IMG/VR virus record: IMGVR_UViG_3300046459_000427
Location: 32,001 to 96,000 of that record
From: a virus
Reading direction: 5' to 3' (one strand)
DNA length: 64,000 nucleotides
Part shown: positions 1 to 64,000 of the stretch, piece by piece
Layout: every line of letters starts with the position of its first letter
Position numbering within the stretch: position 1 is the stretch's first letter
Made by a program: the position numbers and the translations under genes
Notes under the pieces: generated by a model
Seen by the model: only the letters and a program-made list of their open reading frames with translations
What the model was told of the DNA's origin: nothing
Database searches by the model: none

Positions 1-73
1 CCTGGGTCTCCAGGAAGTCTTTCCACTCCTGCTGGAGGGTGGGAAGGTCGAAGCCGGGGAGCTGGTGGTTCAT
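1..73 (-). CDS. hypothetical protein, 5' part only (runs off the window)
   Basis: ATG at 73 preceded by AGGAGG; frame MNHQLPGFDLPTLQQEW open to the window edge. Confidence 0.7.
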   Translation of the reverse strand, partial: MNHQLPGFDLPTLQQEWKDFLETQ

Positions 74-99
74 GGTTACCTCCTGATGTGGGGTGCTGG

Positions 100-216
100 T
101 CATCGCTTATCGTCCGTGGGGCCCCAGTAGTGGCCCTTGTACACGTGGGCCGGGTAGCCACCCTGCTCGACCTTCTTGAGGTGGCCCTGGTAGGTGGTGG
201 CCTTGCACTTACACAC
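100..216 (-). CDS. small hypothetical protein (38 aa, not in ORF track)
   Basis: GTG start after GAGGAG, MCKCKATTYQGHLKK...DKR stop TGA; fills the gap between neighbours. Confidence 0.55.
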   Translation of the reverse strand: MCKCKATTYQGHLKKVEQGGYPAHVYKGHYWGPTDDKR

Positions 217-218
217 GG

Positions 219-617
219 TCAGCTCTCCTCGTCCTCGATCAGCAGGATGATCTGGGTCTCGGTCAGGAAGCGCTTGGCGGCCTCCTGCGTGAGGTGCTGG
301 TGGACGCCGTACAGGCCGGACTGCTGGGAGCGGTAGCTGAGCAGCCAGTCGGTCAGGCTCCTGCGCTGGTCCTCGATGCGGTCCAGGACCTTGTCGTCGT
401 CGTACGAGCTGTCGCCGTTGGCGTCCAGGCCCAGCTTGTCGGAGTAGACGTTGGCGACGGCGCGCAGCTCCATGAACTTCTCGAAGTCCATCACTGAGTC
501 GACGCGGTTGGCGCCGGTTTCCAGCTTCTGCCGAAGGCTGTCGGCGAAGCCGAGGTACGCGGTGTGCGCGTTCTTGGCGTACATGCGGACGCCTCGGATC
601 GCCTGGGTCTTGTCCAT
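219..617 (-). CDS. hypothetical protein
   Basis: 132 aa ORF, AGGAG RBS, GC3-rich codons. Confidence 0.8.
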   Translation of the reverse strand: MDKTQAIRGVRMYAKNAHTAYLGFADSLRQKLETGANRVDSVMDFEKFMELRAVANVYSDKLGLDANGDSSYDDDKVLDRIEDQRRSLTDWLLSYRSQQSGLYGVHQHLTQEAAKRFLTETQIILLIEDEES

Positions 618-620
618 GGC

Positions 621-764
621 CTACTCCTGGTCTCGTATGGCTGCGTGCTTGGCAGTCTTGCGTGTGCGCTGCTTGCGGGGGCGGGAATCGTGACCTCCGG
701 CCGCTCCGCTGCGCCGACGTTCCTGCACGGCGCGGATGTGCTCGGGGTGCTGCTGGGCGTTCAT
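621..764 (-). CDS. small basic hypothetical protein (47 aa)
   Basis: ATG at 764 after AGGAGG; MNAQQHPEHIRAVQERRRSGAAGGHDSRPRK. Confidence 0.7.
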   Translation of the reverse strand: MNAQQHPEHIRAVQERRRSGAAGGHDSRPRKQRTRKTAKHAAIRDQE

Positions 765-834
765 GTGTGCCTCCTGGGCCGGTACGGGAGATACCAGGTT
801 ATTGGTTCTCCCGTACCGCTTCCCAGTCCCGCTT

Positions 835-1701
835 CTAGCGGCGGCTGGCCCGCTTCTTGGCCTCGGCCAGGACCGTCTCGGTGTCCTTGCCCTCCTTGTG
901 GGCGACGGCCTTGGCGACGTCGTCCAGGGACTCCTTGCGGTAGGAGGGGTGGGCGCCGCCCTTGTTCCAGTAGTAGTAGTCCGTGAGCCAGCCACGGGCC
1001 GCGTGCAGGGTCTCCAGCTTGTCGTAGGCGTCGTGGGCCGGGTGGACCTTGACGACCACGCCGTTGCGGACGACCTGGCGCTCGGGGTAGTGGCCGGTGA
1101 AGACCTTCAGCGGGGTGCCGTCGGGGTTGGTGATGGCCTTGGCGGCCTTCTTCGCCTCACGCTCGGCCTTCTTGGCTTCGCGCTCCAGGCGGGCAGCCTT
1201 GCGCTCCGGCGCCTCCAGGCGGGTCTTCTGCTTGAGGGTGTCGACCGGAGCCCACGGGAAGCAGACGGTGCACGCCTTCTCGCCCGCCAGCTCGACCAGC
1301 TCCTCGGCGCTCAGGCCGGACTGCTCGACCAGCCAGGCGTACTGGGTGGTGGGGAAGCAGGTGGCGCAGTGCGTGTCCTTGTGGACGTGACCATTGGTGT
1401 TGTCGACCAGGTAGTAGCGGGTCCAGCGACGGTCGTTGTACTGGGCTTCTCGGGGATAGACCTCGGACTGGAGGGTGTCCTGGACGCGCTCCTGGAGTGC
1501 CTCGATCTCGGCGACCAGCTTGGCGCGGCTCGCGGGCGAGTAGTCCGGGAGCATGGACCGGTAGGACCCGGGCTCGACCTCGTCGATGCGGACCACCGTG
1601 GCGGTGAGGCGGTGCTGCTGGCTGGTCAGGTCGGCGATCTTGCCGTACGCGGTGGCCAGCTCGGTGTCGATCTCGACCGGGGTGGCGGTGGTGAGGTCCA
1701 T
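835..1701 (-). CDS. hypothetical early protein with Cys/His metal-binding motifs
   Basis: ATG 1701 after AGGAGG; HVHKDTHCATC and ACTVCFP motifs; directly downstream of a consensus promoter. Confidence 0.8.
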   Translation of the reverse strand: MDLTTATPVEIDTELATAYGKIADLTSQQHRLTATVVRIDEVEPGSYRSMLPDYSPASRAKLVAEIEALQERVQDTLQSEVYPREAQYNDRRWTRYYLVDNTNGHVHKDTHCATCFPTTQYAWLVEQSGLSAEELVELAGEKACTVCFPWAPVDTLKQKTRLEAPERKAARLEREAKKAEREAKKAAKAITNPDGTPLKVFTGHYPERQVVRNGVVVKVHPAHDAYDKLETLHAARGWLTDYYYWNKGGAHPSYRKESLDDVAKAVAHKEGKDTETVLAEAKKRASRR

Positions 1702-1741
1702 CGTGTTGCCTCCTGTTGTGGAGCGGTTGGTGACAGGTAGA

Positions 1742-1770
1742 ACTCTACGGACAGGCCTAAGCCTTGTCAA
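1742..1770 (-). promoter_or_regulatory. sigma-70 (HrdB/SigA-type) promoter
   Basis: minus strand TTGACA-17 nt-TAGAGT. Confidence 0.85.
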
Positions 1771-2092
1771 GCGGAATCGGGTTACCGCTTGCGTCGATGT
1801 ACTGCTCGATCTCGTAGCCCATGTTCAGGCTGTTCAGACGCTTCGCGCCGATCGACTTCACTCGTAGTTCCAGGCGGGTGGTCCAGCCCGCTACCGCGTC
1901 CGGGGAGATCGGACCGACGTTGCACTGTCGCAGCCACAGGACGGGGTCGAAGCGGTCGCTCGTGCCGGTGAGGGCGTCGGCGATGTTGAAGGCGATGTTG
2001 CGGCGCGCGTTGAAGTCCTGGTCGTCGGAGTCAGCGATGGCGGCCGACAGGGTCTCGTAGTCGCTGCGGCTCATGTTGCGGGGCGCGGGCAT
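1757..2092 (-). CDS. hypothetical protein
   Basis: 111 aa ORF, AGGAGG RBS. Confidence 0.75.
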   Translation of the reverse strand: MPAPRNMSRSDYETLSAAIADSDDQDFNARRNIAFNIADALTGTSDRFDPVLWLRQCNVGPISPDAVAGWTTRLELRVKSIGAKRLNSLNMGYEIEQYIDASGNPIPLDKA

Positions 2093-2132
2093 GGCGGGCT
2101 CCTCCTGGTGCGGGGATTGATGGTCGCGGGAA

Positions 2133-2179
2133 GCGTACGGGCCGCCCGGCTCAGGTGTCGAGTCGGGCGGCCCGTATGC
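2133..2179 (-). terminator. long GC-rich hairpin, probable terminator
   Basis: GCGTACGGGCCGCCCGGCTC / GAGTCGGGCGGCCCGTATGC imperfect inverted repeat just downstream of the DUF2786-like gene. Confidence 0.65.
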
Positions 2180-2195
2180 GGGTGGTGCGCAAGGA

Positions 2196-3050
2196 TCATG
2201 CGGCGATGCGGGTGCGGCTGCCGCCGATGGCGCGCTGGGAGCCGAGCCGGGCGGACTGGGCGGCGCTGTCCCCGGCCTGGCGGGCGCTGGTGCTGTAGGT
2301 GGTGCTGCTGGCGCCCTTCCACGAGCCCCGGGCGGTGGATGCCTTCGAGTAGTAGTCGTTGATCTCCTGCTTCTTGTCCGCGAGGACCAGCGCGGCGGAG
2401 ACCTCGATCTCGTACTCGACGCCGTTGTCCTTGCCGACGGTGGGCAGGGTGTAGGTGTTCTTCTTGGCCTCCTCCAGGGCCTCCTGGCGGGCCGACCACA
2501 GGCGGGAGGAGATGCGACGGGTGAAGGCGTCGTAGAAGTTGGCGCGGGCGGTGCGGCCGTCCATGGGCTTGACGACGGTCTGGACGTCCCACTCCCCCCA
2601 GTAGGCGTCCCAGACGCGCTTCTTTCCTGTCACCTCTTCCTTCTTGTACTCGCCGGTCTTGAGCCACGCGTTGGCGGACTCGGTCATCTGGAAGAGCAGG
2701 GAGGCGTACAGGGCCTCGACCACCTCGATGTCGCTGGGCATCCCGAAGACGATGACGAAGGTGGAGTTCTGCGCGATGTTCACCTTGACGTCGTTGTTGT
2801 CGGCGACCGCGATGAACAGGTTGACGAGTCGCGCGTTGTTCAGCTTGCGCGCCTGGCCGATGGTGATCCGCTTGTGGGTCGGCTGCTCGCGCTGCTCCCT
2901 CTTGGCGGTGTGCTGGCGGGCAACGGCCAGGTCGATGCTGGTCAGGGTCGCCATGGCCTGCGCCTTGCGCATGTAGGCCTCGGCCTCCTCGGGGGTGGAG
3001 GCGTTCTCGGCCTTGTTGAGGATCTTGGCCAGCTTGTCGAGGGTGCTCAT
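2196..3050 (-). CDS. DUF2786-domain protein
   Basis: N-terminal LDKLAKILNKAENASTPEEAEAYMRKAQ helix pair typical of DUF2786; ATG 3050 after AGGAGG. Confidence 0.8.
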   Translation of the reverse strand: MSTLDKLAKILNKAENASTPEEAEAYMRKAQAMATLTSIDLAVARQHTAKREQREQPTHKRITIGQARKLNNARLVNLFIAVADNNDVKVNIAQNSTFVIVFGMPSDIEVVEALYASLLFQMTESANAWLKTGEYKKEEVTGKKRVWDAYWGEWDVQTVVKPMDGRTARANFYDAFTRRISSRLWSARQEALEEAKKNTYTLPTVGKDNGVEYEIEVSAALVLADKKQEINDYYSKASTARGSWKGASSTTYSTSARQAGDSAAQSARLGSQRAIGGSRTRIAA

Positions 3051-3090
3051 GTGGTGCTCCTCCTGGTGTGAGGCGGTTGGTGTGTGGTGA

Positions 3091-3119
3091 ACACTACGGG
3101 GTCGGATATTGCCTGTCAA
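3091..3119 (-). promoter_or_regulatory. sigma-70 promoter
   Basis: minus strand TTGACA-17 nt-TAGTGT. Confidence 0.85.
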
Positions 3120-3136
3120 GCACTTTTCTCAAATGA

Positions 3137-3475
3137 CTAGCGGGGCTGTCCTCCGCTGGGGATGCTGACCACCCGCTTGCCCTGGCGATAGTCGAAGGTC
3201 TGCTCCTGGGCGCGGTCGGCGGCGAAGTCGTCGTAGAACTCCTGGACGGCCTGGATGGCCTCCGGCAGGGTGTCGAAGGGGCCGCCGGAGCGGGTGGTCA
3301 GCCGGGGCGCGTTGAGGTCGAAGTGCCAGCCGACGTCCTCGGCCGTGATGTCGTCCTCGGTGGGGTTCTCGACGATGGACTCCTCGCCTACGCGCCACAG
3401 GGAGCCGAAGCGGCCGAAGCGGTCGGTGATCAGGATGCTGTCGGGATCCTCGGTGGTCTTGAACGTGACGGTCAT
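3137..3475 (-). CDS. hypothetical acidic protein
   Basis: 112 aa ORF with GAGGA RBS. Confidence 0.75.
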   Translation of the reverse strand: MTVTFKTTEDPDSILITDRFGRFGSLWRVGEESIVENPTEDDITAEDVGWHFDLNAPRLTTRSGGPFDTLPEAIQAVQEFYDDFAADRAQEQTFDYRQGKRVVSIPSGGQPR

Positions 3476-3484
3476 GCTGTCCTC

Positions 3485-4000
3485 TCAGACGGTGGCAAGG
3501 GCGCCGAAGCGGACGCCGTGCTGGGTGAAGGAGTCGGTGAGCAGCAGGCCGATCTCGGGGCCCATCACCTCGCGCACCATGTGCAGGAAGGTGCTGGCGA
3601 ACGCGGGGCCGTGGTGCTCTCCGTGGTTGGCCAGGTGGTGGCTCAGCTCGTGCAGGATGACGATCTCGCGCAGGGCCCAGCCGCTGCTGTTCTCGTGGTC
3701 GGGGATGGCGAAGGTGCGCGTCAGGGGCTCGTAGTGGGCGAACTTCCGTCCCGCCCGGCGCCGCACGTGGACCGGCAGGATGGTGCGCTCGGGCCACATG
3801 TCCTTGACCCAGTTGAGTTCGAGGACGGCGTCGATGTAGCGCTGGATGGACTCCAGGTCGCCGAACTTGCGCTCCAGGGGCATCAGCAGGCTGGAGCCGT
3901 AGAAGTCGAAGGTGGGCACGTCGGCCTGGGCGAGGGATGCGAGGACGTCGCGGACGAAGTACTCGGCGTCGTAGAGGCGCTGGCGTTGGTTGTCTCGCAT
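3485..4000 (-). CDS. HExxH putative metallohydrolase (TIGR04338/SprT-like)
   Basis: starts MRDNQRQRLYDAE; WALREIVILHELSHH...HHGPAF motif. Confidence 0.85.
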   Translation of the reverse strand: MRDNQRQRLYDAEYFVRDVLASLAQADVPTFDFYGSSLLMPLERKFGDLESIQRYIDAVLELNWVKDMWPERTILPVHVRRRAGRKFAHYEPLTRTFAIPDHENSSGWALREIVILHELSHHLANHGEHHGPAFASTFLHMVREVMGPEIGLLLTDSFTQHGVRFGALATV

Positions 4001-4042
4001 GAGGTGCTCCTCCTGGTGTGGGGGCGAGTGGTGATGAGAGAA

Positions 4043-4070
4043 ACAATACTCAGGAAGCGATAGTCGTCAA
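4043..4070 (-). promoter_or_regulatory. probable sigma-70 promoter
   Basis: minus strand TTGACG-16 nt-TATTGT, just downstream of a hairpin. Confidence 0.6.
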
Positions 4071-4087
4071 GCCGTATCGGGCAAGCA

Positions 4088-4128
4088 GTAAGCCGTGAGC
4101 TGCGTCACATGCGCGGCCCACGGCTTAC
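4088..4128 (-). terminator. hairpin terminator separating middle genes from the early region
   Basis: GTAAGCCGTGAGCTGCG / CGCGGCCCACGGCTTAC imperfect inverted repeat. Confidence 0.65.
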
Positions 4129-4148
4129 CTGGTTGACTGGCTATGCAA

Positions 4149-4547
4149 TTACTTGCTAGATGTTGGCGTTTCCGTAACCGTTTCCTTCGGGCACGGAATC
4201 TTGACCTGCACGGAATGCGTGTGCTCAAGCCCGTATACGGGGGCGTACGGCGTGGCCGAAGACGTAGGTGCGGGTATTGCGGGGGAAGGCCCGACCACGA
4301 GCGATACCTTGCACGTGCCCGGGGATTTCGACTTCGTCGCTTTCGGCGTCGGCGCAGACAGATACCGGGTCACCGTGGGCACAGGCTGCGGAGTAGAATC
4401 CCCTTCAATCGCCGGAGAATCCGACTGGGAATTCTCGGTATGAAGCCCCGAGAAATCCGACTGGGGAACTACCGAGATCCCAATCGCGGGTACGGCGAGA
4501 ATTCCGATTGCCACAAGGGCGACTTTGATGCGCTGGAGTCCGTTCAT
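4149..4547 (-). CDS. membrane-anchored or secreted Pro/Thr/Ser-rich protein
   Basis: N-terminal hydrophobic segment VALVAIGILAVPAIGISVV; ATGA overlap with upstream gene. Confidence 0.7.
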   Translation of the reverse strand: MNGLQRIKVALVAIGILAVPAIGISVVPQSDFSGLHTENSQSDSPAIEGDSTPQPVPTVTRYLSAPTPKATKSKSPGTCKVSLVVGPSPAIPAPTSSATPYAPVYGLEHTHSVQVKIPCPKETVTETPTSSK

Positions 4548-4693
4548 ACCAGCACCGTACCGAAGCCCTCGCAGTGGACACAGTCGGCGCCTTCGCGGTC
4601 CTCACCGGACCCGTAGCACCGCTTGCAGTCGATCTCCTCTGCCGCGCCCTCGCCGGTTTCGGCGAAAGACACTGCATGCACGTGTGCGCTCAT
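4544..4693 (-). CDS. small DnaJ-like zinc-finger protein (49 aa, not in ORF track)
   Basis: MSAHVHAVS...CKRCYGSG...CVHCEGFG, two CxxCxGxG repeats; stop overlaps next ATG. Confidence 0.7.
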   Translation of the reverse strand: MSAHVHAVSFAETGEGAAEEIDCKRCYGSGEDREGADCVHCEGFGTVLV

Positions 4694-4705
4694 GAGAAGT
4701 ACTAA

Positions 4706-6244
4706 CTAACCTTCCTGGTTGATGTAAGTTGGTACATCGACTATTTCGGCGTCGATGAAACCGGTTGAGGACTCGATCATCCGGTCCGCCGGAACGGGCC
4801 TGTCGAGTGCCGTCATCTGCTCCCCGGCGTCGCGGCCGAAGATACGGCTGATCATACCGGCCCCACCGCCATTCCCCTTAGCCTCCAGTTTCACGGAGAA
4901 GGAATCCTGCTCCAGTTCCGTCTTCACCTTCACGAGTTTCTGAAGCCGGTCGATCTCACCCGACAGGTTCGGATCCGCGTAGCCACCGGTCATATCCTCG
5001 ACCATCTTCATGAAGAGGACCCGCTGCGCCTGCATCTCGATGAGTGAATTCTGGAGCGACTGCATCTGCTGCTTGCTCTTCACTTCGACCGGGATGTCGT
5101 ACGCGCAGTTGGCATTCTGGTCGAAGGCCGGGCACTTCGAGGACAGGAAGCATGACGAGCAGGCCCGCATCGACTGGCTGCGCACGGTCAGGAGAGGGAT
5201 GTCCCGCTCCTTGTTCACGCCGTCCTCGGGGTCGGTGTAGACCTCCTTCTCCTGCACCAGGCCGATGACCGGCAAGTTGGTACGCGGGCGGTCCTTCCGG
5301 GCGCCGGGAGTTGTCACCGGGTTGAGCATTTTTCCGGCCTCCGTATCAACTTCACTACCCTGCAATTGAGCGAAACCCGAAAGTACCCCTCCGGCAGAAG
5401 TAGTAACTGCTTGAGCCTCCTGCGGCCGGTGGTCATCAATCGAGGCCGCCAACTGCTGCCACGACCAGATGGTGAACCGCAGTACTTCGTCGTTCTCTCC
5501 TGCCTCGATACGGTCGGCATCGAAGCCCGCCTCGGTAAACAGCGTGCGGTGCCTTTTACGCGCCTGGTCCTTGTACTTCTTCGGATAGCGCTTCAATTCC
5601 CGGCCGGTCCACACAATGGTGTCACCGTACTGGGAAGGGGAAAGCCAGGAGGTCGACGCGACGCTGTCCCAGTTCACGGCAGCCATTTCCGCAGGCTTAG
5701 TCATAGCCACTCCGTGGAGTAGCGTGCCGTATTTCCTGGTGATCTCGTTGAGCACCGGAGTGAGATTCCGGCCGTCGAGATCTGTCTGCGTCACGCCGAC
5801 GCGCTTATACCTCTGGGCGAGTTTATCGAGTTCGTCTACGCCCCATTCCGAATGCCATATCGGAAGGAACTTGTCTTCCGGCAGGTCCTCGTAGAAGTCC
5901 TCTCGCCGGGCCTCGATCCATTCCCGTCCGAGAACGACAGCGTCGAACTCGGACACCATATGAAGGGAATCGATGTTCTGCTGGACGAATGCCTCGTAAT
6001 GCGCGGCGATGTCTTTCAATTCACCGACCGAGTACTTGTCGTCTTCGGCCTTGTTGACCGTGTAGGCGCCGGAGTCCAGGAAGACCTTCTGGCTGTCGAG
6101 GTAGTTGTCCTCGATCAGCCAGGGCCTCGTGAACTTGGTCCGGCGCCGCAGGCCTATGTACGAGAGGGAGACGGTTTCGACGCCTTCCTCGGCCAGCATC
6201 TTGCGCCAGCCGGGAATCTCGGATCCGCCAAGGAAGAGGTGCAC
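4706..6244 (-). CDS. TGT/DpdA-like (queuine tRNA-ribosyltransferase-like) protein with C-terminal Cys-cluster domain
   Basis: KVFLDSGAYT, FLPIWH, LLHGVA, WDSVASTSWL resemble the TGT-like barrel motifs; C-terminal CSSCFLSSKC...C. Confidence 0.6.
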   Translation of the reverse strand: MHLFLGGSEIPGWRKMLAEEGVETVSLSYIGLRRRTKFTRPWLIEDNYLDSQKVFLDSGAYTVNKAEDDKYSVGELKDIAAHYEAFVQQNIDSLHMVSEFDAVVLGREWIEARREDFYEDLPEDKFLPIWHSEWGVDELDKLAQRYKRVGVTQTDLDGRNLTPVLNEITRKYGTLLHGVAMTKPAEMAAVNWDSVASTSWLSPSQYGDTIVWTGRELKRYPKKYKDQARKRHRTLFTEAGFDADRIEAGENDEVLRFTIWSWQQLAASIDDHRPQEAQAVTTSAGGVLSGFAQLQGSEVDTEAGKMLNPVTTPGARKDRPRTNLPVIGLVQEKEVYTDPEDGVNKERDIPLLTVRSQSMRACSSCFLSSKCPAFDQNANCAYDIPVEVKSKQQMQSLQNSLIEMQAQRVLFMKMVEDMTGGYADPNLSGEIDRLQKLVKVKTELEQDSFSVKLEAKGNGGGAGMISRIFGRDAGEQMTALDRPVPADRMIESSTGFIDAEIVDVPTYINQEG

Positions 6245-6270
6245 GGTTAGGTTCTCCGAATCTGCTTGGG

Positions 6271-6927
6271 TTACTTCGGGGGCTGGACGGCGCTCTTCGG
6301 GAAGAGGCCGGGCTGGGTGACGCGGGGCTTCTTGGCGGCCGGAGCGCCCCCAGCGCCCTTCTGCCGTGGGCCTGCCGTCGCGGCCAGACCGAACTGCTGC
6401 GGGGAACGGACCGGGGCGACCTGACTCGGACCGAACAGACCGGCCTGGACGACGCGCTGCGGCTTGGCGGCCGGTGGCGGGGTCTGCGGGGCCGACTGCA
6501 CCGAGGTACTGGCGTGGGTGCCGAACGCTGCGTGGAAGTCGTCCCAGGCCCCACCGGAGGGCTTGCTCTGCGCCTGGATGCCGTTCATCCGGGCGTTGAA
6601 GGTATGAAGGAGGTCGGAGGCCGCGCTGGAGTGCTGGGCGTGCCAGGCGTCGAGGCTGGAGGAGTGGTCCTCGCGCACCCGCTGGATGTCGGCGTGGTTC
6701 TTGATGCCGTTGGCGATGCCCTCGCGGCTCATCACGCGGGCGGCCGGGCTGGTCTGTCCCTTGGCGCGGCTCTTGGTACGGCCGCTGGACGGCTGGGCGA
6801 CGTTGCGGGAGTTCTCCAGGTCGCTGACGCGGTCCTCGACGGTGCGGCGCGAGCCTGGGAACTGGAGGGGCTGGAGGTAGCGGTCGCGGAACTGGGTTGC
6901 TATGGAATGAAAGACGGAGCCACTCAT
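6271..6927 (-). CDS. hypothetical low-complexity protein
   Basis: ATG 6927 (MSGSVFH) overlapping upstream stop; contains QAGLF and QPGLF. Confidence 0.7.
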   Translation of the reverse strand: MSGSVFHSIATQFRDRYLQPLQFPGSRRTVEDRVSDLENSRNVAQPSSGRTKSRAKGQTSPAARVMSREGIANGIKNHADIQRVREDHSSSLDAWHAQHSSAASDLLHTFNARMNGIQAQSKPSGGAWDDFHAAFGTHASTSVQSAPQTPPPAAKPQRVVQAGLFGPSQVAPVRSPQQFGLAATAGPRQKGAGGAPAAKKPRVTQPGLFPKSAVQPPK

Positions 6928-7223
6928 GGCCGTGTGTCCCTTCTCAGGAAGTAGAGGTAGCGGTGACCGGCCACGAAGGAGGCCAGGAAGCCGACGGTGA
7001 TCAGCGACCGTGCGGAGGTGGTCGACGCCAGGAACACGGCGGTGAACACGGTCACGTTGGCGCTGTAGACGAAGAGGGTGGCCGCGAGCCACCTCTCTGC
7101 GGCGCCGAGCTGGCGCCAGGCGGGGAGGGTTGCGCGCAGCAGCAGGGCTGCGAATGCCGCTCCGGTGAGGACGGAGAGGATTCGGGCGATGCCGATGAAC
7201 AGGACAAAGCCGTTGCTTGTCAC
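6924..7223 (-). CDS. small membrane protein (about 3 TM segments)
   Basis: GTG 7223 after GGAG; three hydrophobic stretches. Confidence 0.7.
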   Translation of the reverse strand: MTSNGFVLFIGIARILSVLTGAAFAALLLRATLPAWRQLGAAERWLAATLFVYSANVTVFTAVFLASTTSARSLITVGFLASFVAGHRYLYFLRRDTRP

Positions 7224-7723
7224 AGGATCTCCATGTGTGGGCGCTGATCTTCTTCGCGTAGTGCTCGCTGCCTCTCCACTTCGTCCACCAGGGCTGACCA
7301 GGGGGTGACGCTCTCCTGGTAGTCGGGGCGGAAGCGTGGGGAGGAGTAGTTGGGGTGGAGGTAGTTGAGGACTCCGACCCCGTTGGCCATGACGTGTGCG
7401 GCGATCTCCGGATCGGGCTCGATCAGCAGCTCGACGTTGCATCCGGCCTGCCGTAGCCGGGAGATCTGCCGCATCCTTCGCTCGGCCGGGTCTTCGGGAT
7501 CCCGCAGGTTCGCGGGGATCAGGTAGGGGTGTTTGTTGAAGCCGTTGACGCGCAGCCAGTGCTTGACCGGCTCGACGTCGGTGTGGTCCGTGATGAGGGC
7601 GACCCGGTAGGTCTCCATCAGGCCCCAGTACAGGCGCTGCCCCTGGTGGATGACGGCCTCGCCGACTTCCTTGGACAGCACCCCTTCGATGACGATGGCT
7701 ACGGTTGCTGTCACCGCGATCAC
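7220..7723 (-). CDS. HAD-fold-like protein (degenerate motif I)
   Basis: TVAIVIEGVL, RVALIT, HWLRVNGF, ELLIEPDP pattern like phage HAD/PNKP phosphatase domains but without the DxD aspartates. Confidence 0.55.
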   Translation of the reverse strand: MIAVTATVAIVIEGVLSKEVGEAVIHQGQRLYWGLMETYRVALITDHTDVEPVKHWLRVNGFNKHPYLIPANLRDPEDPAERRMRQISRLRQAGCNVELLIEPDPEIAAHVMANGVGVLNYLHPNYSSPRFRPDYQESVTPWSALVDEVERQRALREEDQRPHMEIL

Positions 7724-8577
7724 CTGTGCTCGTGCTCGTGCAGGCCCTCGCGGTGTTCCTGCTCGTGCTTGCGGATGACGCGTTCGGGTGTGCCGCCCAG
7801 GTTCGGGCTGTAGCCGTGGTGCTTGACCAGGTGCTCGATGACGCCGGGGTGCGGTGTCTTGTTCCGCTTGATCTTGTCGACGGGTTCGGCGTGGAACTGG
7901 TCGAGGTTCAGCACATGGGCGCCGATGTGGGTGTCTCCCCGGCCGCGCGCTTCGGCGAGCCGGTGGTGCGCGTCGGCGACGTAGGGGGTGCCTCCCTTGA
8001 TGACCACCTTGACGTGCGGGTGGTCAGGGGCCAGCGGGCCGGTGATGTAGGAGTGCGAGCCGGTCTCGTACGCAGTCTGGCCGGTGTGCAGAACGGCGCT
8101 CGTGCTGATGCTCTGGAACTTGGCGTGCTTGTTCCAGAAGGCCTCGTTGCCGTCGCTCATCTGCGGGCCGTGCTTCTCGTACCACTTGTCGTCGATCTTG
8201 GGGTCGACGATGTTGCCGTGGCCGTCGAGGTGCCCGAACTGCTGCGGGTTGTGAGGCGGGCCCATGACCATCTGCCCGTGCGCCTGCGGGTAGTTGGTGC
8301 GCTCCTCGTCATGGATGAGCGTCTCGTCGCGGGCGGCGCCGAGCGAGGTGACCTTGGTGAACATCCCGCCGCTGTGAGGCGTGGGATGCCCGATATGAAG
8401 CGCGCCAGGTTTGGCCTGGAGGTGCAGCGGCGTGTCCTTGTTCAGGTGGTACGCCGCGCGGAGCGCGGTCTGCTTCTGTCCTTGCTGAGAGACCCGGCTG
8501 CCCAGGGGGATGGGCAGGGCGGTCTGCTCGAACTGTGGACCGGCGGTGTCCGGCTTGCTGCGGGAAGGGGCCATCAC
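7720..8577 (-). CDS. ParB/Srx-like nuclease-domain protein
   Basis: VVIKGGTPYVADAHHRLAEARGRG matches the ParB-N DGHHR motif. Confidence 0.6.
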   Translation of the reverse strand: MMAPSRSKPDTAGPQFEQTALPIPLGSRVSQQGQKQTALRAAYHLNKDTPLHLQAKPGALHIGHPTPHSGGMFTKVTSLGAARDETLIHDEERTNYPQAHGQMVMGPPHNPQQFGHLDGHGNIVDPKIDDKWYEKHGPQMSDGNEAFWNKHAKFQSISTSAVLHTGQTAYETGSHSYITGPLAPDHPHVKVVIKGGTPYVADAHHRLAEARGRGDTHIGAHVLNLDQFHAEPVDKIKRNKTPHPGVIEHLVKHHGYSPNLGGTPERVIRKHEQEHREGLHEHEHR

Positions 8578-9566
8578 GATCTCCTGTAGGGGGTGTTCCA
8601 GAGGGCCGCCTTGGCGAGTGCCATGGCAGCGTCATCGAGGGGAGCCCCGTACAGATCCGTTTCTTGTGCCTTGCGGGCCTCGGTCTCCGCTGTGGCGAGG
8701 GCGCTCAGGGCCTGGACGGTCCCGGCTTCCTTGTGTGCCTGCCAGCGGAAGTTGTAGTAGTCGCCGTAGCCCTCGCCGGTTCCGGAGAAGGCCATACGGC
8801 GGCTGAGGTGGATGTCGTCGAAGAGGGCCTTGGCCTGCTCGGTGACGATGCGCTGAGAGTCCATGGCGTTCTTCCAGGCCGGACTGTTCTCGACTGTCTG
8901 GGCGGCCTGGGAGCGCAGGAGGCCGTAGCGCTTGACGAGGAGTTCAGCCTGCTTCTGCTCGTCCTCGACGGCGGTCTTCCACTCGGCCGGGTAGAGGCTG
9001 CGGGGGTCGTCCGGCAGCTCGGGCGGGGTGATTTCCCAGCGGTCGGTGGTGAGGTTGTACGCCGCGTAGGGGTGAATTGCCGCGATGCTGTGGGAGGTCG
9101 TGCCAGGGTTCAGGTAGTAGGTGACCTCGTACGTCTGGCCGTGGAAGTCGGTATTGGCGGTGGACGGCCACAGATTCTGCTTGAGGTCGTTGTTCAGGAG
9201 GTCGGCGAATTCCGATTCGGAGATCCCCTGGAAGGTCGGGTTGGTCTCGTAGAACTTCGGGAAGTCGACGCCGAAGAGGACATCGAGGTCGCCGTTTCCA
9301 CGGTCTCCGGCCCACTGGTAGGAGATGCCGGATCCAGCGAGCCAGGCCGCTGACCAGGTACGGGAGCCCTTGTAGCGGGCGTCGAGGAAGTTGTTCAGGA
9401 TGCCGAGGATGTGGTCGCGCACGTCGGGCTTGATGTGCTTGCCGTCGAAGATGTGCGGGTCCAGTCCGCGCTGCGGCGTGCTGAAATAGCCGGATGCCCC
9501 CGAGTGAATGTCGGGCTGCGCTCCCTGGCTTACTGCTCGATTGAGGTAGAACTCGTATCCGGCCAT
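8574..9566 (-). CDS. Pol-beta superfamily nucleotidyltransferase
   Basis: WLAGSGISYQW...GDLDVLFGVD = GS...DxD motif; YEVTYY as likely third acidic strand. Confidence 0.75.
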   Translation of the reverse strand: MAGYEFYLNRAVSQGAQPDIHSGASGYFSTPQRGLDPHIFDGKHIKPDVRDHILGILNNFLDARYKGSRTWSAAWLAGSGISYQWAGDRGNGDLDVLFGVDFPKFYETNPTFQGISESEFADLLNNDLKQNLWPSTANTDFHGQTYEVTYYLNPGTTSHSIAAIHPYAAYNLTTDRWEITPPELPDDPRSLYPAEWKTAVEDEQKQAELLVKRYGLLRSQAAQTVENSPAWKNAMDSQRIVTEQAKALFDDIHLSRRMAFSGTGEGYGDYYNFRWQAHKEAGTVQALSALATAETEARKAQETDLYGAPLDDAAMALAKAALWNTPYRRS

Positions 9567-9573
9567 GGTTTCG

Positions 9574-9579
9574 ATTCTA
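9574..9579 (-). promoter_or_regulatory. -10 element, probable leaderless transcript of the nucleotidyltransferase
   Basis: TAGAAT 7 nt upstream of ATG 9566, no SD, directly after a terminator hairpin; no consensus -35. Confidence 0.45.
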
Positions 9580-9591
9580 GCTGGAATAGGG

Positions 9592-9626
9592 AAAGCCCCC
9601 GATTCTGCAATTGAATCGGGGGCTTT
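9592..9626. terminator. intrinsic terminator hairpin
   Basis: perfect AAAGCCCCCGATTC / GAATCGGGGGCTTT inverted repeat. Confidence 0.8.
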
Positions 9627-9643
9627 AGTAGTTGCTATTTCTC

Positions 9644-10030
9644 TCAGATCTTGAGAGAAGCGCGGAGTTGTGCCTCCTGCGCCTGCCGCTGCATCGCCTG
9701 GCCGACCGCCATCATCTGCTGCTGGGTACGCTGGGCCGTCTCCATGACGGTCAGGTCCTTCTGCACCACGGCGACGGCGCCGAAGATGTCGTCCGGGGTG
9801 GCTCCTCGCCGGGGGACGAACTTCTGGGTCAGGTCGCTGGTGGCGACGACTGCGCCGTCCAGGCCGACGGCGACGAGGAACGCGGTGGTGACCGGGGTGC
9901 CGATCTCGTCCTCGGCGGGCGGGTTCTCCTCCGCCATCTTGGCCAGGGCTGCCCGCTGCTCGTCGGTGAGATCGGTATGAAGCGCGTCGTCGTTCTTCGT
10001 GGGGGTCTGGCCGAGGATCGGGATGCTCAT
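9644..10030 (-). CDS. hypothetical protein
   Basis: ATG 10030 (MSIPILGQ) after GGAG. Confidence 0.75.
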   Translation of the reverse strand: MSIPILGQTPTKNDDALHTDLTDEQRAALAKMAEENPPAEDEIGTPVTTAFLVAVGLDGAVVATSDLTQKFVPRRGATPDDIFGAVAVVQKDLTVMETAQRTQQQMMAVGQAMQRQAQEAQLRASLKI

Positions 10031-10058
10031 GAGTGCTCCAGGTGTGTGTCGGGTGGGG

Positions 10059-10544
10059 TTACTTGTAGAGTCCGGCCTTTTCGCGGGCGCTCTGTACGAC
10101 CAGCGAGTGGACCGGGCAGAACTCGCAGAGGTAGCGGTCCTGGGCGGACTTGTACCTCGGCAGGCCTGCCGCCTTGCGCTCGGCTGCGGTGTCCGGCGTG
10201 AGGCGCTTGGAGCCGGTCTTGTAGTCCGAGCAGCCGGGGTTGCGTGCGTGGGCCTTCCAGCAGGCGTGTGCGTCTTCCTGGAAGGTGTTCTTCGCCTCGT
10301 AGAAGGAGGTGTCGAAGCCGGTGTGGCCGGTCTTGTCGCGGATCTGGGAGATGATCGCGTCGCGGGTGCTGGGGCTGTCCCAGTGCTTCTTCTCCACACG
10401 CAGCATCGGGTGCGCGATGTGGTTGGGGTGCTTCTGTACGAGCGCTTCCAGGAGGAAGTCGGCGCGGGGGTCGCCCTCGTAGTCGGGCAGTTCCTCCATA
10501 GACCCGCAGGTCTTGCAGAGAAGAAGCCGTATGTGCTCGGCCAT
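10059..10544 (-). CDS. hypothetical zinc-binding protein
   Basis: CKTC and LCEFCPVH motifs. Confidence 0.75.
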   Translation of the reverse strand: MAEHIRLLLCKTCGSMEELPDYEGDPRADFLLEALVQKHPNHIAHPMLRVEKKHWDSPSTRDAIISQIRDKTGHTGFDTSFYEAKNTFQEDAHACWKAHARNPGCSDYKTGSKRLTPDTAAERKAAGLPRYKSAQDRYLCEFCPVHSLVVQSAREKAGLYK

Positions 10545-10558
10545 GGTGTCCCTTCGAA

Positions 10559-11164
10559 TCAGTACCAGTTAGTGGCCTGGGAGTGTGCCCAGGCGGTGCA
10601 GGGTGTCCCGTATACCGCCTTGATGTATCCGAGTCCCCATCGTATCTGGGTTATTGCATTTGTTTGCCAATCCGAACCGGCGGAAGCCATCTTCGAACCG
10701 GGCAATGCCTGCGGGATTCCGTAGGCGCCGGAGGAGGGGTTTGTGGCGGTGACTCGCCAGTTCGACTCCTTCTCCCAGAGCAGTTCCAGGCAGGAGAACT
10801 GTGCGGGGCCGACCTGTGCGAGGGCGTAGGCCTTCGGGGAGGTCGTGGCGACGACGGCGCGTGTCGGGGTTGGTGACGCCCGGGGGGTCTTTGTGGGTTT
10901 TGGCTGGTGGGTCGGGGTGCTGCTCGGCTTCGGCTTGACGGTCTTGGTGACCTTGGGCGTAGGCGCCGGGGTGGTTGGGGGCGCCAGCTTGGGGCGGGTC
11001 ATGGACCGGTTGGCGGTGTCCGGAGCTGATCGGGTGACGGCGGGTGCGGCGGCGATGCCGTTGTAGTCGACGGGCTGGTCCTGGCCGGTGATGGAGATGG
11101 CCGAGACGGCAGAAGCCGTAACAAGGATGGCGGACGCTGCTGCTGCGGCTACGCGGTAGCGCAT
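10559..11164 (-). CDS. secreted lytic transglycosylase (SLT-like)
   Basis: signal peptide, Pro/Thr linker, CLELLWEKESNW...NPSSGAYGIPQALP...QIRWGLGYI...YGTPCTAW...WY. Confidence 0.9.
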   Translation of the reverse strand: MRYRVAAAAASAILVTASAVSAISITGQDQPVDYNGIAAAPAVTRSAPDTANRSMTRPKLAPPTTPAPTPKVTKTVKPKPSSTPTHQPKPTKTPRASPTPTRAVVATTSPKAYALAQVGPAQFSCLELLWEKESNWRVTATNPSSGAYGIPQALPGSKMASAGSDWQTNAITQIRWGLGYIKAVYGTPCTAWAHSQATNWY

Positions 11165-11257
11165 GCGGTTGCCTCACGTTCGGGGACGTTCTTGCTCCTA
11201 GAACGTAACATCCCCACTACGGCATTGGAAGCCGTAATGAGGATGACGTTATTCAGA

Positions 11258-12148
11258 TCACGCCTTGACGGTGAACAGGCCGCTGGCCGTGGCCAGCTTC
11301 GTCAGGGACTGAAGGCCCGGGGCGCCCTTGGCGTCGTTGCCCTGGTAGCCCTTCTTCCGGCGGAAGAGGTCGTAGGCGTCCTGCGTCTTGGTGCCCCAGG
11401 AGCCGTCCACCCACCTCGCGTCCAGGTAGCCCAGCGCCGACAGCGCCTTCTCGACGAGCAGGACATCGGCCTTGTGGGTCGTGTGGCCCGTGGCCGCCGG
11501 GAGATCGGCCTTGCGGGCCGCCACGACGTTGGAGACGTCCACGACCGGCTTGGCCGCAGGCTTCGGAGCGGGCTTGGCCGCAGGCTTCGGAGCGGGCTTC
11601 GGGGCGGCCGGAGTGGCCGAGGTATGAAGCGAAGGGTTCTGCGACTTCCACGCCGGGTCGGCCGACTCGATACCGCCCGGGTATTCCGGGTAGCCGTAGC
11701 CGTAGACGTGCGCATCGGTCCGGATATGGGTCTTCGAATAGACCCCGTCGCCTTCGGCTGAACCATTCACGTTCGTATTGCCTTCGACGGAATACACGTG
11801 AGTCGCGTCGAATCCGATGACGACCCCGGTGTGCTCACCGCCGCCCGGACCGTAGAAGACCTGCGCACCGATGGCGGGGTACTCGGACCAGCGCTTGCGG
11901 GCCTTGTACCAGGAAACGCCGGTAGCGCACGAGGCGGTAACCGGGTAGGAGCCCTTCGGCAGGCCCGCCGTCTGGAAAGCCCACGCCGCGAATACGGCGC
12001 ACCAGGCACCCTCGACGTTGTCGACCCATTCCAGGCCGGGGACCTTGTCGGCGTACTTCTCGTGGTTGTTCCAGTGGCCGTTGGAATAGCCCTCGTGGTA
12101 CCCCACCTCGGCCTTTACGACCTTGCTGAGAGTGTCGGTCAAAGACAT
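11258..12148 (-). CDS. endolysin (CHAP/amidase-like domain + peptidoglycan-binding domain)
   Basis: AWCAVF, GEHTGVV, SVEGNT catalytic motifs; PAPK linker; VDGSWGTKTQDAY binding motif. Confidence 0.9.
   Translation of the reverse strand: MSLTDTLSKVVKAEVGYHEGYSNGHWNNHEKYADKVPGLEWVDNVEGAWCAVFAAWAFQTAGLPKGSYPVTASCATGVSWYKARKRWSEYPAIGAQVFYGPGGGEHTGVVIGFDATHVYSVEGNTNVNGSAEGDGVYSKTHIRTDAHVYGYGYPEYPGGIESADPAWKSQNPSLHTSATPAAPKPAPKPAAKPAPKPAAKPVVDVSNVVAARKADLPAATGHTTHKADVLLVEKALSALGYLDARWVDGSWGTKTQDAYDLFRRKKGYQGNDAKGAPGLQSLTKLATASGLFTVKA
11547..11599. repeat. 24-bp tandem repeat encoding the endolysin PAPKPAAK linker
   Basis: GGCTTGGCCGCAGGCTTCGGAGCG x2 plus partial copy. Confidence 0.9.
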
Positions 12149-12150
12149 GT

Positions 12151-12399
12151 TCAGAATCCTGCCTGCGATGGTGAGGTCTCGACGTAGTTGGGGGTGTGCA
12201 CCGGCTGGCCGTCGGGACGGATCTTGACCTCGTCCTCATGGCGCCCGTACCACACGTCACTGAGGTCCAGGCGGGCCCGGGTCGTTGCGGAGGTCGTCAC
12301 GCCGATACCGCCACGGTCGACGATGATCTTCTTGTACTTGCCGTCCGTCGCGCCCTCGTTGAGTTCCGCGTTCATGGACCGGGACTGGGCGTAAGCCAT
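12151..12399 (-). CDS. hypothetical protein
   Basis: 82 aa ORF tightly packed with neighbours. Confidence 0.7.
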   Translation of the reverse strand: MAYAQSRSMNAELNEGATDGKYKKIIVDRGGIGVTTSATTRARLDLSDVWYGRHEDEVKIRPDGQPVHTPNYVETSPSQAGF

Positions 12400-12564
12400 T
12401 TACTTCGCTCGCTTTCCGTTACCGTTCGCGCCCCGGCGATCGTTGAAGATGGCCAGTGGCTTAGCGGCACCGGTCGAACCTTCTTGGACCGTGCGCTTGC
12501 TGTTGTCAGACATTCCAGGGCGCCGCTTGTCGTCGGCGCGGTGCGGCTTTCTGTGCTTGGCCAT
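12400..12564 (-). CDS. small basic protein (54 aa, not in ORF track)
   Basis: MAKHRKPHRADDKRRPG...KRAK; TGATG overlap upstream, stop abuts next ATG. Confidence 0.65.
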   Translation of the reverse strand: MAKHRKPHRADDKRRPGMSDNSKRTVQEGSTGAAKPLAIFNDRRGANGNGKRAK

Positions 12565-12854
12565 CAAAAGCCCCCAAGGGTCGGCCTTGAACTTCCAGAA
12601 TAGCCACCTATGCTGCCCACTCCGTTAGTCGGAGCCGGGAACTGGCTATTCACTGAGAGCACGTCCTCTATTCCGAGGGCCGTGGTCCGGTATCCGTACT
12701 TCGGAGGAAACAAAGGACGGACGACAGGGGCGGGCGCTGCCTGCATGGCGAGCACGTCGCCCGGGATATCGGCGACGCCGAGCGCGTCCGTGAGAATCCG
12801 CTCAGGAAGAGAGGCCCACGGACGCGTCCGGTCGTATATGGAATCCGCTTGCAT
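12564..12854 (-). CDS. hypothetical protein
   Basis: 96 aa ORF with TGATG coupling at both ends. Confidence 0.7.
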   Translation of the reverse strand: MQADSIYDRTRPWASLPERILTDALGVADIPGDVLAMQAAPAPVVRPLFPPKYGYRTTALGIEDVLSVNSQFPAPTNGVGSIGGYSGSSRPTLGGF

Positions 12855-14110
12855 CAGAACAACTTCTGCTGGCCCGGGTGGACCTCGGTATGAAGCCCGT
12901 TCTTGCCGTAGGTGTTCAGCGAGGAGTCGTGGTTGTCACCACGGCGCCGCTTCTCCTCCGACCACTGCGCGGACTGCATGTTGGTCAGGGAGTTCAGTCC
13001 GCGCTCCTGCATGACGTTGCGGGCGACGTGGTCGTGGAAGGCGTGGATGCCCTTGATACCCATGTACGCCTGCTGGCTGCCGGAGCCCTTCTTGTCCTCC
13101 AGGTGCGGCGCGAAGGCACCACCACCGGAGTGCGTGTCCGACACCCAGAACTGTGAGGAGCCGTGCGGGTCCACCCACGAGTTGTGATAGGCGCCGACCT
13201 TCTCACCGGCCGTCGGCTTCCATGCGTTCGACAACTGCTTGCCGTTGAGGACCTGGTGCGTCACGTCGATCGCCAGGGCGTGGTTACGGGGGTACCCGTT
13301 GGCCGGGTAGGCGCGGGTGTCGCCTTCCTTCTTCACCAGTTGCGTGAACTGCTTGCCCGACTTCGAGGTGACGGTCTTCTCCACCTTGTCCTCGCGCGGG
13401 ACGTAGTAGTCCTTGTGGTAGTGGTAGTCCTCGCCGGTCTTGCCGGATTTGGCCCACTGGATCGCGTGGCTGGCCGCCTGGTCGTTGGGGTAGACCGCCT
13501 TGCCCGTCTCCTTGTCCGGCCGCACGAACACGTTCTGCGGGGACGTGATGGCGTTCGCAGCGGCCTGAACGCCGAAGGGGACACCGTTCTCCTTGGCCGA
13601 GGTCTTCAGACGCGCACGCGGGCTCAGGGAACCGTCCCGGGTGTGGTCGTCGGCCGGGCTGTAGAACGAGTCGTGGTGCCCGCCCTCGTGCGCGTACGCA
13701 CGGTCGACCTGAGAGGCCAGGGCGCGGTGAGCGGAGTCGGGGGTAACACCGAACTTGGCGGCCGAGCGCAGCACGCGGGACTGCTCGGCAGGTGTGTGGT
13801 CCTCCCACCGACGGTTGACCGGCATCATGTCCCTGACCGGGTTCATGGTGTGCTGGCCGTGCCAGACATCAGACCCCTTCGGGCCCTCCAACTCCATCTG
13901 CCCGTGCAGGTTCGGAGCCTTGTCGGTGTTGCCCATCAGCCGGTACGACTGGCGGGGACTGGCTCCGGCTCCGGGCTTGTCCTGGATGGTCGTAAAGCGC
14001 TGCGGGTTGGCGGCCTCGTAGGACTGCCGCTTGGCCGAGGCGTCCTTGACGGTCTTGTTGTAGGCGCGGGTATCCGCAGCCTTCTGTGCTGGGGTCTTGC
14101 TCGCAGCCAT
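12854..14110 (-). CDS. putative DNA glycosylase-like (HhH-GPD-related) phage protein
   Basis: motif series AITSPQN...KVGAYHNSW...WVSDTH...MQSAQW recalls phage glycosylase-like helical domains; ends QQKLF. Confidence 0.45.
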   Translation of the reverse strand: MAASKTPAQKAADTRAYNKTVKDASAKRQSYEAANPQRFTTIQDKPGAGASPRQSYRLMGNTDKAPNLHGQMELEGPKGSDVWHGQHTMNPVRDMMPVNRRWEDHTPAEQSRVLRSAAKFGVTPDSAHRALASQVDRAYAHEGGHHDSFYSPADDHTRDGSLSPRARLKTSAKENGVPFGVQAAANAITSPQNVFVRPDKETGKAVYPNDQAASHAIQWAKSGKTGEDYHYHKDYYVPREDKVEKTVTSKSGKQFTQLVKKEGDTRAYPANGYPRNHALAIDVTHQVLNGKQLSNAWKPTAGEKVGAYHNSWVDPHGSSQFWVSDTHSGGGAFAPHLEDKKGSGSQQAYMGIKGIHAFHDHVARNVMQERGLNSLTNMQSAQWSEEKRRRGDNHDSSLNTYGKNGLHTEVHPGQQKLF

Positions 14111-14114
14111 CGGG

Positions 14115-14669
14115 CTACCTCCACTGGTCTGGGGAGTTGTGGGGAGACGCCGACGGCAGCAGCTTCCGCAGCCGTTCGGAGCGCACGGGGTCGATGTCGG
14201 CCATGACCTCGGCGATGCCGTACTTCTGCTGGAGAGCGGCCATCTCGGACGGGGACAGGGCGTTGACCTTGCCGCCGTGGGCGAGGCGTTCGGTGACGTC
14301 GCCCTTCTGTGTCCACTTCAGGCCCCGGGCCTGGTAGACCAGACCGGCCTGCGGGTTGACGGAGCCGACGTCAGGCCACGAGTAGTCGCCGGAGTCGATC
14401 TTGTCGCCCTTGTGGACGCCCCTTTGATAGGAGCGGTCGGTAAGGCGCTTCTGGACGCCCTTGAGCAGCCTGTCCTGGCGCCGGTCATTGATGGTGCCGA
14501 GATACCCGTCGGGATATTCGGCGGAAGGAACGCGACCACCCATGGCAGCGCGCCGGGCGTCCAGGGAATCGCGGAAGGAAAGAGCGTCTGCGCCTGCTCC
14601 GCCATTCGCACGAACCGGGGCGCCCGGCTGACCTATGCCCATAGGTGGCATGTATTGCCAGTTAGACAT
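14115..14669 (-). CDS. hypothetical protein
   Basis: 184 aa ORF; PSAEYPDGYLGTI, YQRGVHKG. Confidence 0.75.
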   Translation of the reverse strand: MSNWQYMPPMGIGQPGAPVRANGGAGADALSFRDSLDARRAAMGGRVPSAEYPDGYLGTINDRRQDRLLKGVQKRLTDRSYQRGVHKGDKIDSGDYSWPDVGSVNPQAGLVYQARGLKWTQKGDVTERLAHGGKVNALSPSEMAALQQKYGIAEVMADIDPVRSERLRKLLPSASPHNSPDQWR

Positions 14670-14682
14670 GGCTGCCTACGAC

Positions 14683-15024
14683 CTACATTCCCTGTCGGTA
14701 CTGACGCCGGAGGTAGAAGTCGCGGTTTCCGATAGCGGAGGGGACCACCACGGTGTTGCGCTGGACGAGTCCAGCCTCGGCAGCATTCGCCTGGTAGAGA
14801 ACTGCGGTCGGGCGCAGGGAGGCGCCGTTCCGCTCCAGGATGTTCGGGCGGTGGGAAGCGGTAGCCGCCTCCAGGAATCCACCCTTGGACTGGTTCTTCT
14901 TCGGGACGGACCGGCCCTTGATGGGCTTGGCCACATTCCCGACCCGGGACGCTGCGGTACCCATGGTCGGACGCAACGACGGGTCATTCGTCGTCACGAG
15001 GTTGTCGCTCTTCTTCTTCGCCAC
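14683..15024 (-). CDS. basic hypothetical protein
   Basis: GTG 15024 after AAGGAG (VAKKKSDN). Confidence 0.7.
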   Translation of the reverse strand: MAKKKSDNLVTTNDPSLRPTMGTAASRVGNVAKPIKGRSVPKKNQSKGGFLEAATASHRPNILERNGASLRPTAVLYQANAAEAGLVQRNTVVVPSAIGNRDFYLRRQYRQGM

Positions 15025-15034
15025 TTCTGGCTCC

Positions 15035-15313
15035 TTAGCCGCCGAGGGTTCGGTACGGGTTCTTGTCGATCCACAGCCGCTTGTCGTACGTCTGGGAGGA
15101 GGCACCATTCGCTGATGGCATTGATCCCCCGCCTATACGCCTTCGGTCGTAGTCCTGAGAGCCCAGACCGTTGGCGGAACCACGTACCTGGGTCTCGTCA
15201 AAGACTGAGGTCGGTGTGAATCGCTGGGTATGGACCGGCTGGGCCGACGGGTACTTTGTTTCCATGGCACCAGTCGAAAAGGACCCATTTCGTCCGTCCG
15301 ATACACCATTCAT
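15035..15313 (-). CDS. hypothetical protein
   Basis: 92 aa ORF, GGAGG RBS. Confidence 0.7.
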   Translation of the reverse strand: MNGVSDGRNGSFSTGAMETKYPSAQPVHTQRFTPTSVFDETQVRGSANGLGSQDYDRRRIGGGSMPSANGASSQTYDKRLWIDKNPYRTLGG

Positions 15314-15371
15314 TTCGCCTCCGTGGGATCCTTCCCAGTGTAAAGACGGAATGGCGGCGGTTTAGAACTCG

Positions 15372-15674
15372 TCAGTGGACGAGGATCCGCAGAAGGATCG
15401 CGCTGATTTCTCCGGCGTCGGGGGTGTTCACCGTGGTGAATCCGGGCCGGGTGTCGAGGACGATTCCCCGGGGTGCGACGAAACTGTTGGCGATAGCGAT
15501 TGCCTTGACGCCCTGATTCACCGCTCCGGCACCGATGGCTCGCAGGGTCACACGCTTACCGTCATAGACGGCGTGCGAGATGGCGCTGGCCACACTGGCG
15601 GCGGACGACGAACTCTTGACGCGGAGGATGACCTCGTTACCGGCCCCCTCGTCGGCGTCGAACTGAACTCCCAT
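15372..15674 (-). CDS. spoVS: stage V sporulation protein S (SpoVS) homologue
   Basis: ILRVKSSS...SVASAI...LRAIGAGAVNQGVKAIAIANSFVAPRGIVL...PGF...SAILL follows the SpoVS family along its length. Confidence 0.9.
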   Translation of the reverse strand: MGVQFDADEGAGNEVILRVKSSSSAASVASAISHAVYDGKRVTLRAIGAGAVNQGVKAIAIANSFVAPRGIVLDTRPGFTTVNTPDAGEISAILLRILVH

Positions 15675-15748
15675 TTGTGTCTCCTGTTGCTCCGATTTGC
15701 ATCACATTTTGAGAATACGGAGCAGCAGGAATCTTGTGTTAATGACAA

Positions 15749-15782
15749 CAGGCCCCGAGGTGTCGTCTTCACCCGGGGCCTG
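15749..15782 (-). terminator. hairpin terminator
   Basis: CAGGCCCCGAGGTG / CACCCGGGGCCTG inverted repeat. Confidence 0.65.
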
Positions 15783-15797
15783 CTGCGCTTCTAGTTG

Positions 15798-16205
15798 TTA
15801 CTTCTGGGAGATCCAGCGACCGATTTCCTGCGCCGGGGGGTTTTCGAGGTAGACCTTGGCGCGGGTGAAGAACTCCGGGTCGTCGCGTGCGTGGCCCAGC
15901 AGGTCATTGCACGGCCGACACAAAAGGCCCCGTACGAGCAGCGTTTTGTGGTCGTGGTCGACGGACAGCCGTCGGGTGGCGCCGGTTGCTCTGCGGCAGA
16001 TGGCGCACCGTCCGCCCTGGGCCTCGTACAAGGCGGTGTAGTCGCCCTCGCCGAGCCCGTAGGTGGTCTGTACGCGCTTCTCGTGGGCGGCCTTGCTGCG
16101 GCGCTTCTTCTCCTCGCGCCAGTGCGTGGCGCACCGTGGGCCGGGGTTGGGCGCTGGGCGCTTGCTCCCCGGCTCGCAGTCCTTGCAGACCTTGGTGTCG
16201 GTCAC
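15798..16205 (-). CDS. recombination endonuclease VII-like protein
   Basis: QGGRCAIC...LSVDHDH...VRGLLCRPCNDLLG; GTG start overlapping upstream stop. Confidence 0.9.
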   Translation of the reverse strand: MTDTKVCKDCEPGSKRPAPNPGPRCATHWREEKKRRSKAAHEKRVQTTYGLGEGDYTALYEAQGGRCAICRRATGATRRLSVDHDHKTLLVRGLLCRPCNDLLGHARDDPEFFTRAKVYLENPPAQEIGRWISQK

Positions 16206-16810
16206 GCGAAGGCCAGGATCTCCCTGACCTTGGTATGAAGGTCTTCGAGGGTGCCGTCGTTGACCAGGCGGACGTCGAACCACTTGTCCGGGAGGGGCTT
16301 CTCCGACTTGTGGTCGTTGACGGCGCCGATGCCGGGCCGGTCGATCTTGATGAGCAGGCCGAGGCGGGAGTCGATGGCGTGGTGCTCGTTCTCGAACCGC
16401 AGGTCGGTGAAGACGTACTTCTTGTTCTCGTCGAGGTTCTTGAAGGCGGCCTTGACCCACACGTTCTGGTCGATCATCTCGCGGCCGACCTCGGTGCCCA
16501 GGACCTGGAGCATCCGGCGGATCTCCTCGTACTGGCGCTTGGCGTCATCCCAGCCGAGGTTGTCCACGAGGTCCTGGACGCGGAGGTGGTAGCCGTACTC
16601 GTCGGTGATGATGATCGGGTTGAGGACGTACAGGGCCTCGCGGAGGTTGTCGGCGAAGGCGACGGCGGTGTAGCCGTAGTCGGCGAGGATCTTGGCGACG
16701 GTGTCCTTGCCTGCGCTCGGGTAGCCGTGGAGGCCGACGAACTGCGGGAGCCAGGACTCGATGATGTCGTGGCCGTCGGTGGCGGTGGCGGTGGCGGTGG
16801 CGGTGGTCAC
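16202..16810 (-). CDS. deoxynucleoside monophosphate kinase
   Basis: GYPSAGKDT P-loop, AFADNLRE, RRMLQVLGTEVGR, FTDLRFENE. Confidence 0.9.
   Translation of the reverse strand: MTTATATATATDGHDIIESWLPQFVGLHGYPSAGKDTVAKILADYGYTAVAFADNLREALYVLNPIIITDEYGYHLRVQDLVDNLGWDDAKRQYEEIRRMLQVLGTEVGREMIDQNVWVKAAFKNLDENKKYVFTDLRFENEHHAIDSRLGLLIKIDRPGIGAVNDHKSEKPLPDKWFDVRLVNDGTLEDLHTKVREILAFA
16777..16806. repeat. CGGTGG x5 microsatellite (Thr-Ala repeat at kinase N-terminus)
   Basis: five tandem hexamers. Confidence 0.85.
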
Positions 16811-16865
16811 TGGTTTTCTCCGTTGTTCGTGCTGCGTTCGACGGGGAGGGCGGTACGCGGGTTCA

Positions 16866-17021
16866 TCAGGGCATCAGGCACCGGGCGGGTACTTCCTTGA
16901 CGGGCGCCCATCCGAACCAGGAGCAGGGTGCCTCGGCCCTGAATACGAGGCTGCCTGCCACGAGGACGGCGACGGCGATGCCGAAGAGGAGGCCGATGAC
17001 GGAGTCGGTCTTTCTGCTCAT
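16866..17021 (-). CDS. small membrane protein (51 aa)
   Basis: MSRKTDSVIGLLFGIAVAVLVAGSLVF; TGATG overlap with thyX stop. Confidence 0.65.
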   Translation of the reverse strand: MSRKTDSVIGLLFGIAVAVLVAGSLVFRAEAPCSWFGWAPVKEVPARCLMP

Positions 17022-17728
17022 CAGGGGGCCACTCTTCCGTTGTTGGTGTAGGCGATGTAGGTGAGCGGGAAGTGCTCGGCGAACGCCTCCTCCATGTCCT
17101 GCGCGACCTTCTCGATCTCCTGCTGGGGGAAGGAGGGGAACGTGGCGGAGGGGACGCGGGTGCGCAGGCCGAGGAAGTGCATCAGCGAGCGCGGGTTGCA
17201 GGTGGCGTAGAAGGAGGTGAACAGGCCGACCGGGAGGACGTCGCGGGCGATCTCCTTGGCGACTCCGGCCTTGAGCATCCGCTGGTACGAGGACCATGCG
17301 GTGCGGTAGGCCTGCTCGTGCTCCGCGCGGGTGATGCCGTACTGCTCGTCTGTGCCGTCCACGAAGGTGTAGGCGCCGGGCTTGCCCTCCTGCACGAGGG
17401 GGCGCGTGCGGTCGGGGACGTAGAAGACCGGCTCCAACTCCCTGTACCTTCCGCTGGTTTCGTTGTAACTCCAGCCGGAGCGGTGGCGCATGAACTCTCT
17501 GGCCACGAAGATCGGTGCCTCCACGAGGAAGGACAGTTGTCCGTGCTCGAAGGGGCTGCCGTGCCGGTCCCGCATCAGGTAGTTGATCAGGCCGGAGGCC
17601 TCCCCCGACTCCGCCGCAGCAGAGCCGAGGGTGGACACGCGGGCCGCCTGGCAGATCTTCGCGTCGGACCCGGCGAGGTTGTCCAGGTCGAGTGTCGCGG
17701 TGATCTCGGAGCGCTGGGAGATCGTCAC
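17021..17728 (-). CDS. thyX: flavin-dependent thymidylate synthase
   Basis: HGSPFEH, REFMRHRSGWSYNETSGRY, EIARDVLP, NPRSLMHFLGLR. Confidence 0.95.
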   Translation of the reverse strand: MTISQRSEITATLDLDNLAGSDAKICQAARVSTLGSAAAESGEASGLINYLMRDRHGSPFEHGQLSFLVEAPIFVAREFMRHRSGWSYNETSGRYRELEPVFYVPDRTRPLVQEGKPGAYTFVDGTDEQYGITRAEHEQAYRTAWSSYQRMLKAGVAKEIARDVLPVGLFTSFYATCNPRSLMHFLGLRTRVPSATFPSFPQQEIEKVAQDMEEAFAEHFPLTYIAYTNNGRVAP

Positions 17729-18405
17729 TTGGCGGACACCTTGCTCTTCGGCGCCTCGTCGTTCTTGATCGTGGCCTTGAAGAAGGCCCCGGCCGCGTCG
17801 TGCCAGACGACGACACCTTCGGGGTCCTGGAAGCCTGGGGCGATGAAGGAGCCGTCCGACTCCAAGGTATGAAGCGCGATGTTGACGGCGTAGTTCAGGT
17901 CGTTGCCGTTGGCGACCAGGATGACCGGGACGACGGTGACCTCCGGCGGGGCCGGTACGGCCTTGGGGAAGGTCGTCAGGTACTGGTCGGTGACCTCGGG
18001 GTCGCGGATGTCGTACCAGCGGTTGACGTTGAAGAGCGCGAATCGCTTCTCGTCGAGGCCGTAGCCGGACTGGATGCCCTTGCCGAACCACTCGCCGTAG
18101 TGGCGGCCGGGGCCGAGCGCGGTCAGCGCCACGGAGTTGTCGAAGACCCAGTTGGCGAAGCCGAAGTTGTCGTTGTTCCGGTCCAGCCAGCGGTTGCGGC
18201 TGCCTGCTCGGACGATGAAGGGTTCGTTGTCGCGGTAGGCGAGGACTCCCTGGGAGACGTCCTGGGTGTCGGCGTCGAAGTCCGCGAGCGGGGTGATCTC
18301 GATCAGGCCGTTCGTGCCGTCGACCTTCTCGGTAAGCACGACCTTGCGGTGCAGGCGGGGGATGGGGCGGAACTTCGGGTAATCGCTGGCCTTGAGGATG
18401 GTCAT
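17725..18405 (-). CDS. RNA ligase (Rnl2-like nucleotidyltransferase domain)
   Basis: TEKVDGTN (KxDG), GSRNR, YGEWFG, FALFNV, PEGVVV, FKATIK. Confidence 0.85.
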   Translation of the reverse strand: MTILKASDYPKFRPIPRLHRKVVLTEKVDGTNGLIEITPLADFDADTQDVSQGVLAYRDNEPFIVRAGSRNRWLDRNNDNFGFANWVFDNSVALTALGPGRHYGEWFGKGIQSGYGLDEKRFALFNVNRWYDIRDPEVTDQYLTTFPKAVPAPPEVTVVPVILVANGNDLNYAVNIALHTLESDGSFIAPGFQDPEGVVVWHDAAGAFFKATIKNDEAPKSKVSAK

Positions 18406-18412
18406 GTGGTGG

Positions 18413-18838
18413 TCAGTCCCCTTCGTAGGACGAGTAAGCGCTGAGTGGGATTCCGAAGCGGGGGCCGTAGGGGGTCTCAACCGTTCCTCCGGCCGCGAGC
18501 GCTTCCTTCTTGGAGATACGAAACACCATCTCGTGGTGATTGTCAACGTACTCGATCCAATCCGTTGACAAGCGTATTCCAGGCATCTCGGTGTCCAGGT
18601 CGTACAGGACGTAGCCCTCCCACCGGACGGACTGAACCGAGACGCCGACGTGCTGGTACAGCCGCAGCATCCAGTCGAACTGACCGACCTTGTAGACGTG
18701 CTCGCCCTGACGCACATAGACCGGATCGCGGTAGTTGGACAGGCACGTGCGGGGCGCCCCGGTGTGGAAGGAGTTACGCCACTCCCACGGCGGCCGGGGC
18801 TGCTCCACGCGTGTCGCCCTGCGGAGTACGTACCTCAT
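18413..18838 (-). CDS. hypothetical protein
   Basis: 141 aa ORF coupled to upstream stop. Confidence 0.65.
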   Translation of the reverse strand: MRYVLRRATRVEQPRPPWEWRNSFHTGAPRTCLSNYRDPVYVRQGEHVYKVGQFDWMLRLYQHVGVSVQSVRWEGYVLYDLDTEMPGIRLSTDWIEYVDNHHEMVFRISKKEALAAGGTVETPYGPRFGIPLSAYSSYEGD

Positions 18839-19344
18839 GCGTTCATCCGTCCGGCGCGGTTCTCCCGGTCGCCACGGCCGACCCTGCGGGTCAGTTCACG
18901 GCTCAGGAGGGTGTTCTTGCGGTCGGCGCTGTCGTAGACGGCCTGGAGCATCTTCCGGTAGGCGTAGGCGGCTGTCTTGGCCTCCTGGGCCGCCACGTAC
19001 TCCGGGTCCTCGTAGGCCATGGCCTTGGCGGCCGTCACGGTCTTCTGGTTGGAGTTGCGGACGGCCGACAGGGCCTTATGCGCTTCGAGTGTGTCGACGG
19101 ACGACTTTTCGTCCACCTCCGCCGCTGCCAGGCGCGCTCCCGTGTACTCCACCCACGACGTCGTCCTGGCGAACAGGCTCATCAGTTCGCCGTCGCTTAG
19201 AGCGGTGGGATCCTCCGGCAGTTCGGGCACGTCGCCGTCCGGCTTCGGGGGCAGGTACAGATCCTCGCGCTCCAGTTTCCTGGTCGCCTTCTGGCTGGGC
19301 GTCTGTACCGCTTCCCAGCCCTTCCTCGCTACCGCTCGCGTCAT
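18835..19344 (-). CDS. hypothetical coiled-coil protein
   Basis: 169 aa, GGAG RBS, GC3-rich codons. Confidence 0.75.
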   Translation of the reverse strand: MTRAVARKGWEAVQTPSQKATRKLEREDLYLPPKPDGDVPELPEDPTALSDGELMSLFARTTSWVEYTGARLAAAEVDEKSSVDTLEAHKALSAVRNSNQKTVTAAKAMAYEDPEYVAAQEAKTAAYAYRKMLQAVYDSADRKNTLLSRELTRRVGRGDRENRAGRMNA

Positions 19345-20293
19345 CGGTGGTGGTCTCCCAGCAGGTGTTGAAGAACGGACAGTCCTTGCAGGTCTTCTTG
19401 TCCTGGCCGCAGAAGTCCGGCCGTGGTGGTGGCTTGCCCTTCTTCAGGGCGTATTTGATGTCCAGAGCGGACTCGAACAGCGGCTCGGCGATCTCCGGGT
19501 TGTACTTGACGACGAATTCCTTGTGGGCCTGCGTCGCCTTGTACTCGTAGAGGAAGATCACCTTGTCGAAGGGAAGGCCCATCTCCTTGCACAGGCGCAG
19601 GTAGATCTGGGTCTGGCGTATGTGGCTGCCGAACGGGCGCCGCAGGGACTTCCACAGGCCGTCTGTGTCGATGACGGTCTTGCCGTCCTCGGTCTTCACG
19701 GTGAACTGCCGCAGCAGCTCGGGCTGGTCGAAGCGGACGGTGCCGTTACCGATGGACTTGACCTCGACGAGCGCGTTCAGGTCCTCAATGGCGCCGTCCT
19801 CGTGCCCGGCGATCAGGAACTCGCTCTCCGCCTGGAGGGGCACCTCGCAGTACTCTAGGTAGACCGGGAGGGCGGCGAGGTCAGTGCGGTTACGGCAGGA
19901 GGGGCAGGCGATGCGTCCGGCCGTGCCCGTCTCCCAGTAGTCGCAGACAGGGCACTTCCACTTCCCCCACAGGCGGCCCATCTGCTGGAGCCACGTCTGC
20001 CACTTCGCGTGGATCGCGTGACCCTCCATGAAGACGGTCTCCAGTTGCGCGGAGAAGTTCCGGCTCTTCTCGGGGGAAGCCCCCGCCAGCCTGTAGTAGG
20101 TCTGACGGGGGCACCAGTCGCTCTTGGCCATCTCCGACGGATGGATGATGTCCTGCCGACGGTCGGTCGGCTTGTCGTGCTCTTCCAGGAGGTGCTTGTG
20201 GATGTCGCCGAGGAGGACGGAATTACTCTTCTTCGTCTCCGCCAGCGACGCGATCCGGCCAGATGGCTTCAAGGGTTTCTTTGCTCGGGGCAC
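19076..20293 (-). CDS. Cas4-like PD-(D/E)xK exonuclease
   Basis: HPSEM...CPRQ, GHAIH, GHEDG...VEVKS, QTQIY, C-terminal CKDCPFFNTC; GTG 20293 after GGAG. Confidence 0.85.
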   Translation of the reverse strand: MPRAKKPLKPSGRIASLAETKKSNSVLLGDIHKHLLEEHDKPTDRRQDIIHPSEMAKSDWCPRQTYYRLAGASPEKSRNFSAQLETVFMEGHAIHAKWQTWLQQMGRLWGKWKCPVCDYWETGTAGRIACPSCRNRTDLAALPVYLEYCEVPLQAESEFLIAGHEDGAIEDLNALVEVKSIGNGTVRFDQPELLRQFTVKTEDGKTVIDTDGLWKSLRRPFGSHIRQTQIYLRLCKEMGLPFDKVIFLYEYKATQAHKEFVVKYNPEIAEPLFESALDIKYALKKGKPPPRPDFCGQDKKTCKDCPFFNTCWETTTDDASGSEEGLGSGTDAQPEGDQETGARGSVPAPEAGRRRARTAGGSHRSKRRRTDEPVRQDDVVGGVHGSAPGSGGGGRKVVRRHTRSA

Positions 20294-20603
20294 GGTCGAA
20301 ACTCCACTCGTTCTTGGGCACGAACCTCCTGATGTAGGCCCGCTCCAGGACGGTGAGTCCGCCCCAGATTCCGTAGTGCTCGTTGTTGACGAGCGCGAAT
20401 TCCAGACACTGTTCCCGGAGGGGGCAAACCCTTTCGGTATAGGTGCCATTGCAGATGTGCTTGGCCTGGGCCTCGCTGCCGCTGCCGTCCCCGAAGAAGT
20501 CGTCGTGTTCCCGCGTCGGCCGGAACTTGCGGCACGAGGCTTCCTTTTCAGGATTACCTCCGCCGTCCCACTCCGGGGCATTCAGTCGGAGGTGCATTAC
20601 CAC
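20223..20603 (-). CDS. whiB: WhiB-family transcription factor
   Basis: four Cys (C...AKHIC...CPLREQC) and YGIWGGLT. Confidence 0.92.
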   Translation of the reverse strand: MVMHLRLNAPEWDGGGNPEKEASCRKFRPTREHDDFFGDGSGSEAQAKHICNGTYTERVCPLREQCLEFALVNNEHYGIWGGLTVLERAYIRRFVPKNEWSFDRAPSKETLEAIWPDRVAGGDEEE

Positions 20604-20941
20604 GGCAGTATCTCCTCGGCGTCCATTTCCGGATGCGCCAGGGCATGAAGCGCCAGGAAAGTCTCTTCGGACATCGTGATCCAGTTCCTTCCACCGGACA
20701 TCTGAGTCCCGAAGAGCATTTCCCTGCCATCGATCAGGGCTTGCTTCTCTGCGGTGATCAGTTCTTTTTCTTTGAGCGAGTACGAGCCCTTACTGGTGAC
20801 CTTGTACTCGATCGAGTAATCCGGAGTGCGGACGTCGTTCTTTCGCACCCAACCGTTGCCGCTACCCGCGTTCACCGTCCCGCCGAGGAGTTCCGCTCCC
20901 CGCCGCTCCTGCCTCTGGCTCTTCTTGAGCATGTCCGCCAT
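20597..20941 (-). CDS. Holliday-junction resolvase-like PD-(D/E)xK nuclease
   Basis: QERR...GSGNG...KNDVR...IEYKVT; ATG 20941 after GGAGG. Confidence 0.75.
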   Translation of the reverse strand: MADMLKKSQRQERRGAELLGGTVNAGSGNGWVRKNDVRTPDYSIEYKVTSKGSYSLKEKELITAEKQALIDGREMLFGTQMSGGRNWITMSEETFLALHALAHPEMDAEEILPW

Positions 20942-21074
20942 ATGAGGCCTCCAGGAGTGTGGCGAGGAGATTGAACTTCTCGTGGGACCGGCCCTGGCGC
21001 CGGGAGTACCGGACGCCAAGGGCCAGGATGTAAACGGCTGCTATGACCAGCAGCGCGGAGAGGATGGCCACCAT
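20862..21074 (-). CDS. small membrane protein
   Basis: N-terminal TM helix; TGATG coupling to recA stop. Confidence 0.55.
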   Translation of the reverse strand: MVAILSALLVIAAVYILALGVRYSRRQGRSHEKFNLLATLLEASYGGHAQEEPEAGAAGSGTPRRDGERG

Positions 21075-22258
21075 CAGGCGGCCTGGGTATGAAGCCCGTC
21101 GGCCTCTTCCGGCTTCGGCCGTCGGCTGACCTTCTTGGTGCCCGAGTTCTCGGCGGCCGTCAGGTCGTCCTCGGAGATGGAACGCTCATCCGCGTGCTGC
21201 GAGGCGGCGAGGACCTTTTCGTAGAGGAATTCCTGGAGGTCCAGGTCCTCTCGAATTGCGGCGAGGGTGTTCTCCTTGCTGTGCCAGCGAAGGACGGGCT
21301 TTCCCCTGTCGTCGTATTCGCCGTTGTCGACCTCGTAGTAAGCGCCCGCGCGCTTGATGACGTCGAAGAGGATCCCCATGATCATGATTTCCTTTGTGGT
21401 GTCGAAATCACCACGGGTGAAATTCAGATAGGGAGCGGAGCGGAAGTAGGCGTCGATCGTGGCGATCTGCTGCGGGGCCGCCGACTTGTTCTTGATGGTC
21501 TTCACCTTGATGACCTGGCCGACGTTCACCTTGCCCTTTCCGGGCCGAGGCTCCTGAATCCACTCGTCGCGTCGGACTTCCACCCTGGTGTAGAACGCAT
21601 AATTCTTCGCGTTTCCGCCGGGGGTTGTGGTCGGCGTGCCGTGCGGGGAGAACTTGCCGATGGCGTCGCGGTACTGGTTGATGACGATGCCGAGCAGCGG
21701 GCGGTCCTCGGGGTCGGTCATGCTGCGCTTCGTCGCGGCGCCGGACTTCCGGAAGAACTTGCCGGTGAGACGGGCGCCCAGCGCCATGGTCGCCTCGTCC
21801 ATGTCCTTCTCGGACTCCTCGTCCGGTATGAGCGCCGGGTAGGAGTCGAGGACGATCATGTCGACCGAGCGGGACGTCGCGAAGTCGAGCATGGTCTGGT
21901 AGGCGAATTCCATGGCCTGGGTGGGGACGACGATCACGCGGTCGTTGTCGACGCCCAGCGCTTCGGCCTGGTCGGTGTCGTAGTGCTCTGCGGCGATCCA
22001 CAGGCACGTGAAGTCGGGGTCCTTCTTCTGGTTGGCGGCCAGCGTCTTGTAGACGATGAAGGTCTTGCCGTGGGACTCACGGCCGATGACCTCGACCCAC
22101 TGGTTGCCCGGCCAGCCACCGCCGAGGGCGATGTCCAGGGAGAGGGAGCCGGAGGTGAAGCGCTTGGCCACGCGCATGTCCGAGGCGAAACACACGGCAC
22201 CCGGATGGGTCTTGTTGATCTTGGCGAGAAGTGCGAGGGCGTCCTTGTTCACGCTCAA
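21074..22258 (-). CDS. recA: RecA recombinase
   Basis: SGSLSLDIALGGG, GRESHGKT Walker A, IVLDS Walker B, INQYR, TPGGNAKNY; start probably TTG 22258 or GTG 22252. Confidence 0.95.
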   Translation of the reverse strand: MSVNKDALALLAKINKTHPGAVCFASDMRVAKRFTSGSLSLDIALGGGWPGNQWVEVIGRESHGKTFIVYKTLAANQKKDPDFTCLWIAAEHYDTDQAEALGVDNDRVIVVPTQAMEFAYQTMLDFATSRSVDMIVLDSYPALIPDEESEKDMDEATMALGARLTGKFFRKSGAATKRSMTDPEDRPLLGIVINQYRDAIGKFSPHGTPTTTPGGNAKNYAFYTRVEVRRDEWIQEPRPGKGKVNVGQVIKVKTIKNKSAAPQQIATIDAYFRSAPYLNFTRGDFDTTKEIMIMGILFDVIKRAGAYYEVDNGEYDDRGKPVLRWHSKENTLAAIREDLDLQEFLYEKVLAASQHADERSISEDDLTAAENSGTKKVSRRPKPEEADGLHTQAA

Positions 22259-22333
22259 CAGGGGCCCCCGTAGGTATGAAGTCGCATGTGTGGTGTTACT
22301 CCTGATCCGATAGCGCGGAAGCGATAACGAAGA

Positions 22334-22374
22334 ACCGGTAGTCCCCATACCATAACGGTGAAGGGACTACCGGT
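22334..22374 (-). terminator. hairpin terminator after nrdJ
   Basis: ACCGGTAGTCCC / GGGACTACCGGT inverted repeat. Confidence 0.75.
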
Positions 22375-22417
22375 CCACTCATGTATCAACTAGTCCAGCG
22401 AAGAACTTTGAGAACTT

Positions 22418-24379
22418 TCAGGCAGTCACGAGGTCGACGTCCTCGCAGCCACCGGCCGCCGAGCAAGCCAGCGCCTGGGAGCCCACGGTCTGGTCGTAGG
22501 TCTCGTAAAAGGCCAGGTCCGACCACTCGACGCGGTGCTCCTGGGTGATCAGAGCCTCGTACTCGGCCTCCGTGATCTCCTCGTACGGCGCCTGCACGTA
22601 GGTGTGATCGCTGTACGGAAGGAAGGAGACTCCCGAGATCTCGCCCAGGTGCTCCCAGACCCACTCGCCGACCTCGTCCCACTCGTGCTCGCGCACGCTG
22701 ATGGTCACCGACGGCTTGTGCTCGCACCAGAAGCGCTGATAGGCGAGCCAGATCTTCAGGTGCTCGATCGCGGAGACGTCTTCACGCACCAGCGCGGTGT
22801 TGCTGGCACGCTGGGCGAAGGTGAACACCCACGCCGAGGAGTTGTAGGCGTCCTCCTCGTGCGGAATCCCCCCGTCGATCATCACGAACGAGATGGGGTC
22901 CTTCTTGTCCACCCGCACGCGCCGCTTGTAGAAGCGGGCGTGCTTGGTATGAAGCCCGCTCTCGCAGTCGACCAACTGGGAGACGGTCCCGGAGGGCTTC
23001 ACGCAGGTGATCGCGTCCGAGGACGGGATGCCGATGCGCCGGGCCTCCTTCTCGTTGGCGATGCGGGCCGTCAGGCGAAGGTCGGTCAGCGTGAGGGACG
23101 TGAGGCCGTCACCCTTGCTGCCGTCGGTGTTCTGGTTGCCGAAGACCCCGGTGAGGGAGACGCCCAGCAGCCGCTCCTCCTCCGCGTTCTTGCGCCACTC
23201 CTCACGCAGGTACGGGTAGTCCGTCAGCGTGCTCTGCCAGGTGCCCAGGGTGGCCGCCAGGCTCACCTTGCGCTCCAGGTCCTCGACGGTGTCCTCCGGC
23301 CGCACGACGACCTCGGACAGGTTGCAGAACGAGAACGGCCGAAGAATGATCTCCGAGCACGGGTTGGTCCCGTAGTCGGTGTCGGCCGAGCGGTGCCCGT
23401 ACTTCGCAGCCTGACGCTGGGCCGCACCACGGTGGAAGATGCCACGCTCACCCGAGCCGCTGGCTACCAGGGAGCCCCACTCGGCGCGGAAGTCCTCGTG
23501 ACGCATGCCGTCGTAGTAGACGGCCGAGTTGTTGGCCAGCGCACGGTAGCCGTGATCCTTCCACCACTCCCCAGCCTTCGCCTGCGCCATCTCCTGGTCG
23601 TCCAGATCGGACAGGGAGATCATCGCGGACCGCCGGACACCACCGACCACGACGACGCTGGCTATCTTGCAGGCGATGTCGTGGACCTCGATCGGCCGGA
23701 ACTTCCGACCGGCGGCCTGGTGGAACTTCTCCACGGTGAACGCGAACAGTTCGTCCAGCGGACCCGGGCCGGAGGCACGCCCACCGAAGGTACGAAGGCG
23801 GGCACCGGCAGGCCGGATCCCGGACAGGTCCCACTGGTGTACCTCGCCCTGCCACAGGCCTTCCAGCAGGGCCCGGAACGCATAGCCCCAGCCCTCCTTG
23901 GAGTCCTCGACGACGATCACGTCGGCAGACGCCCGAAGGGTGTCCGGGACGGCAGGCAACTGGTCGGTGTACTGGCGCTCGACCGAGTAGCCGACGCCCG
24001 TGCCGTTCATGAGGATGTAGAGGAGTTCGTCCAGGGCGCGCGGGTCCTGGAGCGGCAGGTACGAACAGTTGAAGCCCGCGATGTTCGAGCGGTCCAGGGC
24101 GGCACCGGCCGTCATCACCGCGCGCATCGACGGCATGACCTCGTGGTTGAGGACCGCCTGGCGGACGGCCGCGACGACCCCCTGCTCGGGGATGTAGTCG
24201 TGCTTGTCCTTCAACTGGCCGAGCATGAAGTCGACGTAGCGGTCGACGGTCTCGGTCCAGGTCTCGCGGCGGTTGCGCTCCTCGTCCCAGCGGGCGTACC
24301 GGGACTTGGCGATGAAGGAGCGGTAGGGGTCGGCGATGTCGCCGGTCGGAGTGAGCAGGGAGGTCACCAGGAGGTCCAT
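22418..24379 (-). CDS. nrdJ: class II (B12-dependent) ribonucleotide reductase
   Basis: FNCSY, GGVRRSA, GTNPCSEI, FCNLSE, CVKPSGTVS, C-terminal Cys pair; no small subunit gene nearby. Confidence 0.93.
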   Translation of the reverse strand: MDLLVTSLLTPTGDIADPYRSFIAKSRYARWDEERNRRETWTETVDRYVDFMLGQLKDKHDYIPEQGVVAAVRQAVLNHEVMPSMRAVMTAGAALDRSNIAGFNCSYLPLQDPRALDELLYILMNGTGVGYSVERQYTDQLPAVPDTLRASADVIVVEDSKEGWGYAFRALLEGLWQGEVHQWDLSGIRPAGARLRTFGGRASGPGPLDELFAFTVEKFHQAAGRKFRPIEVHDIACKIASVVVVGGVRRSAMISLSDLDDQEMAQAKAGEWWKDHGYRALANNSAVYYDGMRHEDFRAEWGSLVASGSGERGIFHRGAAQRQAAKYGHRSADTDYGTNPCSEIILRPFSFCNLSEVVVRPEDTVEDLERKVSLAATLGTWQSTLTDYPYLREEWRKNAEEERLLGVSLTGVFGNQNTDGSKGDGLTSLTLTDLRLTARIANEKEARRIGIPSSDAITCVKPSGTVSQLVDCESGLHTKHARFYKRRVRVDKKDPISFVMIDGGIPHEEDAYNSSAWVFTFAQRASNTALVREDVSAIEHLKIWLAYQRFWCEHKPSVTISVREHEWDEVGEWVWEHLGEISGVSFLPYSDHTYVQAPYEEITEAEYEALITQEHRVEWSDLAFYETYDQTVGSQALACSAAGGCEDVDLVTA

Positions 24380-24402
24380 TCAGTAGGTAAGGAGGGGGGC
24401 GC

Positions 24403-24858
24403 TCAGACGGAGCCGTCAGACCGGATGAACGCGCCGGGGTTGTAGTTGCTCTGTCCGCCTCGGCCGCCAGCGGCGGTCTGCTTGGCGGGGGTGGCCGGTC
24501 CGTCTCCGGTGCTGCCGGACGGAAGGCCTGCGGTGCTCTGCGTGAAGCGCGGGTTGTATCCGCACGTGTAGCACTGAGCCATGGCATTGGGCTGGCCGAT
24601 GGGTTTGAAGTAGTCGTTGCCACCACAGTCGGGGCAGTGGGTGTCCTGCTTGGCGACCATCGCACGGGCCGGAGCCTTGCCCTGGGGCTGCTCTGGCACT
24701 GTCTGCGGGGCCTGCGCCGGGGTGGGGTAGGGCTGCTGTCCGGAGGCCCACCAGGGGCTGCCGGACTGCTGCTGTGGTTGCTGCTGCGGCACCGGGGCCG
24801 GGGCCGGGGCGGCCGGTCGAGCAGCCGCCCCCAACTTGTTAGCCCAGAAGTTGCTCAC
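24403..24858 (-). CDS. Pro/Gln-rich zinc-ribbon protein
   Basis: CPDCG and CYTCG pairs. Confidence 0.75.
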   Translation of the reverse strand: MSNFWANKLGAAARPAAPAPAPVPQQQPQQQSGSPWWASGQQPYPTPAQAPQTVPEQPQGKAPARAMVAKQDTHCPDCGGNDYFKPIGQPNAMAQCYTCGYNPRFTQSTAGLPSGSTGDGPATPAKQTAAGGRGGQSNYNPGAFIRSDGSV

Positions 24859-25309
24859 CGAACTGCACTCCTTCTGCGTACGTGATGATTCCCATGTCGA
24901 AGAGGTTGGCGAGAATTGCCACGACCCCAGCGCGCAGAACAGAGGAGTGATGCCGCTGGAGAGCGACAGCCGTTTCCTCGTCCGCTGAAATACCCGAGTT
25001 AACCAGCATAGCCGAGGCAGTAATGCCGGAAACTAGTGGAACGAGGAGGTCCAACATTTCCTTGACGTCCTGGACCTCGTTGAGCCTTTCGTGGCTGGCC
25101 CGGTGTTCCATTGCGGCGACGTCCGGGCTGTCCGGGGTCAGTTTCATGAGCGGGATCATGGCCGGGACGTCGGGGCACGGAATGATGTCCCAGAGCAGCC
25201 GCTTGACGAGCATCTGAGGGGTGAAGATATCGATCCGGGGGGTCTCCTCTTCCTCCTACTCGAAATCCGCCTCGTCGCTATTGCCCTTGTTTCGGTTGAA
25301 GAATCCCAT
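24839..25309 (-). pseudogene. hypothetical gene interrupted by an in-frame TAG (or readthrough gene)
   Basis: ATG 25309 coupled to polA stop; MGFFNRNKGNSDEADFE-TAG(25256-25258)-EEEETPRIDIFTPQMLVKR continues in frame to 24839. Confidence 0.6.
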
Positions 25310-27288
25310 TACTTTGCCTCCGACCAGCGGTCCACGATCTTCACGTCGGAAGACAGCGGAACCTTGAGCAGTTTCTGAATGTCGTCGCCGAGCATGGCTT
25401 CCTTCACCAGAGCGGCGGCTTCCTCGGCGCGGTCCTCCGGAGCGAGCACCACGAGTTCGTCGTGCACGGAGAGGATCAGCCGGATCTCGTCCGGCAGGAT
25501 GTTGTTCAGCCGGATCATCGCCAACTTGATCAGGTCGGCAGCCGAGCCCTGGATGAGGCTGTTGACTGCCTGGCGCTCGGCACCCATGCGCAGGCCGTTG
25601 TTCTGCGACAGGATGAGCGGCAGGCGCCGCTTGCGGCCGAGCAGCGTGCGGATGTACGGGGGTCGGCGCGACCGGCAGACCCGGACGACTTCTTCCTTGA
25701 AGCGGTAGATCTCGGGGAACAACTTCTGGTGCATCTCCATGAAGCGCTTGGCTTCCTTGACGGAGATCTTCGCCATCGATGCGACCTTGTCCGGGCCTGC
25801 ACCGTAGACGACTGCGAAGTTGATTCCCTTGGCGACCTGGCGGAAGTCGATGCACTCCCGGTCGCCCGCCTTTACCCGCCGGATGAATTCCTGCGGGTCC
25901 ACTCCCATAAGAGCGGCAGCGGTGGCCGAGTGAGGGTCGACGCCGTTGTGGAAGCCCTTGTACAGATCGCCTCGGCCGATGAAGTGCGCGAGCACGACCA
26001 GTTCGATCTGTCCGTAGTCCGCGACGACCAGTTTGTATCCGGCCGGTGCCACGAACAGTCCACGGATTCGCTTGCCGAGTTCCGTGTCCGGGCGCGGGAT
26101 GTTCTGGAGGTTGGGTTCCCGGCAGGAGAATCGTCCGGTCACCGTTCCGTACTGGACGAAGTCGGCGTGGATCCGGCCGCCGAATATCCGGCAGGGCTTC
26201 TTCGGGTCATCTTCGACCCCGAGGTAGGACACCGGGTAGTCGATCAGCTTGCTGACTTCGGAGTACTCCAGCAGCTTCTTGACGACGGCGTTGTTCTCGT
26301 GCTTTTCCAGGCTGGCGGCGTCGGTGGAGTAGTCCTTCCACTCCAGCTCCTGCCCGGCCTCGCGCTTCTTCTTGCCGCCGTCGGTCGGCTTGGTGGGGCG
26401 CAGGCCCTGGCCGCCGTCCTTCTTGGGTGCGTACAGCACCTCGGCCTTCTGGGCCGGGGCGTTGAGATTGAACTGCTTGCCCGCAGCGCGGTAGATGTCC
26501 GCCTCGATGTCCACCAGGCGCTCGGACATGTCGCGGACCAGCTCGCGCATGGCCTGCTCGTCGACCGGTGCCCCGGTGATGCCCATGTCGAGCAGTACGC
26601 CGAGGACGTCCTCTTCCAGTCGCCGGACGTTGATCAGGTGCTGGTCGTCGATCCGCTTCTGGAACTTCTTCCAGAGCAGGTAGGTGTACTTCGCGTCCAT
26701 GTAGGCGTAGTGGCCCACCTTGGAGAAGGGGTGTGCCTCGACGCACTTGCCGACGTTCTCAGTGTCGTAGTCGACCTTGTAGTAGCGCTTGACGAGTTCC
26801 TTGAGGCCCTTCTGTTTCATGTTCTCGTCGAGGAGCCACTGAAGGACGATGGTGTCCGAGTACTTCGGGGGTGCGATCTCGCCCCAGTACTTCGCCGTGG
26901 AGATGAGGTCGAAGGTCGCGTTGTGCGCGATCTTGATCTTGTCCTCGGCGAAGAACAGCGGCTTGAGGATGGAGAACACCTCGGAGGGGAGCATCTGCTC
27001 CGGCGGGGCGTCGTAGACGGCCGGGATGTTGTCGAACTTCCCGGTGATCTTGTTCTTCTTCTTCGTGGCCTTGCTCAGCAGGACGTCGCCGTTGGGGTGG
27101 CCGAACGGAATGGCGTAGGCCTCACCGTCGGTGGCCAGGCTCATCCAGTTGGCGACGTTCTGTGTCGGGACTCCTCGGTTGGCGCCGAAGGTCTCGATGT
27201 CGAAAGCGAAGGCCGGGCGCTCCATGAAGCGCTCGACCAAAGTATGAAGTCGGTCGGGGGTGAGGATGACGCTGTTCCGGATGGTCAC
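25309..27288 (-). CDS. polA: DNA polymerase I family (3'-5' exonuclease + polymerase, no 5' nuclease)
   Basis: FDIET, HNATFD, YAYMD exo motifs; TGRFSCREPNLQNIP, ADYGQIEL, RQVAKGINFAVVYG, VHDE. Confidence 0.96.
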   Translation of the reverse strand: MTIRNSVILTPDRLHTLVERFMERPAFAFDIETFGANRGVPTQNVANWMSLATDGEAYAIPFGHPNGDVLLSKATKKKNKITGKFDNIPAVYDAPPEQMLPSEVFSILKPLFFAEDKIKIAHNATFDLISTAKYWGEIAPPKYSDTIVLQWLLDENMKQKGLKELVKRYYKVDYDTENVGKCVEAHPFSKVGHYAYMDAKYTYLLWKKFQKRIDDQHLINVRRLEEDVLGVLLDMGITGAPVDEQAMRELVRDMSERLVDIEADIYRAAGKQFNLNAPAQKAEVLYAPKKDGGQGLRPTKPTDGGKKKREAGQELEWKDYSTDAASLEKHENNAVVKKLLEYSEVSKLIDYPVSYLGVEDDPKKPCRIFGGRIHADFVQYGTVTGRFSCREPNLQNIPRPDTELGKRIRGLFVAPAGYKLVVADYGQIELVVLAHFIGRGDLYKGFHNGVDPHSATAAALMGVDPQEFIRRVKAGDRECIDFRQVAKGINFAVVYGAGPDKVASMAKISVKEAKRFMEMHQKLFPEIYRFKEEVVRVCRSRRPPYIRTLLGRKRRLPLILSQNNGLRMGAERQAVNSLIQGSAADLIKLAMIRLNNILPDEIRLILSVHDELVVLAPEDRAEEAAALVKEAMLGDDIQKLLKVPLSSDVKIVDRWSEAK

Positions 27289-27324
27289 GGGCGGTACCTC
27301 CAGGTGGTGTGGTGGGGAAGCTGA

Positions 27325-27359
27325 GGGGGAGGTCCCGGCGCGGTGCCAGAACCTCCCCC
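27325..27359 (-). terminator. hairpin between ssb-like gene and polA
   Basis: GGGGGAGGT / ACCTCCCCC inverted repeat. Confidence 0.55.
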
Positions 27360-27368
27360 GGAGGCTGA

Positions 27369-28178
27369 TCAGTCGTTCAGGATCTCGCGGGCGATCTGCT
27401 TGAGTTCGTTGCGCGTGTTCACCTGGAGGACGTCCTCGTCGTACGCCTTGTCGTCGAACTCCTCCAGGTCCTCCTCGGTCAGGGGCTCGACGTCCCAGTC
27501 ATCGAGGAGGTCCCGCTCCTTCACGGGGGTGATGTAGTAGGTCGTCTTGTTGTTCTTGGACTGCTTGGAGACGGAGAAGTACAGGTCGTCCCGGTTGATC
27601 GGCGCCGTCTTCTTGTCCTTGGAGTAGTTCTTGAGGATGTCCGCGACCATCGGGCCGAACTGCCAGATCTTGACCTGCGGGTCCTCGGGGTCGGTGAAGT
27701 CGACGACGTTGAAGCAGACCTGCTGGGAGGGCTTGTCGCCTGCGTCGTCGCACAGGGGGCAGCGGGACTCCAGGCACGTCCAGGACCGCTTGCCCTTGCG
27801 CTCGATCCAGTGCTGGAGGAAGACCAGGAACGGCTCCTCGTCGAGGATCTTCACGACCACGGCCTCGCCGGTCACCTTGAAGTTCTCGGGGAAGCCGGAC
27901 GTGGCGCTCTTGGTCTTCTCGTACGAGCCCCATCCCTTGCCGCCGACCTTCGGGGTGGGCTCGTCGTCCTCGTCGTCCTCCTGGGAGCGACGCGAGCGAC
28001 GGGAGGAGGTGTCGGCCTCCTCGGTATGAAGCGACTGGCGGCGCGAGCCACGGCGGGAGCCCCGGGCCGGACGCTCGTCCTCGTCGTCCTCCGGGAGGTT
28101 GTTGTCCTCCGGCTCGTCGGCGGGGGTGTAGGCCTCGGTGGACGCGGCGGTGCGGCGGCGGGTGAGGGTGCGGGGCAT
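27369..28178 (-). CDS. single-stranded DNA-binding protein (gp32-like, putative)
   Basis: QHW...TCLESRCPLC, FNVVD, KIWQFG, acidic tail; adjacent to polA; ATG 28178. Confidence 0.65.
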   Translation of the reverse strand: MPRTLTRRRTAASTEAYTPADEPEDNNLPEDDEDERPARGSRRGSRRQSLHTEEADTSSRRSRRSQEDDEDDEPTPKVGGKGWGSYEKTKSATSGFPENFKVTGEAVVVKILDEEPFLVFLQHWIERKGKRSWTCLESRCPLCDDAGDKPSQQVCFNVVDFTDPEDPQVKIWQFGPMVADILKNYSKDKKTAPINRDDLYFSVSKQSKNNKTTYYITPVKERDLLDDWDVEPLTEEDLEEFDDKAYDEDVLQVNTRNELKQIAREILND

Positions 28179-28417
28179 CAGGTGTTCTCCTGCTGGTAGA
28201 GGTGTACGTACGACTTGTTCTCGGCGGTGTTCAGCCGGGCCTCTTCGATGTCGGCCGCCAGTGAGGTGACCAGGTACTCGGAGGCGATCGTGTCCAGGTC
28301 CCCGAGCGTCTTGGCTGCGGGGAACTCCTCGGAGTCGACGGTGATCTCGGCACCGAATTCGACCCACTCGAAGTTGCCCATGGACACGTGGTGCTTGGCA
28401 CTGCGGGTGATCTTCAC
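28178..28417 (-). CDS. hypothetical protein
   Basis: 79 aa ORF coupled at both ends. Confidence 0.7.
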   Translation of the reverse strand: MKITRSAKHHVSMGNFEWVEFGAEITVDSEEFPAAKTLGDLDTIASEYLVTSLAADIEEARLNTAENKSYVHLYQQENT

Positions 28418-28875
28418 TGCTCGGCCAGCCGCTTGAAGAGGTCGATGACGCGGAGGGTGAAGTTGGTGCCCTTGATCGGCTTCTGGTGGGAGACCAGGAC
28501 GCCTTCCTCGTACGCGATGCGGACGATGCCCTCGACCTGCTCACGGGTGTAGAGGCGGCGTCGCCCGCGTACGTCGTCGTCCCGGCCGGGCGACTGGAAG
28601 GTGGACTTGGGGATAATCCCCTCGCGCTCCCACTTGCGGATGGTGACCGGCTGGCGGCCCAGGGCGCGGCCGAGCTGGCCGACGGTGAAGAACTCGGTCT
28701 CGACGCCGCCCACGTTGTACTTGCGGGGCTTGGCGTCCCAGTCGGCCGCCGAGGTGGCGGCCTGGGTATGAAGCCCGTTGCGGTTCTGGTGGCGGACGAT
28801 CGGCTTGGTGGATCCGGGGTAGAACTGCTCCCCGATCTCGGCGAAGTCCTGCTCGATGCTGGCGAGGGTGCTCAT
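28414..28875 (-). CDS. MerR-like HTH DNA-binding protein
   Basis: FTVGQLGRALGRQPVTIRKWEREGIIP...GRRRLYTREQV. Confidence 0.85.
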   Translation of the reverse strand: MSTLASIEQDFAEIGEQFYPGSTKPIVRHQNRNGLHTQAATSAADWDAKPRKYNVGGVETEFFTVGQLGRALGRQPVTIRKWEREGIIPKSTFQSPGRDDDVRGRRRLYTREQVEGIVRIAYEEGVLVSHQKPIKGTNFTLRVIDLFKRLAEQ

Positions 28876-28887
28876 GTGGTGGTTCTC

Positions 28888-29364
28888 CTAGCCCTGGAGC
28901 GGCTTGAACGCGTACGAGATGTTCTCGGTGAACAGGGCGTCGAGTTCCTCATCCGAGATGAGGCCCTCCTGGTTGAGGACGTACAACTCGTCCTGGTCCA
29001 GGACCGTGGTGGTGACTTCCTTGTAGACGCGGTCGCGGATGCCCTTCTCGTTGACCAGGGTCTCGACGGCGTCCTCATCCAGGCCGACGGAGGTGCGCTT
29101 CTCGCGCTTGACCTCGGTGAAGCGCTGGCCGTTGACCTCGATGGGGGCCGGGAGTTTCCAGAACTTGGAGCCCTTCTCGTCGGTCTCCCCGGTGGCGTCC
29201 ACGTAGGCGCTGATCTCGTCGCGCAGGTGGTTCTTGCGGGTGACTACCTGGGTCTCCTGGAACTTCAGGATCAGGAACTGTCGGACCTTCTCGATGGGGT
29301 TCTCGGGGTCGAGGTTGATGGGCTTCTCGACCCGGCGGGTGGTGCGTCTCTGGACGGTAGCCAT
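28888..29364 (-). CDS. hypothetical protein
   Basis: 158 aa ORF with own promoter. Confidence 0.8.
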   Translation of the reverse strand: MATVQRRTTRRVEKPINLDPENPIEKVRQFLILKFQETQVVTRKNHLRDEISAYVDATGETDEKGSKFWKLPAPIEVNGQRFTEVKREKRTSVGLDEDAVETLVNEKGIRDRVYKEVTTTVLDQDELYVLNQEGLISDEELDALFTENISYAFKPLQG

Positions 29365-29412
29365 AGAGCGTGGGCTCTCTTTCTTCCGGAGTAGTTGGTC
29401 GATCGAGTAGTG

Positions 29413-29441
29413 ACTCTACACTACCGATTCGAAGTTGTCGA
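29413..29441 (-). promoter_or_regulatory. sigma-70 promoter
   Basis: minus strand TCGACA-17 nt-TAGAGT. Confidence 0.7.
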
Positions 29442-29448
29442 TTCTTGA

Positions 29449-29802
29449 TTACGCCTTCTTGAAGGCATCCCGGAACGCCTGGCGGGCAGCGTAGCGGCGG
29501 GCCGCTTCGTCCTTCTGGTCACGGCGGAGGACCGTCTCGGCCACGTCCTGGTAGACGGTGACGACGCGCTTCTCTTCCGGGTCGACGACGGCCACGAGGT
29601 CCCCCCGGATGTGCCGAACCTGTCCAGGAACGCGGCCCGAGGGGTAGGTATGAAGCGGCTCGTTTGCCGCGAGGAGAACGTCCGCGCTGCTCCAGCCCTT
29701 GGCGGCGGCCTGCTGCTGCGCGTGGTGGGTCAGCCGGTAGGTCGGTGCGTCAGTGACGGCTGCGGACCAGGTGATGCCAAGGGTCTCTGCGATGGTGGCC
29801 AT
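29449..29802 (-). CDS. DUF4258-like protein (toxin/RNase-like fold, putative)
   Basis: YRLTHHAQQQAAAKGWSSADV...P...VAVVD...VVTVY pattern. Confidence 0.65.
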   Translation of the reverse strand: MATIAETLGITWSAAVTDAPTYRLTHHAQQQAAAKGWSSADVLLAANEPLHTYPSGRVPGQVRHIRGDLVAVVDPEEKRVVTVYQDVAETVLRRDQKDEAARRYAARQAFRDAFKKA

Positions 29803-29847
29803 CTCGGTCTCCTCTGTTCGATGTCTTGTTCGAACCTTGTGAGGAAG

Positions 29848-29876
29848 ACACTACGTAGCCTCCTGGCATATGTCAA
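29848..29876 (-). promoter_or_regulatory. sigma-70 promoter
   Basis: minus strand TTGACA-17 nt-TAGTGT. Confidence 0.85.
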
Positions 29877-29903
29877 CGACTTTGCGTCATCCGATTGACA
29901 AGT

Positions 29904-30038
29904 TCACCAGCGGTCGGCGACGGCACCACGACGAGCGAGCCGGACGGGGGTCAGATCCCAGTCGTCCTGCTCCTCGGGAGGGCGTATGACGTCCTCCAGC
30001 CCCTCACGGAGCAGGACGTCGAGCGGTTCTTCTCGCAT
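29904..30038 (-). CDS. small hypothetical protein (44 aa, not in ORF track)
   Basis: MREEPLDVLLREGLEDVIRPPEEQDDWDLTPVRLARRGAVADRW; no SD, possibly leaderless. Confidence 0.45.
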   Translation of the reverse strand: MREEPLDVLLREGLEDVIRPPEEQDDWDLTPVRLARRGAVADRW

Positions 30039-30103
30039 AGCTTGATATTGCCATGGAGTTACGGCTTTAGAACCACTCGACGTCCCTCATGAGATCCTGG
30101 AAG

Positions 30104-31747
30104 TTACGCCGCTTCCAGGCACTGCGTCAGCGTCACCAGGTCGTTCTCGATGCGCCCCTTGCCATCCGCACCACGGCCGTCGGTGATGGCCGAACCCACC
30201 CGCCTCTTGTGCGCGAGCATGGCGTACTTCCTGGGCTCGGTGGTGCCCTGCGTGATCGCGTTCAGCACGTAGATGTTCTTGAACCCGCTGCTCGCCCGGT
30301 TGTGCCTGGCGTTGATCTGGTCCTGTTTGCCGGACGACCAGGCGAGGTCGTAGTTGATCAGGTAGTTCGCCATCCACAGGTCCGTCCCGAAGGCTCCGGC
30401 GTGGCTGGACAGGAACACCCGGCAGCCCTCCTCCGTCTCGAACCGGCTCGCCGCGTAGGCCTTCGCTCCGGCGCTCATCCGGCCCGTGTACGTGACGGCC
30501 ACACCCTCCGGCAGACGCTCGGCGATCAGGTCGAGCATGTCCGGGTTGACCGAGAAGACGATCACCTTGTTCTTCGGCGTGGCCAGGATGTCCGTCACTG
30601 TCTCCACGACCGCGTCCAGTTTAGGGGTAGAGGTGACCTCGTCGAGCACGCCGTCCTGCCACACCTCGTAGGCGTACTTCGAGCCGGGCCAGGTCTTCTT
30701 CTCGGCCCCTCCCTGCCTCGCCGTCTCGCTCTCCTCATACCGCTGCCCGGACATCACAATGAGGTCCGGGTGGTTCAGCAGCATGTCGAGCGCCTGCATG
30801 CGGGACATGATCTTGCCCTGCTGGCTGTTCTCGTTCGGGGTGTCCCCTCCGTGGTAGTGGGCGAACAAGTCGAAGTCCGTCGTGTTGGGTCCGAGCGCGT
30901 GCAGCTCGGCCAGCAGGTCGGCGGAGATCCGCTTGTAGGCCTTCTTCGTCTTGGCGTCCAGCGTCACCGGGATGGCGCTCTCCTGGACCTGCGGCAGGTA
31001 CGGCTTGACGTCCTCGTCCATGCGGGTCTTACGCACCATGGCGTCGGCCAGTTTCGCGTGCAGGACAGGCAGGTTCTTGTAGTGCTGCACTCCCCCGAAC
31101 TTGTTGCGGACGATGTAGGTCTTGTCGTACAGGTCGAACCGGCCCAGCACCGTCTCGTCGACCCACTGCATGATGCTGAACAACTCCTCCGGCCGCCCGT
31201 TCTCCACCGGGGTGCCGGTCAGCGCGTACCGGTACGGCGCGGTCAGCCTCTTGATCTTCCGGGTGCGCTGCGCCTTGAACGTCTTGATCGCGGTCGCCTC
31301 GTCCAGGACGATGCACTCCGGCTTGATCCGGCGGACGTAGTTCCAGTCATTGACGACGTTCTCGTAGCCCATGATCACGAAGTCCGGCCGGTACGTCTTC
31401 ACCTTGACGTACTGACCGGCCCGCTTCTTGGTGTCGCCGTCGATGAGGATGCAGTAGTCCTCCGTCGGCACGGTGATCTCCTGGGTCTGGCCGTCCTCGC
31501 GCACCTTGATGACCCGGGTGGGCACGTCGGTGAGTTTGGCGATCTGCTTGGCCCACTGGTACTTCAGCGAGGCCGGGACCACGATGACGGCGGTCTCGAC
31601 CTCGCCCTCGGCCAGCAGCTCCTCGATGGCGGCCAGGGCGATGGGTGTCTTGCCCAGGCCCATCTCGTAGGCGATGAGGAGCGACCCGCGCTCGACGGCG
31701 CGGGCCACAGCATCCTCTTGGTACGGGTGCAGGTCGATGTTCAGCAC
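30104..31747 (-). CDS. SNF2-family (SF2) helicase
   Basis: LHPYQ, EMGLGKT, VLDEA, ALTGTP, QINARHNR; GTG 31747. Confidence 0.92.
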   Translation of the reverse strand: MLNIDLHPYQEDAVARAVERGSLLIAYEMGLGKTPIALAAIEELLAEGEVETAVIVVPASLKYQWAKQIAKLTDVPTRVIKVREDGQTQEITVPTEDYCILIDGDTKKRAGQYVKVKTYRPDFVIMGYENVVNDWNYVRRIKPECIVLDEATAIKTFKAQRTRKIKRLTAPYRYALTGTPVENGRPEELFSIMQWVDETVLGRFDLYDKTYIVRNKFGGVQHYKNLPVLHAKLADAMVRKTRMDEDVKPYLPQVQESAIPVTLDAKTKKAYKRISADLLAELHALGPNTTDFDLFAHYHGGDTPNENSQQGKIMSRMQALDMLLNHPDLIVMSGQRYEESETARQGGAEKKTWPGSKYAYEVWQDGVLDEVTSTPKLDAVVETVTDILATPKNKVIVFSVNPDMLDLIAERLPEGVAVTYTGRMSAGAKAYAASRFETEEGCRVFLSSHAGAFGTDLWMANYLINYDLAWSSGKQDQINARHNRASSGFKNIYVLNAITQGTTEPRKYAMLAHKRRVGSAITDGRGADGKGRIENDLVTLTQCLEAA

Positions 31748-32034
31748 TGGCTGTACTGCCGGTCGAACTGGCCCCGGGTGCGCGGGCGCCTCGCGAAGGG
31801 GACGCCCGGGGTGTAGTGACCCTCCTGGATGTGGTCCGGGTTGGCGCACATCCGGCGGGTGCACGCGCGGTGCTTCTGCCCGGCCCCTCCGGTGATGAAC
31901 GACAGCAGGCTCTGGCCCCGGTAGGTGGGCCGTGTCGCGGTCGACTGGAAGATCAGGCAGGTGGAGTCCGGGTCGGCCTCGACGCGGTCCCAGAAGGCCT
32001 GTCCCAGGTGCTCGTAGCCGTCAGGCGCCAGCAT
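31741..32034 (-). CDS. HNH/His-Cys-box-like small protein (possibly degenerate)
   Basis: FWDRV...TCLIF...HRACTRRMCANPDHI. Confidence 0.6.
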   Translation of the reverse strand: MLAPDGYEHLGQAFWDRVEADPDSTCLIFQSTATRPTYRGQSLLSFITGGAGQKHRACTRRMCANPDHIQEGHYTPGVPFARRPRTRGQFDRQYSQC

Positions 32035-32218
32035 TCGCGGCCTCCTGGTGCGTCATGTGGAAGCCGTGGCACTTGGGGCACTCGTAGACGCGCACCGGCA
32101 GGAACTCCCGGGTGCTGTCCTTCTTGCGCTGGATCCGCTGCATGTCAAGCAGCGCGGAGACGCGGTCGGGGAAGCGGCGCTTGCCGCAGGTATGAAGTCG
32201 TCGCTTGTTGTAGGGCAT
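32021..32218 (-). CDS. small zinc-finger protein
   Basis: CGKRRF...RVYECPKCHGFHMT. Confidence 0.75.
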   Translation of the reverse strand: MPYNKRRLHTCGKRRFPDRVSALLDMQRIQRKKDSTREFLPVRVYECPKCHGFHMTHQEAANAGA

Positions 32219-32228
32219 GACGGGCTCC

Positions 32229-33185
32229 TTAGAACCGTGCGAGCACGGATGAGTAGGCGTTGTCGACGGCGTAGGTGATCTCGCTGTCGGTCATGTCTCC
32301 GGGGTCCTTGGCGGACGTCTTGGAGTAGTCGAGGAAGCGCAGGGTCAGGCCTCGGCCGGTCCACTCCTTGCGCAGCCGGGCGCAGGCCTCGGTCCCGGCC
32401 TTGTCGTTGTCAAGGGCGATGACGACGGTGTCGAAGTGGTCGCGGATCAGGGACATCTGGGCGTCGGAGACTCCGGCGCCGAAGGAGGCCAGCCCGGCCT
32501 TGTATCCCGCCGCGTGCAGCCGGGCCACGTCGAGAGGCGACTCGACCAGGATGGCGAGGTCGTCCTCGTAGGTATGAAGCCCGAAGAGGGTCTTCGACTT
32601 CGTCATGGAGTTGGGCCGGTTGCGGAAGTAGCGGGAGTTCTTCTCCTGCCAGCCCCAGAGCATGCCCGTCTCCGGGCAGCGGACCGGGACGATCCACATC
32701 TCGCGCTTGGCGTCCCACAGGACCTCGCAGGCGTCCGCGCTGGCGGGCCAGAACTTCCGCTCTACGCACTCCTCGTAGGGCGGGGAGACGAACAGGGCCA
32801 GGGAGGCCTCATTGATGTGCTTGGTCGTGTCGACCTGGCTGGGCTGCTTCTTCGCCAGGAACCGCTTCACCCGCTCGATGCCGCCACGGGAGCGGACCCA
32901 GGCGACTGCGTCGGCGTGCGGGATGTCCAGGACGTCGCGGACGAGGACGACGAACGGTCCTCGGTATCCGCAGGAGAAGCAGTTGAAATATCCTTCGTCG
33001 GATCGAATAGAAAATGATGGGTGCTTGTCTTTCTTTCCGGTGCGCGCCTCATGCATGGGGCACGGCATGTGAATCTCGTACTCCTGGACCTTGTAGTCCA
33101 GGCCGATCTCGTCCAGGCAGGCGATTACGTTGCCGGGAATGGGGGTGCCTACGGCATCCCATCCCTTGGCCTTCGCTCGAACCAT
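32229..33185 (-). CDS. dnaG: DNA primase (CHC2 zinc finger + TOPRIM)
   Basis: CPMH...FNCFSCG; LVESPLD; IALDNDKAG; KDPGD. Confidence 0.92.
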   Translation of the reverse strand: MVRAKAKGWDAVGTPIPGNVIACLDEIGLDYKVQEYEIHMPCPMHEARTGKKDKHPSFSIRSDEGYFNCFSCGYRGPFVVLVRDVLDIPHADAVAWVRSRGGIERVKRFLAKKQPSQVDTTKHINEASLALFVSPPYEECVERKFWPASADACEVLWDAKREMWIVPVRCPETGMLWGWQEKNSRYFRNRPNSMTKSKTLFGLHTYEDDLAILVESPLDVARLHAAGYKAGLASFGAGVSDAQMSLIRDHFDTVVIALDNDKAGTEACARLRKEWTGRGLTLRFLDYSKTSAKDPGDMTDSEITYAVDNAYSSVLARF

Positions 33186-33190
33186 TACTG

Positions 33191-33433
33191 CTACCTCATT
33201 CCCAGTCGGGCACGCATTGCCCAGTAGATATCCTGCGAATCCCGGCGATCCCAGAAGGTGCCATAGATGGTGTAGTCGAAGCCGTGCATTCCCCGGAGTT
33301 TGTACGCCTGTTCCACGTACGTGAGATTCCAGTCACGGGGATTTCGGTCGTTCTCGCGGCACCAGAAGAGGAATTCCCGGTAGTTCCCGGCGAGGACCAC
33401 CAGCCGGGGCTCAGAAGGCGCCGACGTATCCAT
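33191..33433 (-). CDS. hypothetical protein
   Basis: 80 aa ORF with GAGGAG RBS between dnaB and primase. Confidence 0.6.
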   Translation of the reverse strand: MDTSAPSEPRLVVLAGNYREFLFWCRENDRNPRDWNLTYVEQAYKLRGMHGFDYTIYGTFWDRRDSQDIYWAMRARLGMR

Positions 33434-34676
33434 CGGTGTTCTCCTCGTCCATGGCGAACGGGTCCTCGTTCAGTTCCTCGAACTTGCCGGTCTCCCAGTC
33501 CCACTGGCAGTAGGTCTCCAGGGGCGGGCAGTTTCGGGCCAGGACGACCTTGATCTTGTTGATGTTCGCGTCCTCGGTGGACTCGACACCGAGGATCACG
33601 TCGGAGTCCTGGGCGAAGGAGGACGAATACCCGATGGAGTCGGATGTGATGCCCTTCTTCTTGTTCATCTTCCATTCCAGGACCTGCGTGGAAATGACGA
33701 TCGGGAGTTGCAGGTTCTTCGCCATGCGCTTGAATCCCCGGGTGAGGTTAGTGAGCGCCTGACTGGATCCCTGAGCCTCGCCGAGTTCGTCCTGCATCAT
33801 GTAGATGCCGTCCACGAATACGATCGTCGGCCGGATGTTGTCGATCTTCGACTGGACACCGGTAAGTGTCGTCGCACTCATGGAGTCCGAGGAAAGGAAG
33901 AACGAGGGCATGGCCTCGATTTCCCGAAGAGCCCTTTCGAGTTTGTCCCACTCGGCTTTCTTTAGCGTGCCGTTCCGCAGCCGGGCGTGAGAAATCCCCG
34001 CGCGGATGGCGTCGAAGCGCTCCTCCTGCTCCTCGTTGCTCATCTCGAAGCCGATGAACAGCGGGCGCTCGCCGTGCAGGTGCGCAGCCATGGCGGCCAG
34101 CAGCAGCAGGGTCGACTTACCGGCCTTCGGCGGGCCGACGAAGGTGACCAACTGTTCCTTCTGGAGGCCCTGGGTGGCCCTGTCGATCGTGTTGAAGCCG
34201 GTGGGGATGCCCCGGAGCCCGTCGGGCAGGTCCTTGAGCGTGAGGTAGCGCGCAAGGCGTGCCTGGCCGGTCTCGGTCAGGTCGGTGTCGCGGGCGTTGG
34301 GTACTGCCGAGGCGATGGAGGCCAGCGTGCGCGCGAGCGCTTCCATGGCGCCGTTGGCGTTGCCCTCTTCGTGTGCGTCGACCGAGTCGGCCAGGCCCTG
34401 CTCCAGCAGGGCCAAAGTATGAAGTTCCCGCAGCCGGTCAGTCAGCACGTTCATGCTGTCCTCGACCTTGACGAACCGGTAGGTCGGGAAGTCCGTCTTG
34501 ATCGTGGCCAGGGACGGGACCTCGCCGTAGGTGCCCTTGTGCCGCAGGATCGCCTTGAAGACGGCCTTGTTGTCGGGGTCGCCGAAGAAGTCGGGGGTGA
34601 TGCCCGCGTCCGCTACGTCGGCCAGGTCCTTGTCCTGGATGACGCGGGAGACGAGCAACCGCTCGAAGTCCGCCAC
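33411..34676 (-). CDS. dnaB: replicative DNA helicase
   Basis: GIPTGF, GPPKAGKS, FEMS, FVDGIY, ISTQ, SSFAQDSDV, LARN; GTG 34676. Confidence 0.92.
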   Translation of the reverse strand: MADFERLLVSRVIQDKDLADVADAGITPDFFGDPDNKAVFKAILRHKGTYGEVPSLATIKTDFPTYRFVKVEDSMNVLTDRLRELHTLALLEQGLADSVDAHEEGNANGAMEALARTLASIASAVPNARDTDLTETGQARLARYLTLKDLPDGLRGIPTGFNTIDRATQGLQKEQLVTFVGPPKAGKSTLLLLAAMAAHLHGERPLFIGFEMSNEEQEERFDAIRAGISHARLRNGTLKKAEWDKLERALREIEAMPSFFLSSDSMSATTLTGVQSKIDNIRPTIVFVDGIYMMQDELGEAQGSSQALTNLTRGFKRMAKNLQLPIVISTQVLEWKMNKKKGITSDSIGYSSSFAQDSDVILGVESTEDANINKIKVVLARNCPPLETYCQWDWETGKFEELNEDPFAMDEENTDGYVGAF

Positions 34677-35119
34677 TACATTGCTCCGATCAGGGTGGTG
34701 GGTACGGCCGGGAGCATGCGTCCCTTGCTGCCGTAGATCAGGTGGTTTTCGTTGTCGAAGATCGCGGCGACGTCCGGCATGTGCGCCAGGCGGCGGGCCA
34801 GCTTCTTCGGTTCGTCGGCCCAGATGCGGCCGATGGGCAGGCCCTCGATGTCCAGGCGCCATTCCAGGGCCTCGGCGAACTCGTCGCCCAGGTAGGTGAT
34901 GACGTCGACCGAGTACCGGTGGCGCCAGACCGTGTCCCAGATGACGTGGGCCAGCGGCTCGTTGATCTCGTAGGCCTTCACCGCGCGCTTCCACTGGTGT
35001 GCCCGCCGCGCCACGGCTTCGCCAGCTCGGGTGCGGGAGGTGGGCAGGTTGCCCAGGAGGCCTTCGAAGACGACGACCAGGCGCGGGGAGACCTCGTTGC
35101 TTATGTCCCCGCCCTGCAT
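34676..35119 (-). CDS. HAD-like hypothetical protein
   Basis: RLVVVFEGLL, VDVITY; similar pattern to 7220-7723. Confidence 0.55.
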   Translation of the reverse strand: MQGGDISNEVSPRLVVVFEGLLGNLPTSRTRAGEAVARRAHQWKRAVKAYEINEPLAHVIWDTVWRHRYSVDVITYLGDEFAEALEWRLDIEGLPIGRIWADEPKKLARRLAHMPDVAAIFDNENHLIYGSKGRMLPAVPTTLIGAM

Positions 35120-35364
35120 CAGGTTCGCTCCGCGTCCGCGCGGAGCCAGATATGAAGCCGGTTGCCCCGGACCTCGCGCCGGTCGCTGTAGCGGAAGGGC
35201 CGGAAGCCGAGGCTCTTGGCGCGGGCCCAGGCCAGTCGCTTCAGCAGGCTGACGGTGTGCTGCTGTTCGGGGAACCGTCCGGTCGCCGTACCCGGGATCT
35301 CGTCTTTGTAGACAACTGACAAAACCTCGTCCTCGAAGGGGAGGACCATCTGCTCATGCTGCAC
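35119..35364 (-). CDS. hypothetical protein
   Basis: 81 aa ORF coupled to neighbours; N-terminal QMVLPF. Confidence 0.65.
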   Translation of the reverse strand: MQHEQMVLPFEDEVLSVVYKDEIPGTATGRFPEQQHTVSLLKRLAWARAKSLGFRPFRYSDRREVRGNRLHIWLRADAERT

Positions 35365-36013
35365 GGCGGTCTCCTCCGACGATCGTGAGGTGGGTGAAGG
35401 CCTCCTGGATGAAGGAGCCCATCGTGGGGTTGTAGACGGCGCCCCACTCCCGGGGCGGGAGGTTCGAGGTCACCAGGGTGGGCAGGGCCTCGCGGTGGCG
35501 CTGGCGCAGGAGGGTGTCGAGCAGGCCCTCGGCGTAGCCGGTCTTGGTGCGGTGCTCCTTGCCGACGTCGTCCAGGAGGAGGACGGGGGCCTTCTCGGCC
35601 GCGACGATCTTGTCCTGGATCTCCCACCAGCGGGCGACGGCTTCGGGCTCGTGCCGGTCCTGGAGGCCCATCTTCTCGATGGAGTCCTTCACGAAGTCGG
35701 CGTAGGCCAGCCAGTGGACCGGCAGGCGCTTCTCGAAGTAGACGTCCAGCAGCGTGGCGGTGGCCAGGGAGGTCTTGCCGGTGCCGGGCGGGCCGACGAA
35801 CAGCAGCCCCTTGCCGATGGCGCTCCAGTCCTCGGGGTACTGGTCGAGCGGGCGCTTGTCGGTGACGTAGTGGTCGCGCAGGTCGTCGAGCCAGGTCTGG
35901 CAGACGGCGCGCTGCGGGGCGTCTCCCAGGGCCTTGAGCCGCAGGTGGCGGTAGTGCGCCGGGATGCCGTACTCCTTCAGCCGCAAGGCGTGGACGCGGG
36001 GGTCTGTCGCCAT
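35354..36013 (-). CDS. dnaC: DnaC/IstB-like AAA+ helicase loader
   Basis: GPPGTGKT, LLLDDVGKE, LRQR...PTLVTSN; ATG 36013 after AGGAGG. Confidence 0.88.
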   Translation of the reverse strand: MATDPRVHALRLKEYGIPAHYRHLRLKALGDAPQRAVCQTWLDDLRDHYVTDKRPLDQYPEDWSAIGKGLLFVGPPGTGKTSLATATLLDVYFEKRLPVHWLAYADFVKDSIEKMGLQDRHEPEAVARWWEIQDKIVAAEKAPVLLLDDVGKEHRTKTGYAEGLLDTLLRQRHREALPTLVTSNLPPREWGAVYNPTMGSFIQEAFTHLTIVGGDRRAA

Positions 36014-36096
36014 GGTGGGTACCTCCTGTGGTGGTGGGTCAACGCTCAGCAGGCTACCACAGTTATTGCTTCTTGAATACGGCTTCGGAACGAGTA

Positions 36097-36126
36097 AGGG
36101 GCGGACCGCCGTAGCAGCCCGCCCCT
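36097..36126 (-). terminator. hairpin after initiator gene
   Basis: AGGGGCGG / CCGCCCCT inverted repeat. Confidence 0.5.
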
Positions 36127-36135
36127 GTAGGTCGG

Positions 36136-37143
36136 TCAGGACCAGTAGTCCTCGTTGAACCGGTTGTCTTCCATCGCGCTGGCGGCCTTGCCCAGCCTCT
36201 GGGCCAGCAGCCCACGGGCGGCCAGGAAGTCCTTCCAGGCGACCACGTTGTCCGAGCGCTGCCAGGACGACGACCAGTAGGTGATGATCATCTGCCGGAT
36301 CTCGTCCCGCTCCATGCCCTGCGCCATCCACCGGCCGAAGTTGCCGGTGAGCGCCGAGAGGTTGGTCGTTCCGGGTACCGGATGGCCGACCTCCTGGGCT
36401 CTCTTGTCGAAGAACAGCGCCAGTTCCTCTGAAGGCCTCTGGGAGCGCTTCTTGGGAGGCCGCCGGACCGGAGGGGCCGGGGAGTCCTCCGAGGCCGGGA
36501 GATCGCCGTAGAGAGTGAACGACGGGGTGTTCTCTTCCAGAGCCTGCGAGACCACGTAGGCCGGGTCGAGTTCCATCTCCGCCTGAGCCTGCTCCTCGGC
36601 CACCTGCTTCCGGGACTTCTTCCGGCCGCCACGCTTAGGTGCCGCGACCGCTCCCCAGCCCTTGGCTCCCGGCCTGGTCACAGGTTCCTCTTCCAGGGCG
36701 TCGCCCTGGAGATACGAAGTATCTCTATTACTTCTAGTAGGGATATTGGGGTTGGATGAAAGATCTGCACCCTGCAAATTTTGCAGGGGGGTCTTGTCCT
36801 GATTTGGACCATGCAAATTCTGCATGTCAACTACTCCCGCAACCGGCGCTTCGAGCCACTCCTCCACGGGGCGAATCCTGCGGACCACGGACGCGTACAG
36901 CGCGGCCTCGGGCGGCGCTTCTGCCTTCGGCACGGCCTCGATGATGCTCCGCTTCTCCAGGTTCCGCAGACAGTTGTAGACGCTGCGTTCGGACATGCGG
37001 GTGCGCTTGGCCAGGGTCTTGACGGACTCCCACATCATGCGGTGGTCGTCTCCTGCCGCGTCTGCGATACGCAGCAGCACCAGCAGGTCTCCATTGCCGA
37101 CGGGGGCGTACTGCCACACCTCGGACATGATCAGGATGCTCAC
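36136..37143 (-). CDS. replication initiator-like protein with N-terminal winged HTH
   Basis: LLVLLRIAD...WESVKTLAKRTRMSERSVYNCLRNLEKRSII; upstream of dnaC/dnaB/primase. Confidence 0.8.
   Translation of the reverse strand: MSILIMSEVWQYAPVGNGDLLVLLRIADAAGDDHRMMWESVKTLAKRTRMSERSVYNCLRNLEKRSIIEAVPKAEAPPEAALYASVVRRIRPVEEWLEAPVAGVVDMQNLHGPNQDKTPLQNLQGADLSSNPNIPTRSNRDTSYLQGDALEEEPVTRPGAKGWGAVAAPKRGGRKKSRKQVAEEQAQAEMELDPAYVVSQALEENTPSFTLYGDLPASEDSPAPPVRRPPKKRSQRPSEELALFFDKRAQEVGHPVPGTTNLSALTGNFGRWMAQGMERDEIRQMIITYWSSSWQRSDNVVAWKDFLAARGLLAQRLGKAASAMEDNRFNEDYWS
36709..36826. other. putative replication origin (palindromic iterons + AT-rich tract) inside initiator gene
   Basis: CCCTGCAAATTTTGCAGGG (36770-36788), CATGCAAATTCTGCATG (36810-36826), GAGATACgaaGTATCTC (36709-36725), AT-rich tract between. 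Confidence 0.65.
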
Positions 37144-37238
37144 TCGGCGGCTCCGAGCAAGCGATAAGTATGAAGCGATATCCCCATGCTAGGGTCTCTC
37201 TCATCTCGGGGTTTGTGGTGGGCCTCGGGGTGTGGTGG

Positions 37239-37298
37239 GCAAAGGCCCCCGGCAGTGGCTTGAAGGTCTTGAACCTCGCCAGCGCCGGGGGCCTTTGC
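37239..37298 (-). terminator. 15-bp stem hairpin
   Basis: GCAAAGGCCCCCGGC / GCCGGGGGCCTTTGC perfect inverted repeat. Confidence 0.75.
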
Positions 37299-37303
37299 GT
37301 TAC

Positions 37304-38533
37304 TCACTCCGTGTCGAAGTCGAGGCCCTTCTCCTCGATCTCCGCCCGGGTCAGGTGGACGACCTTCTGTCCGGCCGGTATCCGGCCACGGCCGCGACGG
37401 CTGTAGTTGCCCTTGTCGTCGACCAGGAATGCGAACGTCTTGGACTCGTCGCGCGGACGGCCACGGCGGCGCGGCTTGTCCCCGGACTCCTGCTCCTCGG
37501 ACTGCTCGGGCTTCTTCGCTTCCTCGTCGTGGACCTTGTCGGCCACGATATGAAGCGCCTTGGCGAGCAGTTCCGTCAGCGGGCGCTCACGCACCTCGTC
37601 GGACTGGTTGGCCAGCGCGTTGCGCTCGTCCTCCAGGCGGAGGTACTTGTAGGCACCCTCCAAAGCGGAGCCGATGAGCAGCAGGTCGATCTCCGGTTCG
37701 GCGACCGGCTTGGTCTCCCGCTGGGCCTTCTGTGCGGCCTGGTTGACCTGACGCTCCAGGTCCTCGTCCTTCTCCTGCTCCGCGATGTCCTGCTCGACCG
37801 GGTCCGCCTCGGGCTCCGGCTCGGGCTGGGTCTTGCGGCGCGAGCGGCCACGCTTCGGCTCTTCGGGCTCCGGCTGCGGTTCCGGCTTCGGTTCGGGCTT
37901 GACCTCGTCGTCCTCGGTCAGCGGCTCCTCTTCCACCTCGACCGGCTCGGGCTCGGCGCGGCGACCGCGACGGCGGCCACGCTTCGGCGCCTCCGGCTCG
38001 GGCTCCGGCTCCGGCTCGGGAGCGGGGGCAGCCTCGGGCTCGCTGGCGAAGGAGATGTCGTCGAGTCCGGCGGTGAGGTCCTTGGCCTTGATCCCGGCGG
38101 CCTCGGCCGCGTCGAGGAGGAGTTCGGCTTCCTCGCTGCCCTCGTCGCCCCACAGGAGGATGACGTGGGCGTCGCCCTGGGTGTCGGCGTTCTTCAGCAG
38201 GTCGACGATCCCGGCGGTGACGTTGGCCGTGCGTACGACTTCTTCGGCGTCCTTGAGGATGCTGTCCACGGCACGGCTCTTCTCGCCGTCGGTGACCGCG
38301 ATGAACGGGATGTCCGCGTACTCCGACCACTCCAGCACGGCCTCCAGGCCGTCGGACAGGTGCTTCTTGGTGATCGGGAGGATGAGGGTGACTTCGCGCT
38401 CGGTGGGCTCGGGGAAGCCGTCGGCGTCGTCCTCGCCGAGGCCCACGAAGTCGTTCAGCAGGCCCTTGATGTTGTCGATGTCGGTGTCGGCGGAGCCAGC
38501 GAAGGCAAGGGCGATGGGGTCGATGCTGCTCAA
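37304..38533 (-). CDS. acidic PE-repeat protein with AT-hook/Lsr2-like motifs
   Basis: TTG 38533 after AGGAG; PEPE tracts; RRRGRPR and RGRGRIPA near the C-terminus. Confidence 0.75.
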   Translation of the reverse strand: MSSIDPIALAFAGSADTDIDNIKGLLNDFVGLGEDDADGFPEPTEREVTLILPITKKHLSDGLEAVLEWSEYADIPFIAVTDGEKSRAVDSILKDAEEVVRTANVTAGIVDLLKNADTQGDAHVILLWGDEGSEEAELLLDAAEAAGIKAKDLTAGLDDISFASEPEAAPAPEPEPEPEPEAPKRGRRRGRRAEPEPVEVEEEPLTEDDEVKPEPKPEPQPEPEEPKRGRSRRKTQPEPEPEADPVEQDIAEQEKDEDLERQVNQAAQKAQRETKPVAEPEIDLLLIGSALEGAYKYLRLEDERNALANQSDEVRERPLTELLAKALHIVADKVHDEEAKKPEQSEEQESGDKPRRRGRPRDESKTFAFLVDDKGNYSRRGRGRIPAGQKVVHLTRAEIEEKGLDFDTE

Positions 38534-38611
38534 GTCTGCTCCTGGTGTGGTGTGTTTGCCGCCTCGATCGGCGACGAGGAAGACGTTACCGGTTACGGCT
38601 TCTAAAAGCAA

Positions 38612-38640
38612 GAAATCCCCGCTTGTCTAGCGAGGATTTC
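38612..38640 (-). terminator. hairpin at end of structural/lysis operon
   Basis: GAAATCCCCGCT / AGCGAGGATTTC inverted repeat. Confidence 0.6.
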
Positions 38641-38654
38641 AAGTGGCTTGACAA

Positions 38655-38939
38655 TCAGGGCAGGTCAGGAACCCGCCTGCCGGTGGCCGGGTGCCGTCGG
38701 GGAAGCCGCAGCGGTGGGGCCTCCGTCCCCCCGCGCACCTGGAGATGCAGCCACGCCACCGCTCCGGCAGCCGCCACGGCCGCGAGCCACGGCACGGGAA
38801 GCCGCTGGGCCTCGTAGGCCAGGCCGACCACCGCGAGCGGCTGGAGACCGGCAGGCAGGGAGAAGGGCAGGACCACCAGCAGCCACTCCCACGCGGTGAA
38901 CGTGGCGAGGGCGATCAGCACGAAACGCAGCCAGTCCAT
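38655..38939 (-). CDS. small membrane protein (lysis accessory?)
   Basis: hydrophobic 94 aa ORF after holin-like gene. Confidence 0.65.
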   Translation of the reverse strand: MDWLRFVLIALATFTAWEWLLVVLPFSLPAGLQPLAVVGLAYEAQRLPVPWLAAVAAAGAVAWLHLQVRGGTEAPPLRLPRRHPATGRRVPDLP

Positions 38940-38942
38940 GAC

Positions 38943-39440
38943 TCAGACCGTCCTCGTGCCGAGTCCGCCGACCTTCGGCAGCACCGTGGTCGGTGGCGCC
39001 GGGTGCGCGGTGCGCAGCAGGACACCCTCCAGGGCCGTGACGATCTGCTGGACGGCTTCGGGGCTCAAGGTGCTGGTAGGGGCGGTGACAGCCTCTTCGG
39101 TGTACTCCTCGACCGTCCCCGCCGGGATATGAAGCCGGGCCTCCGCCTCGGCGACCAGCGTGTTCTGGAGCCGGGCGAACCAGGAGTACTTCTTCAGCAA
39201 CGAGTGGTAGAAGGTCGTGCCCGACACCCAGGCCAGGAACGCCGCGACGACCGCTGGCGCCCAGTAGAAGTGCTCGGGGTGGGCCTGGTAGACGGCCCAG
39301 AAACCCGTGGCGACCGCGAGGACGGCATGTGCCGCGCCCTTGACCGTGCTGTTGGTGGACGGCTTGGAGAACAGGGCGACCACGGCCGGTAGGCCAAGGC
39401 CGACGACGAGGGATGACACGTCGGCGTAGTTGGTGAACAT
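38943..39440 (-). CDS. holin-like membrane protein
   Basis: three TM segments, position after tail genes. Confidence 0.65.
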   Translation of the reverse strand: MFTNYADVSSLVVGLGLPAVVALFSKPSTNSTVKGAAHAVLAVATGFWAVYQAHPEHFYWAPAVVAAFLAWVSGTTFYHSLLKKYSWFARLQNTLVAEAEARLHIPAGTVEEYTEEAVTAPTSTLSPEAVQQIVTALEGVLLRTAHPAPPTTVLPKVGGLGTRTV

Positions 39441-39463
39441 GCTTGTCCTTTACGGGTTCGCGG

Positions 39464-40687
39464 TTACTGGGTGGGAAGTACGGCAAATTGGGGAAGCGCG
39501 GCACTGATTCCCAAAGGCGTATTCTCGTCGAGCAGCGTGCGGATGAGGTAACTCCGCTCGACCCGGTTCTCGTAGTAGTAGGAGCGGGACAGGTTCGTCG
39601 TACCGCCGGTCTCCCACAGGTAGTCCGCGCCCATCGAGCCGTCGAAGTACGGGCGGACGGTGTCACCTTCCTCGACGAGGACGCCGTCGATCCAGTAGAC
39701 GCTGGGCTGGTTGGGCGTCATCTTGTCGTAGGGGACGCTGAAGCCCATCCACACCGTGTCGATGTTGGCGGTGAAGGTGACCCACAGGCGCCGCCAGCGC
39801 TTGTTGCGCGGGTCCGGCGTGGCGGTGTCGAAGGTGTTGCGGTCCACCAGCGTGGAGCTGGACCCGGACGTCCACGCGTAGGTACGCCCGCAGTACTGCG
39901 CCTGGTAGGCGTACGCGCTCATGGTGTAGCGGCGGCCGGGGATCAGGCCGGTGACCTTGAAGTTGAATCCCCCGTTGACACCTTGCAGGTTTGCCGGGAC
40001 GGTCACCTTGCAGGACTGTGTACCGCCCCAGTGGACAGAGTCGGCCGCTACGGTCGCGGTGTTGAGGACGCTCATCCCCGAGACGCCGCTCTCGAAGTTC
40101 GGGTTGGGGGCGTAGTTGAGCCGGGTCGGTTTGATGATGACGTTGATCGTGCGCGCGTTCTGGTAGGCGCTCGGTCCCGTCGCGGCCAGCGGCAGCGGCT
40201 CGAACTGCACCGCGTCGAGGATCTGGTGCTTGTTCGCCGACATGTTGTTGAACTTGAACCCTACAGCCGCGTAGGCGGCCCTCTTCCAGGCGTAGCCGCC
40301 CCCGGAGACCAGGTAGCTCCCCGGGCCGGTGAACGCGGCGTACGGGCGCGTGTAGGTGCCCGTAGCGCCCGAGGTGAGGGCGCCGCTGGTGATGCCGATG
40401 CGGGCCATGGCCGGGTCGACACCGAGGTAGGGGTAGTGCGCGAAGTCCTTGAACGCTGCGGCCGGTGACTTGACGCCCGCCTTGAGGTGGCCCTGTACCA
40501 CCATCTGCCCGGCCTGCGGCTGGAGCGGACCGGAGCGCGGGATCTTGATGACCATGCTGCCCTGGATGCTGGCGTCGCCGGTCAGGGTTGGCGCGTACGT
40601 CCTGAACTGCTTGATGACGACGCTGCCGGAGACCCCGAAGACGGGTGCGAAGTCGTCATCGTTCACGAAGATGATGTTGTTCGGCAT
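39464..40687 (-). CDS. minor tail protein with carbohydrate-binding-like domain
   Basis: NYAPNPNFESG, GLIPGRRYTMSAY, WIDGVLVEEG...YFDG. Confidence 0.75.
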   Translation of the reverse strand: MPNNIIFVNDDDFAPVFGVSGSVVIKQFRTYAPTLTGDASIQGSMVIKIPRSGPLQPQAGQMVVQGHLKAGVKSPAAAFKDFAHYPYLGVDPAMARIGITSGALTSGATGTYTRPYAAFTGPGSYLVSGGGYAWKRAAYAAVGFKFNNMSANKHQILDAVQFEPLPLAATGPSAYQNARTINVIIKPTRLNYAPNPNFESGVSGMSVLNTATVAADSVHWGGTQSCKVTVPANLQGVNGGFNFKVTGLIPGRRYTMSAYAYQAQYCGRTYAWTSGSSSTLVDRNTFDTATPDPRNKRWRRLWVTFTANIDTVWMGFSVPYDKMTPNQPSVYWIDGVLVEEGDTVRPYFDGSMGADYLWETGGTTNLSRSYYYENRVERSYLIRTLLDENTPLGISAALPQFAVLPTQ

Positions 40688-42669
40688 CAGGTGACCGCCA
40701 TTCCGACCTTGGTGGCGGTGCTGAGGTTCGAGTCAGTGATCGAGAGCACCTGGGTTCCGTTCCTTTTCACGATGATGTTCGCGCCGGAGTACGCGGCGGT
40801 GATCCGGTCACCGTCGGCGAAGGTCTGCGAGTAGGGGAAGGTCGACGCAACCGCGCCGGAGGCCACGCGGTACAGCGCGGTGCGCCCGGCCCGCCAGTAG
40901 TTGGAGGCGTCCTGGAGCCGGAAGACGACACCCTGCTTGAGGGTGTTGCCGGGGTTGGTCAGGAACGTCGCCGACACAGTGCCGTCCGCATGGCCGGGGA
41001 TGGTCGCGATGGAGGCCGTGGCTCCCACTGGGTAGGCGGAGCCGCCCCCATAGCCGCCGGAGGTCCACTGCCCCAGCGTCTCGGTCCACGAGGCCGCACC
41101 GTAGTCCGTGGTGCGGGTGGTCCAGTCGGCCCAGCCCTGGGTGAAGGAGTCGAAGACGTTGTAGGCGGGGAGCGCGTCGGAGTACAGAGCGGTGATCAGC
41201 GCGCCGTGGTCGTCGTAGTACTCGACGAACGGGTACACCGCGACCTGCTCGCCGGAGTAGGCCTGTGCGTAGCCGGACAGGCACATCTGGACACGCTCGT
41301 CATACGCGAGCGGCTGCCACTGTGTGTTCGCGGTTGCCGTGGCTGGCGGGGAGACGTTGATGCTCGTCGTGAGGGCCCGATAGGTGCGGCCGTGGAACAG
41401 CACCAGGTCACCGGGCTGGTAGTAGACGTCGTTGTCCCAGTCCTGGTAGGCGTACGGGAGCGGGATGCCCCACAGCACGGGCTGCTGGGGGTCCATCGAG
41501 GACTGGCCGGAGACGCGTCCCACCGAACGCACGGCCATCGTGGCGACCGAGCTGCCGGAGTTGGTGTTGCGGACCCACAGGGCGTTCCCGGCCTTGTCGT
41601 CGGGGTTGGTCGGGTTCTGCACGCCGATGCCCACCAGGACGCCGTTACTGCCCGGGGAGACGCCCGTGGTGAAGGAGATCTCCTCCCACCCCGCCACGTG
41701 CCCGTTGCTGTCTACGAGGGTCGTGTCGGTGCCGTAGGTGACGGCGTTCCAGTAGGTGTTGTTCGTGGCCGTGCCGGAGGGCTTCTGCGCCGTGCCGTAG
41801 GCGCCGCTGCTGTTGGCCTTGTAGAGGTAGGTACCGAACGCGACGATCTCGCCGGAGGCGTAGTTCACGCCGGAGTCCCACTGCGGGAACGTGGGGTGGT
41901 CGAAGTCTGCCTGGTCGTCGGACAGCATGAGGTTGCTGCCCAGACTCAGGTCGGCGTCGTAGCCGGTGGTCTCGGAGATGATCGAGCGGATCTGCTCCAG
42001 GGTGCCCTTCTGCCGCCCGAGGGTGGCCGCGTCCCGCACGCGCTGGCGGAAAAGGTACGCGGGTGTGGATGCTTCGTACTGGATACCGAACTGCTCAGCG
42101 ATCTGCGCGACGTTCTCGTAGCGCGTGTGCATGGCGTCGTTGGTGTACCGGTTGGAGTCGTAGTAGCTCTTCACCATGTCGAAGCCGAAGCCGAAGATGG
42201 CGAGGAACGGCGCGAGGTAGGGGTTGAGCGTGTTGGAGTCGTCGGTGACGTTGTTGCCGGGGGCGACGTCGACCTTGTAGTAGTCGGGGACCAGCGAGTA
42301 GAGCAGGTCGGTGTAGCCGTTGTCCTTCGGCATGAGGGTGGAAACGGTGCCTGCACGGCTCCACAGGCCGGAAGCCTTGATGAAGATGGTGTAGTACAGC
42401 CAGTGTCCCCCGACAACTCCCTTGTCGATGAAGGAAGTTGCGGTGTGCGTCTGGTCGAGGAGGATCTCACCGTCGTTCTCGTTCACCGCCCAGCCGTAGC
42501 GGTTGCGGATCAGCCGCAGGGTGTCCCAGGACCCGGCCGGTGCCTTCCAGTCCAGGAGCACGGTGGAGTAGTCCACGGGCATGGCTGTGAACGGGCTGAC
42601 GTCGAACTCGGGATGGACGTCCGTCCCGTACTTCGAAAGCCCGTAGAAGTTGATTCCGTAGGTCGCCAC
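40687..42669 (-). CDS. baseplate wedge/tail protein with two CBM5/12-like modules
   Basis: LYSLVPDYY, RQKGTLEQI wedge motifs; WDSGVNYASGEIVAFG and WDNDVYYQPGDLVLFHG. Confidence 0.75.
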   Translation of the reverse strand: MATYGINFYGLSKYGTDVHPEFDVSPFTAMPVDYSTVLLDWKAPAGSWDTLRLIRNRYGWAVNENDGEILLDQTHTATSFIDKGVVGGHWLYYTIFIKASGLWSRAGTVSTLMPKDNGYTDLLYSLVPDYYKVDVAPGNNVTDDSNTLNPYLAPFLAIFGFGFDMVKSYYDSNRYTNDAMHTRYENVAQIAEQFGIQYEASTPAYLFRQRVRDAATLGRQKGTLEQIRSIISETTGYDADLSLGSNLMLSDDQADFDHPTFPQWDSGVNYASGEIVAFGTYLYKANSSGAYGTAQKPSGTATNNTYWNAVTYGTDTTLVDSNGHVAGWEEISFTTGVSPGSNGVLVGIGVQNPTNPDDKAGNALWVRNTNSGSSVATMAVRSVGRVSGQSSMDPQQPVLWGIPLPYAYQDWDNDVYYQPGDLVLFHGRTYRALTTSINVSPPATATANTQWQPLAYDERVQMCLSGYAQAYSGEQVAVYPFVEYYDDHGALITALYSDALPAYNVFDSFTQGWADWTTRTTDYGAASWTETLGQWTSGGYGGGSAYPVGATASIATIPGHADGTVSATFLTNPGNTLKQGVVFRLQDASNYWRAGRTALYRVASGAVASTFPYSQTFADGDRITAAYSGANIIVKRNGTQVLSITDSNLSTATKVGMAVT

Positions 42670-42673
42670 GGGA

Positions 42674-43309
42674 TCAGGCCTCCCGCAGCATCGCTGCGCT
42701 CAGTTGCAGACTCTGGAGCGAGAGCGTCTTGCCCTTGAGCGGGTGGAAGACAGACAGGTCGATGGTCTTGCCTGCGGAGACCCACCCCTGCCAGCCGATG
42801 TGCATGTGGCTGTTGCCATCGGAGATCGGCGGGAGGTCCTGGGACATGATCGTCGACTTGTTGACCGCGATGTTGATCTGCCGGTCGGCGCCGGTCGCGA
42901 GGGAGCCCTTGGCGTTGAACCACATCACGCGGCCGAAGACGATCCACCAGCCGGTGCGGTTGGCAGTGATCGAGTGCCCGTTGAACAGCCCCTCGGGGTC
43001 GGACGCGGCGGCAGGCTTCGCGAAGGTGATGTACTTCGTCGCGTCGCCCTTGACGGAGTCGGCCGACTTGGAGAGATAGCAGGCTGGCAGGCCCTTGCCC
43101 CGCTGGATCGAGTCGAGCCGGGAGGCGACGGAGGCCCAGGAGTTGGTCTTCATCTTCAGCGCCGTGTCCTGGTGCGGGTTGATGCCCAGGGTCTGCTGAA
43201 TGGCCACGACCTCGTCCTGGAGGTTGTTCACGTGGCTGGCGTCGATGTCCTCGACGAGGTTCTTGTGGACGGTGAACGACTTGTACTGGTGTGGGTAGAC
43301 GGCGGCCAT
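42674..43309 (-). CDS. minor tail protein
   Basis: ATG 43309; IDASHVNNLQDEVVAIQQTLG. Confidence 0.75.
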   Translation of the reverse strand: MAAVYPHQYKSFTVHKNLVEDIDASHVNNLQDEVVAIQQTLGINPHQDTALKMKTNSWASVASRLDSIQRGKGLPACYLSKSADSVKGDATKYITFAKPAAASDPEGLFNGHSITANRTGWWIVFGRVMWFNAKGSLATGADRQINIAVNKSTIMSQDLPPISDGNSHMHIGWQGWVSAGKTIDLSVFHPLKGKTLSLQSLQLSAAMLREA

Positions 43310-44787
43310 CAGCCGATCCCTCCGGTCATTGTGATGTTGGAGATGTTTCCGACCTTGGGGATCTCCCAGGCGCGGAAAACAACGTCGGCGGTGCCGGTCT
43401 GTGCGGCGTCGGCTCGGGCGATCATCGGGATGCTGGCGTAGCGCACGCCGTCGACCGCGAGCAGGGCCTTGTAGAAGTCGGAGAGGGTCAGGCGCATACC
43501 GAAGTCGACGTTGGCGAACGACAGCATGTTCTTGAGCGCCTGCTGCGCGTCGTAGAGGACGGAGGCCCGGGAGTAGCGGGGCCAGCACTCGATGACGATG
43601 GGCGCGGAGGAGGTGCCGATGTTCACGCCGACCACGGTGGGGCCCGCAACGGTGACGTTGGCTCCGGCCAGCGCCTTGGACTGGAGTGTGCTCTGGACGT
43701 TCTGAAGGTTGGTCGTGCTGGGCTGTCCGCCGTCGGAGCCGATGACGTAGACAGAGACGCTGGTGTAGGTCGAGGCGACCGCGTTGGCGCGCACGATGCC
43801 GGGGATGGTCAGTGCCAGGTCGGAGAAGTCCTGGAGGGTGACACAGCGGTCCTGGGTGCGGAAGATGCGCGGGGCGTTGGCTCGGATCTGATCGTTGGTC
43901 TCGGGGTCGGCACCGCCGGTCATGACCGAGGAGATCGCACTACCGTCCGTGTCCTGGGCGATGGTGACGCCCGGCAGGTTGGAGGCAGACAGGGCGTTGA
44001 CCACGCCTGCATTGACGTTGCCGATCGCTCCTCCGCCCACGCGGTAGGTCGCGTAGACGGTCAACTGGTTCGTCGGGATGGCACCGTTGAGGTTGTCGCC
44101 GAAGCGGACCCACGTGGCGCCGGAGTCGTCCAGGAACGTCGTGAAGACACGGTCGGAGGGGTCGGCGTCGACCAGGTACGTGATGTACGTCCACTCGGTC
44201 AGGGTGCCGACGTCATCCACGAAGACCTGCACGGTGCCGTTGATGACGGGCACGTCGGGCAACCGGAACTCCTGCACGGGCAGGCCCGAGCTGGTGCCGA
44301 TGTTGACCTGGGTGCGGGTGACGCCCTGGGTGACCGGGACCGTGGCCTTGCCACCGTTGACGGGCACGAGGATGTCCGAGTCGGTCTCGTACGTGATCGG
44401 GGCGTCGATGGACTCGATGTAGTCCGTGACGACCTGGGTGCCCGCAGGCACGAGGACGGCCGGGCCCGGGTTGGACGTCTGGAGGGTGACCGTGCCGGTG
44501 GCCGGGACGCCGTTGCTCGGGGTGTAGCCGAGCAGGTCGGCTATCTGGAGCAGCGAGAGGCGCTGCGTAGCGGTCGGCAGGAACGCTTCCTGCTGGAGCC
44601 GGTCGCCGTAGTAGGACAGGCTGTCTCCGAGGTAGGAGAACAGCTCGATGAGGAGCACACCGAAGTCGCCTTCGGAGCTGGGCACCCACTGCGGGAACTT
44701 GCGGGCGGCGTAGTCCAGCAGGGAGGCCTTGAAGCCTTCGTAGTCCCTGCTGGTGTAGTCGATCGCCGGGACGTCTGGGCTAGCCAC
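43309..44787 (-). CDS. baseplate J-like wedge protein
   Basis: IDYTSRDYE, DFGVLLIELF, GGADPET...IRANAP, RCVTLQDF. Confidence 0.92.
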   Translation of the reverse strand: MASPDVPAIDYTSRDYEGFKASLLDYAARKFPQWVPSSEGDFGVLLIELFSYLGDSLSYYGDRLQQEAFLPTATQRLSLLQIADLLGYTPSNGVPATGTVTLQTSNPGPAVLVPAGTQVVTDYIESIDAPITYETDSDILVPVNGGKATVPVTQGVTRTQVNIGTSSGLPVQEFRLPDVPVINGTVQVFVDDVGTLTEWTYITYLVDADPSDRVFTTFLDDSGATWVRFGDNLNGAIPTNQLTVYATYRVGGGAIGNVNAGVVNALSASNLPGVTIAQDTDGSAISSVMTGGADPETNDQIRANAPRIFRTQDRCVTLQDFSDLALTIPGIVRANAVASTYTSVSVYVIGSDGGQPSTTNLQNVQSTLQSKALAGANVTVAGPTVVGVNIGTSSAPIVIECWPRYSRASVLYDAQQALKNMLSFANVDFGMRLTLSDFYKALLAVDGVRYASIPMIARADAAQTGTADVVFRAWEIPKVGNISNITMTGGIG

Positions 44788-45199
44788 TGATGACCTCGCT
44801 TACGGTGCCGCCCACACGCACTACAGCGGTGTTGGTCTGGAGCGACAGGCTGGATGGGGACGACCCGGACTCGCGGCGCATGTAGTCGACCTCGATACGT
44901 GCGAGGGACAACTGGGAGGCGTCCGGAATCGGAGTCGCCTTCTGGAGCACCACGCCGGGCTCATACGTATTGAACGCGCCCGTCACGGCGCGGCTGATTT
45001 CCTGAGCGACAAAGGACGCATCAGGGTCGAAAAGCAGATCAGCCACGGGAACCCCGTAATCCGGGAGCATGACCCGCTCCCCCGGCTGAGTGCCGACGAG
45101 TGCGTGTACATGCTGGGCGATCTGCCTGTCCGGACTCGTCTCGACGGCGATAGTCCCGTCGGACGCTAGGCGAAATGGAACTGCAATCTCGGTAGGCAT
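44780..45199 (-). CDS. gp25-like baseplate wedge protein
   Basis: LVGTQPGERVMLPDYG...LLFDP...YEP. Confidence 0.9.
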   Translation of the reverse strand: MPTEIAVPFRLASDGTIAVETSPDRQIAQHVHALVGTQPGERVMLPDYGVPVADLLFDPDASFVAQEISRAVTGAFNTYEPGVVLQKATPIPDASQLSLARIEVDYMRRESGSSPSSLSLQTNTAVVRVGGTVSEVISG

Positions 45200-45249
45200 G
45201 CTTGCATTCTCCCAGGAATGCCTACCGAGATTGCAGTTCCGGTTTCAGG

Positions 45250-45549
45250 TCAGAAACCGGGGAACGCTACAGCGGCGTCCGCGAGCACCTGGTCGTTCTC
45301 CGCCGCGATGTCGGCGTCGACCTGCTGCCGGGCTGCGTTGTAGTCCTGTGCGGCCTCGTTGTATCGAGGAGCAGCCGCGTTCTGGTTGACGTTCTGCTCC
45401 CACGAGATCCAGTTGTCTCGCACGTATGCCGTGAAGGCGTGCGCCACCAGTTCTGCGTCGCCCAACTGGCTGTCCGGGTAGGTGCCGTGGAAAGCGGCGG
45501 CGATACGCAGCCAGTACTCGTCGGGGACGGTGATCGTGATGTCTGCCAT
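45250..45549 (-). CDS. small protein after spike gene (possible chaperone)
   Basis: 99 aa ORF with GAGGA RBS. Confidence 0.65.
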   Translation of the reverse strand: MADITITVPDEYWLRIAAAFHGTYPDSQLGDAELVAHAFTAYVRDNWISWEQNVNQNAAAPRYNEAAQDYNAARQQVDADIAAENDQVLADAAVAFPGF

Positions 45550-45561
45550 GAAGGAAGGTCC

Positions 45562-48500
45562 TCACTTGCTGTATGTGATGCGCAACTGCGGCGGGTGGGC
45601 GCCTCCGAAACCGTCGAAGCCTCCGTAATAGGTTTTGTTCGTACTAGTACCGAGGTCGCCACCCAGAGTAATTCCACGATACGGGGTTGCCGCGTTCCAA
45701 GATGAATTCCAGGACGAAGGCAGCGTGACCCACTTACCCGCGCCTACCGGCCACGAGGCGACTGTGAGGTTGCCGCTGTATGTGGACGACGTCTGGGCGG
45801 ATGTCTGCGAGTGCGCGCCGATATGCGCGGTACCGCCAGCGTTGTAGTACCAGTGGTTGGCGTAGAGGTACACCTCGACCTTGGACACTTTCGCCGTGGA
45901 TCCCATATCGGTGTACGGCTGAGTACCGAATCCCACCATCGACTTCTGTGTGCCCCAGGTGTCGGAGTAGTAGCCCTGGTACATTGCGCCGTCGGTGTAT
46001 CCGGCGTTTCCGTACCTGCGGGACCAGAGCGCCTTGTATGTCTTGGTGTACGTCTTGACCGCCGTGACTGCCGCTCCGCCTGTGTTGTAGATGCCGCCCT
46101 CGTGCTGGGCTGGGCCGACGTCCTCGACGTAGAAGTCCGAGGATTGCGCGATGCTGTAGTTGCGCAGTCCCCAGCCCGTGGCGTTGCCCGAGTGCTTGGC
46201 GCCGACCCACAGGAGTCGGTGATCGCCGGGTGCCAGAGCCGAGGTCGCTCCGTAAAGGGCACCTGCGTCGGATGAGCACACGATGATGCCTTCGACCGCA
46301 CAGGTGTTGTCCGTGCCAGCGCCGTCGTAGAACGTGTAGATGTGTCGGGCAATGGTCGGGTCGGTGACCTTCGGGCTTGCCCCGTTCGGTGTGACGGTCG
46401 TGCAGCCGTTCACAGACAGCGTCGTGCCGGAGGCGTTGATGTAGTTCTCCATCGTCTGCAAGCCAGTTCCGCCGTTCATGTCGAACTGCGAGCGGGCGAC
46501 GATGCGGTACATCCGCCCCTCGACGGCCGTGAAGGCCAGCTCGATGATGCCGGTGTCGGTCGTGTAGTAGGTCGTCGAGGTCGGCTTGTTCGTCCAGCCG
46601 CGCTCGTAGGTGACGATGCCCCACGGCATGTTCCACAGCAGGTCGGACAGTTCCTTGCCCTGGTACCAGATCTGTCCGGTGGGGTCGTCGGACACCGCCG
46701 TTTCGGGTCGGGGAGGTGTCCAGATGGAAGTGAAGGTGCCCACACCGTTGGGGTCGATGGCGGCTGCTCCGGCCGCGAACGTGGCGTAGGAGTTGGCCGT
46801 GGACAACTCGGTAGTCAGGTTGCCGTCGGGGCCGTACAGGCGAAGACCACCCGGGGAGATGTCCGTGGCGCCGTAGCCCTCCCGCATGACGAGGATGTCG
46901 TCCACGGTCAGCCAGGACCAGAGCGTCGTCGACCCTCCGAACGATCCGGGGTTGATCTGGGTGAAGGAGACCCTTCCCCACAACGCGCCGGTCGGGATGA
47001 TGACCTCGGCCTGGTCCTCGGTGTACGGGACGGCGGAGATGGAGACATCGTTGGCTCCGGCGATCTGGTCGGTCCAGGTGACCTTGTCCACGCTCGTCTC
47101 GAAGTTCACCTTGAGACGGCCGGAGCCGGAATACCAGTAGCGGCACATGTAGGTGTCGCCCGCGACGACCGGGAAGGGGTCGCTGGTGACTGTCGCGGTG
47201 CCGGTGTTCATCACGCCGAGCGATGCCTTGCCCTGGCCGGTACGCGCTGCCGCCGAGCCTTCCCCGACCTCGATCTTGGCGGACGTTGCGGCTCCGCTGG
47301 AGTCGCTCTGGGTGAGCGTCCAGCCCTTCTTGGAGGTGTCCTCGAAGCCGGGGTTGGTGACCAGGTTGCCGGACACCGTGCCCAGGGTCAGGTGCGAGGC
47401 GTTGACGTTGCCCAGGCTGATGTTGCTGGAGTTGACCTGCCCGGTCTCGACTACCTCGATGGTGAACATGTCCATCTCCGCCGTGCCGGTACCCCCGCTG
47501 TAGTTCAGGTACAGGCAGGGGCTGATGTACTTCACGTTCTGGTGCAGTGTGCCCGGGGCGGTCGGGTTGGGGTACGGGCGGTTGCTGGTCACGGTACTGG
47601 AGGTGCCCTTGATGTAGCCGGTGTACAACGCCCACCCGGAGCCCGTCGTGAGAGTGGTACCTTGCGCGGCGACGTAGAACTGGCTGGATACGGTGTTCAG
47701 CCCGGTGGCGTTGACCAGGGTCACGCCGTCGGCTGCGATGCCCGTGACACCTGCGTAGAAGCCCTGAGCGCTGCCGGGTGTGGCGTTGTTGACGGTCTGC
47801 CTCACACGGCAGGTGACGCGGTAGGTGACGCTCGGGTCGAAGGGCACGAGCAGGTCCGGGCGGTAGGCACCCTGGATGTATCCGGTTGCGCGCATGACGG
47901 CGCCACCGGAGGCCGCGTCGGTGACGCTGACCGAGGTCAGGGTGCCGGTGCTGTTGCTGTTCTTCCACTTGCTGGCGTTGGCGCCGAAGTCGTAGAACTT
48001 CTGGCCGACCATGCCCTGAAGCCCAGCCGACAGCTTGTCGACGGTGAGTGTGCCGACCTTGATGGATCCGGCGTCCAGGTTGGTGACGTTGACGAGGCTG
48101 GCGTCGAGCGTGCCGGTCTTCATCTTGGACGCGTCCAGGGAGGCGATGATGCCGGACTCGGCCGTGAGCGTCCCGACGGCCATTTGGTTGGCGGTGACCG
48201 AGTTCGCGGCAATGTCGGCGGTGCCAGCCTGCTTGGCCGTACCGGAGTTCGCTGCGGACGGCGCCGAAGCGATGGCGACCTTGGAGTAGGAGACCAGCCG
48301 GTAGTTGTAGGCGGAGGCGTAGTTCTGGACGGAGTCGTAGAGGAAGTCCGGTCCGGGCAGGGTGCCGACGACGACCGGGTTGGAGAATGCCGGGTCGGTG
48401 TCGCGCTGCACCTGTACGTGGGAGAAGATCGCGGGCATCGCGAACCCGGAGGCGTCCTTGCCATCCCAGGTGACCCGCAGGCCGCCGAGCACACCGGTAA

Positions 48501-49143
48501 CCCCCGGCGCAGAGGGCACTGGGGGCGGCGTCGAGGAGGAGGCGCTGGTGATGTTGCCCGAGGCCCACAGGGAGGCGTTGCTGGAGTTGTCGACTGCCTG
48601 CACGCGGACCGTGACGTCCACGCCGGTATGAAGCCCGTCGAGGACGACGAGGGTGTCCTGGGTGACCTGTCCCCCGGACCAGTTCGTGCCGTCGTAGGAC
48701 ACCTGGAGGACGTAGTGGGAGAGGTCGGTGAGGTTGGTACCGTCCTGGTTCTCCGTCGGCGCGGTCCAGCTCGCCTGTATGCGTGCCAGGGTCGAGCCCT
48801 CGGTGGTGACGTACTGCACCGTGGTAAGGGTCAGCGCGGTCGGTTCCTTGGGCGGCAGACCGTCCAGGGTGTCGCCGGTCGGCAGGCCGTCGACTGCGTC
48901 CTGAACGTCCTTGATGCCCAGCGGGGAGTAGACCGGCTTGGTGAGGTCACCGCCGGAGAACTGAACCCACAGGGTCTGCCCGACCGGGGGCACCGTGTTC
49001 GTCGGGGATGCCGGGACGGCCCAGGCGCTTTCCGCGCTTCCCAGGACCTGGGGAATCAGCAGGGTAACCCGTGCCTCATTCAGCGGGTCCTGGTTATTGG
49101 AAACACTTCCCCGGTACATGCCCAGTATCGGCTCAGCCGACAT
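45562..49143 (-). CDS. baseplate spike/fibre: gp5/VgrG OB-fold fused to FN3 and carbohydrate-binding-like domains
   Basis: GMYRGSVSNNQDPLNEARV...PPVGQTLWVQFSGGD...PVY; FN3-like repeats; NLVTNPGFE. Confidence 0.8.
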   Translation of the reverse strand: MSAEPILGMYRGSVSNNQDPLNEARVTLLIPQVLGSAESAWAVPASPTNTVPPVGQTLWVQFSGGDLTKPVYSPLGIKDVQDAVDGLPTGDTLDGLPPKEPTALTLTTVQYVTTEGSTLARIQASWTAPTENQDGTNLTDLSHYVLQVSYDGTNWSGGQVTQDTLVVLDGLHTGVDVTVRVQAVDNSSNASLWASGNITSASSSTPPPVPSAPGVTGVLGGLRVTWDGKDASGFAMPAIFSHVQVQRDTDPAFSNPVVVGTLPGPDFLYDSVQNYASAYNYRLVSYSKVAIASAPSAANSGTAKQAGTADIAANSVTANQMAVGTLTAESGIIASLDASKMKTGTLDASLVNVTNLDAGSIKVGTLTVDKLSAGLQGMVGQKFYDFGANASKWKNSNSTGTLTSVSVTDAASGGAVMRATGYIQGAYRPDLLVPFDPSVTYRVTCRVRQTVNNATPGSAQGFYAGVTGIAADGVTLVNATGLNTVSSQFYVAAQGTTLTTGSGWALYTGYIKGTSSTVTSNRPYPNPTAPGTLHQNVKYISPCLYLNYSGGTGTAEMDMFTIEVVETGQVNSSNISLGNVNASHLTLGTVSGNLVTNPGFEDTSKKGWTLTQSDSSGAATSAKIEVGEGSAAARTGQGKASLGVMNTGTATVTSDPFPVVAGDTYMCRYWYSGSGRLKVNFETSVDKVTWTDQIAGANDVSISAVPYTEDQAEVIIPTGALWGRVSFTQINPGSFGGSTTLWSWLTVDDILVMREGYGATDISPGGLRLYGPDGNLTTELSTANSYATFAAGAAAIDPNGVGTFTSIWTPPRPETAVSDDPTGQIWYQGKELSDLLWNMPWGIVTYERGWTNKPTSTTYYTTDTGIIELAFTAVEGRMYRIVARSQFDMNGGTGLQTMENYINASGTTLSVNGCTTVTPNGASPKVTDPTIARHIYTFYDGAGTDNTCAVEGIIVCSSDAGALYGATSALAPGDHRLLWVGAKHSGNATGWGLRNYSIAQSSDFYVEDVGPAQHEGGIYNTGGAAVTAVKTYTKTYKALWSRRYGNAGYTDGAMYQGYYSDTWGTQKSMVGFGTQPYTDMGSTAKVSKVEVYLYANHWYYNAGGTAHIGAHSQTSAQTSSTYSGNLTVASWPVGAGKWVTLPSSWNSSWNAATPYRGITLGGDLGTSTNKTYYGGFDGFGGAHPPQLRITYSK

Positions 49144-50281
49144 TGATATCCTCCAGAAGGCTCGACTCCCAGAACTGCTTGTTTCTCAGAACAGCCGGGA
49201 CGCTGTCGAACTTGAATCGCTTGTTCGCATCGCTTCGGAATGTTACCGCGTAGGGCTGGTCCCTTTCCGCATCCACCGTGGTGGTGAACATCAATCCGGA
49301 GTTGCTCTTGTCCCGGTTGATGAGGTGCTTCGTACCAGTCACCATCCAACGGCCCGCACGGTCCGAAGACAGCGCACTTCCGGTGACGGTCACCAGCGTT
49401 CCCGGCGCAACCTTCGCTGTGCCGTACAGCGTGGCCTCCATGGTGATCCAGCCTCGTGAAGCAAGCGTGCGGGCTTCCATCAGCGCCTGCGCGTCCGCGT
49501 AGTTGTCGACCGCTCTGGCGGTGGTTATGGAGTTGAGGAACGCAGCCGTTCCCGTATTCGCCGCAGACGACGCCTTGACGACCCGCCCCGTCTTCGCGTC
49601 GAGGCCGGAAATGCTGCTCGTTCCCGCTGTCCCGTTCTCGCGGGGAATCATGGTGCCGGTAAGGATCGACAAATCCCGGAGGGTGTCCAGCACTCCCGGC
49701 TTCTGGTTCTTGTAGAACACGGGAATGTTCTGCGTGCGCTGGCCCAGCAGAAGAATGCGCGGGTCGAGGAAGTACAGCGTCGTCCCTTCGACCCAGAACC
49801 GGAAACCTACTTCGTTCGCCAGATCCTGGAGGAGTTTGAAATCACTCTGCCCGCTCTGCGCCCAGTAGGTGAGCCTGCGGGTGGACGGAGAGATGACGGT
49901 GCGCAGTCCGTTCTGGCGACCGACCTGGCGGGCGATGGAGGTGGGGCTTACGTTCTTCCACGACCGTGTGCGCTGGATGTTCAGCGGCAGGCTGGTGCCG
50001 ATGCACACGTACCGCGTAGTGACCGACGTGGTGCCATGACTGGCCACGACGCTGGAGTGGTGCACGTAGCCGTACCAGCGGACGATGTCGTTGGGGCTGC
50101 GGCCGTAGTCGAGCACGACGGGAGCCAGCTCGGGGTAGGCGGTGCTGGCCGCGCCGGTCGTCACGTCCACGATCGCCATGGAGTGCGTGCCGTAACTCTC
50201 GCGGACTTCGACTCGGTTGATGAAGTTGTTGATCCGGGTGCCGGAGATGGTCAGGGCTGTGAAGGGGGTCGGCTCAGGCAT
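49133..50281 (-). CDS. baseplate hub (gp27/GpD-like)
   Basis: QSGQSDFKLLQDLANEVGFRFWVEGTTLYF; position before spike. Confidence 0.8.
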   Translation of the reverse strand: MPEPTPFTALTISGTRINNFINRVEVRESYGTHSMAIVDVTTGAASTAYPELAPVVLDYGRSPNDIVRWYGYVHHSSVVASHGTTSVTTRYVCIGTSLPLNIQRTRSWKNVSPTSIARQVGRQNGLRTVISPSTRRLTYWAQSGQSDFKLLQDLANEVGFRFWVEGTTLYFLDPRILLLGQRTQNIPVFYKNQKPGVLDTLRDLSILTGTMIPRENGTAGTSSISGLDAKTGRVVKASSAANTGTAAFLNSITTARAVDNYADAQALMEARTLASRGWITMEATLYGTAKVAPGTLVTVTGSALSSDRAGRWMVTGTKHLINRDKSNSGLMFTTTVDAERDQPYAVTFRSDANKRFKFDSVPAVLRNKQFWESSLLEDINVG

Positions 50282-50546
50282 TCGGGATCCTTATGACCTG
50301 CCCCGGGATCAGGACGGACCAGTCGAGCACCTCGGGGTTGGCGTCCGCGATGCTCCACCACAGCCGGGCGTCGCCGAAATACTGCACGGCCAGCAGGTCG
50401 ATGCGGTCGGAGCCGGTCAACTGGTGGTAGGTGAACTTGAACGACCACTCCCGCTGCTGCGACGGCACGACGGTGAGGTTCGTGCCCCGCCCGGAGGCGA
50501 TCAGAGCGAGAGCGGAGTCCGCGTACCGGGAGTTGGCGGAGATCAT
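50274..50546 (-). CDS. LysM/tail-X-like baseplate protein
   Basis: DRIDLLAVQYFGDARLWWSIADANP. Confidence 0.88.
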   Translation of the reverse strand: MISANSRYADSALALIASGRGTNLTVVPSQQREWSFKFTYHQLTGSDRIDLLAVQYFGDARLWWSIADANPEVLDWSVLIPGQVIRIPNA

Positions 50547-51301
50547 CGGCCAGCCTTTCCGTTTGCCCCACTGGCGAAGTCGTCCGGGGTCATCCCGGCG
50601 GGAAGCCTTCCGAAGGCCACGAATTCCCCGCCACCCTTCGGCTTCGGAAGGAGTTGCATGGTGATGCCTACCTGGCAGCGGGAGGGGATCATCTGCTGGT
50701 TCCAGTGGGTGTACTGGATATCGAGTTCCTGGATGACGCCGTAGTAGTTCAGGGTGTCGCCGACGACCAGGTAGACCGGGACGTACAGCATGGGCCCGGA
50801 CGCATCGAAACTGAACTGCCCCTTGCGGAACGAATCGGTGGAGTCACCCTTGGCGTCCGTGCCGTCCCCGCTTACCTTTACGGACGCGGAGATTCCCGTG
50901 ATCTTGTAGAGCATGGAAATATCCCAGCCCACACCGAGAGCAGGCACGAATACATTCTCCGCTCCGTACACCCGGGAGGAATCCCACATCTCGTAGGTAC
51001 GGTCGAAGAGCAAGTTGAACTGAACCGTCTGCTGCAACGGCATGAGGAATTCCCCCGCCGTCACGTCGTTAGGGTTGACGGCGTTCTCGTCCGCCAGCAG
51101 CCCCGGATTAACGGAGTGCGACACATTGAGGACGCTCGGGTTGTAGAGGAAGTTGCACCGGTAACGAATTCCGTCAACCGGCTTTTCCTGGATGATGAAT
51201 CCCCGGCTCAACTTCTTCCCGCCGCCAACAAGTGACTGAAGGCCAGGGAGTTTCGTTATCCGGGGGTCGAAGGAACCGTTGTCCTGGATCCTGGTAGCCA
51301 T
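50543..51301 (-). CDS. tail tube initiator-like protein
   Basis: FLYNPS, FNLLFDRT; position after tape measure. Confidence 0.7.
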   Translation of the reverse strand: MATRIQDNGSFDPRITKLPGLQSLVGGGKKLSRGFIIQEKPVDGIRYRCNFLYNPSVLNVSHSVNPGLLADENAVNPNDVTAGEFLMPLQQTVQFNLLFDRTYEMWDSSRVYGAENVFVPALGVGWDISMLYKITGISASVKVSGDGTDAKGDSTDSFRKGQFSFDASGPMLYVPVYLVVGDTLNYYGVIQELDIQYTHWNQQMIPSRCQVGITMQLLPKPKGGGEFVAFGRLPAGMTPDDFASGANGKAGR

Positions 51302-54300
51302 TAGTTACCTGCCGCGATGAGATTGATTCGATTGTCCTCGGCGATAGCGGTGATGATCTGCTGCGCAGCATCACGGGCCGACTGGGAATTCATAGCGCCC
51401 TGCACCTGCACGGTGATCGCACCGGCATTGAAATGCAGGGAGGCCGGACCGCTCTTGGAACCGAGGCCACCGACCCCATTGGTCAGCGGCGTGTTACCCG
51501 ACAGCGCGGCACGCACAGCCTCGGCCTGGTAGGCCGGAATGATCATCTCGCCCTTGTGGACGCGGGCCGTCTGGTCGACGTCGATGTTGGCCGAGCCGAC
51601 CGCGTACCCCCTGTAAGCACCACCGTTCGCCATGGCCTTGATGCCCGGCACGTTGTCCAGGGTCTTGTAGCGGGACTCCGCGTAGCGCACACCCGCGATG
51701 ATGTTGTCGACAGGGTTCCAGATGTCCTTGTGGCCCTTGAGCGAGTACGCGTTGAACGTCGAATCGATGGTCTGCATGATGCCCTTGGACGGGTGGCCCG
51801 CCTTGGCGTTGGAGTCCGTCTTGTTGATCGCGCGAGGGTTGCCGCCGGACTCGTACTTGATCATCGTGTTGACGATGGACTCGTTGTGCTTGGAGTCCTG
51901 CTTCAGGATCCCCAGCGCGCTCTTGATCCACTTGGCGACGTTGCCCTTGGGCATCGCACCCGTAGGCACACCACCGCTGGAGTCGTCGTCCGAGGACTCC
52001 TTCGACGTGGTCGATGCACCCGCTGTCTGGGCCGAGGAGATGCCCGACGCGATGGCATCGGCTTCCTCGACGGATCCGTACGAGCCGGTGTCCCCGCCGA
52101 AGCCCATGGTGGACAGCCGGTTGGAGCCGGACCCGGCGGTGTCCTCGGTGTCGCTGCCCACGTCGCTCATGCTGCCGACAGAGCCAAGGATCCGCACCGC
52201 GTTGGTGAACTCGCTCGGCCTGAAGGAGCGGACACGCACCACCGCGCCCGTGTGCGGGGCCTCGATGACCTTGCCACCACCTATGCACATCACGACGTGG
52301 TGCGCAGGGTCACCGTTGAACAGCAGGTCACCAGCGCGCACGTCGCTCAACTTGACCCTCTTACCCGCCCGCTGCTGCTGCGCGGCCGTGCGGGGCAGGC
52401 TCACACCGATCTGCTTGAACGAGTACATGAGCAGGCCGGAGCAGTCGAAGCCCTTCGGCGTCGAGCCACCCCAGACGTACTTCACACCCAAGTACTTCAT
52501 GGCGACCTTGATGACGGCGGAAGCCGTCTTTCCTGCGCCCGACGTACCCGTGGCCTTCGCACCGGACGTCTTGCTACCGGTCTTCGCAGCGGCGCCACCA
52601 GCCGTAGCACCACCGAAGAAGTTGCTGACGATGCCAGTGCCCGCGCCGATCACTCCGCCGACCGCAGCACCCACACCGGTACCGATGACGGGAACGATGG
52701 AACCGATGGCGGCACCAGCGAGCGCACCAGTACCCGCGTCCACGGCTACATGGCCCCACTTGTTGCCGGTCGAGTCCTTCTTGCTGACCTTGTCGACTAC
52801 CTTCGAGCCGAAGTGGTGGGTGAGGTACGCGCCAATACCGAAGCCACCAGCAGCACCCAGCGCGGCACCGGACAGGTCCAGTGCACCCATCGCCGCGCCA
52901 CCCATGCCACCCAGGCGGCCCAGCATGCCGCCAGCACCCGCTGCACCGCCTGCGCCACCACCTCCGCCCAGCAGTCCGCTGCCGAGCCTCGCAGCCCCCG
53001 TGAGGCCGCGTACAGCGCCCCAGGCACCGACACCGGCACCGAGGCTGGAACCGAGCACCGAACTGGCACCACCGAGCATCCCCATGCCGGTTGACGCCCC
53101 GGTCGCCTTGAGGACTCCCTGGAGCGCGGTGGAGAACATGTCCAGGTACTTCGTCGCCGTCTGAAGGCCTTCAGTGAAGCCGTCATTCTCGTTGACGTCC
53201 TGGTTGCGCAAGGTGCCAGCGCGGGTCATCAGGGTGTTGGCCGTGGACCCGCCGATGCCCATCTTCCCGAGCGCCGACTGCGCGGAGTTCTTCTCCTCCT
53301 GCGTCTTGCCGTTGTCACGCTTGTTGGCCAGGCTGACGTAGGTCTGAGCGGAACCGCCGGAGACCTGCGCCAGCATCATGCCCTTCAGTTCACCCCGGAC
53401 AAGTTCGAGGGTGTTGGGGTCAAGACTCTGCGCCAGCGACTGCATGATGCCGGACTGGTTGTTGTCGAGCGTCCCGGCGATCTGGGCCTTGGTCTTCAGT
53501 TTCTTCAGGTCAGGCCACCGCGCCAGCGCCTGCTGGGCGATCTGTCGCGGGGACTGCTTCTGCCCGTTCTTGATCGTCGAGATGCCGATGGCCTGCATGC
53601 CGTAGTACGAGCCTGCCGACCATGCGGCGGCCGTTCCCTGGGCGCGCTGCGTCTCGGTCATGCCCGGGTTCATGTAGCCCGAGGTGCCCTTGACGTAGTT
53701 CCACTGCTGGTTGAACGAGGTCGAGCCAGCCGACAGACCGCTACGGGTCATCAAGCCATAGGCCGTCGAAGCATCCTGCGTCGACTGGGCGGTGAAGTTG
53801 TTCTTGAAGGCCTGGTCCCGCAACGTGTGCCAGGACGAGGAAGAGCCCTGCGCGGCCTGGTAGGCGGTCGTCTGCATGACCACCTGGTCAGGCAGCTTCT
53901 TCTGACCCCACGCGACAACGCTGGACAGCGTGCTCTTGAGGCCGCCATTGTTCGAGCGCGTGCCACCGTTGTTGGCCGAACCACCGCCCAGACGCGGGGA
54001 GTTGGAGCCAGAACCGCCGTTGCTACCGCCCTGGTTACCGCCTTGGCCACCGTTGTTGGCTGCGCCACCACCCTGGGATCCGGACGTCGAGAAGCGGGCT
54101 CCACCTCCGTTGCCGGTAGGCGAGCCCAGACGACCCTGACCCGGCCCCTGACCACCGTTGGTGCGGCCGAAGGAGTAGTTGCTGGTTCCGTTCCAGATAT
54201 CGCCCAGCGCAAGGCCGAGACCCCGGGAGCGGGACATCTGCCCGACCCCGGTGTTGACGCCCTTGAGACCCTTATTCAGGTCATTGATGGTGCGCGTAAG

Positions 54301-54372
54301 GGCAGAGATCGCATCCTGGGCATTGTTCCAACCCAAGAGCGGTCCCTGCCCCGCCACGTTGTTGCTAGCCAT
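51301..54372 (-). CDS. tape measure protein with NlpC/P60 and SLT domains
   Basis: Gly/Ala-rich body; YVWGG...FDCSGL...HVVM; YESGGNPRAIN...GIMQ; ATG 54372. Confidence 0.9.
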   Translation of the reverse strand: MASNNVAGQGPLLGWNNAQDAISALTRTINDLNKGLKGVNTGVGQMSRSRGLGLALGDIWNGTSNYSFGRTNGGQGPGQGRLGSPTGNGGGARFSTSGSQGGGAANNGGQGGNQGGSNGGSGSNSPRLGGGSANNGGTRSNNGGLKSTLSSVVAWGQKKLPDQVVMQTTAYQAAQGSSSSWHTLRDQAFKNNFTAQSTQDASTAYGLMTRSGLSAGSTSFNQQWNYVKGTSGYMNPGMTETQRAQGTAAAWSAGSYYGMQAIGISTIKNGQKQSPRQIAQQALARWPDLKKLKTKAQIAGTLDNNQSGIMQSLAQSLDPNTLELVRGELKGMMLAQVSGGSAQTYVSLANKRDNGKTQEEKNSAQSALGKMGIGGSTANTLMTRAGTLRNQDVNENDGFTEGLQTATKYLDMFSTALQGVLKATGASTGMGMLGGASSVLGSSLGAGVGAWGAVRGLTGAARLGSGLLGGGGGAGGAAGAGGMLGRLGGMGGAAMGALDLSGAALGAAGGFGIGAYLTHHFGSKVVDKVSKKDSTGNKWGHVAVDAGTGALAGAAIGSIVPVIGTGVGAAVGGVIGAGTGIVSNFFGGATAGGAAAKTGSKTSGAKATGTSGAGKTASAVIKVAMKYLGVKYVWGGSTPKGFDCSGLLMYSFKQIGVSLPRTAAQQQRAGKRVKLSDVRAGDLLFNGDPAHHVVMCIGGGKVIEAPHTGAVVRVRSFRPSEFTNAVRILGSVGSMSDVGSDTEDTAGSGSNRLSTMGFGGDTGSYGSVEEADAIASGISSAQTAGASTTSKESSDDDSSGGVPTGAMPKGNVAKWIKSALGILKQDSKHNESIVNTMIKYESGGNPRAINKTDSNAKAGHPSKGIMQTIDSTFNAYSLKGHKDIWNPVDNIIAGVRYAESRYKTLDNVPGIKAMANGGAYRGYAVGSANIDVDQTARVHKGEMIIPAYQAEAVRAALSGNTPLTNGVGGLGSKSGPASLHFNAGAITVQVQGAMNSQSARDAAQQIITAIAEDNRINLIAAGN

Positions 54373-54536
54373 TTTCCGCCTCAGCACTTCGCCTATGTCG
54401 CTGCGCCCTGAACCACTTCACCCAGTGAAGACGCTCGCGCACGGTCAACCGGCGAATCTCGCTGAGGCTCCACGCCGGACTTAGTTCGACTAGTTGCTCG
54501 TATTCGAAGTACGTGTCGTGGTAGTTACAGGCCCTG
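54365..54536 (-). CDS. tail chaperone C-terminal extension (no own start codon; probable frameshift product)
   Basis: YFEYEQLVELSPAWSLSEIRRLTVRERLHW in +1 frame relative to upstream gene. Confidence 0.6.
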
Positions 54537-55388
54537 AAACAGGTCCCCCGCACTGATGAAGAGGGGGACCTCCTTTCCGCACGTATCGTGCGTGAACTTG
54601 ACATCATTGTACTGAGGGCCCGGCTGCTTTTCCTCAATGGCATCGAGGATGCGCTTTCGGTCCACGATGCCCAGGGAACGCGCGAAGTCCGGGTTTCCAC
54701 TGACGGCGTTTTCGCTACCATCGGCCTCGACCACGGAAATGAGGCAGCGGGAAATCAGGAGCGTGTTCTGCTCGGATTCCGTGGTGCGCTCGACGATGGC
54801 GAGGATTGCGTCCTGGTCGGCGCCGATGGGAAGTCGGGCGTATGCCTTGCGGCCCTTTCGGAGTTCGACTTCGAAGACGCGGTCGGACGGGTTTGCCAGT
54901 CGGCGGACGGGGATCTCGTCGAGGGTGACGGACAGGCGGAACTCATCACCGCAGTGCGGGCAGGAGTAGCGGTCCCAGACGATCTCCTCGCCGTAGGTCG
55001 CGCGCCGGATCTCCAGCAGCAGCGTGTCGCGGTCGCCGAGCAGGAGGTTGCTGAGCAGCGCGGGGCTGGACTTCTGGTCGCCCACGGAGACGGTGCCGCT
55101 GTCGAGCAGGGTGGAGATGAACTTGCCGATGCCGCCGTTGCGGGCCTTGGTGATGGCCTCTTCATCGGCGCCGGTCAGTTCCCGGACCTCGGCGTCGTAG
55201 CGGGCATTGGTGAAGTCGTTGTCCGAAACGAAACCGCCCGGCAGGCGGAACTGGCCACCTGCCGGGACGGCTATCTCGGGCTTGGCGACCTCGGCCCCCT
55301 GGGAAAGCAATGCCGCGATGGCAGCATTTGCCTGACCAGGGTTGGAGAGAGGGCTGGAGAACCCCTCGGTATGAAGGTCGTTTGCCAC
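54525..55388 (-). CDS. tail assembly chaperone (T4 gp26-like)
   Basis: VRELTGADEE, LLLGDRDTLLLEIRRATYG, CPHC; between tube and tape measure. Confidence 0.8.
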   Translation of the reverse strand: MANDLHTEGFSSPLSNPGQANAAIAALLSQGAEVAKPEIAVPAGGQFRLPGGFVSDNDFTNARYDAEVRELTGADEEAITKARNGGIGKFISTLLDSGTVSVGDQKSSPALLSNLLLGDRDTLLLEIRRATYGEEIVWDRYSCPHCGDEFRLSVTLDEIPVRRLANPSDRVFEVELRKGRKAYARLPIGADQDAILAIVERTTESEQNTLLISRCLISVVEADGSENAVSGNPDFARSLGIVDRKRILDAIEEKQPGPQYNDVKFTHDTCGKEVPLFISAGDLFQGL

Positions 55389-55424
55389 TGGTTTTGCTCC
55401 TAGTCGAGTCGGTCGATTCCGCTA

Positions 55425-55976
55425 TTAGAAACTAACGGAAGACGAGCCGACACTGTTAGCCAACTTGAACTCGAAACCCTCATGGGCGAGGGTCATCTGC
55501 TGGACGATGATCGCATTGGCGCCAGCGTCCAGGTCCGAGAAGGCGACCGCCGTGGGCCACGCGTTGTAGACGCGGAATGCGGCCTTGGCGGGAGTGGTGC
55601 CGGAAGTGACCGGGTGGTCGAGCACCTTGATGTCGATCATGTGCCGGAATTCCGCACCGGCCTTTCCGTTTCCGGTTCCCTGGAGCACGGTGAACAACTG
55701 CCGCATCCAGTCCATCATCTGGGAGTCGCCGACGGCGAGGCCCTTGGAAAGGGTGATCGGTGCGAAGTCGCTCTGCCCCGGCATCTTCTGGGTCGTTGTG
55801 TTCATTCCGCCCTCGCGGTACGGAATCACCTCGGTCGTGACGTTCAGACCCGAAACGGACATGAAGCCCATGCGGGCGAAGCCCTTGATGTCCGGGTGCT
55901 GGATCTGGACCTGGAACTTGAAGTTCCGCAAGGGATCCGTGGCGATGTGTCCGACGGTGGACGTAGTCGTAGCCAT
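55425..55976 (-). CDS. tail tube protein (T4 gp19-like)
   Basis: DPLRNFKF, GFMSVSGL, YREGG, ITLSKG, NAWP, LAHEG. Confidence 0.93.
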   Translation of the reverse strand: MATTTSTVGHIATDPLRNFKFQVQIQHPDIKGFARMGFMSVSGLNVTTEVIPYREGGMNTTTQKMPGQSDFAPITLSKGLAVGDSQMMDWMRQLFTVLQGTGNGKAGAEFRHMIDIKVLDHPVTSGTTPAKAAFRVYNAWPTAVAFSDLDAGANAIIVQQMTLAHEGFEFKLANSVGSSSVSF

Positions 55977-55990
55977 CAGTGGGTTACCTC

Positions 55991-57535
55991 TCAGGAAGTG
56001 GTCGTCGAGTCAGAGGCGGAGGAACCGCCGCTGAACTGGCCGATCTCGATGACGATGAACTCGGCCGGGGTCTGGAGAGCGACGCCGACGGAGATGTTCA
56101 CGACGCCGTTCGCCACCGACGCGGCGGTGTTGTTCGTCGAGTCGCAGACCACGAAGAACGACTGGTCCGGGGTGGTTCCGGCCAGCACACCCGTCTGCAT
56201 CAGGGTGAGCAGGTACTGCGAGATGACGGCGTTGACCTGGTCCCACAGGATCTGGTCGTTGGGCTCGAACACCGCGAAGCGGGTGGCGTCGAGAAGGCCC
56301 TTCTTGACCAGCATCAGCGACCGGCGCACGGAGACGTACCGGTCAGGCATGCCCTGCGACAGGGTGCGGGCGCCGTAGATGACGAAGCCGGTGCCCGGCA
56401 GGGACTTGATGACGTTGATGCCCGCGACGTTCAGCGCATCCTGGTCCGCGTTGGAGAACCGGAACTGCACGTCGAGTACGCCCTTGAGGACGGTGTCGAT
56501 ACCGGCCGGAGGCTTTTGCACACCGCGCGAGGCGTCGGTGCGGCTGTACTGGCCGAGGACCGCGCCACCCGGGGGCAGCAGACGGGCCGAGCCGGAGGCG
56601 GAGGTCGCCGGGTCGTTGACGATCAGCCACGGGCCGTAGACGGCCGCGTAGGACGACGTGCTGATCGCGGAACCACCCGTGGACATGCCCTGGAGGCTCA
56701 GCGCGTAGGAGTGCGCGTTGTCGGCGCTGGTGGCCTTCTCGCCGTCCACGACGACGAAGACGGTGCCCTGCCCCTCGGCCCACTCGATGATCGGGTTGAG
56801 CACGATGGAGTCGTTGACGCCCGGCAGGTTCAGCACCAGGTTGTCCTCGACGATCTCCAGGCGCTGGGTGGCCGTGGCCAGGTCGACCGGAGCCACACCG
56901 TCGGAACCACCGGCCAGCGGGACGCCGGACTGGATCTCCGGAGCGTGGGTGGCGTCCCAGGCGGTGGAGAGCAGGCCCTCGACCTGGATGAAGGCAGAGC
57001 CGGTGACCGGGGAGTTGATCAGCGCCTGCGCGTTGCGGGAGTCGGACGGGTCCAGGGAGACGTCGGTGAAACGCTCCTTGAGGTAGGCGGCCGTCTCTCC
57101 GCCGACGTAGACGTACAGGTCGAACCGGCCGGAGCCGGAGGAGCCCGCCGTGATATCGATGAAGACGTTGTTGCCCCAGGTGCCCGGGGAGATCGCCTTG
57201 ACCTTGAGGGTGGGCTGCGGGGACGCCTCGGTGTCGTCCAGGGTGACGGAGGCCGCGACCGCGTCAGCGGCAGCCGCACGCACGATGTAGGCGCTGTTGC
57301 CACCGTTGTTGAAGAAGGAGTAGACAGCGAACGGGAGCAGGTCGGAGGTGTCCCCGAAGCCGCCGTAGGTGGCCACGTACTGAGACCAGGACGACACCAG
57401 CGTGGGGGCGAGTGGGCCGCCCTGCTTCGAGGTGCCGACGAAGGCCCCGACCGAGTCGCCTGGGGTCGTCGCCGTCTGAGCCAGCGGCGTCAACGTCTCG
57501 CCGATGTACACACCGGGACGCTTGTAGACAGTCAT
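55991..57535 (-). CDS. tail sheath protein
   Basis: YKRPGVYIGE, FFNNGG, YGPW, RGVQKPPAG, YGARTL, YVSVRR, FEPND, PAEFI. Confidence 0.96.
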   Translation of the reverse strand: MTVYKRPGVYIGETLTPLAQTATTPGDSVGAFVGTSKQGGPLAPTLVSSWSQYVATYGGFGDTSDLLPFAVYSFFNNGGNSAYIVRAAAADAVAASVTLDDTEASPQPTLKVKAISPGTWGNNVFIDITAGSSGSGRFDLYVYVGGETAAYLKERFTDVSLDPSDSRNAQALINSPVTGSAFIQVEGLLSTAWDATHAPEIQSGVPLAGGSDGVAPVDLATATQRLEIVEDNLVLNLPGVNDSIVLNPIIEWAEGQGTVFVVVDGEKATSADNAHSYALSLQGMSTGGSAISTSSYAAVYGPWLIVNDPATSASGSARLLPPGGAVLGQYSRTDASRGVQKPPAGIDTVLKGVLDVQFRFSNADQDALNVAGINVIKSLPGTGFVIYGARTLSQGMPDRYVSVRRSLMLVKKGLLDATRFAVFEPNDQILWDQVNAVISQYLLTLMQTGVLAGTTPDQSFFVVCDSTNNTAASVANGVVNISVGVALQTPAEFIVIEIGQFSGGSSASDSTTTS

Positions 57536-57576
57536 CTGTTATCTCCTGTAAGGGGGTGAATTCCTGGGGCTACGAT

Positions 57577-58227
57577 TCAATGTCCCGGTGTCTGTGGTTC
57601 GGTTACGTCTTCCAGGTAGTACTCGAAGTCCAGCGCCACGGACTGGGCCTGCGCATACTGCGTGGCCGTATCCGGAAGCATTTCGCTGGAAACAGAAATC
57701 AGGTACTCGCGACGGAACAGTCGCTTTCCGTCCTCGTCGCGGGTGTCGACCAGCTCGGGGCCGCCGAGCAAGTCCAGACGTCGTACCGTCCCGTCTTCGG
57801 GAATCGTGAGGAATCCGAAGCGGGAGGGAATCCGGTCGTGCTGTGCGAGAGCCGCAGCGAGCGCCATGTCGTGCCAGTAGGTGCGGGTGAAGACGACGAT
57901 CCGGTACCGCAGGTCGTAAGGGATGGGGTACTCGACGATGTACGGCGACTTGGTGACGTCGTAGGACGGTGCGTCGGGGTTCCACCACTTCTCGGCGCCT
58001 TCTGGCGCGTAGGGAAGTCGTACGTGGCCTCGGTGTTCACGCTCGTCGGCCTTGTCGATCCCCGCGTGCTCGATGACGATCAGAGGGAACGTCTGCTTGG
58101 CCAGCTCGCTCTCCGGCACGCGATAGCGCACCGCGACAGCACGGCCGTCGGGTGCGTTCACGTCGGTGACGGTGAGGCCCTGGAGTTTCGCCTTTACGGC
58201 GCGGTCCTCATTGATGAGCCATGGCAT
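57577..58227 (-). CDS. tail completion/terminator-like protein
   Basis: position upstream of sheath; PIPYDLRY. Confidence 0.6.
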   Translation of the reverse strand: MPWLINEDRAVKAKLQGLTVTDVNAPDGRAVAVRYRVPESELAKQTFPLIVIEHAGIDKADEREHRGHVRLPYAPEGAEKWWNPDAPSYDVTKSPYIVEYPIPYDLRYRIVVFTRTYWHDMALAAALAQHDRIPSRFGFLTIPEDGTVRRLDLLGGPELVDTRDEDGKRLFRREYLISVSSEMLPDTATQYAQAQSVALDFEYYLEDVTEPQTPGH

Positions 58228-58305
58228 GCAGCAGGCCTCGCGGGATCTCGGAATGCGGAAGTCTTCCGCAATTCAGGATCTCAAGAAGGATGCCGAAGTT
58301 TGTAG

Positions 58306-58824
58306 TCAGGACTTCTGGGACCATCGAACGAACTGGGCATCGTTGACCAGCTCGTCCGGTTTCATCTGGACGCATTCCAGGCTGACGATGATGTCCCGGT
58401 TCTGGATCTGACCGAGGACGGAAATCGACGTGACCCGAAATACCTCGTCGTCGTAGACGATCCGGTCGGTCAGGTACTTCTCGTGGTCGATGTCCTGGTC
58501 GGAGAATCCCATCTTCCGCAGCGCGTCGAAGGACGCGGTGACGGAGAGGTTGTCCACCGTGTACAGGCCCTGGGTCGTGTCGTGCGCCGGGCCCTGGTTG
58601 TGGATCACGTGCAGGGCGGGGATCCGGTACGGGCCGACGAAGATCCGCCCCTGGCCGGTGCCCTCGTCGTAGAGGTCGTCGCCGTTGGGGTCGGAGTGGG
58701 AGAAGCGGTAGTAATCCACCCGCTCGCCGATCTCGCTCTGGCGCCCGCGCAGGGTCGCCATGATGTCCGTGGTCTCGTAGTTGGCGTTGAACCTGCCGTG
58801 CGTCTTCCAGTCAAGGCGTCCCAC
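58306..58824 (-). CDS. head closure/neck protein
   Basis: DDLYDEG, DRIVYDDEVFRV; synteny. Confidence 0.6.
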   Translation of the reverse strand: MGRLDWKTHGRFNANYETTDIMATLRGRQSEIGERVDYYRFSHSDPNGDDLYDEGTGQGRIFVGPYRIPALHVIHNQGPAHDTTQGLYTVDNLSVTASFDALRKMGFSDQDIDHEKYLTDRIVYDDEVFRVTSISVLGQIQNRDIIVSLECVQMKPDELVNDAQFVRWSQKS

Positions 58825-58826
58825 GA

Positions 58827-59642
58827 TCAGTACCCCCAGGATCCGAAGACGCTGGAGGGGATCCCGGACTCGTCGTCGTTCTGGTGGCCGGGTCCGATGG
58901 GCGGCAGGATCCGCTGCGGCAGGGTGTGCTCGTCGTACTCACGCTCACGGAACAGCGGCACGAGACGGCCGGTCGTACGAGAGACGCGACGCAGGTTGGT
59001 GACCTCGATCGAGTACAGGCCGACGCCCAACTTCTCGCAGAGGGTCTTGTACCGCTCGGTGAGCATGCCGATCTGTGTCTGGATCTGGGCGAAGCGCTGG
59101 CCCCGGTCGACAGAGGTGCCGTCCGAGGTCTGGACGTTGATGTCGGTGGCCGCATCGGTGGACAGCGCCCACATGGCCTCGGTGCACGCGAGGAGAACCA
59201 CGAGGGCGTCCTCCTCGGCCGGGAGGTTGTCGACGCTCACAGGCACCTGGTCGTACTGGAGGAAGCCGTTGGCGTCCTTGTAGCGGGTGGAGACGGTACG
59301 GCCCCGGGTGTGCTGGGCCACAGCGTCGTCCAGGTAGATGTCCAGCTCGTCGTCGGAGAACAGCCCGTACGAGGATCCCGACACCAGCAGCAGTGCGTCG
59401 AGCGCGAGAGGCTGGGTCAGGTCGAGGATGCCGCTCAGGTCGTCGATGACGTAGTCGGTGGGGGTGCTCAGCGTGGTCTGCTGGCCCCCCGAGATATGAA
59501 GTACTTCGAGGCCGGTCACGTTGTTCGCGCTCAGTTCGTACTGTGCGACGTCCCCTGTGCCACGGATGGTGTCGCGGAACGGCTGGAGCCGGTCGCCCAG
59601 CTCGCTGCGTACCCGCGTGCGCAGTTCTTGGAGAGTTGCCAT
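58827..59642 (-). CDS. head-tail adaptor/neck protein
   Basis: LRTRVRSELGD, FSDDELDIYL; synteny. Confidence 0.65.
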   Translation of the reverse strand: MATLQELRTRVRSELGDRLQPFRDTIRGTGDVAQYELSANNVTGLEVLHISGGQQTTLSTPTDYVIDDLSGILDLTQPLALDALLLVSGSSYGLFSDDELDIYLDDAVAQHTRGRTVSTRYKDANGFLQYDQVPVSVDNLPAEEDALVVLLACTEAMWALSTDAATDINVQTSDGTSVDRGQRFAQIQTQIGMLTERYKTLCEKLGVGLYSIEVTNLRRVSRTTGRLVPLFREREYDEHTLPQRILPPIGPGHQNDDESGIPSSVFGSWGY

Positions 59643-59655
59643 CCCGCGACTCCTA

Positions 59656-60075
59656 TCAGGCGTTCAGGGTGAGTGCGCCAGCAGCGATCTGGAGCGATTC
59701 GTTGGTGGCGGCTTGCAGCGGGTCGTCGATGGGCCACACGTAGATGACCTCTCCGGTCGTGCCGGACGCCGTGGTGACCAGGGCTGCGAACTGCGCGGCG
59801 TCGACCATGTCTGCGGTGAACGGGCCGAAGAACAGCAGCGCGTTGTTAGCCGTGGTCATCGGGGAGCCGTCCGGGACGGTCCACACCACCTGCTGGCGCG
59901 CGTAACCGGCCGTCGTGATCTCCGGCAGCGTGGTCATGTCGATCGTGTCGGTGTCACCTCCCGGGTCTGCGATGAGCAGCGCGAGGTAGGTGCTGCGAGG
60001 AGCGGTGTAGGACACCGCCCGGCCGGTGAGGAAGTCGAGGGCCCTACCGGCGTAGATCGCGGTCGTACCGGCCAT
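59656..60075 (-). CDS. virion structural protein (putative)
   Basis: YLALLIADP...GYARQ...; within head-neck cluster. Confidence 0.65.
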   Translation of the reverse strand: MAGTTAIYAGRALDFLTGRAVSYTAPRSTYLALLIADPGGDTDTIDMTTLPEITTAGYARQQVVWTVPDGSPMTTANNALLFFGPFTADMVDAAQFAALVTTASGTTGEVIYVWPIDDPLQAATNESLQIAAGALTLNA

Positions 60076-60374
60076 CAGGCATCAACCTTCTTGAACATGC
60101 GTGTGAAGTCGGACAGGTGGAGGGAGAAGTGCCGAACGGCCTTGCCGGGCGCGTGCGTGCCGCCTTCGGCGAGGACGTGGGTGTCGTGCTCGTAGGAGAG
60201 CAGGACGGAGTCCTCACCAGCGTGGCCAACACCAGCGGTACCAGCCGGGTGTACGTCGACCACGGAGACCACGGAGCCGGTGGGAACGTGCCCCAGCCCG
60301 GCCCCGTGGCCCTCGGCGTTCTCCAGCACGTACGACTCGCCCGAGGTCGGGCTGAGCAGGGCGGGAGTAGTCAT
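60075..60374 (-). CDS. hypothetical protein
   Basis: 99 aa ORF, AAGGAG RBS. Confidence 0.7.
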   Translation of the reverse strand: MTTPALLSPTSGESYVLENAEGHGAGLGHVPTGSVVSVVDVHPAGTAGVGHAGEDSVLLSYEHDTHVLAEGGTHAPGKAVRHFSLHLSDFTRMFKKVDA

Positions 60375-60395
60375 GGGATAGGTCTCCTTGGACCG

Positions 60396-60773
60396 TCAGT
60401 GCCAGATGTAGCCGAGGCCGTCGAGGTGGTCGTAGAGAGCCTTCGGCGCCTTGTAGCGCACGCCCTCCTCGAAGTCGAAGTGGTTGCCGTGGCCGAAGGT
60501 CATGTTCTCCAGCGAGGTGTTCACGCGGAACTCTCGCATGGGGGTCTCGACCTCGACGGCGTCGGACACCGCGATGGGCGCCGGAGCGGGGGCGGGGCGC
60601 ATGTCCTTGGGGACGACCTCGTGGACGGTGTCGTCGCGCTCGGCTGCGGCCTGGGCGTTGATGAGGGAGATCTCGTTCTCGCGCGCCTTCAGTTCCTCGG
60701 CGTGCTCCTTGGCGAGGGAGGCCTTGTTGCGTCCGGTCAGGTCACCGGGACGAGCGACATTGCGTGCAGGCAT
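60396..60773 (-). CDS. hypothetical protein
   Basis: 125 aa ORF, GGAG RBS. Confidence 0.75.
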   Translation of the reverse strand: MPARNVARPGDLTGRNKASLAKEHAEELKARENEISLINAQAAAERDDTVHEVVPKDMRPAPAPAPIAVSDAVEVETPMREFRVNTSLENMTFGHGNHFDFEEGVRYKAPKALYDHLDGLGYIWH

Positions 60774-60831
60774 TATGAATTCTCCGGGTTCGGGACTCGT
60801 TTACGTGAAGCGGTACTACTCTAACGAGGAA

Positions 60832-60867
60832 GGGGAGCGGTTCTGGTAATCCAGAAAACCGCTCCCC
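60832..60867 (-). terminator. hairpin terminator after major capsid gene
   Basis: GGGGAGCGGTT / AACCGCTCCCC inverted repeat. Confidence 0.75.
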
Positions 60868-60934
60868 TAACCACGTGGACTAGCCGGTTGCCGCGACTAC
60901 CAACTCAACTTGCATTCCTTTCGGAATGGCAGGC

Positions 60935-61927
60935 TCAGTTGGTCTCCGCGATCAGGACGGCCTGGTCGGTGATGAGGCCGAGGCCCCAAATCGCGTACCA
61001 CGCCAGGGCGTGCTCTCGGCCGAAGTCGAGAATTCCGCCGTCACGCAGTTCGACCGGAAGCGAGATCGCGTGGCCGAATGCGTTGTCGCCCAGGAAGATG
61101 GACTGGTAGACCGTCTTGCCGGTGGCGTTGGTGACCTGCTTGACCTGGGTCGTCTCGATGAAGACGACGTCGTTCAGGCGGCCGATCTCGCCCAACATGA
61201 AGTTCCCCGGCGCGGCGTACTTGGTGACCTCGATGAACTCAGGGTCATCGCGCAACTTGCGGGACTGGTGCGGGTGGACGAAGCAGACGTAGGTCTCGCC
61301 CAAGCGCGGGACGTTCTTCGTCGCCAGGGTCTCGACGGCGTCCTTGACCAGCGCGGCGGTGAAGTCGAACTGACCGGTCAGGCCGTCGGTGGAGGTGGCA
61401 GCGGTGCCGTGGTCGTACGGCGACAAGATGGTACGGGTCGCGTTCGCCGTGGTGTCGAACTTGTTGTAGCCCCAGATCTTCGAGGAGGCCTGGAGCAGGG
61501 TGTCCCTCGCGGAGGCATCCAGGTAGAGAGCCATGTTGCGGCCCAGCAGGCGGGAGGCCGACGCCATGACGTCGTCGAAGGAGGCGTTGAGCAGGAGTTC
61601 GGAGACGGCGACGGCGTAGCCGTGCTCGGCGACCGTGATGGAGAACTGAGAGGCCGACAGGGCGTTGGTCTGCATGCGGACGCCTTCGACCAACTGCGAG
61701 GCAGCGCCGAGGTTGTTGTAACGCATGAAGTTGATCGTCAGACCGGGCTGAACGCCCAATTCGGTCTTCTTCACCGCGAACTGCTCGAAGCGGAGAATCG
61801 GCATGGACTGGAACAAGATCTCCTTGCTCCAGATGGTCTGGATGGCCGCACCGAGAGTGCTGTTGGCGCCCGAGTAGTTCGTCGGGGAAGCCGACAGGTT
61901 CGGGGTACCAGTGATCGCGCTTGGCAT
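60935..61927 (-). CDS. major capsid protein
   Basis: 330 aa after scaffold; LRFEQFA, YVCFVHPHQ, GEIGRL, DFGREHALAWY. Confidence 0.9.
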   Translation of the reverse strand: MPSAITGTPNLSASPTNYSGANSTLGAAIQTIWSKEILFQSMPILRFEQFAVKKTELGVQPGLTINFMRYNNLGAASQLVEGVRMQTNALSASQFSITVAEHGYAVAVSELLLNASFDDVMASASRLLGRNMALYLDASARDTLLQASSKIWGYNKFDTTANATRTILSPYDHGTAATSTDGLTGQFDFTAALVKDAVETLATKNVPRLGETYVCFVHPHQSRKLRDDPEFIEVTKYAAPGNFMLGEIGRLNDVVFIETTQVKQVTNATGKTVYQSIFLGDNAFGHAISLPVELRDGGILDFGREHALAWYAIWGLGLITDQAVLIAETN

Positions 61928-61962
61928 ACTGTGAATTCCTTAGTTACGGGTACTCGACCGAA

Positions 61963-62829
61963 TTACGAGTACAGTCCACGCTGGTTCTGGGCTGCCTGAC
62001 CGACGCCCAACTGGCCCCGAATCTTGGCGTACTCCGACATCGGCATGTTCTGAAGGTCAGAAAGGGAGTACGACTTGTGCCCCGGATCAGTGTCCATAGG
62101 TCCGGTGGTGGAATAGCCGGTGGGGCTCACACCACGCATGGAGGCTCGCTGCTGAATAGCGGCCTGCTGGACCGACTCCAGGATAGCCTGGGTCTTCGCC
62201 TTGACTGTATTGAGCGAGTTCTCGACTTCCTCCGGCGTATTACCGCCGACGAAATCGAGGAGTTCCGGAGCGATATTCTCGCTCTCCTCGCCGACACGTC
62301 GCTGGATGTACGTCTGGAGGTTGTTGAACTCCTGCTCCTTCTGGAACAGAAGACGCTCCTGCTCGCGCTCCGTCTCGAACTGCTGGAGACGGGAGTTCCA
62401 CTCCTGCTCCTTGACCGCGAGGAGTTCCTTGGCCGACAGGTCTTCCTCGGCCTTGGCCTTGGCGACCTCCTGGGCCTGGCGCTGACGCTCGGCCTCCTGA
62501 GCCTGCGCGGCCTCACGGGCCTTGCGCTGCTCTTCGATCTCGGCGAGGAACGTCTTGTTCTGCTCCTCCACGTTCTGGAGGCGCTTGTACAACTTGTCCT
62601 TCTCCTCCTGCCGCGCCTTCTGGATGTCCTCGGCAGTGAAGCGAGGCTCGGCGGGCGGGGTCGCAGGCGGCTCGACGACAGCGGCCGGGACGACGATGAC
62701 GGGGTCGCCACCCTCACCGGGCTGCGGAGCACCACCTGCGATGGAGTAGATCGGGCGGCCGTCCTTGCGGTGGCCGAGGATCTCGTGGTTACGGGCCTGC
62801 TCGGAGAGGCCGGAAGTATGAAGCGTCAT
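61963..62829 (-). CDS. capsid scaffolding protein
   Basis: coiled coil, FTAEDIQKARQEEKDKLY, ends MPMSEYAKIR; between portal and capsid. Confidence 0.8.
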   Translation of the reverse strand: MTLHTSGLSEQARNHEILGHRKDGRPIYSIAGGAPQPGEGGDPVIVVPAAVVEPPATPPAEPRFTAEDIQKARQEEKDKLYKRLQNVEEQNKTFLAEIEEQRKAREAAQAQEAERQRQAQEVAKAKAEEDLSAKELLAVKEQEWNSRLQQFETEREQERLLFQKEQEFNNLQTYIQRRVGEESENIAPELLDFVGGNTPEEVENSLNTVKAKTQAILESVQQAAIQQRASMRGVSPTGYSTTGPMDTDPGHKSYSLSDLQNMPMSEYAKIRGQLGVGQAAQNQRGLYS

Positions 62830-62842
62830 GAAAGACGAACTC

Positions 62843-64000
62843 CTAGTCGGTACTTTTGTCCGGGTCGCGGCGAAGTCCAGCCCGTGGGCCGTACGCCTGT
62901 GTCACGATTTCGTTAGTCATCTTCTGAATCTCGGGGGCTGTGATGTTGCCGAAGTCGACACCACCGGGAAGCGTCACCGGATTCGGACCCGCAGCCTGAT
63001 TGACGGGGTTTCCCTCCGCATCAGATTGCGGTGCAGGCGCATCCACCCCTTCAGGCGGCATTCCCGTCAGTTGCAGAATAGTCGAGTCGATCTGCGTCTT
63101 TAGCATTCGCAGAGCGCCCTGCTGTTTGGCATCCTCGATCTGCTCTTCGAAGATCTCTCGGACCTTCTCGTCCGGGAACTCCTCGCCCAAGTCGTGGAGG
63201 GCTCCGCGCATGGACTCAAGGCCCATGGACATCTTTGCCTGGATCTCGTTCAACTTGATAAGGGTGTCGACCGGCAGAGGGGCAGGCCATTCGCACTCGG
63301 TGAAGTAGGCCATGGGGTCGAGAACGTCGATCATCGGCGGCTGATCGTCCTTCATGATGCCCTCGGTGCTGGGGTCATACAGCCGGGTTTCCGGCTCGAA
63401 GGTGAACAGCGTCTTGAGGATCAGTTCGTTGACCTTCTGGAGGCCGACGGAGTACTGCATCTTCTTCTGGTCGTACCGGGACATCATCGGCCGGTACATG
63501 ATGGCCAGGGCCACGCCGGACGTATTGGAGGCGGGCTGCATCTGACCGAGCGCCGTTTCCGGAACACCCGTGAGTTCGTGCATGGAGCGCTTGATCATCT
63601 CCAGGTACTGGAGCGGTCCCGCGAGGTCGACGCCGTTTTCCAGGTTGAACACTTGCGCGTCTTTGGGAAGTCCGCCCCACACCTTGCGTGGGCCCTTCTC
63701 AAGGTTGCTCGCTTTCGCGCCCGTGATGATCGTTACGGGTGCTGCGTGGTAATTGATGATGTCGCTGATGTCGGTGGCCTTCTCGTTGTATTCACGATTC
63801 AGGCTGATGATGTCGGCGATATCGGAAAGACCCCACGGTGAGCCGCTGACCTGCGAGTTTGCGATGTGGACCACGGGTATGAGGCCCAGCGGGTTCGGGC
63901 GGGAGTCGATCAGTTCGTCATTGAGATATTCCTCAATGGTGGAATCCGTGAGGACCTCGACGTAGGTGTAGACGGAGCGTGTGCCGTCTTCGCCGGTGGC
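62843..64000 (-). CDS. portal protein (3' part; start lies outside the window)
   Basis: VHIAN...WGLSDI...LNREYN, SNTSGVAL; frame open to window edge. Confidence 0.85.
   Translation of the reverse strand, partial: ATGEDGTRSVYTYVEVLTDSTIEEYLNDELIDSRPNPLGLIPVVHIANSQVSGSPWGLSDIADIISLNREYNEKATDISDIINYHAAPVTIITGAKASNLEKGPRKVWGGLPKDAQVFNLENGVDLAGPLQYLEMIKRSMHELTGVPETALGQMQPASNTSGVALAIMYRPMMSRYDQKKMQYSVGLQKVNELILKTLFTFEPETRLYDPSTEGIMKDDQPPMIDVLDPMAYFTECEWPAPLPVDTLIKLNEIQAKMSMGLESMRGALHDLGEEFPDEKVREIFEEQIEDAKQQGALRMLKTQIDSTILQLTGMPPEGVDAPAPQSDAEGNPVNQAAGPNPVTLPGGVDFGNITAPEIQKMTNEIVTQAYGPRAGLRRDPDKSTD

Follow-up and report, generated by a model that had tools for sequence, protein, structure and literature searches.

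The stoperators of the cluster A mycobacteriophages L5 and Bxb1 are 13-bp duplex sites, which are bound by the immunity repressor (PMC6550527, PMC9283540). For Streptomyces, a precedent of control by a rare codon is known from the UUA/bldA system, including the UUA sensor in the terminase of phage Hau3 and the adpA uORF, where UUA precedes the main start by 5 nt and ribosomes pause (PMC10732093). Here, we describe a frame-locked string of three rare codons, CTT-CAT-ACC, in a phage that appears to be temperate and of Streptomyces type. Its sister phages have CTT-AAT-ACC in these positions; this points to a control signal, so far undescribed, that is read in translation. A preliminary description of this DNA had not recognised the motif as a described one, and this stands within the literature searched.

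Over the window, i.e. the whole 64-kb stretch of DNA that was analysed, TATGAAG occurs 27 times on the plus strand and not once on the other, compared with 1.46 copies expected from dinucleotide shuffles. All 27 coordinates listed in the preliminary description were exact; that it saw no opposite copy holds for the window only, the ratio between the strands being 39:1 in the whole genome (104.7 kb). The minus strand is the coding strand of the window genes, and in sense the motif reads CTT-CAT-A. Its extended form is GCTTCATAYC, with a core of 9 nt in a footprint of ~12 nt and weaker preferences on either side of the codon string (S-G before, T/G after). Each phage genome has ~40 copies, in genes and leader mini-genes, and in the dense region they are spaced by ~1.5 kb, more regularly than random (CV 0.63, P=0.015). 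No conserved hairpin context was found around the motif, which is not more unpaired than control AT-rich 7-mers. A single copy is on the other strand; a small divergent gene next to the integrase contains it, and for this gene it is again sense and in frame. This copy is kept in 8 of 8 genomes and switched variant along with the remaining sites. Hence, the motif is over-represented and strictly sense-polar.

A temperate life style is suggested by gene content (two integrases and an HTH repressor-like gene) as well as by a provirus record and a prophage in Streptomyces. A separate family of symmetric dyads resembles conventional operators. In a Streptomyces lysogen, the density of the motif in the prophage is ~130-fold that of the chromosome; the motif is specific to the phage.

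Only 34 of the 152 genes (~22%) bear the motif, and since ~78% carry none, it is not the one-per-gene or per-cistron tag that had been proposed. The window has 24 copies in called genes and three elsewhere (4439, 22275 and 37169; Table 1). That no gene holds two copies is true within the window and fails genome-wide, as gene 7781-9016 (genome coordinates) has two; genes with at least two copies are below expectation in two of three genomes. The motif is enriched 2-3x near gene ends and also near starts, is dense in early/middle genes and sparse in structural genes. Among the gene names assigned earlier, NrdJ, PolA, UvsX/RecA-like, DnaB-like, primase, endolysin and tail proteins were recovered, 'scaffold' was not. 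The near-variant CTT-CAT-GCC noticed before at about 20644 is present and represents a decayed site, intact in relatives.

Table 1. Motif copies and associated features in the window
Position	Strand	Location or identity	Relatives
4439-4445	(-)	codon 35 of 132-aa ORF 4149-4547, missed by gene caller	AAT form in AAT-type phages
5959-5965	(-)	codon 94, TGT-superfamily protein 4706-6244	kept in all CAT- and AAT-type genomes
6603-6609	(-)	codon 107, uncharacterised 218-aa protein 6271-6927	CAT-type only
8394-8400	(-)	codon 59, 284-aa protein 7720-8574	
9976-9982	(-)	codon 17, 128-aa protein 9644-10030	
11623-11629	(-)	codon 174, endolysin 11258-12148	
12889-12895	(-)	codon 406 of 418, gene 12854-14110	
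16234-16240	(-)	codon 191 of 202, dNMP kinase 16202-16810	
17868-17874	(-)	codon 178, RNA-ligase-like protein 17725-18405	
21088-21094	(-)	codon 387 of 392, UvsX/RecA-like recombinase 21074-22252	
22275-22281	(-)	codons 3-5 of leader mini-ORF 22255-22287	
22948-22954	(-)	codon 476, NrdJ-type ribonucleotide reductase 22418-24379	CAT-type only
27243-27249	(-)	codon 14, DNA polymerase I 25309-27288	
28025-28031	(-)	codon 50, 269-aa protein 27369-28178	
28767-28773	(-)	codon 35, 153-aa protein 28414-28875	
29649-29655	(-)	codon 50, 117-aa protein 29449-29802	CAG-CAC-ACC in AAT-type phages
32191-32197	(-)	codon 8, 65-aa protein 32021-32218	
32573-32579	(-)	codon 203, primase 32229-33185	CTG-CAC-ACC in AAT-type phages
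34418-34424	(-)	codon 85, DnaB-like helicase 33411-34676	CAT-type only
35151-35157	(-)	codon 70 of 81, gene 35119-35364, directly upstream of 147-aa gene 34676-35119	
37169-37175	(-)	in leader mini-ORF 37140-37187	
37549-37555	(-)	codon 327, 409-aa protein 37304-38533	
39128-39134	(-)	codon 103, 165-aa protein 38943-39440	
48627-48633	(-)	codon 171, 1193-aa tail/virion protein 45562-49143	
55370-55376	(-)	codon 5, baseplate-hub-like protein 54525-55388	
59495-59501	(-)	codon 48, 271-aa protein 58827-59642	closest relatives only
62817-62823	(-)	codon 3, 288-aa protein 61963-62829	
20644-20652	(-)	decayed site, CTT-CAT-GCC	CTTCATACC or CTTAATACC
4706-6244	(-)	TGT-superfamily (tRNA-guanine-transglycosylase/DpdA/Cap10-like) protein, phrog_887, E=1e-75	
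22255-22287	(-)	leader mini-ORF MRLHTYGGPC-stop, SD AGGAG	
37140-37187	(-)	leader mini-ORF MGISLHTYRLLGAAE-stop, contains motif 37169-37175	

In this genome, frame 0 holds for each of the 35 genic copies. As claimed before for 25 of the copies, those of the window are all in-frame CTT-CAT-ANN, including the three outside called genes. The genic copies of eight further genomes are likewise in frame 0, except for three hits in G007, which lack the YC extension and result by chance from genes of the other strand that start with ATG-AAG. Within genes, no copies were found in other frames or antisense. Codon-preserving shuffles gave 0.2-1.4 in-frame copies (1.4 with synonymous-codon shuffling, 0.16 with codon permutation) versus 34 observed. 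The frame lock withstands the controls for supply and codon usage: the motif is present at 34 of 42 LH[T/I..] peptide sites and at none of the 47 sites that could host it synonymously in other frames (0 of 11 [APST]-S-Y and 0 of 36 xxC-F-I sites), and near-cognate sequences are commonest in frame +2 (63/46/103 at distance 3). The LH dipeptide is written CTT-CAT 36 times with ~0.6 expected, accounting for 36 of 77 CAT and 36 of 164 CTT codons, and the LHT peptide is ~7-fold over-represented. An ordinary CTG-CAC-ACC is found at 8083-8091 in gene 7720-8574, in line with the earlier view that the constraint is on the nucleic acid and not on the peptide alone. The +1 and -1 frames downstream of the sites are unremarkable with no evident alternative product, and the zero frame continues as conserved protein.

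The extra-genic copies are located in ORFs, mostly leader ORFs. In nine genomes, 34 of 34 have an in-frame ATG, GTG or TTG upstream and 26 also an SD-like sequence; the ORFs that contain them are mostly 8-24 codons long, the others being longer ORFs missed by the caller. When a following gene could be located within range, the leader stop is often at -4, -1 or +2 from its start. The leader MRLHTYGGPC sits after a terminator-like hairpin, has its stop 2 nt ahead of the GTG with which the RecA-like gene begins and keeps the motif as AAT form in AAT-type phages. The leader MGISLHTYRLLGAAE, also preceded by a terminator-like hairpin, overlaps with its stop (GTGA) the start of the replication initiator (36136-37143); its AAT-type counterpart, MSSRLNINGGFGAAE, retains the motif and differs in the rest of the peptide. 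Leader peptides vary between lineages yet retain LHT or LNT. In the relatives G007 and G001, the 147-aa gene 34676-35119 has a motif-bearing leader ORF of its own.

In the sister phages, CTT-AAT-ACC has the density that CTT-CAT-ACC has here, and 18 of the 27 window sites hold it at the orthologous codon; remoter relatives use [C/G]TT-CAT-AC. Comparison of orthologous sites shows that CAT was switched to AAT in concert. A single base is altered by the switch, namely the first of the middle codon, which pairs with tRNA position 36, and His becomes Asn in at least 18 unrelated proteins. Many sites are inherited between relatives and hence not independent. Sites gained only in the CAT lineage are in frame too, and wobble codons ending in U are retained by all variants (CTT/GTT, CAT/AAT). 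The code itself bars the remaining frames for the AAT variant (TAA stop; TTA used 0 times), so that part of the frame lock could be historical.

The reading we tentatively prefer, at somewhat below an even chance, is that of a checkpoint read in translation phase and matched to the middle codon. GCTTCATAYC would be a phage-specific cis element acting while it is translated, its unit being the three-codon string xUU-NAU-AYC (Leu/Val - His/Asn - Thr/Ile), placed once in about a quarter of the genes, mainly of early/middle DNA and RNA metabolism, and in short leader ORFs whose translation is coupled to that of key genes (RecA-like recombinase, replication initiator). It may be a programmed slow or checkpoint site, at which we infer that ribosomes pause: the leading two codons end in U, and a queuosine-less host would read them via G34 tRNAs only, by G-U wobble. 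Whether the ribosome passes would depend on a factor that acts in trans and matches the middle codon's first base, presumably a tRNA or tRNA-linked reader and most simply the supply or state of tRNA-His in CAU lineages or tRNA-Asn in AAU lineages. Such a checkpoint might gate the translation of lytic genes, and of downstream genes via stop-start coupling or polarity. Frame lock and the ORFs around extra-genic copies thus favour the earlier idea of an mRNA signal read during translation, not its per-cistron part. Ordinary host tRNAs read CUU and CAU, so dependence on a special factor is unproven, and to our knowledge there is no mechanism by which a specific string of 9-12 nt is read in codon phase.

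Every one of the phages encodes tRNA-Asn(GUU), and 4 of 6 CAT-type genomes versus 0 of 4 others have a tRNA-His(GUG) with a long arm; the latter is absent from the CAT-type genomes G007 (complete) and G013 (99% complete). Also encoded are PNK/RNA-ligase repair genes and a TGT-superfamily enzyme, a candidate link to the tRNAs reading the middle codon. Its AlphaFold model has a confident N-terminal barrel with Cap10 and TGT as top Foldseek hits (prob 1.0), and no Pfam TGT match was obtained for this protein. The gene is conserved, does not follow motif type and also occurs in relatives without obvious motif. No TGT was found in the Streptomyces lysogen genome, and neither QueC nor QueD in the phage. 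Besides the frame lock and the leader ORFs, the checkpoint reading draws on the U-ending codons retained by all variants, the switch confined to the base that tRNA position 36 reads, the tRNA, TGT-superfamily and repair genes of the phages, the lysogen genome without TGT, and the UUA/bldA precedent. Counted against the checkpoint were the flanking preferences, which look like a nucleic-acid-binding footprint, the two CAT-type genomes without tRNA-His, the failure of the TGT-like gene to track motif type, and the frequent inheritance of sites.

A stoperator-like role is unlikely, though the best of the alternatives: a phage protein would bind the asymmetric duplex and block or modulate RNA polymerase by orientation, silencing lytic genes in the lysogen, and the lineage variants would set immunity specificities. 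The temperate traits, ~40 copies oriented alike with respect to transcription and enriched near gene ends, variants switching in concert and a ~12-nt footprint would all suit it. However, it predicts neither the complete (100%) frame lock, nor that extra-genic copies all lie in ORFs, nor that synonymous opportunities in other frames go unused. The repressor-like gene is 91% identical to that of CAT-type G007, 66-68% to CAT-type G005/G006 and 69% to AAT-type G002 and hence does not track motif type; the symmetric dyads look like the conventional operators instead, and no obvious early promoter was seen to carry a copy. Copy number, polarity and lineage variants thus uphold the stoperator analogy drawn before, which fails on frame lock and ORF requirement.

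Less probable still is a site on free mRNA for a phage RNA-binding protein or endoribonuclease (RegB/RegA-like), serving mRNA processing, decay or translational repression. Codon phase and embedding in translated mini-ORFs would have no reason here, hairpin context and unpairedness offer nothing, and no RNase or RNA-binding candidate was identified, although the restriction to the sense strand following gene orientation, the concentration in early/middle genes and near starts, and the RNA end-healing and sealing enzymes would fit. Phage DpdA enzymes insert 7-deazaguanines into DNA in sequence contexts, and with a conserved TGT-superfamily enzyme and a motif so strongly concentrated in the prophage relative to the host chromosome, the motif might be the target of a base exchange in DNA (or RNA), or guide it, leaving a mark at or opposite the motif that labels phage nucleic acid as self. 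We consider this improbable, as QueC and QueD are lacking, the sole G differing between variants is missing from the AAT form, the enzyme also occurs in relatives without motif and the frame lock is unexplained. A DNA-polar signal relative to replication or DNA ends (Chi-like nuclease protection, KOPS-like translocase guide, primase/nick site, packaging) is very improbable despite the extreme polarity, the regular spacing and what we take to be a resemblance to rolling-circle nick sites (CTTGATA): the divergent-gene copy is inverted with its gene in all eight genomes, frame lock and ORF embedding are unexplained, and the rarity in the host chromosome means that no host Chi or KOPS reader is expected. 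The Chi-like, replication and packaging readings were therefore rejected, and with them the earlier Chi/KOPS and packaging analogies. That a protease or modifying enzyme recognises L-H/N-T in the proteins is scarcely credible even with LHT over-represented, since codon choice is invariant (CTT, CAT/AAT) with ordinary CTG-CAC-ACC left alone, His became Asn in so many unrelated proteins at once and the third residue varies (Thr, Ile or Met).

Compared with known systems, the motif resembles stoperators in its tens of short asymmetric copies over a temperate actinophage genome, mostly in one orientation relative to transcription, and in variants that differ between related lineages. Unlike stoperators, for which no frame rule is reported, it has a 9-nt core in one codon phase inside ORFs, and the repressor-like gene does not follow the variant. 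With Chi and KOPS it shares over-representation and strong strand bias, but these are read on DNA and frequent in the host chromosome, whereas the phage motif is oriented with its gene and ~130-fold rarer in the host. With bldA/UUA it shares the host genus and a rare codon as translational sensor, typically once per gene and often early; there, one codon is read by one dedicated tRNA, whereas the phage unit consists of three wobble-read codons decodable by ordinary tRNAs, with ~40 copies per genome and lineage variants. The +1 frameshift heptamers of Ty1 (CUU-AGG-C) and prfB (CUU-UGA-C) are built alike over 7 nt, with CUU in the P site followed by an A-site codon that is decoded slowly and by one more base, but the phage sites show no evident alternative product in the +1/-1 frames. 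Yeast inhibitory codon pairs are likewise order- and frame-specific adjacent codons with an effect tied to wobble decoding; they are avoided genome-wide, neither accumulated nor lineage-specific signals, whereas the phage string is both accumulated and lineage-specific.

The heptamer TATGAAG occurs 27 times on the plus strand of the window and not once on the minus strand. This count, already given in the preliminary description, is exact and compares with 1.46 copies expected on both strands together from dinucleotide-preserving shuffles of the window. The source record has a length of 104,853 bp, of which the window covers bases 32001-96000, and it carries a 127-bp terminal repeat with the appearance of an assembler overlap. 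Over this whole genome, 39 unique copies point one way and a single copy points the other way. Since nearly all genes lie on the minus strand (143 of 151, based on GC3 periodicity and our own gene caller), the motif reads CTTCATA in gene sense. The lone copy of opposite orientation is located at genome position 101832, inside a small divergent gene adjoining the serine integrase. It stands in the sense and in the frame of that gene in eight of eight genomes, and it is switched from C to A in sister phages that use CTT-AAT-ACC (AAT type) in place of CTT-CAT-ACC (CAT type). The copy is thus inverted along with its gene, which ties the polarity of the motif to gene expression and not to replication or DNA ends.

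All 33 copies within called genes (35 on the untrimmed sequence) are read as CTT-CAT-ANN. The frame lock claimed in the preliminary description holds against codon-shuffled sequences: we observed 34 in-frame copies, compared with 1.4 in protein-preserving synonymous-codon shuffles and 0.16 in codon permutations, and none in the remaining frames or antisense within called genes. Of the 77 CAT codons and the 164 CTT codons, 36 each belong to a CTT-CAT pair. The dipeptide Leu-His is spelled in this way 36 times, where about 0.6 is expected, and the peptide LHT is about 7-fold over-represented. This codon skew, together with the excess of LHT, indicates that the sequence has been imposed on the proteins. 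The consensus derived from 127 non-redundant sites is S-G-CTT-[C/A]AT-A-Y-C-(T/G), with no conservation further out.

Mutational supply and codon usage were both rejected as the source of the frame lock of the CAT variant, on the basis of the shuffles and of near-cognate sequences. The latter, at distance 3, number 63, 46 and 103 over frames 0, +1 and +2, and codon permutation expects frame +2 to be the commonest. The motif is present at 34 of 42 LH[T/I...] peptide sites, but at none of the 11 [APST]-S-Y and 36 xxC-F-I sites, all of which could host it synonymously. The AAT variant is locked in frame because the genetic code itself forbids the alternatives: frame +2 would contain a TAA stop, and frame +1 would require TTA, a codon used 0 times. 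This excuse is absent in the CAT lineages and in the outgroup G009, where the frame lock is not trivial. The frame is likewise kept at sites that only the CAT lineages have acquired.

Outside annotated genes, all 34 copies found in nine genomes have an in-frame ATG, GTG or TTG upstream, accompanied in 26 cases by an SD-like sequence. The surrounding ORFs mostly comprise 8-24 codons, a few being longer ORFs missed by our gene caller. Where the next gene is within range, the stop of such a leader ORF often lies at -4, -1 or +2 of its start. The leader peptides differ among lineages and the motif is retained (see the table). Terminator-like hairpins precede both leader ORFs of the window; a hairpin or loop context was looked for around the motif itself and none was found.

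Positions of leader ORFs, RNA-related genes and dyads in the genome under study and its relatives
Feature	Position	Strand	Remarks
tRNA-His(GUG), 86 nt	L009:574-659 = genome 9573-9658	-	52.9 bits to Rfam tRNA
c-di-AMP riboswitch RF00379	L009:1454-1587 = genome 10453-10586	-	68.8 bits, E=3e-15
NlpC/P60 hydrolase gene	genome 9955-10452		
Polynucleotide kinase, RNA ligase and nucleotidyltransferase genes	L098:13038-16872	-	
Second RNA-ligase-like protein	window 17725-18405	-	
TGT-superfamily protein, 512 aa	window 4706-6244	-	phrog_887 'queuine tRNA-ribosyltransferase'
Leader MRLHTYGGPC			upstream of RecA-like gene (window 21074-22252)
Leader MGISLHTYRLLGAAE (CAT type) / MSSRLNINGGFGAAE (AAT type)			upstream of replication initiator (window 36136-37143)
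Leader MKRLHTYAASVEQGGQR			upstream of 61-aa gene
Leaders MPHEQRALHTRLRTTAERT and ...GLNTRLRKAERT			upstream of 147-151-aa gene
Leader MTRLNTCPRKGDHR			upstream of 98-aa gene
Dyad TGTCAA-N18-TTGACA (examples)	window 18541-18570, 29871-29900; L098 3760-3789, 12943-12972		

Using PolA-based scans of IMG/VR, we collected about 55 related contigs and sorted them into types; a megablast search against annotated phages gave no near relative. In CAT-type phages, the surroundings of PolA contain about 0.7 copies of CTTCATA per kb. Other relatives, with about 90% PolA identity, have no copy of it and instead carry CTTAATA(CC), encoding Leu-Asn-Thr, with equal density and polarity. The polarity counts in complete or near-complete genomes are 47:1 (G006) and 41:3 (G007) for CTTMATA, and 39:1 (G011) and 29:1 (G013) for the 9-mer. 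The three 'antisense' matches of G007 have no YC extension and represent ATG-AAG gene starts that match by chance. In the first nine genomes analysed, all genic copies are sense-oriented and in frame 0. The orthologous position holds the AAT form for 18 of the 27 window sites, and CTG-CAC-ACC or CAG-CAC-ACC for others. Conservation of position between the two types, a question raised in the preliminary description, is thus found for these 18 sites. Sites have been gained and lost across the relatives. The CAT-type contig L037 has a single CTTAATACC (G008:8177-8183) where relatives have CTTCATACC; it is possibly an intermediate or a recombinant.

In the 67% relative G009 the motif takes the form [C/G]TT-CAT-AC-N. 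Its nine copies are all sense-oriented, eight in frame 0 of called genes and one in frame within a 31-codon ORF, and GTT-CAT was observed 5 times versus 0.06 expected. In the 62% relative G012 the pattern is [C/G]TT-CTA-G. This pattern is looser, with a polarity of about 3.6:1, includes the palindrome CTAG and goes along with an overall raised usage of CTA. It is possibly an analogue of the motif, and no more. In this genome (L133-L137) CTAG reaches 4-5 times the level of the relatives, and the 219 CTA codons are mostly found in a (W)T-CTA-G context; its 18 tRNAs include tRNA-Leu(UAG), cognate to the CTA codon. Relatives at 49-57% have no obvious motif.

The preliminary description had further proposed a rule of one copy per gene. 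Genes with at least two copies are indeed rare in the genome under study (1 versus 4.8 expected, P=0.011) and in G007 (0 versus 4.6), but not rarer than expected in G006, and only 34 of 152 genes contain a copy at all. Copies are enriched 2-3-fold in the first 10 and last 15 codons. They are dense in the region of DNA and RNA metabolism (about one per 1.6 kb, spacing CV 0.63, P=0.015) and sparse in structural genes. No copy is found between 19.4 and 36.4 kb of the genome (window 1-4400 and upstream), a stretch of 17 kb of minus-strand genes without known function that may represent a differently regulated module.

Among the products of the phage are a tyrosine integrase, a large serine recombinase and an HTH repressor-like protein. 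Its relatives include a provirus record of AAT type and a CAT-type prophage residing in Streptomyces sp. NPDC002088. In the 10.7-Mb genome of this strain, the 9-mer occurs about 41 times in the prophage of about 105 kb, nearly always on one strand, and about 31 times in the 10.6 Mb outside it, on both strands. Being concentrated in the prophage and rare in the chromosome, the motif marks the phage and not the host.

The phage carries tRNAs for Asn(GUU), Leu(CAA), Phe(GAA), Pro(UGG) and His(GUG). The last is an unusual, type-II-like tRNA: its variable arm is long, its anticodon stem measures 6 bp, and it has G-1 and C73, with compensatory (acceptor-)stem changes among related phages. It is present in four of six CAT-type genomes and in none of four others. 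Its absence from two genomes of CAT type, G007, which is complete, and G013, with 99% completeness, rules out the long-arm tRNA as an obligatory reader. Genes for polynucleotide kinase, RNA ligase and nucleotidyltransferase adjoin the tRNAs, and a second RNA-ligase-like protein is encoded elsewhere; this T4-like RNA repair set suggests that breakage of tRNA or RNA is of importance between this phage and its host. The tRNA cluster also contains a c-di-AMP riboswitch upstream of an NlpC/P60 hydrolase gene. The in-frame pair CAG-TTG (Gln-Leu) exceeds expectation 5-6-fold in several of the genomes covered (G000, the genome under study, G007, G002, G011, G013 and G012), with 23 versus 4.6 in G000; its second codon, TTG, is decoded by the phage tRNA-Leu(CAA).

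The TGT-superfamily protein has an invariant FLDSGAY block and a four-Cys cluster, and it gave no Pfam or NCBIfam match. It may act on tRNA, DNA or protein. The N-terminal barrel of its AlphaFold model is confident, and the best Foldseek matches of the model are Cap10 and many tRNA-guanine transglycosylases (probability 1.0). TGT enzymes act on tRNAs with GUN anticodons (His, Asn, Asp, Tyr), of which those for His and Asn read CAU and AAU. A link between the enzyme and the motif-reading tRNAs is suggestive only: the gene is not correlated with motif type and is also present in relatives without the motif. QueC and QueD, for preQ0 synthesis, were not found in the phage, and TGT is absent from the genome of the Streptomyces lysogen.

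We favour the reading that the string works only when it is translated, because this is able to account for all of these facts, and we hold it with slightly less than even confidence. The motif would then be a codon-phase checkpoint whose reader, like a tRNA, distinguishes middle codons by their first base. Pausing, tRNA dependence and a regulatory outcome of the checkpoint are what we infer from this. A more specific proposal, which we regard as rather unlikely, is that a lineage-specific three-codon word, read in frame by the ribosome and a matched tRNA-linked factor, gates all early lytic genes at once, with the middle codon setting the specificity of sister phages. The factor could be a phage tRNA, a circuit of tRNA nuclease and repair, or a TGT-like enzyme that exchanges the base at G34 of GUN tRNAs, the host being devoid of queuosine. 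CAU or AAU would in this case set an immunity- or compatibility-like specificity, and the word would be the translational counterpart of stoperators.

Alternatively, the duplex motif could act as a stoperator-like DNA roadblock bound by a predicted phage protein. The analogy, drawn in the preliminary description, matches lifestyle, copy number, polarity and concerted variants as in temperate actinophages (PMC6550527, PMC9283540), but it predicts neither the frame lock, nor the embedding of extra-genic copies in ORFs, nor the out-of-frame opportunities left unused. Identities of the HTH repressor-like gene (91% to CAT-type G007, 66-68% to CAT-type G005 and G006, 69% to AAT-type G002) show no clear correspondence with the variant; the power of the association scan is low. 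A separate family of symmetric dyads, TGTCAA-N18-TTGACA, resembles ordinary operators. It is found genome-wide, with 4 versus 0.23 expected in the left arm, and its members are probably conventional operator or promoter sites. Even as a DNA-binding site, the motif would demand a new explanation for its absolute frame lock. A site on free RNA for a protein or RNase would not need codon phase. The divergent-gene copy and the scarcity of the motif in the host contradict the DNA-polar readings, be it as a Chi, KOPS, packaging, primase or nick site. Because the codons are invariant and His has changed to Asn simultaneously across many unrelated proteins, a peptide motif is excluded. A frameshift or bypass product was rejected as well, the +1 and -1 frames downstream of the motif being unremarkable and next-stop distances equal to those of controls. 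An antisense ATG-AAG start of a leaderless ORF is refuted because the AAT variant destroys the ATG. In a search for a co-varying reader protein, the top candidates were small proteins without a family; since the AAT-type genomes form a clade, fixed differences are found everywhere.

To our knowledge, no system with a genome-wide, frame-locked and lineage-switching multi-codon motif has been described, and a literature search by sequence returned only primers and unrelated matches. Should the motif prove to be read during translation, it would be the first known viral multi-codon word serving as a global control point, both genome-wide and in leader ORFs, and its concerted re-spelling in sister lineages would testify directly to co-evolution with a reader. 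It would also widen rare-codon control (bldA/UUA) from single codons to codon strings, could connect gene regulation with the tRNAs, TGT-like enzymes and RNA-repair genes that phages carry, and would, by recoding or transplanting the word, offer a simple handle on phage gene expression in Streptomyces.

Known systems resemble the motif in part. Cluster A-type stoperators share the many asymmetric copies mainly in one orientation to transcription, as in the 39:1 found here, but they are duplex DNA sites for the immunity repressor and depend neither on translation nor on a reading frame, whereas all our copies are in frame 0 inside ORFs, leader ORFs included. The Chi/KOPS analogy of the preliminary description fails, as the polarity of such sites is set by replication or DNA ends and they are frequent in the host chromosome, where a host enzyme reads them. 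T4 RegB-type sites are short early-mRNA motifs cut by a phage endoribonuclease, and no RNase candidate was found here. Programmed +1 frameshift sites yield a shifted-frame product that is functional or conserved; none is evident after the motif. Precedents come from Streptomyces: UUA/bldA control, the uORF of adpA and a UUA sensor in a phage (PMC10732093). Control by bldA likewise involves an in-frame rare codon, usually one per gene and sometimes in a uORF by the main start. However, the UUA codon has a single dedicated and regulated tRNA, whereas CUU and CAU or AAU are read by general G34 tRNAs.
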